NCBI GenBank assembly: GCA_001775995.1
Contig: MEZH01000013.1
Location: 1-37,654 of the forward strand
Length of the DNA: 37,654 nt
Direction: 5' to 3'
Source: Candidatus Bathyarchaeota archaeon RBG_16_48_13
GTDB lineage: Archaea; Thermoproteota; Bathyarchaeia; RBG-16-48-13
In this document: one piece after another, positions 1 through 37,654 of the stretch
Layout of the letters: each line of letters begins with the position of its first letter
How positions within the stretch are numbered: position 1 is the first letter of the stretch
Program-made: the position numbers and the translations under genes
The notes under the pieces: generated by a model
What the model saw: the letters and a program-made list of their open reading frames with translations, nothing else
What the model was told of the DNA's origin: nothing
Database searches by the model: none

Positions 1-322
1 TTATCATGGAGATTCAGAACATCGGCGATGAATGAGGGACACGCGATTACGACCCTGCTTCTCAAAGTAGTATCGAGTCTAGCTATCGAATGTTGAAAGC
101 TTTCTGATCTGAAAACCTTTGAGAAGAGGCGCAGGCATGGTTCAAGGCATGCGCGGCGTAGGAGATTGATTCCCCGGGCCGGAAATTGACACGGCGATCT
201 GCCCCCTTATTCGGGAGCATAGTTGGAAAGCACCTGTGATTGTCATTTGACACCCACGCAACAATAAAAGCCCCAAACACAGATTGTAAGTCGTATATCA
301 GAATTCCAGGAGGAACGAAGGA

Positions 323-628
323 ATGGGATATGTAAGGGCACTATCCGTCAGAGACTTGACGCCCGGCACAATGACGAGGGTTGATGTGAACGGCAAGAAG
401 ATTCTGGTAGCAAATCTCAAAGGGGCGTATTACGCAATGGGCGACATCTGCATGCACAGGGGCTGCTCACTCTCTAACGGAACAATTTCTGGGGAGAATA
501 TTGAATGCCCATGCCACGGCTCGACCTACAGTATTGTGACGGGCAACATAGTGAGAGGCCCGACCACAAAGCCGGAACCAACATTCAAGGTTAAGATAGA
601 AGGGGATCTGATCATGGTTAGCGTCTGA
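323..628 (+). CDS. Stand-alone Rieske [2Fe-2S] ferredoxin (101 aa)
   Basis: CxH (CMHRGC) and CxxH (CPCHGS) Rieske ligand motifs; GGAGG-like RBS upstream. Confidence 0.92.
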   Translation: MGYVRALSVRDLTPGTMTRVDVNGKKILVANLKGAYYAMGDICMHRGCSLSNGTISGENIECPCHGSTYSIVTGNIVRGPTTKPEPTFKVKIEGDLIMVSV

Positions 629-833
629 CGACGCTGGTAACGTGCGGAACCTCCTTGGGGACTGACAGGGGTCGCCCCCGGTTCAAATGCGTTCAATGCC
701 AGCGCTGCCAACGCCAACATCAAAGACCACGCAACTCTCTGACTTAGTAGGGAGCAATCATTCCGCACATTCCTTGTGATCAGAAGCGAAATCTTTTACT
801 CAAGATTCAGACACCAACGGTTAGTGATGGCTT

Positions 834-3800
834 ATGGGCATCCCGATGCGAGAGCACGGTGAAGAGAGGCGCAAGTTCGGAATAGTCCTTGTGGGGGATA
901 TTCCTTGGGGCACTCATCTCTGCCAATTCTACGAGACAAAGCAAGACCTAATCGAGATTTTAGTACCTTACTTTGCGGAAGGGTTGAAGAATAACGAGTT
1001 CTGCATGTGGATTACCTCTCCGCCCCTTGAGGTGGAAGAAGCGAGACAGGCTCTTCTAAGAGCTGTTCCTGACCTTGATGAATACTCCAAGAAGGGACAG
1101 ATCGAATTACTCTCCTACAGGGATTGGCACCTGCTAGACGGCGAGTTTGACTCGAAAAGCGTGTTGCAGAGCTGGGTCGAAAAGGAAGAAGCCGCGTTGA
1201 AACGCGGATTCGAGGGATTACGGCTAACAGGCAACACTTTTTGGGTAGAACGAAAACTCTGGAAGAGTTTTGTCGATTATGAGGAAGCCATCAACTCGGT
1301 CATAGGGGAACACCGCATGATGGCATTATGTACTTATTGCCTCCAGAATTGCACCGGCACGGATGTACTCGACGTCGTGCGCAATCATATTGGAACACTG
1401 GTCAGGCAGGGTGACGAGTGGTATTTGGTCGAAGACGCGGCCAGGCGAAAGGCAGTGAGTGGGGCACTCAAGCTGAGCGATCAAAAATACCGCACGCTTC
1501 TTGAGAATATGGAGGATGGCTTCGCTTATCACAGGGTCTTGTTTGATGAAGCTCGGAAACCCGTGGACTACGTTTTCCTCGAAGTCAACGATGCCTTCGA
1601 ACGATTGACGGGTCTGCAGCGTGAAAACGTCGTGGGTAGAAGGGTGACCGAGATTCTTCCCGGCATGGAAAGAGATACTGCTGACTGGATAAATGTCTAC
1701 GGCAGAACTGCTTCGCCCGGCGAGCCAATGAGGTTTGACAGCTTTTCCGCGTCCCTTGGCAGATGGTACATGGTGTCCGCATTCTGCACGGAGAATGATC
1801 ACTTTGTTGCAACATTCGAAGATATCACTGAGCGCAAAAAAACGGAACAGTTGGTCCGCGAGAGCGAGGGGAGATATCGCGTTCTTGTGGATTCGGCGCC
1901 AGATGCCATACTCGTGCATCGTGAAGGCAATCTGCTCTACGCTAATCCAGCCGCTTTAGAGTTGTACGGCGCCAAGAGCTTCGACGAACTTGCGTCCCAC
2001 AACTTGTTGGAGCTAGTTCCCTCCGAAGATGTCGAAAAGTCAGCTGATCGTGCGAAGAAAGTCATGAACGGGCACAAACTGCCTTTGAGAGAAGCCAGGA
2101 TCATCAGGCTGGACGGAAAGATCATCCCAGTGGAGGTTATCTCAAACCTGGTCGAATACGGAGGGGATCGGGCCATCCAGGCGATCATTCGCGACGTTAG
2201 TGAGCGGATGAAGTCTGAAGAAGAGATTCGCCAACGGGATCAGCAATTGCAGGATATCATCGACAATTCACCAGGGTTGGTTTTCATCAAGGATCTGGAA
2301 GGTCGCTTCATCAAGGTCAACGCGAGGATGGCACAATTGTATGGCGTTTCGCAGACAGCATTCGTGGGCAAAACAGATTACGATCTTGGGTCGAAGGAGA
2401 AGTCCAATTACTACCGCGCCATAGACCGCCAAGTCATTGAATCGGGTGAATCCAAGCTGGTCGAGGAGGAGGACGTCTACCGGGACGGGCTTCGGCGGGT
2501 GTGGCTCACCTACAAATTTCCTCTTCATGATGCTGGAGGAAGACAATATGCGGTTTGTGGAATATCCACGGAGATAACTGAACGCAAGAAAACCGAAGAA
2601 GCATTGATTCAAAGCCTTGAAAGAGAACAATTGCTCGGGGACCTTGTTAGACATGCCTCCGTTGCTGTAGTCGTGGGCGACCTGATTGACAGAATTCTCA
2701 TGGTAAATCGCGCTTTTGAAGATCTCACGGGATACAGCGAAGAAGAACTGCTAAGAAATGGCTGGAAAACACCCCTTAACCCACCCGAATTCATAAAACT
2801 AACGGAAGCAAAGTTGGCAGAAGTTCGACGCACAGGGAAATCCGTGCATTATGAAAAAGAGTACGTTCGCAAAGACAGCTCCAGAGTACCAATAGAGCTA
2901 GTAGTAAATCCCTTTTTCGACAAAGACGGAAATGTGTCGCGATATTTCTCGTTCATAACGGATATCACCGAACGCAAGAAGGCTGGTGAAGAAATTGACC
3001 GACTTGCATCTTTTCCTGCGCTTAATCCCAACCCGGTTGTTGAGGTGGACTTCGGTGGTAACGTTTGGTTCGTCAATCCCGCAACCGAAGCTGTTTTCCC
3101 GGACCTTAAGAAGTCGGGCTTAAGCCACCCTTTCTTTTCCAACTGGGAGGGGGTTGTCAAGGCATTCATGGATGAAAAGAAAACAAATTTTGGCAAAGAA
3201 GAGAGGATCGGTGATCACTGGTACCATCAGCAGTTCTACCTCGCTCAAAAGGGTCAGCGTGTGCGAATCTATGCTGTAAACATCGACGAAAAGAAGCAGG
3301 CTGAAAATCAACTTCGAACACAGCTCGAGGAGTACTCCAAGAATTTAGAAAGAACGGTCGAGGAGAAGACAAAGCAGCTCAGTGACGCGGAACGCCTCGC
3401 AACCATTGGCCAGACAGCGGGGATGGTTGGTCACGACCTTCGGAACCCGTTACAAACGATTGAAGGGGCAATTTACCTCACCAAGGAAGAATTGAAGTCA
3501 CTACCGCCGGAAGATAAAGTGCGGCAGAACGCGCTGGAAACGTTGAGCTTCGTCGAGGAGCAGACCAACTACATGAACAAGATCGTTCAGGATTTGCAGG
3601 ACTTTGTGAGACCGATAACGCCTCAAGCTGAGATGATTGAGGTCAGAAGGATGGTAAAGAACGCGTTGCGTATGCTTGAGATCCCCAATAACGTCAAGGT
3701 CTCGTCAACGCTGAAGGACGTGGCGAGGATAGTGGCCGACCCACAGTTGATGACGCGGGTTCTCTACAACCTAATCGCAAACGCGCTTCAAGCCATGCCA

Positions 3801-4064
3801 ATGGGAGGAAAACTAATGCTGAGCGCGCGTACAGATGATGGCGCAGTCCTTCTAAGCGTCTCCGATACGGGTGTCGGGATCCCTGACAACGTGAAGGCTA
3901 AGATCTTCACGCCACTCTTCACGACCAAGGCAAAGGGGCAAGGATTTGGGCTCGCGGTCGCGAAACGCCTCGTGGAAGCTCACGATGGCACCATTACTTT
4001 CGAGAGTGAAGCGGGAAAAGGAACGACCTTCAAGATTAGAATTCCGCGGGGAAAGGTGCGCTAG
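834..4064 (+). CDS. Cytoplasmic sensor histidine kinase: MEDS - four PAS/PAC - degenerate PAS - HisKA - HATPase_c
   Basis: N-terminal GTHLCQFYET...FCMWIT (MEDS); repeated PAS/PAC ends (DITERKK); H-box GMVGHDLRNPLQ; N-box NLIANALQAM; G boxes DTGVGIP and FTTKAKGQGFGL; no TM segment. Confidence 0.93.
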   Translation: MGIPMREHGEERRKFGIVLVGDIPWGTHLCQFYETKQDLIEILVPYFAEGLKNNEFCMWITSPPLEVEEARQALLRAVPDLDEYSKKGQIELLSYRDWHLLDGEFDSKSVLQSWVEKEEAALKRGFEGLRLTGNTFWVERKLWKSFVDYEEAINSVIGEHRMMALCTYCLQNCTGTDVLDVVRNHIGTLVRQGDEWYLVEDAARRKAVSGALKLSDQKYRTLLENMEDGFAYHRVLFDEARKPVDYVFLEVNDAFERLTGLQRENVVGRRVTEILPGMERDTADWINVYGRTASPGEPMRFDSFSASLGRWYMVSAFCTENDHFVATFEDITERKKTEQLVRESEGRYRVLVDSAPDAILVHREGNLLYANPAALELYGAKSFDELASHNLLELVPSEDVEKSADRAKKVMNGHKLPLREARIIRLDGKIIPVEVISNLVEYGGDRAIQAIIRDVSERMKSEEEIRQRDQQLQDIIDNSPGLVFIKDLEGRFIKVNARMAQLYGVSQTAFVGKTDYDLGSKEKSNYYRAIDRQVIESGESKLVEEEDVYRDGLRRVWLTYKFPLHDAGGRQYAVCGISTEITERKKTEEALIQSLEREQLLGDLVRHASVAVVVGDLIDRILMVNRAFEDLTGYSEEELLRNGWKTPLNPPEFIKLTEAKLAEVRRTGKSVHYEKEYVRKDSSRVPIELVVNPFFDKDGNVSRYFSFITDITERKKAGEEIDRLASFPALNPNPVVEVDFGGNVWFVNPATEAVFPDLKKSGLSHPFFSNWEGVVKAFMDEKKTNFGKEERIGDHWYHQQFYLAQKGQRVRIYAVNIDEKKQAENQLRTQLEEYSKNLERTVEEKTKQLSDAERLATIGQTAGMVGHDLRNPLQTIEGAIYLTKEELKSLPPEDKVRQNALETLSFVEEQTNYMNKIVQDLQDFVRPITPQAEMIEVRRMVKNALRMLEIPNNVKVSSTLKDVARIVADPQLMTRVLYNLIANALQAMPMGGKLMLSARTDDGAVLLSVSDTGVGIPDNVKAKIFTPLFTTKAKGQGFGLAVAKRLVEAHDGTITFESEAGKGTTFKIRIPRGKVR

Positions 4065-4246
4065 CGAAGGTGCGTTAGATCCTAGTCCAAGGAGGATTTT
4101 GGAGTTGCCCTACGGGCGTCACATCTCCGGAGCTCAGCCCCCTTTGCCATGTCTTCCTGAATCGTTAAATAATCATGACGATCCCGGGGGGAGCAAATTG
4201 CCCTCTTGAAGGATTGATGGTGAGAAAAAAAGAAGAAGGGAGTCCG

Positions 4247-4948
4247 CTACTTCTTGGCCGCCTTCTGCAGATATGCCCGCATCTGTTTTGCCTCCTTTTT
4301 GAAGGGCTCCCAGTCGCAGTCTTGTGCGTGTATCATGGTGCTCCATCTTGAGGTAAGACTCGCGAGGTAGTAGGTCTCTGCCAACTCTTCATAGGTGGCA
4401 CCGTGGTACTCCCATCGCGGTGTGCATGAGTTGACATTAGACGCGCCGACTCTCCCATGCGCCCAAAGGATCATCAGGGCTGCGTAGTAAATCATCCCGA
4501 GTACACCCATCCACACGCACATGTTGTATATCGCCGGCGAGAGTAGGGGGTTGTACATCGGATTCGCTGTCAGCGGATAAAATGGGTGTATATCGTCATA
4601 AAGTGGGGAGTCAAACAGTACGTGGAGCATCGCACCCGCGGCGCCCGCGACAACGAAGAAGACCAATTTCGACCCGTTGCCCTCCTCCAATCGAAGCGCG
4701 GCGTAGAAGGAGTGTAGGTATCCCCGGACCATGAACATTGCGCAGCCGAGGGCGACGCCCATGATTGAGGAAAGGAGCAACGTATGCAAGATTCCATGCA
4801 GCGGATATGACAGATTAAGATAAAGCACAAGGAAGGGCTTGACGTCAACCGCGACGCTTGCCAAGATGAAGGTGGGTGCGTGAATGTGCTTTCTCAGGGG
4901 GAGCCCGAAGGCCAGCGCCGGGCCGAAGTGGAAGGGAGTGAATGGCAC
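4247..4948 (-). CDS. Membrane-bound metal-dependent hydrolase-like protein (YdjM/DUF4184-like) with extra hydrophilic C-terminal tail
   Basis: MPFTPFH start, D(V)KPF, LHGILHTL and HVLFDSPLYDDIHPFYP motifs; several hydrophobic segments. Confidence 0.75.
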   Translation of the reverse strand: MPFTPFHFGPALAFGLPLRKHIHAPTFILASVAVDVKPFLVLYLNLSYPLHGILHTLLLSSIMGVALGCAMFMVRGYLHSFYAALRLEEGNGSKLVFFVVAGAAGAMLHVLFDSPLYDDIHPFYPLTANPMYNPLLSPAIYNMCVWMGVLGMIYYAALMILWAHGRVGASNVNSCTPRWEYHGATYEELAETYYLASLTSRWSTMIHAQDCDWEPFKKEAKQMRAYLQKAAKK

Positions 4949-5140
4949 GGTTCATCGCCTACTCATTGATATGACCCGGAAGGAGATGAATTTTGGGTAC
5001 AGGCGTCCGCTTCCAGCAGGAATTCCCCCATTGCTCAGATTCTTCATCAGAGTCCTTGGAACTGAATTCTCACGAGGAAAGAATTCAAGAAACTCGGTCC
5101 AAATCCTTTTGAAATAACACAATCGACTGCCATCAACATG

Positions 5141-5148
5141 TTTATATG
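5141..5148 (+). promoter_or_regulatory. Candidate archaeal TATA box
   Basis: TTTATATG about 30 nt upstream of ATG 5176. Confidence 0.45.
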
Positions 5149-5175
5149 TATTCTTCTTAGAACATCTCAGTCAAG

Positions 5176-5670
5176 ATGAGATTTATGGCCCTACCCTCAG
5201 AGTTCTTGACTGCTTTACTTCTGTGGTTTGTTCGCGCCTTCATATCGAGCTTGATCTGCTTGATTATCGGGATCATTGGAATAAAGATCATCACAATAAT
5301 GACAACCAAGATCTCCGAGTTCAAGACGATCAAGGGAGACCCAATTGGAACAGGGCTCTTTGTCAGCGGCTTTCTTGTCTTCGCCGGACTCGTCGTTTAT
5401 GGATCGATGGTCAATCCCTTCTTCCTATCTCAGTCGGTGGTTTTCAGCTCCTATTTCAACATCCAGCGCCTCCTCGTTGTGTCCCTGAGCTTCTTCGTTA
5501 GCCTCTTCTTCGGCTGGCTCTTCTACACCGTCTTTGCGAGGCTGACGCCGTTCGGGATGGATCTGGACGACGTGAACAAGTCTCCGATCGCTGTAGGAAT
5601 TTTCCTTTTCGGCTACGAAGTTTTTCTTGGGTTGATCATCTACGGAAGCCTCATGATACCGCTTGGTTAG
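5176..5670 (+). CDS. Four-TM membrane protein with two DUF350-like halves
   Basis: Internal repeat TKISEFKTIKGDPIGTGLFVSGFLV / TPFGMDLDDVNKSPIAVGIFLFGYEV, each following a TM helix. Confidence 0.6.
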   Translation: MRFMALPSEFLTALLLWFVRAFISSLICLIIGIIGIKIITIMTTKISEFKTIKGDPIGTGLFVSGFLVFAGLVVYGSMVNPFFLSQSVVFSSYFNIQRLLVVSLSFFVSLFFGWLFYTVFARLTPFGMDLDDVNKSPIAVGIFLFGYEVFLGLIIYGSLMIPLG

Positions 5671-5683
5671 AAGAGGAAAAGGC

Positions 5684-6757
5684 ATGAACTGGCAGAGATC
5701 ACTCACAGTGGGAGTTATTGCAGCTCTAGCTTTTTCCTCACTGATTTCGGTCTACGCGATTCCGAGTGGAGGCATGTTCCCCCCTCGCTTCACCTTCCAC
5801 AACGAAGGATGGTACGATACCTGGGGGTACAGAAGAGATTACTACTTGGCCAGCGACAACGGGTTCCTCCCTAATGTCGCGTACGAATCGCTTGGGCCGG
5901 ACAGAGAAAAGGCGTACGGCATAGGAGAATGGTTCAAGGCGAATTACCCACAGAAGACGCAGAGGGCCGAAGCCATCCTTGCCTATGTTCAGAGATGGAC
6001 CGACTACGGATACGACTCAGACAACGTCTATATGAACGGAGAATCTCAGCCTGAGTGGGCTTGGAACGCAGATGAGTCAGCTCACATGTTCAATGAAAAC
6101 ACAGGCGAGGTCGCCATCGGGGACTGCGAGGACATGGCTTTCCTGTGCTCCACGATCTACTTGGCGGCTGGTTTTGACGTGACTCTGGTTTCGCCTGAAT
6201 CGCATGTTGCACTGATGATTTGGCTTCCAGAATACGACGACGCAAACCAATACTGGGACCTTGACGACGGCCGAGGGAAGGGCTGGATCTGGGTCGAGGC
6301 GACCGGGGAGGATAATCCCCTGGGTTGGACCCCTCCTGATTTCACTGACGGCAACTTCGAGGTTTATCCCCTGGGATTTTCAAGGTTCAACGTTGAATTG
6401 TCCCCTCAATACCCTCAAGCTGAGGATGACGTCGAGGTAGTTGCCAGCATCGTCAGCGCCCGAGGAACGGTGAGCAAAGCATACTTGAGCTACTCCATCG
6501 GGGGCACCAACAAAGCGGTTCAGATGACGCCCAGCGGATCGAATTTCGAGGCGGTGATCCCGGCGCAATCCGACGGGACCACTATTGCCGGCGCCGTTAA
6601 CGCGACTGATACCTATGGCTTTACGTCGGAATACTCCTTTGAATACGTGGTTGGACAGCAGGGAGGTTTCGATCTCTCTTCACCTCTTATCGAGACGGTT
6701 CTCGGATTCCTTGTCATACTCGTAGTCGTGTTCTTGTTGAGAGGGAAGAAGACCTGA
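5684..6757 (+). CDS. Exported, C-terminally membrane-anchored transglutaminase-like (Cys-His-acid) protein
   Basis: Signal peptide from ATG 5684 (ORF track starts at 5663); GDCEDMA, SHVAL and WIWVEAT motifs; beta-rich domain, then TM helix and basic tail LRGKKT. Confidence 0.75.
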   Translation: MNWQRSLTVGVIAALAFSSLISVYAIPSGGMFPPRFTFHNEGWYDTWGYRRDYYLASDNGFLPNVAYESLGPDREKAYGIGEWFKANYPQKTQRAEAILAYVQRWTDYGYDSDNVYMNGESQPEWAWNADESAHMFNENTGEVAIGDCEDMAFLCSTIYLAAGFDVTLVSPESHVALMIWLPEYDDANQYWDLDDGRGKGWIWVEATGEDNPLGWTPPDFTDGNFEVYPLGFSRFNVELSPQYPQAEDDVEVVASIVSARGTVSKAYLSYSIGGTNKAVQMTPSGSNFEAVIPAQSDGTTIAGAVNATDTYGFTSEYSFEYVVGQQGGFDLSSPLIETVLGFLVILVVVFLLRGKKT

Positions 6758-6812
6758 AACGCCGACGCTGCACAGGACCGGAAAGCAAGCGTTCGTGAGG
6801 GATGAGACTAGG

Positions 6813-7643
6813 ATGTCCAAGAAGGATAGATACGGGGACGTATTGTCACATCTGATCGACGGATTTCTGAAGACGGGCAACGAAGAAGAGTTGGCGGAAT
6901 ATCTCTCATCAAATAGCAATCTTCCAGGTCCCAGAGGCAATCTGGAGCTCGCCTATTCGTTCGCCGAAGCAATTGAGGATCGCACAGTCCGAGATTCCCG
7001 CAAAATATGGGAGCTCGCGACAAGACTGAGCCGCATTTCAGCAAGCGAGGCTCCGGTTAACGACCCAAAGGAATTCCTTTCGTTTTGCGGAGCCATCTCG
7101 ATAGGAGCCATCGGCTCGGTTCACAAGGCATTTAGCAAAAGCGCGTTCGGCCTATTGAAGAAGATGGCAGATGACTCGCGCTGGAGGATGCGGGAAGGCG
7201 TTGCCATGGGTATTCAGAAATTGGTCGCGAAACAAGGCCAGTCCGCTTTGAAGGAGTTGGATGGCTGGATTGGCGAGAATGAGTGGCTCTCAATGAGGGC
7301 CGTTGCGGCTGGAGTAGCTGAACCGGCTCTGCTTAAGGACGGGAAAACCGCCAGAATCGCCCTGGAGTTGCACAAGAAGATATTCGACCGGGTACTTGCA
7401 GCCAAGGCCCGGAAAAGCGATGAGTTCAAGACGCTGAGACAGGCATTGGGGTATTCTTTGAGCGTGGTGGCATGCGCCACCCCAGAGGCGGGTTTCGAGT
7501 TTATGCGGCGAATCATAGACACGAAAGACGCAGATATTCTGTGGGTGGTGAAGGAAAACCTGAAGAAAAACAGGTTGACCAGGAGCTTCCCAAGCGAAGT
7601 GACGGAAATGGAGAGGCGGCTAATTCAGGAACCCCGTCACTGA
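6813..7643 (+). CDS. HEAT/ARM-repeat protein, DNA-alkylation-repair-like
   Basis: All-helical; NSNLPGPRGNLELA and DSRWRMREGVAMG motifs; ATG 6813 preferred over GTG 6795. Confidence 0.55.
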   Translation: MSKKDRYGDVLSHLIDGFLKTGNEEELAEYLSSNSNLPGPRGNLELAYSFAEAIEDRTVRDSRKIWELATRLSRISASEAPVNDPKEFLSFCGAISIGAIGSVHKAFSKSAFGLLKKMADDSRWRMREGVAMGIQKLVAKQGQSALKELDGWIGENEWLSMRAVAAGVAEPALLKDGKTARIALELHKKIFDRVLAAKARKSDEFKTLRQALGYSLSVVACATPEAGFEFMRRIIDTKDADILWVVKENLKKNRLTRSFPSEVTEMERRLIQEPRH

Positions 7644-7732
7644 CTTGATTCTTCTTTGTCCAATTCACGAGGCTTTCCTTTTTCTTTGACTATATGGAGA
7701 TCTGCTTTCTGGAAGTTGGCGCGAGCCAGACA

Positions 7733-7742
7733 TTAAATATAA
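7733..7742 (+). promoter_or_regulatory. Candidate TATA box
   Basis: TTAAATATAA about 40 nt upstream of ATG 7781. Confidence 0.4.
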
Positions 7743-7780
7743 TTGAAACGCCAACATTGTTCTATAGCAGACCTGAGACT

Positions 7781-9247
7781 ATGAAGACAAAGAAATTTAC
7801 AATCCTCCACTCAAACGACATGCACGGCGACTTCTTAGCGGAAATCCAAGGACAGGGAGGCAAACTCATCGGCGGCCTATCCCTCCTGTCGGGTTACATC
7901 AACAAGGTGAGACAAGAAGAAGAAAACGTGCTCTACGTCATATCGGGAGACATGGTTCAAGGCTCCCTCATAGACACCGAATACAAGGGAATCTCAACCA
8001 TGGAAATCATGAATTATCTAGCCCCCGACGTCGTCGCCTTAGGCAACCACGAATTCGATTACGGCTTGCCCCATCTGCTATTCCTTGAGAAGATGGCCAA
8101 TTTCCCAATAGTCAACGCCAACCTGTACATCAAACAGTACAACAAAAGACTCATGCAATCTCACTTGATCCTCAAAAAAGCAGGCTTTGACATTCTCTTC
8201 ACTGGAATAATCACCGAAAAAGTCATGGACTCTCTAAGGCAAGACGAACTCATCAGCAGCTTTGTGACCTTGGAAGAAGCCAGCCAGGAAATCGGAAAAA
8301 TATGCAACGCGTACAAGAACGACGACATAGACCTGACGGTCATTCTAACCCACATAGGCTTCGAATCGGACTTGGAGCTGGCAAAGCTGATCAGCACTGA
8401 GGCGGGCGTTGACATCATCATCGGCGGCCACTCCCACACGATCCTCAAGGAACCAGCCGTAGTAAACAACATAGTAATCGTTCAAGCAGGGGTCGGAACT
8501 GACCAGATCGGGCGCCTGGACATCGTAGTTGACGACGACACCAACAAAATAGTTGACTACTCCTGGCGCTTGATTCCAATTGACAGCAACTTAGCCGAGC
8601 CGGACCCCAAGCTGGAAAAGTTCATCAGCCAATTCCAGGAGGCGGTGGATAACAAGTACAATGCAATAATAGGCAAACTCGCAGTTCCCCTGACTCATCC
8701 AATCCGCGAAGTGGAGACTTCGCTGGGCAACCTGGTTGCTGACGCTTTTGCAGAGAGAGCCGAATGTGATGTTGCTCTTGTCGGAAGCGGGTCAATACGG
8801 ACTAAAGAGATTGGACCCGTAATCACCCTCAAAGACCTGCATAGTTGTTTCCCGTTCGATGATTCTATTTCAAAATACTCAATAAACGGACTCCGTTTGA
8901 GGACTGTTTTCAGCCACATTATGCGTGCCGAAAACCGAAACGGAGAAGGGGAATGCTACCAAGTAAACAGCAGCGTCAGAGCAATATACGACGAGACTCG
9001 CCGGCAACTTGTATCGCTAAGAATAGATGAGAACGAGGTTCCCAACGACAGGCTCTACACGGTCTGCTTGCAGGGATACCACTTCAAGAACTCAATAGCC
9101 AACCTGAGCCTTTCACAAGGGCAGCTGGCAGAAGCCCGCAGTCCCAAGCTGGTGTCCACCTCAGCCCAAGACGTTCTTGTGGAGTACATTCGAAATAACC
9201 AGAACATCAAGAAACAAGTCGAAGGAAGACTCACCTTCTTTCGCTGA
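7781..9247 (+). CDS. Cytoplasmic bifunctional 5'-nucleotidase / metallophosphoesterase (UshA/CpdB family)
   Basis: HSNDMHG, SGDMVQGS, LGNHEFDYG, LTHIG and GGHSH metallophosphatase motifs plus 5'-nucleotidase C-terminal domain; no signal peptide. Confidence 0.9.
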   Translation: MKTKKFTILHSNDMHGDFLAEIQGQGGKLIGGLSLLSGYINKVRQEEENVLYVISGDMVQGSLIDTEYKGISTMEIMNYLAPDVVALGNHEFDYGLPHLLFLEKMANFPIVNANLYIKQYNKRLMQSHLILKKAGFDILFTGIITEKVMDSLRQDELISSFVTLEEASQEIGKICNAYKNDDIDLTVILTHIGFESDLELAKLISTEAGVDIIIGGHSHTILKEPAVVNNIVIVQAGVGTDQIGRLDIVVDDDTNKIVDYSWRLIPIDSNLAEPDPKLEKFISQFQEAVDNKYNAIIGKLAVPLTHPIREVETSLGNLVADAFAERAECDVALVGSGSIRTKEIGPVITLKDLHSCFPFDDSISKYSINGLRLRTVFSHIMRAENRNGEGECYQVNSSVRAIYDETRRQLVSLRIDENEVPNDRLYTVCLQGYHFKNSIANLSLSQGQLAEARSPKLVSTSAQDVLVEYIRNNQNIKKQVEGRLTFFR

Positions 9248-9362
9248 GGATGCCGCGCGCGTGCGCCAAGAAATGTATATCTACTGACTGCAAAGAGATT
9301 AGTGATTTAGGCAAACGAGTTAGCATTGTTTGTACCTTTTAGGTTAGGAGGAAAATGAAAGG

Positions 9363-9734
9363 ATGACGATCGTGAAGTTGGAGCTCCGAAAAGAAATAGT
9401 AATTCATGAATATACTGCCTACAAGGACGCAAATGAACTAATCAATACCGAAATAGGCGAACATCAGTCAGGAGCGACTTTTACTGGACTCAAATGGGTT
9501 GATGGGATTCTTCTAAAATTCACTCCCCTTCCTTTGAACGAAATCACCACCAAAGAACTCATAGAAGGAAGAGTTCATTGGGATCATATGTCATTCGCAC
9601 TATCGGCCAATTATCAAGAGCGTATCAGTACGGGAAGAGGCCCTACTGTGACCGTCAGTAACGTGAGTAAGAACCCAGACTACATAGAAGTTGCCAAGTT
9701 CATAAAGGAAAAACTTTTCGCCGAGAAAGAATAG
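9363..9734 (+). CDS. Hypothetical protein (123 aa), soluble alpha/beta
   Basis: AGGAGG RBS upstream, protein-like composition, 20 nt before the radical SAM gene. Confidence 0.7.
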   Translation: MTIVKLELRKEIVIHEYTAYKDANELINTEIGEHQSGATFTGLKWVDGILLKFTPLPLNEITTKELIEGRVHWDHMSFALSANYQERISTGRGPTVTVSNVSKNPDYIEVAKFIKEKLFAEKE

Positions 9735-9754
9735 CATTTGGGAGCGCGCGCGAT

Positions 9755-10852
9755 ATGGCAAGAATGCCAACTGATGGAATGGACTTCAACAAGATCCTGA
9801 ACGATTCGTTGCGAATCTTCTTCAAGGATGCGCTGCTGACGGCGGTCACCAACCCATCACAAGGGGTCTTCTTCCTCAGAACCTTGAGGTGGCAGAGACG
9901 GGCAGCTCAAATCAGAGATAACTGGGAGAAACTCGGGATACACGTACCTCCGATACTCGTCTTCAGCGTCACAAGCAGGTGCAACCTGCACTGCAAGGGC
10001 TGCTACGACCAGACTCTGCGCGGATCGCGCGAGAAGGATATCAGCGATGAATTACTAAGGAGGGTCATGGCAGAGGCGAAGGAGCTGGGCATATCGTTCA
10101 TCGTGTTGGGCGGGGGAGAACCTCTGATGCGCCCCCTCGTGCTGGACATTCCTGCGGAGTACCCCGAGATAATGTTCCTCACGTTCACCAACAGCTTACT
10201 GATCGACGACGGCGTCCTCAGGAAAATGAACGATAGAAGGAACATCATACCCCTGCTGAGCCTCGAAGGTTACCAGACGGATACGGATGAGCGGCGGGGA
10301 AAAGGTGTTTACGAAATGCTTCAGAGGTCAATTGACATGCTAAGGCAGGAAGGCATCTTCTGGGGAACATCGCTGACGATCACGAGACAAAACTTCGATG
10401 AGGTAACTGACAGCGTATTCGTGGAGAAACTTTTCAATGCCGGTTGCAGGCTTTTCATGCTCGTCGAATACACGCCTGTCAAAGAAGGGCCCGAAGACTG
10501 GGTATTGAATGAGACTCAGAGATCTGAGCTGATCAAGAGGAGAGACTTATTCCGCGCCAAGTATCGAGCAGCATTCGTTGCCCTTCCATGGGACGAAGAA
10601 GAGATTGGAGGTTGTCTATCGGCGGGACGCGGATTCGTTCACATAAGTTCTGAAGGCAACGTTGAACCGTGCCCCTTCGTTCCCTACTCCGACGTGAACC
10701 TGAAGAACACAGCGCTCAAGGAAGCTCTGCAGTCGAAAATGTTGAGGACGATCAGGGAAAACCACAAACAGCTTCGAGAGATAGGCGGGTGCGCCCTGTG
10801 GGAGAGAAGGAAGTGGGTTAAGTCCCTGGCCGCGAATCCTTCTGAGACCTAA
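9755..10852 (+). CDS. Radical SAM protein with short SPASM/Twitch-like C-terminal domain
   Basis: CNLHCKGC (CxxxCxxC), GGGEPL, GGCLSAGRG...GNVEPCPF and GGCALW. Confidence 0.9.
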   Translation: MARMPTDGMDFNKILNDSLRIFFKDALLTAVTNPSQGVFFLRTLRWQRRAAQIRDNWEKLGIHVPPILVFSVTSRCNLHCKGCYDQTLRGSREKDISDELLRRVMAEAKELGISFIVLGGGEPLMRPLVLDIPAEYPEIMFLTFTNSLLIDDGVLRKMNDRRNIIPLLSLEGYQTDTDERRGKGVYEMLQRSIDMLRQEGIFWGTSLTITRQNFDEVTDSVFVEKLFNAGCRLFMLVEYTPVKEGPEDWVLNETQRSELIKRRDLFRAKYRAAFVALPWDEEEIGGCLSAGRGFVHISSEGNVEPCPFVPYSDVNLKNTALKEALQSKMLRTIRENHKQLREIGGCALWERRKWVKSLAANPSET

Positions 10853-11151
10853 GCGCTCCCAGCCAAGTCGCCATTCCTTCATTGCGCGCCACCGCTTCCC
10901 CTTCTATTGCTGCGATCGGCTGAACCGCAAGAGCCTGCGGTCGCCAGGCCTGTATGTGGACCCCTTGGGCTAGCCTGGGTTCTTCACGAGTAACAGCGTA
11001 AGAAGGAGCCCCCACAAACGGAAGTGCCCTGCGGCTTGTGTGGGGCGAAGGGCGAATAGGACCGGTGTTTTTCATCGATTCTCCCTGATTTCGGGCTCTT
11101 GGCGTCTCGGTTCTTCTGCTGGACCTATGATCAGCGCAAAAGATGAAGCCC

Positions 11152-11172
11152 GCGTTCAAAAGGTTTGAACGC
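11152..11172. promoter_or_regulatory. Perfect 9-bp inverted repeat, candidate operator
   Basis: GCGTTCAAA-AGG-TTTGAACGC about 50 nt upstream of the surface-protein gene. Confidence 0.4.
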
Positions 11173-11220
11173 CCGTTCTAATGCTTAGGATTATGTGCTT
11201 GACCCGTGCTATACCCTTTG

Positions 11221-12351
11221 ATGATTGATATGAACAGCACTGGTTATCAAATTCTCGGGATTGCAGCGCTCATGGGCCTTATCCTGCTGAGCTCTAGCTC
11301 GTTGTCTTTCGCCAACGCAGCTTCGTTTAACAACGTGCAGGTCTTCATCCAGACCGCAAGTGACCTTCCGGATCATTTCACGATCTCGGCCTTCAACATG
11401 AGCGGCTACATGTTTGCCTCGACTCAAAGTAGGTACCCGGCGGCTTCCTTTGAGCTTCCAGACGGCCAATACATCTTCACCGCCACAGCGGAGAGGCAAG
11501 ACTATCAGGTCTACGGTTCGCCAACGCCTATGATGAGCGATTCCACTGGGGTTCAGGAACCGAGCATCGCTAAGGGCGATATGCCGATGCCGTATTATAA
11601 GGAACCAGTGGTTGAGTACGGCTATTCGGTGAGGCAGGTCCTTAGGTCGACGTCCTTCACGATCTCGACTCTGAACGTCACGTCCTTTCCCACATCTAAA
11701 CTCACCATCAAGGTCACCTACGCGAACGGAACGGCTGCCAGCGGCGCCTCCGTCTCCGCGTCGGTCGTGGGATCTCAGTATTACTGGGGTTATGGAAGCG
11801 ACTTGGTGACGTGGAACTCCACGGATGCCGACGGCGTGGCGACCCTTACCGCGCCTCAAGCGCCTGTCCAGATAAATGTCTGGAGCTGGATACCCGTTGA
11901 CCTGCCGAAGGAACAGAGAACGGTTCAGGTAGTCGTCGGCGGCGAGAAAGTGGACGTGACAGTGTACTGGGAGCCGATGCACGTGGGATTGGCGGGTTCA
12001 ATCCTGATAATTCCGCCCCAGACAAGCGCCTCCGTGACGCTGTACGTTCAACAGCCCAGCTACTGGGTGATGCCTTACGCACTCAGGGGATCGCCGACGG
12101 GCGAAGGCCAGACGACCGTCTCCCCTGGCCCCGACTCGATCCCAGCTCCCGTGTACATGCAGCAACAGGGAAACCCCAAACTTCAGGACTATCAGGCTCC
12201 GGAGGTCCAATCTCCCACGGGTTCAACTTCCACACCCGCTAGTCTAGGCCTATTCACCGAGAGCACGTTGCTGGTTGCCATTGCCGTCGCGGCACTTGTG
12301 ACGGCGGCCGTGAGCTTGCTGGTAGCGGTGAGAGCAAGTAGACGGCCTTAG
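11221..12351 (+). CDS. Exported beta-rich cell-surface protein with C-terminal TM anchor
   Basis: Signal peptide (start 11221 or 11230), Ser/Thr/Val-rich beta segments, S/T/P linker (SPTGSTSTP), C-terminal hydrophobic helix followed by RASRRP. Confidence 0.75.
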   Translation: MIDMNSTGYQILGIAALMGLILLSSSSLSFANAASFNNVQVFIQTASDLPDHFTISAFNMSGYMFASTQSRYPAASFELPDGQYIFTATAERQDYQVYGSPTPMMSDSTGVQEPSIAKGDMPMPYYKEPVVEYGYSVRQVLRSTSFTISTLNVTSFPTSKLTIKVTYANGTAASGASVSASVVGSQYYWGYGSDLVTWNSTDADGVATLTAPQAPVQINVWSWIPVDLPKEQRTVQVVVGGEKVDVTVYWEPMHVGLAGSILIIPPQTSASVTLYVQQPSYWVMPYALRGSPTGEGQTTVSPGPDSIPAPVYMQQQGNPKLQDYQAPEVQSPTGSTSTPASLGLFTESTLLVAIAVAALVTAAVSLLVAVRASRRP

Positions 12352-12354
12352 ATG

Positions 12355-12430
12355 TCCAGCGGTTCCACCCGCTGGAAGCAGATTGCCAGCCCAGCGCAGA
12401 GGAATGCGGTGGGCTGAGCGTTGCTTTTTT
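12355..12430 (+). terminator. Tandem hairpins followed by T6 tract between convergent genes
   Basis: TCCAGCGG-N6-CCGCTGGA (12355-12376); CAGCCCA-G-CGCA-N6-TGCG-G-TGGGCTG (12387-12416); TTTTTT (12425-12430). Confidence 0.45.
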
Positions 12431-12574
12431 CGGAGGCTACAGCGGGGCGGTTAAAGGCTCAAGCGCGCCGTGGGCCGAGCCTAATGAACTAAGAATCTGG
12501 TGGAACCGCTTCACTCTCGGGGACAGTTCGCTGCTCTTGCAGAGCCTGAGGTAGCTCGACTCGAGCAAGCAGGG

Positions 12575-13432
12575 TCACATCTTCAACGCCTTGAATAGGG
12601 TAATGTGAACGACCTGTCTTTCCTCAACCTTCCGGAAGAGGTCTCGAAGCATCGCTTGGATGGTCTTTCTATCAGCGTATTCCTCCGCTTCTTGCTGTTC
12701 GCGCTCGTACCTCTCCACAAAGTCACCTATCGTCATAGGGTCCGAAGGCTTCGTTACGAGAGACGTCGGCACCAAGATCGCCAGTGTTCCTCCCTCTTTT
12801 AGCACCCTTCGCCACTCCCCCATCGCCGCCCGAATGGAATCCTTTTTGGGTATGTAAATGATCACCTCTAGATCGGCATGCCCCTCCTTTAGTGGAATGT
12901 TTCCGAGGTCGCCGTCTAGAACCGACAGATTGTCAAGATGGATGTCCGCCTCCACTGACTTTGGCTTCACCAGGTACACATTGCCCAAGGTCGTCCGGCG
13001 GCAAATGGACTGTAACACCTTTTCGATGATCGCCGAGTAAACAGGGGTGACGAGGACGACGTTGCCTCGTTCCTTCCATCCCCGGGTGACATACTTGGCG
13101 ATGCGATCGAAGACGCTGGTCTCCGAAGGGAGCCCCAACAGATACTCTCCGTAGGAGACGTGAACAATTTCAATAGCTTCCGCTAGGATCTTCTCGAGCT
13201 CTTCTTTTCCCTTCCCGCCGAGCTGGTACACCCTCTTTTTGGGACCAAGTTGGCTTTTGTGCCAATGACTCTCAAGCAGCCCCTCTCTTAGCATCTCGTT
13301 GAGGACCTTGTAGAGTCGGCCCAACTCAACCTCGACGCCTTGGCGTTTGAGCCTCTTGTCGACCTCGTATCCATGAAACTCATCGCCTTTGAACATCTTT
13401 AGGATGAGTTTCTTGAGATCCGCAGTTTCCAA
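12575..13432 (-). CDS. PadR-family winged-helix regulator fused to a degenerate class I methyltransferase-fold domain
   Basis: HGYEV...GRLYKVLNEMLREGLLES...GPKKRVYQL (PadR); GDLGNIPLKEGHAD...EWRRVLKEGGTL (methyltransferase type 11-like); TTG start. Confidence 0.78.
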   Translation of the reverse strand: METADLKKLILKMFKGDEFHGYEVDKRLKRQGVEVELGRLYKVLNEMLREGLLESHWHKSQLGPKKRVYQLGGKGKEELEKILAEAIEIVHVSYGEYLLGLPSETSVFDRIAKYVTRGWKERGNVVLVTPVYSAIIEKVLQSICRRTTLGNVYLVKPKSVEADIHLDNLSVLDGDLGNIPLKEGHADLEVIIYIPKKDSIRAAMGEWRRVLKEGGTLAILVPTSLVTKPSDPMTIGDFVERYEREQQEAEEYADRKTIQAMLRDLFRKVEERQVVHITLFKALKM

Positions 13433-13569
13433 CGCACGATGTCCTCGCTACATGTATTCCTAAGCTATAGTCGAAATCACTTATATGCTTACTGACTTGA
13501 TCGGGAATGCATGGCTTTTTCTCGGATTCCCTTCCGGTCTAGAATGCCGTTTCTTGATTCTCCTGCACT

Positions 13570-13589
13570 TTCCGGAATAATATCCGGAA
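13570..13589. promoter_or_regulatory. Inverted repeat in divergent promoter region
   Basis: TTCCGGA-ATAATA-TCCGGAA between the PadR-fusion gene and the GAF gene. Confidence 0.3.
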
Positions 13590-13837
13590 CGTATGGCTGA
13601 GGATGGAGCGATGAAATTCATTTTCTCTAGCGCCAAGATCCTAGGTCTTATTGAAGAGGTCAGTCAAAGACAACCCCGGCGGCTTCAGGCGGGTTCGATA
13701 TCTTTGACTCTTATTTACCATGAACTGACCTGATTTCGGAGAGTCCCGAAAAAGTCTATACAGCGGGTCGAAACCAAGAACCAAAGATCCTTTGACACTA
13801 TATGTGCGATTGTACTATAGCCAATACTCCTTAGTAC

Positions 13838-13845
13838 TTTATATT
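13838..13845 (+). promoter_or_regulatory. Candidate TATA box of a leaderless transcript
   Basis: TTTATATT whose TTTATA core ends 24 nt before ATG 13868, typical archaeal TATA-to-TSS spacing. Confidence 0.45.
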
Positions 13846-13867
13846 TTTCTCCATGTTAAATCAGTCT

Positions 13868-14521
13868 ATGTCTCGTTCTAGCGCGTTCGATGTTGCTGAC
13901 TCTCTATTATTGCGTGGTGGCAAGGAAGATGAAGATGCTCGTTTTTGGCGTACGTTGTACGAAGTCTCTCTGTCTCTGAATTCTTCTCTGGCGCTTTCCG
14001 AGGTCCTGCAGCAGACCGTGAAGTTGACCGCCGAAGCCATGGGCGTCAAGGCGTGTTCGCTGAGGCTACTTGACGAGAGGGAAAAAAGCCTTGAGATGGT
14101 CGCGGCCTACGGTTTGAGCAACGCCTACATGAATAAAGGGCCCGTTGAGCTTGGGAGAAGCTTGATCGACACAGAAGTGATGCAGGGACGGGTTCTAGCC
14201 ATAGTCAACGCTTCTAGGGATCCGCGCTGGCAATACCCGGAGGAAGCTAGGAAGGAGGGTATAAAGTCGGTCCTCTGCGCACCGCTAACGGTAAAGGGCA
14301 GGGTGATTGGCACCATTCGGGTGTACACCTCCCGGAGACATATTTTCACTAGCAAGGAAATCCAGTTTCTCTCTGCGCTGGCGAGCCAAGCCGGCTTATC
14401 CATCGATAACGCCAAGCTCCACATGGTATGCCTCAGAAGCTACCAAGACGCCGTCGATGAAGTCTGGAAGAAGACTGATGTGTGGGGCTCAGGGGAACAG
14501 AGGATCTTAGCCCAAACATAG
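13868..14521 (+). CDS. Stand-alone GAF-domain protein
   Basis: LYEVSLSLNSSL...ACSLRLLD...SVLCAPLTVKGRVIGTIRVY...LSALASQAGLSIDNAKLH; no output domain; start 13868 or 13853. Confidence 0.85.
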   Translation: MSRSSAFDVADSLLLRGGKEDEDARFWRTLYEVSLSLNSSLALSEVLQQTVKLTAEAMGVKACSLRLLDEREKSLEMVAAYGLSNAYMNKGPVELGRSLIDTEVMQGRVLAIVNASRDPRWQYPEEARKEGIKSVLCAPLTVKGRVIGTIRVYTSRRHIFTSKEIQFLSALASQAGLSIDNAKLHMVCLRSYQDAVDEVWKKTDVWGSGEQRILAQT

Positions 14522-14575
14522 GCAGTTCTGATCAGAATACGATCTAGCGAACTGCGTAAAGTTCCAAGTTCATGA

Positions 14576-15145
14576 ATGGATAATTCTCGGAGGGCTGCCA
14601 CGTCTAGGAACTATAGAGCTATAGTCTATTTCGATAGGCCCGGTCAGGAAAACACCAACGAAGTCGTAGATCTCGTTCAAACGCGTTTTGATGAGGGTGA
14701 TATTTCCAAGATCATCGTGGCAACCACGAAGGGCGTCACCGGCCTGAAGTTCGCCAAGGCCTTCAAAGGAAAGGTCAGCACAGTTGCCATATCTCATGAG
14801 AAGATGGAAGTCGACTACAGAAAAGAGATGGAGGAACTCGGGGCGAAAGCTGCTGAAAGGTCACACCTGCCTTTCCATGCAGAGGGAATGGACGTGGTTA
14901 GGGACACCCTGTACACATTGGGACAGGGTTTCAAGGTGGCACTGGAAATAGTTCTCATCGCTACCGACATGGGTCTGGTTCCGCCGTACAACCGCGTAAT
15001 AGCCGTGGGGGGCACTGACAGGGGCTCCGATACAGCCATAGTGGCTCGTTCCACGACGACAGCCGAGGCATTCACAAGGGATGAGACAAAGCGACTCGAA
15101 GTTCGCGAGATACTGTGCATGCCGCTGAAGAAGACTTGGCTCTAA
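14576..15145 (+). CDS. Stand-alone pyruvate kinase C-terminal-like alpha/beta domain protein (COG1751/MTH1675-like)
   Basis: YFDRPGQENT, IIVATTKGVTG, TLYTLGQGFKVALEI, AVGGTDRGSDTA and EILCMP motifs. Confidence 0.82.
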   Translation: MDNSRRAATSRNYRAIVYFDRPGQENTNEVVDLVQTRFDEGDISKIIVATTKGVTGLKFAKAFKGKVSTVAISHEKMEVDYRKEMEELGAKAAERSHLPFHAEGMDVVRDTLYTLGQGFKVALEIVLIATDMGLVPPYNRVIAVGGTDRGSDTAIVARSTTTAEAFTRDETKRLEVREILCMPLKKTWL

Positions 15146-15233
15146 GATCTTTGGGTACTGCGCGCTTGCAACGATTCGATCGATCCATAAGAGTATTTCG
15201 ATCATCAGGACGTGGAAGAGTAGACTCTTATTG

Positions 15234-16319
15234 TTACTTTCGCTGAGTCATTCCTTCCATGCCGGCTAGCTGGTTTGGCCTAGACAATTTGGTGCGCTTT
15301 ATCTCCTCTATTAGTGCTGGCACAATATCTCGATAATCACCTACGACACCATAGTCGGCGTACTTGAAAATGGGAGCCTCAGAATCCGTGTTGATGGCCA
15401 TGACGCTTTTTGCTTCCCTGATTCCGAAGACATGTTGAGCTGAACCGCTAATTCCAACCGCAATGTACAGTATTGGTTTCACCGTTTTTCCTGTTTGTCC
15501 TATTTGGCGGTCTGCCGGCAGCCAGCCAGCGTCTACTGCTTTTCGTGACCCTGCCACAACCCCCCCAAGTTGGGAGGCAAGCTCCTCCAAAAGTCCAATG
15601 CCCTCTGGGCCTCCGATCCCCTTACCAGCGCTTACAATGCAGTCTGCTTTCTCCAGAAGCACTCTACCTAGTCCCAGACTTTGACTATTGACCAAACGGC
15701 CTCTGGGTTTTGGAACGTCAACCTCGGCCCTGATTATTTTTCCCATTTTCCCCTCATCGCGCTTGGGAAGAGGAAAGACGTTTGGTCGAGCGGTGGCTAT
15801 TTGGGGTCTCCTAAAGGGTGTTCTGATGGACGCTAACATGATAGCTCCAAACGGAGGCCTTATCTGAAGGACGTCTCTGCTTTCGGAATCCACGTCAAAT
15901 CCGGTGCAGTCAGCAGTTATCCCCACCCTCAAGATGTTCGCAATGCACGGCGCCATCTCTCGGCATCTCATGGTTCCAGCTATCAGTATGAGTTCAGGCT
16001 TGAAGCGCTTGGCGAGTTGGGCCATCACTGACGCATATATTTCTGGAAAGTAGGTGCCCAACGATGGTTCATCCACAAGTATTGAACGATCAGCACCATG
16101 GTAGAACATTTCCCTAGCGACTTTAGAAATTTTGGACCCTAAGATCACTCCCGTCACATCAACATCGAGCTTAGTCGCTAATTCCTTCGCTGGTGTGAGC
16201 ATCTGTAGGGACGCCTCAGAAATTCGTCCCCCGTGGATGTCGCCTAATACCCATATTCCCCGGTAATCTTTCTTTTCGACGTCCTCCCACTCAGGGCAAG
16301 ACGATTCCTTTTCAGACAT
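15234..16319 (-). CDS. fixB: Electron transfer flavoprotein alpha subunit (FixB/EtfA)
   Basis: GITADCT, QIRPPFG, SAGKG, GSRKAVDAGW and QIGQTGKTVKP..YIAVGISGSAQH motifs; start (ATG 16319 or GTG 16322) overlaps fixA stop. Confidence 0.93.
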   Translation of the reverse strand: MSEKESSCPEWEDVEKKDYRGIWVLGDIHGGRISEASLQMLTPAKELATKLDVDVTGVILGSKISKVAREMFYHGADRSILVDEPSLGTYFPEIYASVMAQLAKRFKPELILIAGTMRCREMAPCIANILRVGITADCTGFDVDSESRDVLQIRPPFGAIMLASIRTPFRRPQIATARPNVFPLPKRDEGKMGKIIRAEVDVPKPRGRLVNSQSLGLGRVLLEKADCIVSAGKGIGGPEGIGLLEELASQLGGVVAGSRKAVDAGWLPADRQIGQTGKTVKPILYIAVGISGSAQHVFGIREAKSVMAINTDSEAPIFKYADYGVVGDYRDIVPALIEEIKRTKLSRPNQLAGMEGMTQRK

Positions 16320-17161
16320 CACCTATGGGCCCCTCCGATAAGGTTGATGTCTTCATCCGCGTACTTCTGCATCAGCCACTTTGCTGCCTTTCCGGCATCA
16401 GGGTCCATGAAGACCTCGCGTTTGCGCTTGACCTCAGGAGTGTAATCGATCTTGGAAACCCATGTGGGTGATCCCTTCAGCCCTACACAGTTTGGGTTGA
16501 GCTTCAAGATTTCGTTGGTAACAATCTCAATAGGCTTCTCTGCTTTAGCTCTGATTTTGTAGATCAGTCTCACAGGCCTCGGTTCCCTGCTCTTCATCGC
16601 CACTCCTAGAACAGCTGGCAGAGGGAGATCGTAAATGGTCTTCTCATCCTCAAGCCACCTTTCGACAGCTATGAATCCGTTTTCTTTGATCTCGACGCTT
16701 CTCACGTAATAGAGGTATGGGAGGTCTAGCCATGAAGCAGTCTGCGCGGCTATGTGCGCGGTGGAGCTGTCAATCGTCTCCTGGCCGAAGATCACAAGAT
16801 CTAACTTGCCGCGCTGATTGGAGATCCTCTTTACGGCGTGAGCAAGGACGTAGCTCGTTGCCAGTGTATCAGCACCACCGTATATTCTGTCAGACACTAG
16901 AATTGCGCTATCTACCCCCATACCCAAGACCTGCTCCAGTCCCTCAATCGCTGAAGGAGGAGCCATGCTTAACGCATTCACTTCACCGCCATATCGATCC
17001 CTCAGATCTAGGGCAAACTCCACGGCGTCTAGGTCGTGAGGATTAACGATGCTGGGGACGCCCTCCCTTATCAATGCCCCCGTCTTGGGGTCAAATCTGA
17101 CATTCGAAGTATTGGGAACCCACTTGATGCCCACGAGGATCTGCAAACCCAACCTCTTCAT
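16319..17161 (-). CDS. fixA: Electron transfer flavoprotein beta subunit (FixA/EtfB)
   Basis: KWVP, LIREGVPSIVNPHD, GADTLATSYVL and FGQETIDSSTAH motifs; ATG 17161. Confidence 0.93.
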   Translation of the reverse strand: MKRLGLQILVGIKWVPNTSNVRFDPKTGALIREGVPSIVNPHDLDAVEFALDLRDRYGGEVNALSMAPPSAIEGLEQVLGMGVDSAILVSDRIYGGADTLATSYVLAHAVKRISNQRGKLDLVIFGQETIDSSTAHIAAQTASWLDLPYLYYVRSVEIKENGFIAVERWLEDEKTIYDLPLPAVLGVAMKSREPRPVRLIYKIRAKAEKPIEIVTNEILKLNPNCVGLKGSPTWVSKIDYTPEVKRKREVFMDPDAGKAAKWLMQKYADEDINLIGGAHR

Positions 17162-17172
17162 ATGCCCCTTTC

Positions 17173-17475
17173 TCAAGTGAATCTGTATTGAATACCCTTA
17201 CCGCTTCTTGGATAGTTCCAGCTGATTGCATTTTGTGGGCAGACAATCCTGCATGTCCCGCACTCCAGACAACCTGAATAGCTGAACAGGACTTTTCCAC
17301 CTAGTAGATCGTAGCATTTGGCTGGACAGAGATCTATGCAAGGTTTGGTTTCGCAACCGATGCAACGATCAAAATTCACCGATATGTGCGGTGTCTCCTC
17401 CACGTCATAAAGGTCGACCTTCAGAATGTCGTCCACGTTGACGGGCTTTTTCGTGAGGTCATCCTTTTGGGTCAT
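17173..17475 (-). CDS. fixX: FixX-type 2[4Fe-4S] ferredoxin
   Basis: CIGCETKPCIDLCPAKCY and GCLECGTCRIVC...WNYPRSGKGIQYRF; ATG 17475 overlaps fixC TGA. Confidence 0.92.
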   Translation of the reverse strand: MTQKDDLTKKPVNVDDILKVDLYDVEETPHISVNFDRCIGCETKPCIDLCPAKCYDLLGGKVLFSYSGCLECGTCRIVCPQNAISWNYPRSGKGIQYRFT

Positions 17476-18785
17476 AATGTTCTCCCGATCTTGTACATGT
17501 CTTTGATCGCCGTCCAAGCGTCTGGGCCTACATCCTTCTGGGCGCCTCTGAGCGCTTTCCAAATGGTTGGACTTTCGAGTCCGATGTTGAATATTCTCCC
17601 CAAACCACTGTTAACCAGCCTTGGATATTGATCAAAGAAGTGAGGGTTGCGTCTGATGTATTCCAGTCCATTGTGTTTCCTTAACTCTCTGCCGATGAAT
17701 GATTCTTCCACCCGCCGACCGTATGCTGAGAGCATTTCGGACGTGAAGTCACCTTCTGCATGTGCCTTTGTGAAGGTTTCAGCCGCAAGGTAGCCCGAGT
17801 AGGCCGCCAAGTCCACACCCCGAATGGTCATGCCATTATTGAGAAGGACCCCAGCAGCATCGCCGACTACCAACAGCCCAGCGCCGCTCAATCTTCTGGG
17901 CATGAATCCACGCCAATATTCGGGTACCAGTTTTGCAGAGTATTCCAGCAGTTCCCCATCCCTCCACAGATGCTTGAGTTTAGGGTGAAGTCTAAAGTCC
18001 TCAAGAAGTCTGGAAATATGCCCGTTAGTTCTCTTGACGGCGTGAGAAAGAAACAGAACAAGACCAATGCTGACGCTGTCCCTGTTGGTGTAGACGAATG
18101 CACCTCCAGGTATATATCTGGTAACGCTACCAAGAAGAATCCATGCCATGCCCTCATCTTCCAGGCCAAACCTCTGGTTGACTCGCTCCGCGTCGAGCTT
18201 GATCGTCTCCTTCAATCCTATCGCGAGATCCTCTTGGCGTGGGACGTTCATTTGCCAAGCGCCTTCAAGAAGAAGCCTGTTAACGCCCTCGGCGTCGATG
18301 ACAGTGTCGGCGTAAACGGTGTCAGGTCCGGCCTGAACGCCTATCACCTTTTCTTTTTCGACTACCAGCCTGTCCACCCTCACCTCAGTCGCCACCAAAG
18401 CGCCGGCTTCTTCCGCTTTAGCCCTCATCCAGTTGACAAGTTCAGGCAGATACGTCGTGAAACTCTTGGATTCTCCGCCCCTGTATTCGATCGAGGTGAG
18501 TCCTTCATCAGAGACGAAGCTGAGTCTTTCAGCCTTTACCCATCGATGCACGGGGGCATCCTTCCTCAGCGATGGAAAGATTGCCTCCAGCGGTTCTGAA
18601 TAAACGCGGCCACCATACATGTTCTTGGTGCCAGCTCTTCGGCCCCGATCTATCATCAGCACCTTGAAACCCTTGCGAGCCAAGGTGAATGACGCCGAGG
18701 ATCCGGCAGGCCCAGCCCCAACGACGATTGCGTCGAACCTGTTGGTTGAAGGACTCGCGTTGGGGGTTGAGTGTTCGGTTGACAT
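17472..18785 (-). CDS. fixC: FixC/EtfC FAD-dependent ETF:quinone oxidoreductase
   Basis: GAGPAG Rossmann motif, GTKNMYGGRVY, EYSAKLVPE, VVGDAAG...RGVDLA; context with fixX, fixA and fixB. Confidence 0.9.
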   Translation of the reverse strand: MSTEHSTPNASPSTNRFDAIVVGAGPAGSSASFTLARKGFKVLMIDRGRRAGTKNMYGGRVYSEPLEAIFPSLRKDAPVHRWVKAERLSFVSDEGLTSIEYRGGESKSFTTYLPELVNWMRAKAEEAGALVATEVRVDRLVVEKEKVIGVQAGPDTVYADTVIDAEGVNRLLLEGAWQMNVPRQEDLAIGLKETIKLDAERVNQRFGLEDEGMAWILLGSVTRYIPGGAFVYTNRDSVSIGLVLFLSHAVKRTNGHISRLLEDFRLHPKLKHLWRDGELLEYSAKLVPEYWRGFMPRRLSGAGLLVVGDAAGVLLNNGMTIRGVDLAAYSGYLAAETFTKAHAEGDFTSEMLSAYGRRVEESFIGRELRKHNGLEYIRRNPHFFDQYPRLVNSGLGRIFNIGLESPTIWKALRGAQKDVGPDAWTAIKDMYKIGRTL

Positions 18786-18818
18786 TACACGGTTACCTGG
18801 GAAAAAAAGGGGGAGAAG

Positions 18819-19421
18819 TTATGTGGCTGGAGCTGGTGGTTTGAGATGTCCAAATGTGGTATTTGCCCCTAAGTATAGCCAAGCCGCGGCATAGGCTATG
18901 GCGCCAATCGAGAAGAGCAACCTGAGCCATTTATTGTCACTGTGGGTAGCGGGAACCGAGAGAAACGTTGCTGCGGCCACCGACAAGTAGGCCAGAGCAC
19001 TCTTCAATGGGTCTGAGGTCATTCCATAGGCAAGAATTGAATATGCATCGACAACTAGGTAGGCGCCCAGCACGGCAGCGGAGTAAGAGACTGCTTTCAA
19101 CCCTCTATTCCAGAACAGCGCTGCTGAAAATCCCATGAGATTCAGGCCACCAAGGGCAGCGACCCCGCCAAAGAGTATGTTGGGACCTCCGCCTGGCGAA
19201 GTAAAGATCCAATTGAAGAGAATATGTGTGCCACTAAGGAAAAGAAATAGTCCGTTCAATCCAATAGCTATCGCTAGCCCCCTGCTCATGTTGTGTCCAG
19301 ATTCTTCGATGGCGTCGGTGGACGCCCTGTAAGGCAGTTTCCACAGGGCTATCCCTGACAGAATTCCGCTCGCTGCGATGCTGTACATCATAGTGTCAAG
19401 TAGGTCAAAAGGTGGTGCCAA
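18819..19421 (-). CDS. DUF981-like polytopic membrane protein
   Basis: About six TM helices; FDLLDTM, W..SPGGGPNILFG and GMTSDPLKS motifs resembling DUF981/COG3374; GGAGG RBS before TTG. Confidence 0.65.
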   Translation of the reverse strand: MAPPFDLLDTMMYSIAASGILSGIALWKLPYRASTDAIEESGHNMSRGLAIAIGLNGLFLFLSGTHILFNWIFTSPGGGPNILFGGVAALGGLNLMGFSAALFWNRGLKAVSYSAAVLGAYLVVDAYSILAYGMTSDPLKSALAYLSVAAATFLSVPATHSDNKWLRLLFSIGAIAYAAAWLYLGANTTFGHLKPPAPAT

Positions 19422-19509
19422 ATTTTTTATCCTCCAAGTATTCCGCTTACTTAATTGAAGCCACTATATATGTATTTTCAATAAATTGTCGCGGATAAAC
19501 GAAAATGAT

Positions 19510-19524
19510 TTTACACATTGTAAA
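19510..19524. promoter_or_regulatory. AT-rich palindrome upstream of DUF981-fixCXAB
   Basis: TTTACA-CAT-TGTAAA; TATATA at about 19465-19470 lies between it and the TTG at 19421. Confidence 0.3.
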
Positions 19525-19653
19525 TGAGAATGCCTTAAGATCACGAACCCACTGGGGAAATCGTCCATCCATTTGTGGGCAGCGGACCGTATTGAATCAT
19601 GTCATGCGAATTCTTCAAGAGCTTCCAAGCTCAAATTGACGAGTAGTCACTGA

Positions 19654-21090
19654 CTAAAGGATAAGCAATGACGCCAACACTGGGGCTAGTCCTAGGCCCA
19701 GGGCTACAGTTAGCACAGTGGTCAAAACAACAGCTATCACTGCGGGATCTCGGGGGTTCTCCCTCACCTCGTTGCGGTCATCTGTTCCTCGAGTTGATAG
19801 GACGTATCGTATTATCTGCGCGTAGTAACCGACAGACACACCGGTATTGATTACTGCGATCAGGGCAAGCCAGGGGGCTATCTCTATGACTGAAAAGAAG
19901 AGGTACATGAATTTGCTCCAGAAGCCTATTAGAGGGGGCATGCCAATGAGGCTGAACACCAATATGACGATGCAGGATGATAAGATCGGCATTTTTCTCC
20001 ATAAGCCAGCAATGCCATCTAGATCCGTCCCCAGACCTTTCTCGGCCAAATAGGATAAGGCGACAAAAATGCCTGTTGTAGCCAGGGCGTATGTTGCCAG
20101 ATGTAGGGCAATTCCCTGAGCCCCGATGGTCGCGCTGACTCCGCTGCCGCCAGCTGCGAAACCGACCAACATGTATCCTACATGCGCAAGGCTGCTGTAT
20201 CCCATCATTTTTTGAAAGTTTCTCTGAATCAAAGCCGCTACGTTGCCGAATGTCATCGTCACGATTGCGAATGCAGCGAATAGGAAAAGCCAACTGACGC
20301 CCAATTTCGGAGCGAAGGGATAGACTATCCGCAGAAGTGCGGCGATGCCTGACACCTTCACTATGCCCGCAATATAGGAAACCAAGATTGGATTTACGCC
20401 TCCGTATACATCAGGTAGCCAACCGTGGAAAGGGACAATTCCGACTTTGAAGCCGAAAGCTGCAACGATCATTATGATGGCTGTCAATATCGCTTGCATG
20501 TTGGCGGGGGAGGCGGCTTGCACTATCGTGCGTATGTCGGTGGAACCGGTCACGCCGTATAGGATTGCAATCCCAAAAAGCAGGAAGGCAGAGGCGACAA
20601 TGCCCATCAAGGCGTATTTGGCAGCACCTTCGAGAGAAGCCTCATCTTTCTTTATTCCAACGAATGCGTAGGAAGCCACGGAAACCAACGCCCAAGCCGC
20701 CAGAAGAAGAACCAAATCGTTAACTGCTATTATATAGTAAACCCCTACTGTGATAATAAGGATCAGAGAGAAATAGCTGGGAGCGGTCGTCCATTTTGAG
20801 GTATGGGTGAAAGAGGCAAGCGTTACAAAAAGGGCTCCAAGACTGGTAATAGTGAATAGAAAGGCGCCGTAGGCGTCTATCTTCAAGGCCCCATCGTAGA
20901 CGTACGTCGGGGGGTTGCCCAATGTCAGAGACAGCAATCCAATTGAAAGAGCCAGAGCGAGAAGAATCGCGGCTAGACACAACCAACGGCTTATTCTCTT
21001 CTTCAGATAGTATTCAATCGTCGGCGTGGCTAGTCCGATACCTCCGAGCAACAACCCAAGTATATCCAATAGGATTTCAACGGTCAACAA
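19654..21090 (-). CDS. nuoN: Complex I-like antiporter subunit N
   Basis: EGAAKYALMG, FKVGIVPFHGWLPDVYGG, YSSLAHVGY and GMPPLIGFWSKF motifs. Confidence 0.9.
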   Translation of the reverse strand: MLTVEILLDILGLLLGGIGLATPTIEYYLKKRISRWLCLAAILLALALSIGLLSLTLGNPPTYVYDGALKIDAYGAFLFTITSLGALFVTLASFTHTSKWTTAPSYFSLILIITVGVYYIIAVNDLVLLLAAWALVSVASYAFVGIKKDEASLEGAAKYALMGIVASAFLLFGIAILYGVTGSTDIRTIVQAASPANMQAILTAIIMIVAAFGFKVGIVPFHGWLPDVYGGVNPILVSYIAGIVKVSGIAALLRIVYPFAPKLGVSWLFLFAAFAIVTMTFGNVAALIQRNFQKMMGYSSLAHVGYMLVGFAAGGSGVSATIGAQGIALHLATYALATTGIFVALSYLAEKGLGTDLDGIAGLWRKMPILSSCIVILVFSLIGMPPLIGFWSKFMYLFFSVIEIAPWLALIAVINTGVSVGYYAQIIRYVLSTRGTDDRNEVRENPRDPAVIAVVLTTVLTVALGLGLAPVLASLLIL

Positions 21091-21096
21091 GTCTTC

Positions 21097-23313
21097 CTAA
21101 ATCACCCCCAACAAGAGCAACAGAAGGAGTGCGTTGAACCCTAGCAAGAGGAGCAGAAGGTAGTCGTTGACCCTGCCTGTCTGAATCCTTCTGAAAGCGT
21201 TTGAAAGAAGGAGCGACGCCTTGGCGACCACAAGGTTATAGCCTTTATCTATGACTGCGGTTTCAAAGGCCTTGAATATGGAATCAGAAGCAAGCACGAA
21301 CGCTCTTGGCATCGCGCGATGATAGCCTCTGTCTATTACGCCTGTTTCAAAATATTTGGAGCCCACCGAAGAAGCCTTGGCTGCAAACCAGGGTATGATT
21401 CTATGATAAACGCGATCCACAACCCCTACATCCACGTATTTGAAAAGTCCATTCGCCAAATTGCTGGCTCCTTGGACAAAGATCTTGTAGTAGATCGAAT
21501 TCAAGTACCACCTATTGTACAGAAAACTCTGAATTCCCCTGGAGACCTTGTTCTTAGCCAATCTTTCGCCTATTTTCAAGTTTGATCCTCGTTTTCCATA
21601 TGTCAGGTAGGCCGTGCCCACGCCCACGGAAACCATGGCCAAGGACGTCCCCGTGAGAAGAGGGTCAAGCTCAACGCCAATGCTGAGGGGTTTCTCGGTC
21701 ATCGCCAACGCGTTCTTTATCAGTGCAGAGGAGATATCGCCTCCAACGAAAATCCAGACTACGCCAATCGCAACGGTCACAATTGCTAGCAATGCGTAGG
21801 GGGCGAGCAGCATTGGGTTTGCCTCATGCAATTCATTTTCCCCGGCCATGTGCTTTACTCTTTCAGAGGGCTGTGTCAGGAAGGTCTTCATTATGAGTCT
21901 GATCGAGTAGAAGGCTGTAAGAGCGATGGTTATCACCATCAACATCAACGGGACGAACAAATTGGTCTGATACACTATCTCTAGAAGATGATCCTTCGTC
22001 CAGAAACCCAGTAGAGGAGGTACTCCTGAGAGGCTTAGCGCCGCGATGAGCATGGTTATGAAGGTGACCTTCATGAACTTCGACAGGCCCCCCATATCGT
22101 CCATGTACCTAGATTCCACCGAGTGGATTACGGCTCCAGCCGCGAGAAACAGCGACGCCTTGAAGATTGCGTGGCTCATCAGGTAATTGAAGGCTGCAAT
22201 GAAGCCGCTGCTGAAATCAGCGATTAGCCCCGAAGCGCCACATGCCATGAAGATCAAGCCCAATTGAGAGGCTGTTGAAAACGCCAAGACCAATTTGAGC
22301 TCTTTCGCCACGATTGCCTGCGTCGCCATCAGGAAAGCTGTGAACGCTCCCAAGTAGACGATGACCGTAAAATAGAGTCTCACGTCGGCGGCAGCGCTGG
22401 GCACGATAAGGTTCAGTTCCCTCGATGCAAGATAGATTATGGGCGTGAATCGAAGCATGAAGAAAATGCCTGCTTTCACCATTGTTGCAGCGTGTATTAA
22501 CGCGCTGACGGACGTTGGGCCGGTCATAGCTGTGACGAGCCATTCGTGAAAAGGAAATTGGGCGCTCTTGGCCATGGCGCCTAGCGTAAAAGCGAACATG
22601 AACGGAAGCAGCATCCCTCTTACCGCCAGTTCCTGACCCCACAGTGCAACATTGCTAGCCATCGCGGGAATGCTTAGCGAATTCGTAAGCATGTAGATCA
22701 CCCCAATGCCGGCAATTAATCCGACATCCCCCAATCTCGTGAAGACGAGGGCTCGAACACCACTGTGGCTCGGTGAGAAGTCCATGGGGATACCCAAGAC
22801 CTTTCTGCCTTCGTCCCCCACCCACTTGTCCTTCTGATCGGTGAACCAATGCCCTATGAGGGCGTAGGAGGCTAAGCCTGTGCCTTCCCATCCAATAAAC
22901 ATCAGAAGTAGATTTCCTGCCATGACTATGAGTAGCATGCTTGCGGTGAAGAAACTGAAAAAAAACCAGTACCGAGTGAGGCCCGCGTCACCTTCCATGT
23001 ATTTGAGGCTGTAGAAGCCTATGAGAAAACACAGCCACGTGACGATAAAGGCCATGAATGCGCCCAAGGAATCGACAAATATCTCAACCTGAACCTGAAG
23101 CGATGGCACCCAAGGAACGGAAAAATGAACTACCCCACTTTCAAGGACCGTCTTCAGCAACAGCGTTGAGGAAAACGCGCTGAGGAATAGCATGCCGACA
23201 GCAACATATCCTCGCCATTTATCCAACTTCAAAACTGACAGAAGAAGTACGATGGCCGCTCCAACATAAGGGGCCGCCCATGTTGCGTTGGCTATTATTC
23301 CGTCTAGTATCAA
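21097..23313 (-). CDS. nuoL: Complex I-like antiporter subunit L with elongated lateral helix (738 aa)
   Basis: GWEGTGLASYALIGHWF, AKSAQFPFHEWL, SALIHAATMVKAG, SHAIFKASLFL, GFWTKD and C-terminal QTG motif. Confidence 0.93.
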   Translation of the reverse strand: MILDGIIANATWAAPYVGAAIVLLLSVLKLDKWRGYVAVGMLFLSAFSSTLLLKTVLESGVVHFSVPWVPSLQVQVEIFVDSLGAFMAFIVTWLCFLIGFYSLKYMEGDAGLTRYWFFFSFFTASMLLIVMAGNLLLMFIGWEGTGLASYALIGHWFTDQKDKWVGDEGRKVLGIPMDFSPSHSGVRALVFTRLGDVGLIAGIGVIYMLTNSLSIPAMASNVALWGQELAVRGMLLPFMFAFTLGAMAKSAQFPFHEWLVTAMTGPTSVSALIHAATMVKAGIFFMLRFTPIIYLASRELNLIVPSAAADVRLYFTVIVYLGAFTAFLMATQAIVAKELKLVLAFSTASQLGLIFMACGASGLIADFSSGFIAAFNYLMSHAIFKASLFLAAGAVIHSVESRYMDDMGGLSKFMKVTFITMLIAALSLSGVPPLLGFWTKDHLLEIVYQTNLFVPLMLMVITIALTAFYSIRLIMKTFLTQPSERVKHMAGENELHEANPMLLAPYALLAIVTVAIGVVWIFVGGDISSALIKNALAMTEKPLSIGVELDPLLTGTSLAMVSVGVGTAYLTYGKRGSNLKIGERLAKNKVSRGIQSFLYNRWYLNSIYYKIFVQGASNLANGLFKYVDVGVVDRVYHRIIPWFAAKASSVGSKYFETGVIDRGYHRAMPRAFVLASDSIFKAFETAVIDKGYNLVVAKASLLLSNAFRRIQTGRVNDYLLLLLLGFNALLLLLLLGVI
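21196..21447 (-). repeat. Three tandem 84-nt / 28-aa imperfect repeats in the NuoL lateral helix
   Basis: LFKYVDVGVVDRVYHRIIPWFAAKASSV / GSKYFETGVIDRGYHRAMPRAFVLASDS / IFKAFETAVIDKGYNLVVAKASLLLSNA; on the + strand GTTTCAAA recurs at 21260 and 21344 and TATTT at 21353 and 21437 (84-nt period). Confidence 0.85.
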
Positions 23314-23322
23314 GGAGATCTT

Positions 23323-24876
23323 CTACCTTAGCAAGCTCCTGACAAGATTGGAAAGTGGGTCTATGAAAATCGCCGGCCAAAAGAAGAGCAGTATTCCAAT
23401 TATCGCTATCACTATGATAGGAAACAGGAGGTCTCGTCTTTCCTTCGTGGGTTCATTGGAAATCTCTGGAGAGGGAGGCCCGAAGAAGATGCGTTTGATT
23501 GTGATGAAAGAATATGCCGTTGAGAGCCCTATGGCGACCAGCAGACCTATCACGAGGAGCACGAATGCAGTCGCGCCAATTTCGCTGGCCCGAGCTACTG
23601 CTCCAAAGACTATGAGCACTTCGCTCCAGAGGCCGAGCGAGGGCGGCACGCCAGTTATCTGCATGAACCCAATGAGGGCCAAGGCGGCAGTTACCGGCAA
23701 TCGAACAGCTAGTCCACCCATCTTCCGTATGCTTCTTAACCCGTGAAGCTGAACGATTAGAACACCCGCAACAGAGAAGAGCACAGCCTTTCCGACAGCA
23801 TGTGTTGCGTATTGAAGCATGGCTCCTGAGACACCGAGGGTGTTGAGACTTGAGATTCCCAGGAGCAAGTAGCCCATCTGGGAAATGCTGGAATATGCCA
23901 GCATCCTCTTGAAATCATCTTGAGCAAGCGTCATCAAACCTCCATAGATCATTGTTATCAGCGACAGCACAATCAGATACACCGAGATCGAAGCAAAAAC
24001 GGTCGGAAACAATAGGTAAGCGATCCTCACTAGAGCATAGCCACCAATTCCAATTAGGTTAGGCGAGAGAAGGGCCGAAACAGGGGTTGGAGCCTCAGCG
24101 TGAGCGTAGGGCAACCAAATATGAACGCCGAAGACTGCCATTTTCACCAATAGGCCAACAATCAGAATCAAGGCAACATAGAAAATAATGTTCTGCGGGA
24201 GAAGTTCGCCTATTCCGATGTTGAAGGTCAAGGTTTGCATATTCAGTATGTCAAAAGTCTTTGCGTTAAATCCTACAGTTATCGCTCCAATTAAGAAAAG
24301 CAGAGCACCCACGTGAGTCCAGATCAGATACATCAGCGCAATCCTCTCTCGAGCTCCGTATCCATAAAATGCAATTAGGAGAAAACTGGGGACCAGAGTC
24401 AATTCAAGGAATATGTAGAACTCCGCGAGGTTAGTGGATAGGGCAGTCCCAAGCATGGCTGACGCGAACATGATGTAGAGCATGTAATAGATTCCCCAGG
24501 ACGGTTCGTGTGTGCCCTCTTTCTGCATGTCCTCAAAGCGGTGCTCCATGTAGGGAAAAGAGAAGACAGCCACCATGGTTGTGACTAGGACTATGGAAAA
24601 AGCAATGGGCCCGCTCAGTCCATCCAGCAACATAGAAAAGGAACCCAAAAAGGGCTGACCAAAATATGGGGGGTCTACGACACCTTCGTTGAGTCCTGGG
24701 AAGAACGTGAACCCAACGATAACAATCAGCGGATAGAGCAAGAGCAACGTGCTCAAAGTCGCCACCGTCTTGGCTCGAATTCTCCTTCCGATTACGGGTA
24801 GGAGCACTGAAGCCAAAAAGGGTACCACAACTGAGGTTAGTAGTATAGGTTGGTCCAGTTTCAACATTTTTTTCAC
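23323..24876 (-). CDS. nuoM: Complex I-like antiporter subunit M
   Basis: FYIFLELTLVP, VKMAVFGVHIWLPYAHAEAP, AYSSISQMGY and GVPPSLGLWSE motifs. Confidence 0.92.
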   Translation of the reverse strand: MKKMLKLDQPILLTSVVVPFLASVLLPVIGRRIRAKTVATLSTLLLLYPLIVIVGFTFFPGLNEGVVDPPYFGQPFLGSFSMLLDGLSGPIAFSIVLVTTMVAVFSFPYMEHRFEDMQKEGTHEPSWGIYYMLYIMFASAMLGTALSTNLAEFYIFLELTLVPSFLLIAFYGYGARERIALMYLIWTHVGALLFLIGAITVGFNAKTFDILNMQTLTFNIGIGELLPQNIIFYVALILIVGLLVKMAVFGVHIWLPYAHAEAPTPVSALLSPNLIGIGGYALVRIAYLLFPTVFASISVYLIVLSLITMIYGGLMTLAQDDFKRMLAYSSISQMGYLLLGISSLNTLGVSGAMLQYATHAVGKAVLFSVAGVLIVQLHGLRSIRKMGGLAVRLPVTAALALIGFMQITGVPPSLGLWSEVLIVFGAVARASEIGATAFVLLVIGLLVAIGLSTAYSFITIKRIFFGPPSPEISNEPTKERRDLLFPIIVIAIIGILLFFWPAIFIDPLSNLVRSLLR

Positions 24877-25181
24877 CCTTTGAACTTTCTCAGCTCATAG
24901 ACATCCAAACGCTTCTTGTGTTGGAACATCAGTATTGCGATCGAAACCATTATTCCCACATCGGCAACCGCGATGCCAATGGCCAGCAGTGCTATAACCC
25001 CTCCGGCTGCAGGGGAAGTTGACGATGAGGCGAGGGTAAGAAGCATGAGCACAGCAGCATTGAAATTGATCTCCGCGGACAAGAGCATCCGAAGCATATT
25101 CCTCTTTGTGATTATCCCGTATAGACCGATCCCAAACATGGCAGCTGATAGTCCCAACAATATGTATATTTCTTCCATCAA
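24873..25181 (-). CDS. nuoK: Complex I-like subunit K
   Basis: Three TM helices; GLYGIITKRNMLRMLLSAEINFNAA motif. Confidence 0.9.
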   Translation of the reverse strand: MMEEIYILLGLSAAMFGIGLYGIITKRNMLRMLLSAEINFNAAVLMLLTLASSSTSPAAGGVIALLAIGIAVADVGIMVSIAILMFQHKKRLDVYELRKFKG

Positions 25182-25675
25182 ATCTCTTCCCGTCTAGCCA
25201 GTGTTATGGCTTCAATTAGTGTCGTGACCAAGGTCAACGCTGCGACAACTAACGCGAACCAGTATTTCTGAGTCAATAAACTCGCGAGCTCACGATAGCT
25301 AATGTTGATTGGTGCCAAGGTCTTCCCGAAATATTCACCGAATATTACTAGAAGTAGAAGAAACGTCAACAACACAGAGACGGCAGCGATGATCCTGAGC
25401 GGGCGTTCAATCAAAGGGGTCTCCTCGAACATAGTTATGGAGAAGAGAATGAATACAACGGCTGCGCCTATATACACTGCCACGTGAAAGATTGCCACAA
25501 ATGTGAATCCTAATAGTGCGAAAATGGACGCGATAGATATGCCCATAATCCCCAGAAAGAATGCTGAGTAGACCAAAGATTTGTGCTCAACTACGATGAG
25601 CGAAGACAACAAAGTCACTGCAGCCAGCACGACAAGGATCATAAGGCTGGGATCGAAAAGTTCAACAGGACTCAT
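25178..25675 (-). CDS. nuoJ: Complex I-like subunit J
   Basis: SLVYSAFFLG, HVAVYIGAAVVFILF and KYWFAL motifs; ATG 25675 preferred over the track start 25729. Confidence 0.85.
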   Translation of the reverse strand: MSPVELFDPSLMILVVLAAVTLLSSLIVVEHKSLVYSAFFLGIMGISIASIFALLGFTFVAIFHVAVYIGAAVVFILFSITMFEETPLIERPLRIIAAVSVLLTFLLLLVIFGEYFGKTLAPINISYRELASLLTQKYWFALVVAALTLVTTLIEAITLARREEI

Positions 25676-26135
25676 ATCTGAGACCTCTTTTCTCGTCAAA
25701 TAGGGGTTTAACCCTCGGCTTATCCTCAATGACTGGATCTTTACTGAAATCTTCTGGTTTCAATACCTGCTCACCAAGAGTGTAGCATGCTGCATCGTGA
25801 GAACCAGACATTTCGAGAGCGTCAACAGGGCAAATATCAACGCAGAACCCGCAGAATATACATCTTTGGTATGTTATTCCGGGATATTTTCTGACATCAA
25901 CTTTGACCATTTTTAATGCGTTTGACGGACAAATGCGGGCGCATAATGTGCAGCTTATGCATATGTCGATGCGAAGCTTTAACATTCCTCTGTAATTCGG
26001 TCCAAGGTCTTGAAGAACCTCAGGGTATAGTACGGTCATTCGAGGTTTGAAGATGTGCTCTATTCCAGACCTGATTGCTTGCATGTGTCCTGTCAGGCCA
26101 AGCAGCTTCCCCGCTCTACGATCTTTGGGTTTCAT
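25662..26135 (-). CDS. nuoI: Complex I-like subunit I (2x[4Fe-4S])
   Basis: TVLYPE, CISCTLCARICP and CIFCGFCVDICP; ATG 26135 lies 2 nt after the nuoH stop. Confidence 0.92.
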   Translation of the reverse strand: MKPKDRRAGKLLGLTGHMQAIRSGIEHIFKPRMTVLYPEVLQDLGPNYRGMLKLRIDICISCTLCARICPSNALKMVKVDVRKYPGITYQRCIFCGFCVDICPVDALEMSGSHDAACYTLGEQVLKPEDFSKDPVIEDKPRVKPLFDEKRGLRYESC

Positions 26136-26137
26136 AA

Positions 26138-27154
26138 CTAGAACCCCAGCACCCACACAATGCCGAGTGAGAGAGCCACAGACGCCACAGACAATACGAA
26201 GAGGGTGTGCCATCCCAGTTTCAGCACTTGGTCTATACGGAATCTTGGGTATATGCTCCTCATGAATACGCATAAGCCCATCACAAGGAGACCTTTGACA
26301 AAAACGGCCACTCCCGGAAGAATTGGATTCAAGGTCAAGGGCCAAATAAGAGGATTCCAGCCCCCCAAAAAGACCTCGGCGAAGAACAAGCTTAGGACGC
26401 TCAGTTTTGCGTACGATGCCCCAAGACAGAGCACGAAAATTATGCCGCTGTACTCGGTGTACGGTCCAATCACTAGTTCGCTCTCGGCCTCGGCAACGTC
26501 GAAGGGAAAACGCGCCGTCGTCATGAGCATCGCAACAAAAAACGTTATGGCCGCCAATGGGTTGAGCGCGATCCCCCAGAGACCAGATGATTGTCTTCCC
26601 ACGACTTGTACCAGATCTAGGGTGTCGTATGCTACGGCCATAGCCAAAATGGAAACAAACATCGGAATCTCATAAGCCATCATTAGGTAACCGTCTCGCA
26701 GGCTTCCGATGAAGGAGAACTTGTTGTTGCTTGACCAGCCCAGGAGAAGCATGAATATTGGAGTTATCGTCAGCAGCGCCAGGACCAGGAGAAGACTCAA
26801 ATCGCTGAAAAAAGCGGCGTAGCTGTTGCTTAGTGGAATGGCTACCACCGGCAACATAGATAGCGTGAACAAGAAAATTGGAGAAAGGATGAATGCTTTT
26901 TTATCAGATCCCTTCGGAATAATGATCTCGGTGAAGAGAAACTTCAGCAGATCCGCTACTAATTGAGGTAGGCCTCCCAATGATTTCAAAACGTATAGGG
27001 GCCCATACCTCAACTGAACTTTAGCTGTGAGCTTTCTCTCGAACCATGCAATGAATATGATGACAAGGAATGTTGTCAGAAGCCCAGGAAAAATAAGGGG
27101 GATGATGATCGTGGGGGACAGTAATATCTGCAGCAACTGCTCAACAACATTCAT
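26138..27154 (-). CDS. nuoH: Complex I-like subunit H
   Basis: ERKLTAKVQLRYGP, QLVADLLKF, RFPFDVAEAESELVIGPYTEYSG and YPRFRIDQ motifs. Confidence 0.94.
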   Translation of the reverse strand: MNVVEQLLQILLSPTIIIPLIFPGLLTTFLVIIFIAWFERKLTAKVQLRYGPLYVLKSLGGLPQLVADLLKFLFTEIIIPKGSDKKAFILSPIFLFTLSMLPVVAIPLSNSYAAFFSDLSLLLVLALLTITPIFMLLLGWSSNNKFSFIGSLRDGYLMMAYEIPMFVSILAMAVAYDTLDLVQVVGRQSSGLWGIALNPLAAITFFVAMLMTTARFPFDVAEAESELVIGPYTEYSGIIFVLCLGASYAKLSVLSLFFAEVFLGGWNPLIWPLTLNPILPGVAVFVKGLLVMGLCVFMRSIYPRFRIDQVLKLGWHTLFVLSVASVALSLGIVWVLGF

Positions 27155-27157
27155 GAT

Positions 27158-28318
27158 TTATCTGTCAGCCTCCGGTGGAAAGTAGTCTAGACTACCGTAA
27201 ACGGCTGGGATATCAGCCAATTTCTGGCCCAGCAGTGCGTGTTTGAAGGCTATCAAGTTCTTGAACGAGGGCGTCACGATCCTGAATCTATAAGGGTGAG
27301 TCGAACCATCGCTCACTAAATAGTGGAAGAGTTCGCCTCGGCTCGCTTCGACGCGTGAAACTGCCTCACCTTTTGAGGGCTTTAGCCCAGAAAACAGAGC
27401 AGGAAATTTCACTGAACTCCTCTTTTCAAACCGTGTTCTTGAAGGTACAAGATCCAAATATCTGTCTGCAAGGATCGAGCCGTCAGGTATTTTGCCCAGG
27501 ATTTGCCTTATCATGCTGATGCTTTGTTCGATTTCGCCTATTCTTACCAGAAGTCGAGCATGGGCGTCGCCTTCATCTCTGACTACTACCTCAAAGTCCA
27601 AGTCAGGGTAGATGCAGTAGGGCTCAATTTTCCTTACATCGTAAGCAATGCCGGAAGCTCTGAGGTTCGGACCGACTACCCCGATTCTAGCCGCATCAAT
27701 CCTATTGATGACTCCAACTCCTTTCAGGCGAGCCAATGTCACTGGATTGTGGACGAAGATGCGGTCATAGTCTTTGAGCCTTCTCTCCATGTAACTGAGG
27801 GCCTTCAGGGCGTCATTCCTGAAGTCTTGAGGCAGGTCTCTTCTGACGCCACCAGGTATGATATATGAATAGCTGAGTCTGGCCCCAGTAAGGCGTTGAG
27901 CTAGCTCTATGAATGGCTCCCTGTCCCCAAATGCCCACATCAGCATGGTGGTGGAGCCGATCATATTCCCGTGAATGCCCATTCCGTAGAGGTGACTATG
28001 AATTCTGTTGATCTCGGCCAACAATATCCTCAAGTATTGTGCACGAAGTGGCGCATCTATTCCGAGCAGTCTTTCTAATGCTAGGACGTAACCTAGATTG
28101 TGATTGGCTGTATCAGGCAACGAAGTCCTTTCCACTAATGGTATGATTTGCACGTAAGTCTTAGTTTCGGCTATCTTCTCTACAGCTCGATGCACGTAGC
28201 CGATATTTGGCTCGAAATTGAGGATAACGTCTCCATCCATCTCGGCGACAAGCCTCATATGCCCAGAGCCGGGGTGTTGAGGCCCAATTAGGAGTTCTAA
28301 GGTTTGCTCTTCACTCAT
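27158..28318 (-). CDS. nuoD: Complex I-like subunit D (no NiFe-binding cysteines)
   Basis: GPQHPGSGH, GYVHRAVEK, EINRIHSHL, EASRGE and RFRIVTPSF; ends DYFPPEADR; neither hydrogenase CxxC motif is present. Confidence 0.93.
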   Translation of the reverse strand: MSEEQTLELLIGPQHPGSGHMRLVAEMDGDVILNFEPNIGYVHRAVEKIAETKTYVQIIPLVERTSLPDTANHNLGYVLALERLLGIDAPLRAQYLRILLAEINRIHSHLYGMGIHGNMIGSTTMLMWAFGDREPFIELAQRLTGARLSYSYIIPGGVRRDLPQDFRNDALKALSYMERRLKDYDRIFVHNPVTLARLKGVGVINRIDAARIGVVGPNLRASGIAYDVRKIEPYCIYPDLDFEVVVRDEGDAHARLLVRIGEIEQSISMIRQILGKIPDGSILADRYLDLVPSRTRFEKRSSVKFPALFSGLKPSKGEAVSRVEASRGELFHYLVSDGSTHPYRFRIVTPSFKNLIAFKHALLGQKLADIPAVYGSLDYFPPEADR

Positions 28319-28791
28319 GCGTCTATTCCTTCGGTCCTTATCGTGTAGCTCTTCCTGAGTGGTGGCTCGCCTTCGAAGTCCTCCGGAAGCAGGAGTCTTG
28401 CCATCGCTTCACGTCCTCCGAAGTTTATTCCCATGAGGTCCGTGGTCTCTCTTTCGAGAAACTCAATACTTGGCCAAACGGCGACCAGCGTGTGGATATT
28501 GGGCTCCTGACGACTGACCGTAGTTCTGATTTCAAGGATGGTCTTCGCCAACTCCAAGTCTTCAAATGACGAAACATGATAGATGACATCTATTCTGTTC
28601 TCTTCTGGGTAATCTGTGGCGGTAACCGATATCACATGATCAAATTTCAAGTTTTTCAGCAGGTGGGCTGTTTCCAATATCTTTGAGGCGTCAACCGTGA
28701 TCGATAACCCATTCTGTTTCGTTAAGAGGACCCTTGTCACAATGCCCTTCAACTTGTCAGAGATCAGGCCAGAAAGTTCTTCAGTTTTCAG
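28315..28791 (-). CDS. nuoC: Complex I-like subunit C (start either CTG 28791 or TTG 28752)
   Basis: SVTATDY, ERETTDLMGINF and LLLPEDFEGEPPLRKSY motifs; frame open to 28800 with AGGTGA RBS upstream of the CTG. Confidence 0.88.
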   Translation of the reverse strand: MKTEELSGLISDKLKGIVTRVLLTKQNGLSITVDASKILETAHLLKNLKFDHVISVTATDYPEENRIDVIYHVSSFEDLELAKTILEIRTTVSRQEPNIHTLVAVWPSIEFLERETTDLMGINFGGREAMARLLLPEDFEGEPPLRKSYTIRTEGIDA

Positions 28792-29269
28792 GGTGAGGTG
28801 TCACCTTTTTTCTAATTTTTTCTTGCTCCATCGTCAATGATTTCAGAATTGCCTCAGGCCTTGGAGGGCATCCAGGTATGTAAACATCAACGGGGAGTAT
28901 TTCATGAGGTCTGACTATGTTGTAGCTGTTCCAGAAAATCCCGCCATCGATGGCACATGCACCCATAGCAAAAACGAACTTGGGCTCAGGCATCTGTTCG
29001 TAAACAATCTTTGCCGCTTCAGCCATTTTCTTGGTTACAGTTCCTTCTATGAAAAGAACATTGCATTGGCGCGTCCCCACGAAGGGCAGGAAGCCGTATC
29101 TTTCGGCATCGTATCTTGGGCAGAAACTTGCCGCAAATTCTGACCCACAGCAAGCCGTAGTGAAGTGCACTGGCCAAAGAGAGAATGATGTCCCCCAATC
29201 TTTGAGGGAACTCAAAATCTTTTGTCGGGCTAACGCCCTCGACAATCTTCTTATGACCGCATCGAACAT
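28781..29269 (-). CDS. nuoB: Complex I-like subunit B (N2 cluster)
   Basis: Tandem Cys TACCGSE, EQMPEPK, GACAIDGG and DVYIPGCPPRPE; ATG 29269 lies 2 nt after the nuoA stop. Confidence 0.94.
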   Translation of the reverse strand: MFDAVIRRLSRALARQKILSSLKDWGTSFSLWPVHFTTACCGSEFAASFCPRYDAERYGFLPFVGTRQCNVLFIEGTVTKKMAEAAKIVYEQMPEPKFVFAMGACAIDGGIFWNSYNIVRPHEILPVDVYIPGCPPRPEAILKSLTMEQEKIRKKVTPHPEN

Positions 29270-29271
29270 GT

Positions 29272-29673
29272 TCAGCGTTCCTTTCTTTCCTTGATTTTCC
29301 ACAGCTCAATCCTATTCGCCGCATCCAAACCAAAAACTAGGGGGGGAGCGAGCATGAGCATGATCAATACGAAGAGTTGGACGACGCTATAGTACATCTC
29401 GTGCGTTTCCATCAAGAGAAGAAACAAATAGAAGAAAATGGGCTCAACGGTGAGAAAAACCACCAAGTAGGCATAGTATTGCATGGTGAACCAACCTCTC
29501 CCTCTTTTGGAGGGGGGGTTACCCGCTTCAAACCTCGCCTCCTTTATGGTCGAGTGTTTTGGAGGGGCAACGAGTCGGCTTATGGCGTAGCTCAGCAAGC
29601 CGGCACCCAAGCCACCGGACAGAGCCAAGAGAAAGGTGACCAAAGCATTATAGTCCAACGCGAGTTGACTCAC
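29272..29673 (-). CDS. nuoA: Complex I-like subunit A
   Basis: Three TM helices; RFEAGNPP and MQYYAYLVVFLTVEP motifs; GTG 29673 with G-rich RBS. Confidence 0.88.
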   Translation of the reverse strand: MSQLALDYNALVTFLLALSGGLGAGLLSYAISRLVAPPKHSTIKEARFEAGNPPSKRGRGWFTMQYYAYLVVFLTVEPIFFYLFLLLMETHEMYYSVVQLFVLIMLMLAPPLVFGLDAANRIELWKIKERKER

Positions 29674-29702
29674 AAATTGCCCCCATAAATATCTCGAATA
29701 GG

Positions 29703-30611
29703 TCAGAGAACTCCCTTGTATACCCGCACCGCCGGGCAACCCATGCATTGACCCTCAATGAATTGGACGCATTCAGCACATTTTCTACCACATGGTGCTA
29801 TATCTTCCTTCGCAGGGAAGACCCTTATATGGAATGCATCAGTCACGAGCGGCGGCTCAGAGCTGTGAACCGAGACGAGTTCTGTATCTTTGATGCCCTT
29901 AAAACTCTCAACGGTCGAGTTCAGGGTGCTCTGATCTTCGCCCCAGAGGAGAGTGAGTATGTTTGCTTTGTCAGTAGGCTTCAAGATCATCAGCACACGC
30001 GGGCAACTGAGCAGCATTTTCTCCAGTTTTTGGCGCGCATCAGAGTTCTTGCTCTCGAACGCTGCCAAAGTTGTCTTCATGCCCAGTTCGCTAAGGTTGA
30101 TCCCTGGCTTCAAGGAAAGGATCTTTCCGCTTACTAGACGATTCAATTTTGCTATTACGGTTGGTCGAGAGGACCCGATTTCCCTTGAAATTTGGAGGAC
30201 GGGCTTCCTGGAATCTCTTCGAAGTGCTTCAATGATCTTGAGGTCGATGGCATCTAGTTTCGTGGCACGACCCGGGACACTTGCATGAATTGTTCCATGC
30301 AATTTAGCATATTGAAGGGCTTCGTTCAACGAATAATCCGTTCTTTCGAGCTTGAGTCCTACCTTGGAGAAAAGCAAGGCTGCTATTAGATTTTCAATTT
30401 TAGTCGAGCCGACTCCGAAAATCGTTCTCAGTTCGTCGCTGATAGCTCTCTGGTTATTTTCGATTTCGTCACGGCGCAGAAGATTCTTTCCTTCGATGTG
30501 AACCAGGAAACTTTCTGCCGTCTTCTCATCGAGCATGATGTTCAAAGCCTCTCGAATGGAATCCAACACAAGTCCATCGAAGGTTTTGACCAGTTTTGAA
30601 GTGGTCTTCAT
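29703..30611 (-). CDS. Lrp/AsnC-family regulator with DUF3227-like N-terminal domain and five-Cys C-terminal tail
   Basis: LDAIDLKIIEALRRDSRKPVLQISREIGSSRPTV (AsnC HTH); helical N-terminal domain; tail CGRKCAECVQFIEGQCMGCP. Confidence 0.82.
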   Translation of the reverse strand: MKTTSKLVKTFDGLVLDSIREALNIMLDEKTAESFLVHIEGKNLLRRDEIENNQRAISDELRTIFGVGSTKIENLIAALLFSKVGLKLERTDYSLNEALQYAKLHGTIHASVPGRATKLDAIDLKIIEALRRDSRKPVLQISREIGSSRPTVIAKLNRLVSGKILSLKPGINLSELGMKTTLAAFESKNSDARQKLEKMLLSCPRVLMILKPTDKANILTLLWGEDQSTLNSTVESFKGIKDTELVSVHSSEPPLVTDAFHIRVFPAKEDIAPCGRKCAECVQFIEGQCMGCPAVRVYKGVL

Positions 30612-31096
30612 TTCGAATCCCTTGAGATTCTCTTGAGGGCGCTGATTCTTTTCTTGTATTCTTCAGCCGAGATCAGGTCCATTTGGGTAACGGTCCCGTC
30701 GGACTCGTAGACTGATGGATAGACGTAGATCTTCATGTCGGGGCTCTTCCGATAGAGTGCTGCGCCGATGGCTAGGGCAATCGGACACGGTAGATCGATT
30801 CCTTTTATCTTGGAATGCACTCCGTGTTCTCCGCCAGCGAAGAGACACTTTCTGATTATGAAACTGTACTTGTTGCCATTCTTTTTGAGCTCTAGCCCCT
30901 TGTAGAGACCTGTTCTCTCAAGCTCAATCAGCAAATCCCTCACATCTTTTTGACCGAAATGCTCGAAATAGCTTTCAACTGTGTTATTGATGCCCTTGAT
31001 GGCCATCTCGTGAACATCGAAGAAGTTTCTCTCCTTCTTCAACGCTTGAAAAGTTCCGAAATAGACGCCGTGCAGAGCGCACGCCAAGGTACGCAT
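30608..31096 (-). CDS. V4R/MetOD1-like small ligand-binding protein
   Basis: KCLFA...HGVH...PCPIAL pattern; TGA overlaps the regulator ATG (ATGA); ATG 31096 preferred. Confidence 0.55.
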   Translation of the reverse strand: MRTLACALHGVYFGTFQALKKERNFFDVHEMAIKGINNTVESYFEHFGQKDVRDLLIELERTGLYKGLELKKNGNKYSFIIRKCLFAGGEHGVHSKIKGIDLPCPIALAIGAALYRKSPDMKIYVYPSVYESDGTVTQMDLISAEEYKKRISALKRISRDSK

Positions 31097-31318
31097 ATTC
31101 TCTAATTCTTCCTTTCCGGTCGTGCTGTCCTGTCCCCCAAGGGAATATGCGCATCGAGGACCCTTATTAGCATTTTGTAAAGGGAAAGGGATGAAAGGAC
31201 ATTGTGGCGCGGTCCAAAGCGTCTCCACCCTTCCATGCTGACGAGTGAATGCATGCGAACCCATGCAAAGTGTAAACCACCTATCGATAAGTTTAATTAT
31301 TGAAGGAATTCATCTTAC

Positions 31319-32311
31319 TTGGGCGACGAAATGTTAGAGAAGCCTGCAAATGCGTTGCCAACGGCGGATATTTTGGGGCTACGAAGCCTAGTCAACCGCC
31401 ACATGAAAGGTCTCCTATCTTCCATCGGACACCTGAGTCTTAGTCCTCAACTTGATTATTGTCTCCTCTCACCTGGAAAGAGACTCAGACCCTTAATAGT
31501 CCTCCTTTCGACCTATGCCGTTGGAGGCGATTTGGAAAAATCTCTACCGCTTGCGCTTTCCATCGAGGCGCTGCACACGGCCACGTTGGTCCATGATGAC
31601 GCCATAGATCGTGATCAAGATCGGAGAGGCGTTCCCACGGTTCACACTAGGTGGGGTGTTGGCGATGCCATACTTGTTGGTGATTCTCTGATCTCTCTTT
31701 CCATAAGTTTGGCCGCGGACTACGGCCGAGAGATAGTGAAAATCATCGCTAACACAGGTTTGGAACTCTCCGATGGAGAACATGCCGAGGCATCATCACA
31801 GTTGAAAATATCCACTGAAAATCAATACTACGCAAGAATCCGAGGTAAATCTGCAGCCCTTTTCAGGGCCGCGGCCAGAGTCGGGGCGTTGGCGGGGGGC
31901 GGTAACGGGCGTGAAGTCGACGCCTTGGGAGAATTCGGCGAGAGATTCGGCTTAGCCTATCAGATCAGGGACGACATTCAAGACCTGATGGAGAAGGGAA
32001 GTGAGATGCCCCGAGACCTGCGGAATAAAGTCCCCACGTTGCCGATCCTTCATTTGTATCGTAATGGAGACGCCGGGGTCAGGAGGCTTCTGGACAGGGG
32101 CTTCACTGAGGGCTTTTCGATTGCAGAAGCTCGCCAAATAGTGGTCGAACTCGAATCGAGTGGTTCGATTCTCTATTGCGAGCAAAAAATCGAGGAAAAT
32201 CTCGGAGCGGCCCTGAGAGCGTTGGCCGAGATCAGGTTCGCCAAGGCAAAGAATCTCCTAACTGAGTTGTTTGAGGTCGCTATTCCACATGTGGGGATGC
32301 AACCGCCATGA
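31319..32311 (+). CDS. Trans-polyprenyl diphosphate synthase, probably long-chain
   Basis: GKRLRP, FARM HTATLVHDDAIDRDQDRRG, GKSA and SARM YQIRDDIQD; start TTG 31319 or ATG 31331. Confidence 0.92.
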   Translation: MGDEMLEKPANALPTADILGLRSLVNRHMKGLLSSIGHLSLSPQLDYCLLSPGKRLRPLIVLLSTYAVGGDLEKSLPLALSIEALHTATLVHDDAIDRDQDRRGVPTVHTRWGVGDAILVGDSLISLSISLAADYGREIVKIIANTGLELSDGEHAEASSQLKISTENQYYARIRGKSAALFRAAARVGALAGGGNGREVDALGEFGERFGLAYQIRDDIQDLMEKGSEMPRDLRNKVPTLPILHLYRNGDAGVRRLLDRGFTEGFSIAEARQIVVELESSGSILYCEQKIEENLGAALRALAEIRFAKAKNLLTELFEVAIPHVGMQPP

Positions 32312-33255
32312 AGCCGATTCACGGATTTGCGCCGTCCAGTCTGAAGGTCAAGATCCCCTTGTTGCTGGCTGAGTTGCGGGCACCATTTCTAACCGCAAGC
32401 CTGGCTTCCGTGTTCTTAGGAACGGCGATGGCTTGGGTGTCCTGGAAGAATATTGATCCAATATTCTTGCTGCTGACCCTGGCCGGAACGTTTTGTCTTC
32501 ACTCGAGTGCGAATGTGATCAACGATTATTTCGACTACAAGAGTGGCTGTGACGGGCTCAACAGAGATTCTATTCCCCCATTTACCGGAGGAAGTGGCCT
32601 CCTTGTCAGCGGCGCCCTGCGCCCGAATGAGGTGCTTGCGCTCGCTTCGAGCCTATTCCTGACAGCAGGGGCAATTGGCCTTTACCTCGCAATGATCAGA
32701 GGGTGGATCATCCTAGTCCTAGTCGCCGTCGCCGTTCTTTCCGGATATTTCTACACGACTCACCTCGCAACCAGAGGTGTTGGAGAGCTCGTCGTAGGTC
32801 TTTGCTTCGGTCCGCTTCTTGCATTCGGAACATATTATGTCCAGACCAACTCCTTCGCGCTGGGACCTCTGTTAGCGGGTTTGCCGCTGGGCCTACTTGT
32901 GGCAGCCATACTTTGGATAAACGAAATACCTGATTACAGAGCTGACAGCCTAGTAGGGAAGAACACGGCCGTCGTCAGGCTCGGGAAAAGAAGAGCTGCT
33001 CAAGTTTACGTATGCATTGTCGGCCTCGCGTACGCGATCATCGGGTTCGGCATCCTAGCCCGTGTCCTCCCGGTAACATCAGCTCTAACCTTCTTGTCAC
33101 TCCCCTTGGCACTCAAAGCCGCGAGAATAGCGAACACTAGTTATGATTCGAAGGAGTTGAGACCCGCAAATGGACTCACCATTTCGACGCACCTCGTCGT
33201 TGGAATCCTCTTGACAACTGGATACATCCTGCTGCCTCTTCTCCCTGCCATCTAG
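32308..33255 (+). CDS. menA: 1,4-dihydroxy-2-naphthoate polyprenyltransferase (MenA, UbiA superfamily)
   Basis: LRAPFLTAS, NVINDYFDYKSGCD, FTGGSG, GELVVGLCFG and INEIPDYRADSLVGKNTAVVRLG motifs; overlaps upstream gene. Confidence 0.85.
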   Translation: MKPIHGFAPSSLKVKIPLLLAELRAPFLTASLASVFLGTAMAWVSWKNIDPIFLLLTLAGTFCLHSSANVINDYFDYKSGCDGLNRDSIPPFTGGSGLLVSGALRPNEVLALASSLFLTAGAIGLYLAMIRGWIILVLVAVAVLSGYFYTTHLATRGVGELVVGLCFGPLLAFGTYYVQTNSFALGPLLAGLPLGLLVAAILWINEIPDYRADSLVGKNTAVVRLGKRRAAQVYVCIVGLAYAIIGFGILARVLPVTSALTFLSLPLALKAARIANTSYDSKELRPANGLTISTHLVVGILLTTGYILLPLLPAI

Positions 33256-33687
33256 CACTTGAAACCACTACGTCCTTGGCACTCGTCCACGTCGAGAGAT
33301 CGGGTGGCGGACCGTCAACGCACCAATCCCCCGGCTTTTTCCTTGTGCGATCCCTCCAGCATTCCTGCTTTCCCGTTTGCGATTTCGTTTCCCTGTTCCT
33401 TCTCGTTGATGTCGAGGCATCAAGACAACGAATCTGCCCAGCGGGCTTGAACATTGTGGATTTCGTACTTGAGCCTTTGATTTACGCACACTATATGTAG
33501 TTCACTACTGTAGCCACTCATCCATATGGTCTTATCTAATGCGGGCGCATACTGATTCTTGTGCAGAGAGGAGAGGATTCGACGGGGACCTTCTGCCAAG
33601 GGTAGTCGCCCTCAACAACCGCCGTGAAACCTGGCGGTACATCCTCTCTGCCTATGATACTCTAGCTGTCCCCCCGAGACTGACCCG

Positions 33688-33837
33688 TTGAAGAGAGGCG
33701 GAGTGATCAGGGCGTTGACGTTCTCCGTCATAGGCTTGATCACATCGTGGTTCGGCTTCGTCTTCGACATAACTGGCATCCAGGACCACCCCATTTACCG
33801 CCTCAAGTTCAGAAGAAAGACCCAAACTTCTTCCTAG
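33688..33837 (+). other. Possible 49-aa single-TM ORF or remnant of a decayed membrane-protein gene
   Basis: TTG-started MKRGGVIRALTFSVIGLITSWFGFVFDITGIQDHPIYRLKFRRKTQTSS; not in the ORF track; the overlapping minus ORF looks like its antisense shadow. Confidence 0.25.
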
Positions 33838-33917
33838 TCAAACCGAGAGCACAAATCCCTCAAGACGCGCTTCACAATATTATCTCACAACGTATTGAGA
33901 AGTGAGGCAAGAGTGGG

Positions 33918-34148
33918 TTGAACTCAAGGACGACAGTAGTCGGCTTGGCACTCATTCTCATAGCATTGACTCTCGGAGGGGTGCAAGACCTCCACGTATA
34001 CAACATCTACGGAGACATTTAAGACAAGTGGTATTTCTACGGCGCGATCGGGATCGTCCTGCTCGCAGGAATCATCCTAGCGGTGTGGAGTTTGCTGAAG
34101 AAGAGTGGCACCGGGACAAGCCGATCCATTGATCGCTTTGGGAGTTGA
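33918..34148 (+). pseudogene. Small two-TM membrane protein gene interrupted by in-frame TAA (34020-34022)
   Basis: MNSRTTVVGLALILIALTLGGVQDLHVYNIYGDI*DKWYFYGAIGIVLLAGIILAVWSLLKKSGTG...; both halves are in one frame and each carries one TM helix. Confidence 0.65.
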
Positions 34149-35330
34149 CGATAATAACCCCAGAATGGCTGGAGCACTCAGTGAATAGATTTTTCCATCA
34201 AAAGCGCAGCCGTATAGTTCCTTGTTCTCGCCTATTCCGAACGAGGAAATGGTGAGATTCGAGTTGACGAGCAGCGTGTTTGTGCCGTTTGCCGCCAGCG
34301 CCCAGATTCTGCCGGAGCCGTAGTCGCCGTAAACGTAAGCACCTCTCAGTTGAGGAAGCGCTGAACCGCGGTACACGTAGCCGCCGATTATGGCGTATCC
34401 CAGGGAGTGGTTGTATTCATAAACGGGCAATTCGAGTCCTGTTTGGTTTCCGCCTTTATAGTGGAGGGTGCCTTCCATTATGTTCCAGCCGTAGTTCTTG
34501 CCTTTCTCGACGACGTCAATCTCTTCTATTTGGTCCTGTCCCACATCACCCACCCAAAGCTTTCCTGTGGCAGAATCGAAGCTGAAACGCCAAGGATTCC
34601 TAAATCCGTAAGCAAAAATCTCTTCCCTGTAACCCAACGCGTTGCCCACAAAAGGGTTGTCGGCTGGAATACCGTAGTTTCGTCCTGAGGAAGGCGAGTT
34701 CACGTCTACGCGGAGAATCTTGCCCAGGAGGGTCAAGCGGTTCTGCCCATTGCCCAAGGGGTCGCCTCCGCTTCCACCATCGCCTAAGCCAATGTAGAGG
34801 TAACCATCGGGTCCGAAGGCGAGTTGTCCGCCCTTATGGTTGGGGAAGGGCTGAGCGATCTCCAAGATAACGAATTCGCTGGCCTTATCCGCCCCATTAG
34901 GGTTACCTGCCAGGGTCTTGTACCTTGCGATAACGGTCCGTGTTGGATTTGGCTCTACGTAGTCAACATAGAAGTAGCCGTTGCTTGAGAAGTTGGGGTG
35001 AAAAGCCAGTCCGAGCAAGCCCTGTTCCCCGCTGAAAAGCACGCGGTCAGTAATGTCTAGAAAAACCGTTGAGGCAGCAGCGTCCGCTGCGTTCTGAAAA
35101 ACTCTGATGGTGCCCGCTTGCTCCACAACGAAAAGACTATTGCTGCCATCTCCTGCACTGCAGATTCCAACAGGATTACTGAAAGTCAGCTGCGAAAAGG
35201 CAATCTGAATACCGTACTTGCCTTGCACCTGGCCTGGAGGAACCGCAACGTATAGAAAATAGAAGATGAGTGTGACTGCCAATACGGAAGCAGCTATCAT
35301 CGTGAAAAGAATCTTGCCTTTCAAGCCCAC
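34077..35330 (-). CDS. N-terminally membrane-anchored PQQ-dependent sugar dehydrogenase (glucose/sorbosone dehydrogenase family)
   Basis: GLLGLAFHPNF, NHKGGQLAFGPDGYLYIGLGDGG, YGFRNPWRFSFD, GDVGQ and NYGW motifs; N-terminal TM helix. Confidence 0.9.
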   Translation of the reverse strand: MGLKGKILFTMIAASVLAVTLIFYFLYVAVPPGQVQGKYGIQIAFSQLTFSNPVGICSAGDGSNSLFVVEQAGTIRVFQNAADAAASTVFLDITDRVLFSGEQGLLGLAFHPNFSSNGYFYVDYVEPNPTRTVIARYKTLAGNPNGADKASEFVILEIAQPFPNHKGGQLAFGPDGYLYIGLGDGGSGGDPLGNGQNRLTLLGKILRVDVNSPSSGRNYGIPADNPFVGNALGYREEIFAYGFRNPWRFSFDSATGKLWVGDVGQDQIEEIDVVEKGKNYGWNIMEGTLHYKGGNQTGLELPVYEYNHSLGYAIIGGYVYRGSALPQLRGAYVYGDYGSGRIWALAANGTNTLLVNSNLTISSFGIGENKELYGCAFDGKIYSLSAPAILGLLSSTPKAINGSACPGATLLQQTPHR

Positions 35331-35563
35331 CGCTTAACCCGTTGACAATATGTTCTGTCAGCCTTAATATGTGTAGGACTGCGGTTCTGATCGATGCATT
35401 ATCATGATTTCTGTGATTAATTCTGGGGCGAGTGGATGTCTCCGAAGGGAGAAAGTCTCGACCCAAGATCACTTTGATGGCAGTCAGGTCGGAGAGATGA
35501 GAGAGCGTCTGCGAGGTCTCTGGTCCAGGGGATCCTGTTCTGTCTCTTGTATGGCGCGCGCTA

Positions 35564-35917
35564 TCATCTTTTCTTTTGTTTTGGGGGCAGCGAAGACACA
35601 TACTCTATCGATCGACCCAACCATTCAGCGAATGCTTTGTCATTCATGTGGACCGTTTTTGGGATGACGACGTATCCGCTCATCGCTCTTCCAGGCATTG
35701 GTTCGAATGGAGTCACTTGCGAGTGAGTTTTCATGATTTTCTGGATATCCGATGTGGATAACCTGAGGAATATGTCTTCGGCGTGAACCCCGGTAAACAT
35801 GTTGCCGTTGATGAAGTATGCGGGGTATCCGAACATTTCGCGGAATTGGCAGTCGACCTTCTTCATCCTCTGAGCGAGTAACTCGACCAATTCGGCGAGA
35901 GCTTTCTTCCATTCCAC
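35564..35917 (-). CDS. TfoX/Sxy N-terminal domain protein
   Basis: REMFGYPAYFINGNMFTGV and FEPMPGRAMSGYVVIP motifs. Confidence 0.85.
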   Translation of the reverse strand: MEWKKALAELVELLAQRMKKVDCQFREMFGYPAYFINGNMFTGVHAEDIFLRLSTSDIQKIMKTHSQVTPFEPMPGRAMSGYVVIPKTVHMNDKAFAEWLGRSIEYVSSLPPKQKKR

Positions 35918-36043
35918 GACGACAAACTCTCTTTATTCCATGTGCATGGGTTCGTTAATTAGGCTTTTATCCGCGCAACCAAAGCGCGCGAGGTCGCTGA
36001 TGAAGTGGAAGCCGGAAAAAAGGCTGCGTTGATACGGCGAATC

Positions 36044-36733
36044 CTAAGCCTCGGGATTGAGGGGTACCAAATCGCAGTAGTAGAACTTATTCTCTCTTAG
36101 GACGATTTCTCCTACGTCGTATCGTATCCTTTTCTTGAATATCGGGCCGTCATACGCGAATGAGTGAAATTCTCCGTTTTCGCCACATGGATCAACAGTG
36201 GGCGGAAGGTCGTCTAGGAACTGTCTGTCGAACTCTCTACCCACGAATCCCTTGTCTAGTACCTTTGAGTCAACAGAGACTACGATTGCCCTGAATCCCT
36301 GGTCCATGAATCTCTTGGCCAACTCTTTGGTGTTCTTCTTCCAGTTCGGGAATATTCCTCGCATTCCCATCTTCGAGAGGATGTCCTCGCGATACTTCCT
36401 CACGTTCTCCAGGAAGATGTCCCCGAAAACCATTGATGAGGCTCCAGCCGCATTATACTTCGAAAGGACCGCTCTCATCTTGGACTCGTATTCCTCATCG
36501 GAGATATCTTTTGAGATGAGCACCACGTCAAGTGGAACTCCCAGGGATTCTGCCTGCACTTCCAGCAGGCTCCGTCGCACACCGTGCGTGCTGACCCGGT
36601 CGTACTCTTCTGTCACGTTCGTCATCAAACCGATAACGTCGTACTTGCTTGTTCTTATGATTTCGTTGAAGGCCAGAGCGCAGTCTTTGCCTCCGCTCCA
36701 CGAAAACCCAACTTTTTCCAACATCATCGTCAC
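36044..36733 (-). CDS. Diphthine-ammonia ligase (Dph6/MJ0570)-related PP-loop ATPase
   Basis: SWSGGKDC, FGDIFLE and DPCGENGEFHSF motifs. Confidence 0.88.
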   Translation of the reverse strand: MTMMLEKVGFSWSGGKDCALAFNEIIRTSKYDVIGLMTNVTEEYDRVSTHGVRRSLLEVQAESLGVPLDVVLISKDISDEEYESKMRAVLSKYNAAGASSMVFGDIFLENVRKYREDILSKMGMRGIFPNWKKNTKELAKRFMDQGFRAIVVSVDSKVLDKGFVGREFDRQFLDDLPPTVDPCGENGEFHSFAYDGPIFKKRIRYDVGEIVLRENKFYYCDLVPLNPEA

Positions 36734-36981
36734 CAGCCTCTACTATCGTGATAATTCTTCTGACAATAAAGGATTGGCGCGCGCTTTGCCCCCGATCATT
36801 GAGATCATGAACGTCCGAAGTCGATTATGGGCGTTAAGGCAAGATTCATCCACGGTTTACCCATTTCTCCAAAGATCTTTAGCAACATGTCCAAAAAAAT
36901 TGTGCAAATCAGATATATACTCTTCACCGCCCAGTGGCATCTTCACGCTCAAAGTCTTCCTCTTCATGGAAGGTGTCCGCG

Positions 36982-37353
36982 ATGACTCAGGATATAAGAA
37001 AAGAAGACGCAAAGAAAATCGTGAAATCCCTAAATGAAAGAGCTGAAAACCTCGAGCAGTTCGGAAGAGCCCAAGCAGATCTCTCAAAGATCAACACCTC
37101 CATCGGGAAACTGGGAGTAACACCCGAATCCTCGAGTCAGAAATCAAAGCTTGTGAGCCTGGGAACTGCGCTCATTATATTCCCTGAACCCTTCGGAGTC
37201 TCTGACGTGACAGGGGCGGCCATGATAGCCGCGGGACTCCTCGCAATGAAGCTCAAGAAAAAGCCCCTAACCATTCATGAAGTAAAGAGAGATTTCACCG
37301 AGTCCATAAAGGAGCTACAAAAGCTCAGACAAACCGTTCTTCAACAAAGCTAA
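36982..37353 (+). CDS. Hypothetical protein with hydrophobic helical hairpin and coiled-coil flanks
   Basis: SKLVSLGTALIIFPEPFGVSDVTGAAMIAAGLL hydrophobic core; ATG 36982. Confidence 0.65.
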   Translation: MTQDIRKEDAKKIVKSLNERAENLEQFGRAQADLSKINTSIGKLGVTPESSSQKSKLVSLGTALIIFPEPFGVSDVTGAAMIAAGLLAMKLKKKPLTIHEVKRDFTESIKELQKLRQTVLQQS

Positions 37354-37553
37354 TCATCATAGCCTCGACAACATTTAGAACTGAAGCTCTCATTCCATTC
37401 TTCTCTAATGCAAGTCCACACGAATTTCTGGATTCAAGAGCAAGCGCTTCCGAGCATTTTGAGTCTGAACACATAGCTAAAGAGATATTGGAACCAATAA
37501 CATAGGCTTAACTATGAGCATGCCGAGCCATCAATAAAAGCAACGGTGATGGA

Positions 37554-37654
37554 ATGGAGTTTCATGAACACTTCAAAAATGCCGTAACTGAAATCAATAA
37601 TAGGCGTCTCTCAGATCCCAAAGCTCAAGAAGCTCTTAGCCGCTATCATGGCAG
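37554..37654 (+). CDS. Possible 5' part of a gene running off the window
   Basis: GGTGA RBS, then MEFHEHFKNAVTEINNRRLSDPKAQEALSRYHG, open to the window end. Confidence 0.3.
   Translation, partial: MEFHEHFKNAVTEINNRRLSDPKAQEALSRYHG

Follow-up and report, generated by a model that had tools for sequence, protein, structure and literature searches.

Models that combine a truncated complex I with FixABCX/EtfABCX and ferredoxin have been published for Angelarchaeales (PMC9038741), Ca. Aerovita (PMC12533140) and Moorella thermoacetica (PMC13040438). In these models electrons from NADH are split between ferredoxin and menaquinone by bifurcation, and the reduced ferredoxin is then the electron donor of the headless complex I. 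For Moorella on CO it was proposed that EtfABCX is reversed and closes a quinone loop, in which electrons pass from ferredoxin via headless complex I and menaquinone to EtfABCX confurcation (PMC13040438). The functional idea that Fix supplies ferredoxin for a headless complex I is thus not new and is already in print in all three papers. The locus described here, found in a window of 37,654 nucleotides (the whole stretch of DNA that was analysed) from Candidatus Bathyarchaeota archaeon RBG_16_48_13, shares the logic of these models. It differs from them in that its modules are neighbours, which is not reported for the published cases, while those organisms have known menaquinone pathways together with cytochromes or terminal oxidases; here neither a known head-group pathway nor a terminal enzyme was found. 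The RpoB marker places the host in Bathyarchaeia, a case that the initial annotation had considered. Its genome bin (G000; 848 kb, 75% complete) is a composite of two related populations, with two RpoB copies 90% identical to each other, and absences from this bin are therefore weak evidence.

The initial annotation had the gene content and coordinates right, since every gene it named was identified by Pfam and NCBIfam scans. In positions 15234-33255 the minus strand encodes nuoABCDHIJKMLN and then DUF981-fixC-fixX-etfB-etfA; the genes for polyprenyl synthase and a MenA-like prenyltransferase run divergently from these on the plus strand. The nuo run spans 29748-19654 (-) and is headed by two extra genes, whose products are a V4R-like protein and a regulator of the AsnC/Lrp type. 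The features are as follows.

15234..16322, minus: etfA/fixB, large ETF subunit (PF01012 and PF00766; PDB 7koe_B, E 1.6e-79)
16319..17176, minus: etfB/fixA, small ETF subunit, bifurcating type (PF01012; PDB matches)
17173..17475, minus: fixX/etfX, ferredoxin-like subunit (NF011993 FixX, E 2e-16; PDB 7koe_D, E 3e-20; Cys pattern)
17472..18785, minus: fixC/etfC, ETF:quinone oxidoreductase-like flavoprotein (NF007450, 327 bits; PDB 7koe_C, E 2e-54)
18819..19421, minus: DUF981 six-TM membrane protein (PF06168, E 1.8e-22)
19422..19653, minus: nuoN/DUF981 spacer, 232 bp (read from sequence)
19654..21090, minus: nuoN (NF004445, 327 bits)
21097..23313, minus: nuoL, 738 aa (TIGR01974, 418 bits vs cut-off 407)
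23323..24876, minus: nuoM, antiporter-like (TIGR01972, 268.7 bits vs cut-off 263.8)
24873..25181, minus: nuoK (PF00420, E 7e-19)
25178..25729, minus: nuoJ (PF00499, E 4e-21)
25662..26135, minus: nuoI (two CxxCxxCxxxC motifs; profile matches)
26138..27154, minus: nuoH (PF00146, E 2.5e-85; NF004741, 342 bits vs cut-off 305)
27158..28318, minus: nuoD (NF004739, 460 bits vs cut-off 360)
28315..28752, minus: nuoC (PF00329, E 4e-31)
28781..29302, minus: nuoB (PF01058; NF005012, 178 bits vs cut-off 116)
29272..29748, minus: nuoA (PF00507; NF004729, 104 bits vs cut-off 94)
29703..30611, minus: AsnC/Lrp-type HTH regulator, 302 aa (PF13404 HTH_AsnC-type, E 1.7e-10)
30608..31264, minus: V4R-like/RdxA_C-like 218-aa protein at the nuo operon head, small-ligand-binding fold as a lead only (fold look-alikes)
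31319..32311, plus: trans-polyprenyl diphosphate synthase (PF00348, E 5e-50)
32308..33255, plus: MenA-like UbiA-family aromatic prenyltransferase (PF01040; TIGR00751)

The start of nuoI is most likely the ATG at 26135, because an ORF begun at the listed 26345 runs into nuoH, and its matches to the family profiles set in only after residue 70; for fixX the most likely start is the ATG at 17475. The 218-aa protein had no match in the Pfam and NCBIfam scans; in the Atlas it resembles clusters of V4R-domain, RdxA_C and MJ0207 proteins, at feature scores of 0.90-0.92 and TM values of 0.52-0.54. The translated AsnC/Lrp-type protein has a Cys-rich C-terminus (CGRKCAEC...CMGC) and is possibly a redox-sensing regulator of nuo.

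With cyanobacterial NDH-1, the Fpo-like complex of Methanosaeta/Methanothrix and TACK-archaeal Nuo11, the window Nuo has in common 11 core subunits (all of its core genes are present, several exceeding curated cut-offs), the lack of both the NuoEFG/FpoF module and the [NiFe] site, the tandem-Cys N2 motif of NuoB and the lateral helix of NuoL. Unlike these headless enzymes, it has no NdhS/O-type ferredoxin-docking subunits, carries Leu at the Tyr87-equivalent of NuoD, follows the gene order K-M-L-N and has three 28-residue repeats in the lateral helix in place of one. The view that the enzyme is headless and not a hydrogenase is borne out: the window contains no genes for NuoE/F/G, FpoF or hydrogenase, searches of the 848-kb, 75%-complete bin for the domains PF01512, PF01257 and PF04432 (NuoF, NuoE, FpoF/FrhB) gave no match, and a motif check showed that NuoD lacks the four [NiFe] cysteines of L1/L2. 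These are kept in the D subunit of Hfo, the Bathyarchaeia Fpo-like 11-subunit [NiFe] hydrogenase (PMC7886697), a true complex-I-shaped enzyme encoded on another contig (C4) of the same genome. Hfo has the same subunit set, but its nickel-ligand motifs L1 (CGICSIAH) and L2 (DPCFSCTDR) are intact and it comes with a gene for a HycI protease; the window NuoD has neither, and the two D proteins are only 34% identical.

In alignment with PDB structures, Leu stands at the Tyr87-equivalent of NuoD (VERTSLPD); the sequence is HPGSGHMR in the beta1-beta2 loop and LDYFPPEADR at the C-terminus. Across the NuoD clade (150 representatives) this position is Leu or Ile throughout and the beta1-beta2 loop is altered, and the substitutions and the C-terminal motif are, as judged from the alignments, marks of the TACK-type clade. 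NuoB has the tandem Cys51-Cys52 together with Cys116 and Cys145, which are N2 ligands of the complex-I type, and the nearest named relative of NuoN is from a Ca. Bathyarchaeia archaeon (66% identity). By these features the window Nuo is a predicted TACK-type 11-subunit complex-I-like pump, without NADH/F420 input module or [NiFe] site.

The Fix/Etf proteins share the four-subunit architecture of EtfABCX/FixABCX from Thermotoga maritima (7KOE), Pyrobaculum aerophilum and Azotobacter vinelandii, and the T. maritima complex is the best PDB match of all four. At E<=1e-15 EtfB matched only bifurcating ETFs in the PDB (CarD, 7koe_A, 5ol2_B, 4kpu_B, LctB), and the ETF subunits cluster with bifurcating ETFs, which upholds the assignment to the bifurcating type. 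An acyl-CoA dehydrogenase, which in the initial annotation was to count against bifurcation, was searched for and not found. The order fixC-fixX-etfB-etfA occurs in many Thermoproteota; unlike known EtfABCX, this complex is predicted from sequence, adjoins DUF981 and a nuo operon, and reaches just ~50% identity to its closest named archaeal homologues (for FixC those of Caldarchaeales, Nitrososphaerota and Desulfurococcales). FixC is 64-71% identical only to metagenome proteins. The suggestion that Fix replaces the N-module is tenable only as coupling via soluble ferredoxin; nothing points to docking.

All NCBIfam equivalogs score the polyprenyl synthase under their cut-offs. Of at least ten MenA models, the MenA-like protein passes only a single one, and by just 3 bits (TIGR00751 menA, 105.5 bits vs cut-off 102.15), the others being sub-cut-off. 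MqnA/D of the futalosine pathway were found in 0 of 300 class genomes and MenB in 0 of 5 MenA-bearing ones, and menaquinone, as first proposed, is therefore doubtful. MenA is present in 34 of 43 FixC-positive class genomes, vs ~48 of 257 FixC-negative ones; a widespread MenA-like gene without a detectable known head-group pathway is a new detail. The carrier would be a prenylated lipophilic molecule made via the polyprenyl synthase and the MenA-like enzyme; the DUF981 membrane protein, which by fold resembles SatP and UreI channels, is provisionally grouped with it.

The expected synteny was found in part. A distance of no more than 10 kb between nuo-like genes and fixC was seen in only 2/23 Bathyarchaeia loci and in 0/19 loci of other Thermoproteota. 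Within 20 kb, G540 has polyprenyl synthase, nuoAHJKML, one more antiporter-like gene, GGR and a nuoN-like gene, and its fixCX-etfBA set lies 5 kb from these nuo/prenyl genes. In G009 etfBA-fixCX, DUF981, GGR, polyprenyl synthase and menA stand together, and in G417 DUF981, polyprenyl synthase and menA are contiguous. G579, whose nuo cluster comes closest in the species genomes that were searched, carries menA, B12-radical-SAM, GGR and polyprenyl synthase, then nuoA-N; FixC was not found in it. In G010 menA and GGR adjoin a non-hydrogenase BCDHI cluster. Adjacency of nuo and fix is thus sporadic, and the robust link is to prenyl-carrier genes. Within the locus, the 232-bp nuoN-DUF981 spacer has a TATA-like AT-rich ATATATA ~55 nt before DUF981 begins, plus GGAGG, and is likely an internal promoter, while the 33 bp between DUF981 and fixC contain a T7 tract. 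These promoter-like and terminator-like signals suggest separate transcription units, and a single nuo and fix transcript cannot be assumed.

Together, the Nuo-like pump, EtfABCX and the carrier genes probably connect the cell's pools of NADH and ferredoxin with the membrane, and it is plausible that Fix feeds ferredoxin to the headless complex I. From the observed gene identities, family memberships, motifs and distributions we infer ferredoxin as donor and a prenyl-quinone as acceptor, as well as the direction, loop and pump stoichiometry. The modules most likely share a ferredoxin pool and a lipophilic carrier (Q): the Nuo-like enzyme would couple electron flow from reduced ferredoxin to Q, or the reverse, to ion translocation, and EtfABCX would reversibly connect 2 NADH with ferredoxin and Q. 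In a closed loop, Nuo would reduce Q with ferredoxin and pump ions, and confurcating EtfABCX would re-oxidise QH2 plus more ferredoxin to yield NADH, the net result being a reversible, ion-translocating, Rnf-like Fd:NAD+ oxidoreductase. We regard this reading, one membrane system with a closed loop, as an evenly balanced call. The closed loop is favoured because no quinol-oxidising terminal enzyme was detected in the bin and Rnf was found neither there nor in 22 same-order genomes; the 2-oxoacid:ferredoxin oxidoreductase genes present and the Moorella scheme (PMC13040438) also speak for it over a chain. Against it stand the incomplete composite bin, the rare nuo-fix adjacency, the spacer signals, a NuoD without the canonical quinone-binding Tyr, G579 without FixC, the missing head-group genes and a molybdoenzyme of the DMSO-reductase family on contig C16, which comes with an Fe-S subunit like TtrB/DmsB and could be a terminal reductase.

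This molybdoenzyme speaks for the chain initially proposed, in which EtfABCX passes NADH electrons to ferredoxin and menaquinol, headless complex I returns those of ferredoxin to menaquinone with extra protons pumped, and a terminal reductase oxidises menaquinol in anaerobic respiration. The module identities serve this reading equally, a quarter of the genome is missing, and analogous proposals exist for Angelarchaeales and Ca. Aerovita. However, no NrfD anchor adjoins the molybdoenzyme or occurs elsewhere in the bin, cytochrome bd, COX1 (haem-copper oxidase), SdhA/FrdA (fumarate reductase) and cytochrome b were likewise not found there, and no known menaquinone head-group pathway was detected; respiration thus finds little footing, and we consider the chain rather unlikely. 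The modules might instead be independent chance neighbours (e.g. an acquired island), EtfABCX serving only to provide biosynthesis or the Wood-Ljungdahl pathway with low-potential ferredoxin, with electrons dumped on the carrier, and the Nuo-like complex using another donor. The absence of nuo near fix in 21/23 class and 19/19 other phylum loci, the differing affinities of NuoN and FixC, which point to separate histories of the two gene sets, the spacer signals and the nuo cluster without fix in G579 agree with this, but nuo and EtfABCX both need a membrane carrier and both recur beside carrier genes in several families, and in G000, G540 and G009 two different EtfABCX lineages, sharing only 37-38% identity, are found close to nuo or prenyl genes, which makes it improbable. 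Finally, the Nuo-like complex may use another acceptor than quinone, such as another soluble or membrane carrier or, like Pyrococcus MBS, a sulfur compound. The Leu/Ile and the altered loop across the NuoD clade would fit, MBS subunit L (6u8y_L) matches NuoD equally to true complex I (E 4e-78), and similar substitutions in Sulfolobus NuoD were interpreted as pre-quinone ancestry (PMC4758237). Yet the membrane arm is of the Nuo type (A, H, J, K, L with lateral helix, M, N) and not of the MBS Mrp type, NuoB keeps the complex-I tandem Cys, and in G000, G579 and G010 the cluster shows linkage to genes for a MenA-like protein, polyprenyl synthase or GGR, so that we hold this to be very improbable.

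In Nitrospira 2M complex I and the Ca. Manganitrophaceae complex I with five pumps, ~26-28-residue units lengthen the lateral helix (a 26-residue insertion); such insertions also occur in Manganitrophaceae complexes without an extra pump gene (PMC9040806). The window NuoL is lengthened similarly, by two extra units, yet in cis there are genes only for M, L and N, and the extra pumps that the initial annotation read from the long helix have no gene in the window. The unusual length itself is real: hydropathy and PDB alignment to NdhF give a TM15 to TM16 gap of ~145 residues, and repeat analysis with a four-way alignment reveals three tandem 28-residue repeats at residues ~625-708, a new detail. 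The extension amounts to 56 residues, and the G579 and G637 orthologues have one extra unit.

The gene list that the initial annotation had drawn up from the sequence was confirmed to the base by ORF listing and by Pfam/NCBIfam scans, so the observation stands as a whole, coordinates included. The respiratory genes and their neighbours are arranged as follows.

31319-33255, plus strand: polyprenyl diphosphate synthase and MenA-like UbiA prenyltransferase, divergent from the gene for the 218-aa protein across a 54-bp spacer
29703-31264, minus strand: gene for a 218-aa protein, then an AsnC/Lrp-type regulator, at the head of the nuo operon
29748-19654, minus strand: nuoA-B-C-D-H-I-J-K-M-L-N, packed tightly or overlapping
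19421-18819, minus strand: DUF981, 3' of nuoN across a 232-bp spacer
18785-15234, minus strand: fixC-fixX-etfB-etfA with 4-nt overlaps, separated from DUF981 by a 33-bp spacer

The spacer between nuoN and DUF981 carries an ATATATA box about 55 nt upstream of the DUF981 start as well as a GGAGG, and a T7 run is present between DUF981 and fixC. Because of these signals the nuo and fix genes are treated here as co-directional neighbours rather than as an established operon. The 218-aa protein at the head of nuo is putatively V4R-like or RdxA_C-like; the AsnC/Lrp HTH protein is extended by 118 residues at its N-terminus and rich in Cys at its C-terminus (C-x3-C-x2-C ... C-x2-C), and together the two may form a ligand- or redox-sensing regulatory pair. 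No counterpart of this pair was found upstream of nuoA in the related class genome G579, and an Rfam search of the window gave no matches.

The host is a Bathyarchaeion: RpoB from the largest contig of the bin shares 68-73% identity with proteins that bear the name Ca. Bathyarchaeota or Bathyarchaeia, and the named relative of NuoN with the highest identity (66%) is a Bathyarchaeia archaeon, the closest NuoN proteins overall being 66-75% identical. The window makes up the entire contig C13, whose tetranucleotide profile correlates with that of the main contig at r = 0.917, within the range of same-size chunks of the main contig (0.815-1.0). The bin comprises 848 kb in 16 contigs and is rated 75% complete. 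It holds two full-length RpoB genes that are 90% identical (C7:213029-216409, L047; C14:10940-14302, L048), and is accordingly a mixture of two related populations, although its reported contamination is 0.66%. All results given below as "not found" in this bin are subject to its completeness and to these mixed populations.

A complex-I-like enzyme is encoded in the window with its full core set of 11 subunits (A, B, C, D, H, I, J, K, L, M and N) side by side, several of which score above curated Pfam/NCBIfam cut-offs, and the NuoE, NuoF and FpoF/FrhB families (PF01512, PF01257, PF04432) were not found in the 75%-complete, composite bin. NuoB has the tandem-Cys N2 signature and NuoI two 4Fe-4S motifs. 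NuoD contains just one Cys and lacks all four [NiFe] ligands, and the idea that this enzyme is a hydrogenase was rejected on that ground. The canonical quinone-site residues of NuoD are altered: Leu stands in place of the quinone-binding Tyr (Thermus Y87), and a His is present (cf. His38 in Thermus numbering) but the beta1-beta2 loop, HPGSGHMR, is one residue shorter. These traits, together with the C-terminus LDYFPPEADR, recur in the 6-8 representative clusters that came out nearest when 1.8 billion proteins were scanned, and the NuoD orthologue of G579 has the same loop and C-terminal traits. Loss of Y87 or similar substitutions have been reported for Sulfolobus NuoD (PMC4758237). Judged from these alignments, the loss of Y87 is a trait of the clade and not a defect of this nuoD. 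Ferredoxin is the putative electron donor, a proposal based on the absence of the other input modules and on the literature on NDH-1 and Fpo-like enzymes.

The statement that no hydrogenase is present holds for the window and fails for the genome. A second complex-I-shaped cluster with divergent arms lies on another contig of the bin, C4:67880-78250 (L019:3875-14244): one arm consists of J, K and three antiporter-like genes, and the opposite strand carries B, C, D, H, I and HycI. The L1 (CGICSIAH) and L2 (DPCFSCTDR) [NiFe]-ligand motifs are retained in its D subunit, and the gene for the HycI protease is present; this cluster is the Hfo-type hydrogenase that Loh et al. 2021 (PMC7886697) described for Bathyarchaeia. 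A similar split layout was observed in the class genome G010 (C23:4044-14810, L054), where B-C-D-H-I share a strand and K lies with antiporter-like genes on the opposite one. There the D subunit has lost the [NiFe] cysteines and the cluster directly adjoins menA and a gene of the geranylgeranyl-reductase family (GGR); it may be a quinone-reducing derivative of Hfo.

The long lateral helix of NuoL had been recognised correctly: about 145 residues separate TM15 from TM16, compared with about 93 in L of the host's own Hfo. This stretch contains three tandem 28-residue repeats, with the motif [VI][VI]D[RK]xY[HN] at residues 631, 659 and 687 and, by our count, 12 of 28 identities between adjacent repeats. 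The orthologues in G579 and in another class genome, G637, have two repeats, and canonical NuoL, NdhF and Hfo L have one. Relative to these canonical proteins, the window NuoL thus contains two additional 28-residue units, comparable with the ~26-residue insertion of 2M-type complex I. A 26-residue insertion in the lateral helix is a hallmark of 2M and five-pump complex I, and it also occurs in complexes with no extra pump gene (PMC9040806). The window enzyme shares the insertion with 2M-type complex I, but its operon has no additional NuoM/MrpD-like gene beyond M, L and N, and Hfo accounts for every other antiporter-like gene of the bin. The extra pumps proposed in the initial annotation are putative. 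In the class genome G540, a further antiporter-like gene lies directly 3' of nuoL. An AlphaFold2 model of NuoL built on a 4-sequence alignment was uninformative on helix continuity (mean pLDDT 46.6, below 50 from residue 379 to the C-terminus).

EtfA, EtfB, FixC and FixX are likewise encoded together by overlapping or abutting genes. The Thermotoga maritima EtfABCX structure (7KOE) is matched by EtfA at E = 1.6e-79, EtfB at 2e-44, FixC at 2e-54 and FixX at 3e-20; it is the best solved relative of EtfA, FixC and FixX (the last two matching chains C and D best) and the second best for EtfB. The top five PDB matches of EtfA are all bifurcating systems, and those of EtfB at E<=1e-15 are exclusively bifurcating ETFs. 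The affiliation is with the experimentally bifurcating group 2 ETFs and not with the AMP-binding group 1, and membership of the window EtfABCX in the bifurcating family is well supported by sequence. A link of Fix to acyl-CoA dehydrogenases, which would have spoken for a non-bifurcating role, was rejected, no such gene (PF00441) having been found in the bin. A search of genome contigs with FixC gave a sole match of 51 residues in a Bdellovibrionota MAG, and a metagenome-contig search with a FixC alignment returned only relatives of 32-36% identity, missing those of 64-71%.

The assignment of the carrier to menaquinone is doubtful. The MenA-like protein clears a single MenA model, TIGR00751, by 3 bits (105.5 against a cut-off of 102.15), and is far under the cut-offs of nine others (at best 150.9 against 277). 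It has homologues in 82 of the 300 species genomes of Bathyarchaeia. Menaquinone-bearing TACK archaea normally use the futalosine pathway (PMC3914697). MqnA/D of that pathway (PF02621) was found in none of the 301 class genomes, the host included, and no MenB above cut-off was found in five MenA-bearing genomes (the host, G009, G032, G548 and G579), three of which are 98% complete. The head group may be a naphthoate acquired by scavenging, or the carrier may be of another aromatic kind. The neighbours of the carrier genes are quinone-tailoring in flavour, with GGR-family genes in G579, G009, G010 and G540 and a B12-radical-SAM gene in G579.

DUF981 is part of the carrier module rather than of Fix, because it forms a contiguous row with polyprenyl synthase and menA in G417, a class genome with no FixC, because in G009 it is placed between fixX and GGR, and because its predicted fold resembles six-TM channels of the SatP/UreI type. 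No further DUF981 was detected near fixC in 19 other loci of the phylum by tblastn and a two-sequence HMM, a search of low sensitivity given that copies are down to 24% identical. Of 14 named control genomes, Thermus, Deinococcus, Thermotoga and Sulfolobus have DUF981 (PF06168), and these same four, and no others, have PF02621; Bathyarchaeia, by contrast, have DUF981 in the absence of PF02621.

Conservation of the cluster in relatives is divided. Close homologues of the nuo cluster (NuoN E<=1e-90) were found in two of 300 class genomes. In G579 the order A-B-C-D-H-I-J-K-M-L-N is the same, and polyprenyl synthase, GGR, menA and a gene for a radical-SAM protein lie on its 5' side; the contig ends 250 bp past nuoN, and the genome has no FixC. 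The contig of G637 holds M-L-N only. FixC was detected in 43 of the 290 genomes of the class, a single family contributing 36, and among 23 class loci nuo-like genes lie within ~10 kb of it only in the host and G540; none of 19 loci from other Thermoproteota families has nuo near FixC. menA lies within 6 kb of FixC in G009 and G524, and a MenA-like gene occurs in 34 of the 43 FixC-positive against ~48 of the 257 FixC-negative class genomes, which are kin and not independent; one family of the class, f77, carries both genes. The host EtfABCX shares no more than 37-38% identity with its counterparts in G540 and G009, and therefore different Etf lineages came near nuo or prenyl genes. The refuting case named in the initial annotation, an absence of synteny in relatives, thus applies by half: adjacency of nuo and fix is sporadic, while each module is recurrently linked to carrier genes. 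The G540 locus (C22:3600-26100; L058, L059) begins with a one-strand row of polyprenyl synthase, nuoA, H, J, K, M, L and the further antiporter-like gene, followed by three plus-strand genes, a nuoN-like gene and GGR. It represents a membrane arm only, with no B, C, D or I genes nearby, and fixC-fixX-etfB-etfA lies 5 kb off on the other strand.

The initial annotation had proposed that Fix replaces the missing N-module in a menaquinone-based respiration. This reading is supported in part: the headless Nuo and the bifurcating-type EtfABCX are borne out, and menaquinone respiration is not supported. Cytochrome bd, haem-copper oxidase, an NrfD-type anchor, fumarate reductase flavoprotein and cytochrome b were not found in the bin. 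The only candidate terminal enzyme is a 765-aa molybdoenzyme of the DMSO-reductase family, with RRR close to the start of a partly masked N-terminus; it is encoded together with a TtrB/ArrB/DmsB-like four-cluster subunit (C16:3436-6305, L018), and there is no membrane anchor gene 3' of the pair. 2-Oxoacid:ferredoxin oxidoreductases are present in the bin, and RnfD/E was found neither there nor in 22 genomes of the same order.

The simplest scheme needing nothing else, and the one we regard as most likely, is a closed loop of a prenylated carrier, Q. Nuo would reduce Q with ferredoxin and pump ions, and EtfABCX would re-oxidise Q together with more ferredoxin to give NADH. From the standard potentials of NADH (-320 mV), ferredoxin (~-450 mV) and menaquinone (-74 mV) (PMC10734219), we calculate ~-73 kJ per electron pair for ferredoxin to Q and ~-47 kJ for NADH to Q, which would allow about five ions per pair at 150 mV in the former case versus about three in the latter. 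Running in reverse, an ATP-driven ion gradient and NADH would yield reduced ferredoxin for CO2 fixation, the same role that Loh et al. give to Hfo with H2 (PMC7886697).

Such a mechanism is plausible and not new in kind, as EtfABCX and headless complex I have been paired before: in the forward direction for Angelarchaeales (PMC9038741) and Ca. Aerovita (PMC12533140), and with the confurcating direction included for Moorella thermoacetica (PMC13040438). What is new is the Bathyarchaeia setting, the physical clustering with carrier genes, a MenA-like enzyme with no known head-group pathway, and the three-repeat lateral helix. Tentatively, and with more doubt than confidence, we suggest that some Bathyarchaeia build a substitute for Rnf from EtfABCX, a headless complex I and a prenylated carrier. 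The lateral helix of this complex I, extended twice over, could accommodate as many as five pump modules. The carrier, its head group made by a non-Men/Mqn route, would shuttle between the two enzymes with no terminal acceptor, so that the whole would act as a reversible ion-coupled ferredoxin:NAD+ oxidoreductase, and DUF981 would belong to the carrier module.

Bathyarchaeia are among the most abundant archaea of anoxic sediments; their energy conservation is poorly understood, and they are regarded as fermenters or acetogens without Rnf. In the open-access literature, the Hfo hydrogenase is the only membrane energy converter that we found described for them, and we found no discussion of quinones. 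A sizeable minority of the class has MenA-like genes or EtfABCX, non-hydrogenase complex-I-like pumps occur in a few members, and genes of these kinds are often clustered. Should the three modules cooperate, the lineage would have a membrane-bound interconversion of NADH, ferredoxin and an ion gradient, and estimates of its ATP yield and CO2-fixation capacity would change. The lack of a head-group pathway points towards a carrier, or a way of making one, that is not yet described, and the three-repeat helix bears on how the number of pumps in complex I changes.

Elsewhere the window encodes a small Rieske-type [2Fe-2S] protein (323-628) and a 1076-aa sensor kinase with a MEDS domain, several PAS domains, HisKA and HATPase (834-4064, plus strand). 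At 3-5 kb from the etf end of the cluster lie two plus-strand genes, one for a radical-SAM/SPASM protein (9755-10852) that is distantly AhbD- or NirJ-like, far under cut-offs, followed by one for a 381-aa protein without a family match (11206-12351).

Follow-up and report, generated by a model that had tools for sequence, protein, structure and literature searches.

The nuoL gene in a 37,654-nt stretch of contig MEZH01000013.1 from Candidatus Bathyarchaeota archaeon RBG_16_48_13 (the window) encodes a complex I subunit in which the clamp, or lateral, helix (HL) is tripled; the helix carries two additional copies of its canonical unit, an excess of 56 aa. Among relatives the number of repeats ranges from one to four while the pump genes stay at three, and helix length is therefore no count of pump genes. 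It may set the copy number of one pump that is built in.

The NuoL protein and its lateral-helix repeat

The predicted NuoL matches the Pfam families Proton_antipo_N and Proton_antipo_M (E 1.9e-11 and 1.4e-52) as well as Proton_antipo_C, and its AF2 model (pLDDT 88) has as best fold matches NuoL/ND5/NdhF chains (Foldseek, E ~1e-26, TM-score ~0.8 by target). The AF2 helices, the fold matches and Proton_antipo_C all show the C-terminal extension of TM15, amphipathic lateral helix and TM16. The charged pump residues of NuoL/ND5 are kept, including the Glu of GWEG, the Lys/His of the AKSAQFPFHEW motif and those of later TMs, and E143, K249, H256, K340, K385 and K440 are invariant across 115 homologues including the window NuoL. 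With canonical chains (8qby_L, 6khj_F, 8e9g_L, 4he8_F, 3rko_B) it shares the core fold, the pump residues and the arrangement TM15-HL-TM16. The solved chains all have a single HL unit, whereas the window NuoL has three and its modelled helix extends far past any solved HL. The features are:

21097..23313, minus strand: nuoL, 738-aa ORF; antiporter-like core plus TM15 - lateral helix - TM16 extension
21598..21663, minus strand: TM15, aa 551-572 (AF2 helix 551-572); near-end anchor of the lateral helix
21175..21510, minus strand: lateral-helix segment from WYLN to RIQTG, aa 602-713, 112 aa (54-58 aa in canonical NuoL)
21358..21441, minus strand: repeat unit 1, aa 625-652, starting KYVDVGVVDRVYHR; aligns to the single HL element of 8qby_L
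21274..21357, minus strand: repeat unit 2, aa 653-680, starting KYFETGVIDRGYHR; unit HMM match
21190..21273, minus strand: repeat unit 3, aa 681-708, starting KAFETAVIDKGYNL; unit HMM match, runs into RIQTG
21103..21165, minus strand: TM16, aa 717-737 (AF2 helix 717-737); far-end anchor of the lateral helix

WYLN begins at aa 602 and RIQTG at aa 709, and the segment counted through the Gly is exactly 112 aa. Within it three 28-aa units follow one another in register (aa 625-708), in agreement with the first-pass annotation, which had claimed three 28-aa repeats in about 112 residues; its coordinates for them (21196-21447) covered the same feature with the register 6 nt off. Units 1 and 2 are identical at 12/28 positions, as are units 2 and 3, and units 1 and 3 at 5/28. 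The lag-28 BLOSUM62 self-score of the segment is 111, a value reached by none of 2000 shuffles (maxima over lags 5-59: -23.7 +/- 9.3). A unit HMM matches the protein three times (35.5, 42.2 and 30.9 bits), and the sole HL element of the solved P. denitrificans NuoL (8qby_L) aligns with unit 1 and also with unit 3. An 84-nt period had also been claimed for the DNA, and this is only weakly true: 21 columns are invariant among the three 84-nt units, but no such period is reported for the window by Tandem Repeats Finder. The repeat exists at the level of the protein. The only match of that program in nuoL is a 33-nt Leu-codon repeat inside TM16. The canonical baseline of ~50-55 aa assumed earlier holds up against the genome's second NuoL (56 aa in this segment) and against bacterial NuoLs, which are mostly 51-58 aa among the matches listed (a rough calibration), and the predicted excess of ~56 residues is borne out by the 112 aa here against 56 aa in that second NuoL.

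In the AF2 model a continuous helix spans aa 601-686, followed by a break (687-694) and a further helix (695-710). The first of these is an 86-residue unbroken helix through units 1 and 2 with no fold-back; confidence drops along HL from ~84 to ~50, and the break falls inside unit 3.

The first-pass annotation had allowed for an artefact. On sequence grounds an assembly artefact is very unlikely as the source of the repeats, because the repeat is old and diverged and lies well outside what chance would give, and we give practically no weight to the wider notion that the sequence is decaying junk or a product of assembly or annotation. The units are merely ~40% identical to one another and so cannot be an assembler repeat expansion, the reading frame is open through them, and the same three units with conserved motifs are present in five homologues from independent metagenomes (P0004-P0008, 64-69% identity).

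Unit number and antiporter genes in relatives

Helix lengths were measured from alignment columns and units were counted with the unit HMM. The WYLN-RIQTG segments of the 115 closest NuoLs fall into classes of 54-56 aa (n=20), 82-84 aa (n=78), 110-113 aa (n=16) and 139 aa (n=1); P0009 is a 4-unit form. In this TACK clade the most frequent number of units is two; three units occur in 16 of the 115, and the three-unit helix is not unique to this window. Within each class of these quantised lengths the spread is merely +/-1-2 aa, down to ~45% identity, where a free loop would be expected to drift. On the core tree there are at least 17 changes in unit count, of which well-supported branches force at least 14, and the 16 three-unit helices stem from several independent expansions. 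In two lineages a single period, 84 nt and 81 nt long, is duplicated in tandem with 100% identity; L134 and L135 carry fresh HL duplications. One genus includes members that differ in unit number (three in G423, two in G169 and G281), and the cultured Thermofilum and Infirmifilum (T. pendens, I. lucidum) have two units.

Several residues are invariant in all 16 three-unit helices (D633/Y636/H637, D661/Y664 and E684/D689, P0001 numbering), and the first half of each copy retains a Tyr and an invariant Asp. Across all unit classes TM16 is unchanged: in homologues with one to four units its sequence is kept nearly as well as that of the core, with a ratio of different-class to same-class identity of 0.85 for TM16 and linker versus 0.90 for the core. 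The HL segment is a real, selected, modular lengthening that arose by tandem duplication of the canonical '..D..(V/I)(I/V)D..(Y)(H/N)..' element, and the unit acts as a cassette in the TACK-archaeal NuoL lineage, with many steps up and down. We found no description of a three- or four-unit HL or of archaeal HL unit polymorphism in the literature, which is no proof of absence.

The window operon encodes an 11-subunit complex I without NuoEFG, of Nuo type rather than a hydrogenase. Its other genes and their downstream neighbours are:

24873..29748, minus strand: nuoA, B, C, D, H, I, J and K (Pfam); the rest of the 11-subunit complex I, with no nuoEFG
23323..24876, minus strand: nuoM-like gene, 517 aa (Pfam Proton_antipo_M); the sole one in the operon
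19654..21090, minus strand: nuoN-like gene, 478 aa (Pfam Proton_antipo_M)
15234..19421, minus strand: DUF981 gene and fixC-fixX-fixA-fixB (EtfABCX-type; Pfam), downstream on the same strand; context only

The count of one M, one L and one N given earlier is confirmed (23323-24876, 21097-23313 and 19654-21090). The nuoM start overlaps the nuoK stop by 4 nt, and nuoM homologues, with up to 79% identity, are all ~505-520 aa. The Ni-binding CxxC motifs are missing from NuoD, and no match to NuoF (PF01512), the one NuoEFG family searched, occurs in the 75%-complete genome. Antiporter-like genes number six in this genome, three of them in a hydrogenase-type cluster on contig C4, where the second M/L/N set sits. 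The C4 NuoL (679 aa) is 43% identical to the window NuoL and shares its domain plan, with an HL segment of 56 aa and one unit, and the C4 D subunit keeps the Ni-binding CxxC motifs that the window NuoD is without. The C4 cluster is a separate, self-contained, complex-I-like group-4 [NiFe]-hydrogenase complex, and for this reason its antiporters were rejected as partners of the window complex.

Operons with one, two or three units have the same 11 genes in the order ...J K M L N, and the sizes of J, K, A and H are equal in all three. The 3-unit genomes G332 (99% complete), G352 (98%) and G423 (93%) each hold three PF00361 genes genome-wide; G128, complete in one contig, has two units and three antiporter-like genes in total, as do G169 and G281. 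No second nuoM is present in the window operon or in five other 3-unit operons, and no extra antiporter gene lies within 9-10 kb of those five where the contig reaches. DUF981 and FixC genes are absent beside the same five operons; the earlier suggestion that the helix docks one of these proteins is thus without support, and both were rejected as HL partners for want of co-occurrence with 3-unit operons.

The '3M' arm that had been deduced from helix length fares no better against gene content, given that operons with one to three units share their 11 genes. That additional antiporter-like subunits encoded elsewhere, in the missing 25% of the genome or in the C4 cluster, fill two positions is highly improbable. 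The genome (G000) is merely 75% complete, it does have the second M/L/N set, and Thermofilum-type genomes have a K-like gene and two antiporter genes just upstream of nuoA. However, the only other antiporters seen in this genome belong to the C4 complex with its own one-unit NuoL, and in relatives the idea is ruled out, since near-complete or complete multi-unit genomes, both 3-unit and 2-unit, hold three antiporter-like genes, and the surroundings of the five other 3-unit operons add none.

Long-helix complexes and the function of the extra units

The nearest precedents for the window complex are 2M complexes, with their long lateral helices, and the complex I of Manganitrophaceae. PMC9040806 and PMC7300363 report the rule (Chadwick 2018) that the NuoL helix is lengthened by ~26 aa per extra pump, as the first-pass annotation had stated, and place 2M complex I in Nitrospira, heterotrophic marine Thaumarchaeota and others. 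As described there, the 2M form has one ~26-28 aa insertion that duplicates the canonical element and a second nuoM gene in its cassette, whereas the window NuoL has two such insertions and its operon no second nuoM; in the present clade unit number ranges from 1 to 4 independently of gene number, also when whole genomes are counted. The 2M form with two units and four antiporter genes is seen, among the matches listed, in G006:C88, Bathyarchaeota L051 and Nitrospira L059, and these obey the rule of one unit per pump.

Complex_I_3 of Manganitrophaceae is proposed to have five pumping subunits and ~6 H+ per 2 e- (PMC9040806), the stoichiometry of a '3M' arm, but has five genes (two MrpD-like, two NuoM, one NuoN) and one 26-aa insert, against three genes and two inserts in the window. 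HL insertions were also noted in NuoL of Complex_I_1 and Complex_I_2, in which gene content is canonical (PMC9040806), the same paradox as in the window operon; Yu et al. left open that these represent evolutionary transitions. A series of one to four units with many recent steps is not described in that paper. In E. coli, according to PMC3274701, HL insertions of 6-7 aa between L and M reduce pumping efficiency, and growth was normal with most HL insertions and substitutions.

Our leading reading, held tentatively and at somewhat less than even odds, is that HL serves as a ruler or strap for an L-(M)n-N arm in which a single nuoM- or nuoN-type product occupies n positions. The multi-copy use of the single NuoM had been one of three options in the first-pass annotation. 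Every HL unit would hold one antiporter-like subunit, and the groove beside N that receives TM16 would be of one kind whatever the value of n; n would be 3 for the window complex, with up to ~6 H+ per 2 e-. The gain or loss of one unit would then shift pump stoichiometry with no new gene, and 2M complexes with two nuoM genes would be a later, gene-duplicated form of the multi-copy state. The low-potential donor (ferredoxin) expected in the absence of NuoEFG would give energetic room for extra pumps; an EtfABCX-type cluster is present downstream. An equivalent docking site in every class fits because TM16 and its linker are conserved between classes, and the register of HL appears to matter, since the 6-7 aa E. 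coli insertions lose pumping efficiency (PMC3274701). The two M copies were identical at the origin of any 2M complex, and M-M contact must therefore, we infer, be attainable. The broader statement, that HL is a cassette-built molecular ruler whose unit number (1-4 in TACK archaea) sets the copies of one antiporter-like subunit, with L-M3-N in the window, is possible but doubtful.

Several observations weigh against a ruler. Unit number varies within a genus and fresh exact duplications occur, so that the change looks close to neutral, where a change in H+/e- would be expected to have a large functional effect; microhomology at unit starts could also produce duplications of one period, reflecting mutational bias and not selection. 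With four units the ratio would come to 7 H+ per 2 e-, close to the thermodynamic limit, AF2 confidence falls along HL with a predicted break within unit 3, and HL insertions in canonical-content complexes are perhaps evolutionary transitions (PMC9040806). The same frequent flips, as expected of a small-effect change, would suit a structured extension with no extra pumps, which we consider somewhat unlikely: an ordinary L-M-N arm with TM15 and TM16 in place, the extra 27-28-aa units forming defined surface side elements (for instance short helical detours, or segments that bind lipid or a partner) that tune stability or assembly and leave stoichiometry as it is. Gene content constant whatever the unit number, an unaltered TM16, the low AF2 confidence of distal units and the mostly normal growth of E. 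coli HL variants (PMC3274701) are all consistent with it. However, lengths held to +/-1-2 aa and the Asp/Tyr signature over deep divergence exceed the constraint on a dispensable bulge, units 1 and 2 are modelled as one straight helix, a 42-Å helix between fixed anchors would need a defined fold and none is predicted, and the same insertion accompanies an extra pump in other lineages (PMC9040806; among the matches listed).

It is improbable that HL is instead a longer strap on a one-M arm, whose extra units pass across N, then K/J/A, in the direction of H, with TM16 anchored nearer the heel, clamping the whole membrane arm. This needs no extra genes, and the additional 84 Å is about the remaining length of the bacterial membrane arm (our own estimate from published structures), by which the 4-unit form P0009 would however overshoot it. 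Neither TM16 nor the RxQTG linker differs between forms with one to four units, despite the quite different partners they would meet, single-unit steps, some of them fresh, give no time for re-adaptation of the anchor, there is no 40-Å-periodic surface past N for identical units, and J, K, A and H do not change in size with unit number.

Implications for complex I

What helix HL does, and how fixed the stoichiometry of 4 H+/2 e- is, are long-standing questions of complex I, and to our knowledge it is from additional genes that extra pumps have been deduced until now. New here is a helix that lengthens and shortens in exact subunit-sized steps with the genes constant. Natural pairs are available for a direct test, including G169/G281 versus G423, the fresh duplications of L134/L135, and the two-unit Thermofilum and Infirmifilum. 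If HL length is an unreliable proxy for pump number, this undercuts sequence-based calling of 2M and five-pump complexes. If the ruler reading is true, duplication or deletion of 84 nt would retune the H+/e- of complex I and of complex-I-like hydrogenases, and one gene product filling several positions would be a new way of tuning a respiratory pump and a plausible first step to 2M complexes.

The three-unit repeat in the NuoL lateral helix

The three-unit repeat that the first-pass annotation described in the lateral helix (HL) of NuoL, between TM15 and TM16, is real. The relevant features of the window are:

29748 down to 19654, minus strand: nuoA-B-C-D-H-I-J-K-M-L-N
15234-19421, minus strand: DUF981 gene and fixC-X-A-B (EtfABCX-type), immediately following nuoN in the same orientation
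21097-23313, minus strand: NuoL, 738 aa
NuoL aa 625-652, 653-680 and 681-708: HL repeat units (3 x 28 aa, in register), in the stretch from WYLN (aa 602) to RIQTG (aa 709-713)

The BLOSUM62 self-score of the HL at a lag of 28 is 111, well above what chance would give (shuffled maximum -23.7 +/- 9.3; 0 of 2000 shuffles as high), and an HMM of the unit matches the protein three times. As DNA the units are old and diverged: 21 of the 84 columns are invariant when the three are compared, and Tandem Repeats Finder did not report the 84-nt HL repeat in the window. Both unit 1 and unit 3 can be aligned with the sole 'WKGGDGAVIDG...' element of Paracoccus NuoL (8qby_L, a solved structure), so the repeat is the canonical HL element triplicated.

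An AlphaFold2 model of NuoL (115-row alignment) has a confident core (mean pLDDT 88) and predicts an uninterrupted helix over aa 601-686, then a break (687-694), a further helix at 695-710 and TM16 at 717-737, with confidence dropping from ~84 to ~50 along the HL. The extra helix in the three-unit HL is 84 Å, and the top fold matches are NuoL/ND5/NdhF chains with one HL unit each.

Two other features of NuoL were observed. There is a 33-nt imperfect tandem repeat in the TM16 coding region (window 21112-21174, minus strand; LLLLLLGFNALLLLLLLG), and this helix has an unusual Asn in its middle; the length of TM16 equals that of its homologues, so the repeat is Leu-codon low complexity and not an insertion. 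At aa ~160-185 (window 22770-22831, minus strand) a conserved ~25-aa insertion, W..G....G.P..F.PSHSG, divides the Proton_antipo_M match in two, and several of its positions are invariant across the TACK clade.

Window NuoD lacks Ni-binding CxxC pairs and there is no NuoF family match in the host genome (849 kb, 75% complete); the operon therefore encodes a complex I of the Nuo type with 11 subunits, lacking NuoEFG. The DUF981 and fixCXAB neighbourhood fits ferredoxin/ETF-linked electron input to such a complex. We note that NuoM is better conserved than NuoL against the same relatives, with top matches of 79% and 69% identity respectively.

Unit number across the NuoL family

The nearest NuoL homologues are from metagenomes, Bathyarchaeia, Nitrososphaerota, Geothermarchaeales, Korarchaeota and Thermofilaceae, and a three-unit HL is not unique to the window. 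HL lengths taken from alignment columns of the 115 nearest NuoLs fall into four classes, with none intermediate.

HL length classes among the 115 nearest NuoLs
1 unit: 54-56 aa, n=20
2 units: 82-84 aa, n=78
3 units: 110-113 aa, n=16
4 units: 139 aa, n=1 (P0009, 765 aa)

A tree built on the core (aa 1-598), leaving out the HL, requires at least 17 changes in unit number, at least 14 of them forced by well-supported branches. The three-unit forms are a basal grade in the window's subclade, with two-unit forms nested within them and one-unit forms nested within the two-unit forms. Two nuoL genes of metagenome lineages contain 100% identical tandem duplications, one of 84 nt (L134:4454-4623) and one of 81 nt (L135:7536-7691), each adding exactly one HL unit; these are either very recent events or standing polymorphisms. 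Across the 16 three-unit HLs, which represent several independent expansions, every unit has invariant residues (D633/Y636/H637, D661/Y664 and E684/D689), and, from one unit class to another, TM16 and its linker are conserved about as well as the core.

Unit number and antiporter gene content

The operon order ...J-K-M(500-520)-L-N(454-482), followed by unrelated genes, is constant across contigs around representative NuoLs with one, two or three units.

Loci with the standard operon
1 unit: L048
2 units: L049, Thermofilum pendens L130
3 units: window, L046/L047, L131, L133, L134, L135

With gene content equal in all three classes, the length of the HL does not tell how many antiporter genes there are. 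The first-pass annotation had also raised the possibility that additional antiporters are encoded elsewhere, and this fails in near-complete relatives. Six-frame searches of whole genomes with PF00361, a profile for antiporter-like genes, found exactly three genes alongside a three-unit NuoL in G332 (99% complete), G352 (98%) and G423 (93%). Three were likewise found with a two-unit NuoL in G169 (99%) and G281 (98%), which share their genus and an identical locus layout with G423, and in the one-contig genome G128. The complexes of all but the last of these six genomes have Ni-ligand motifs in subunit D, and the cassette behaviour is therefore common to Nuo-type and hydrogenase-type complexes.

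The assembled host genome has six PF00361 genes, the window M, L and N and a second M/L/N set in a cluster of two divergent operons that also includes homologues of J, K, C, D, H and I:

Contig C4, ~66-80 kb (L008:7875-18244): one operon with a split J, K, M, L and N; the second, on the opposite strand, with C, D, H and I

The D subunit of this cluster retains both RICGIC and DPCFSC, which identifies the cluster as a group-4 [NiFe]-hydrogenase of complex-I architecture. Its L-M-N arm is complete, and the HL segment of its 679-aa NuoL is 56 aa (one unit). Its antiporter genes belong to the hydrogenase, and there are thus no 'spare' ones in the assembled genome.

Four antiporter genes do accompany a two-unit NuoL in G006:C88, in a Bathyarchaeota genome (L051) and in Nitrospira (L059), the published 2M pattern (PMC9040806, PMC7300363). 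An Ignavibacteria locus (L112) has a two-unit NuoL and three antiporter genes, in agreement with Yu et al., who remark that the HL insertion can occur in complexes of canonical gene content (PMC9040806); together these extend the uncoupling of units from genes beyond archaea.

Other arrangements were seen. In genomes of the Thermofilum/Infirmifilum type (Thermofilum pendens CP000505.1, L130:263-3522; G125, G233 and G257), a NuoK/MrpC-like gene and two antiporter-like genes (~555-585 aa and ~430 aa) lie directly upstream of nuoA; such genes are absent near the NuoL of the three-unit relative L131. A 98%-complete relative, G009, has one three-unit NuoL with a period of 26 aa on contig C1 (L040), accompanied by two antiporter genes. 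Its C7 (L132) carries another A-to-K cluster, which has two further antiporter-like genes and no NuoL of its own.

What the extra units may do

We tentatively favour a model in which the HL is a ruler, with unit number setting how many positions a single M-type (or N-type) product would fill. This is because the length classes are strict, the motif is conserved in each unit, TM16 is unchanged across classes and a straight helix is predicted; moreover, HL insertions of 6-7 aa are harmful in E. coli (PMC3274701), and any 2M complex would have had to pass through a stage with identical M copies. The main argument against it is the ease with which unit number flips, both between members of one genus and through fresh duplications. 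This looks near-neutral and points to a structured extension with no effect on stoichiometry, an explanation we regard as somewhat less likely than the ruler. That the HL is simply a longer strap, reaching N, K, J or H, is improbable given the invariance of TM16 across unit classes and the existence of a four-unit form.

We found no description in the literature of three- or four-unit HLs, of a quantised series of one to four units, or of unit and gene number being uncoupled in archaea; the nearest precedents are the 2M complexes of Chadwick et al. (2018) and Yu et al. (2022). We conclude that the NuoL HL is a modular cassette under selection and that its length does not correspond to the number of antiporter genes, and its multi-unit forms are of interest to complex I specialists.
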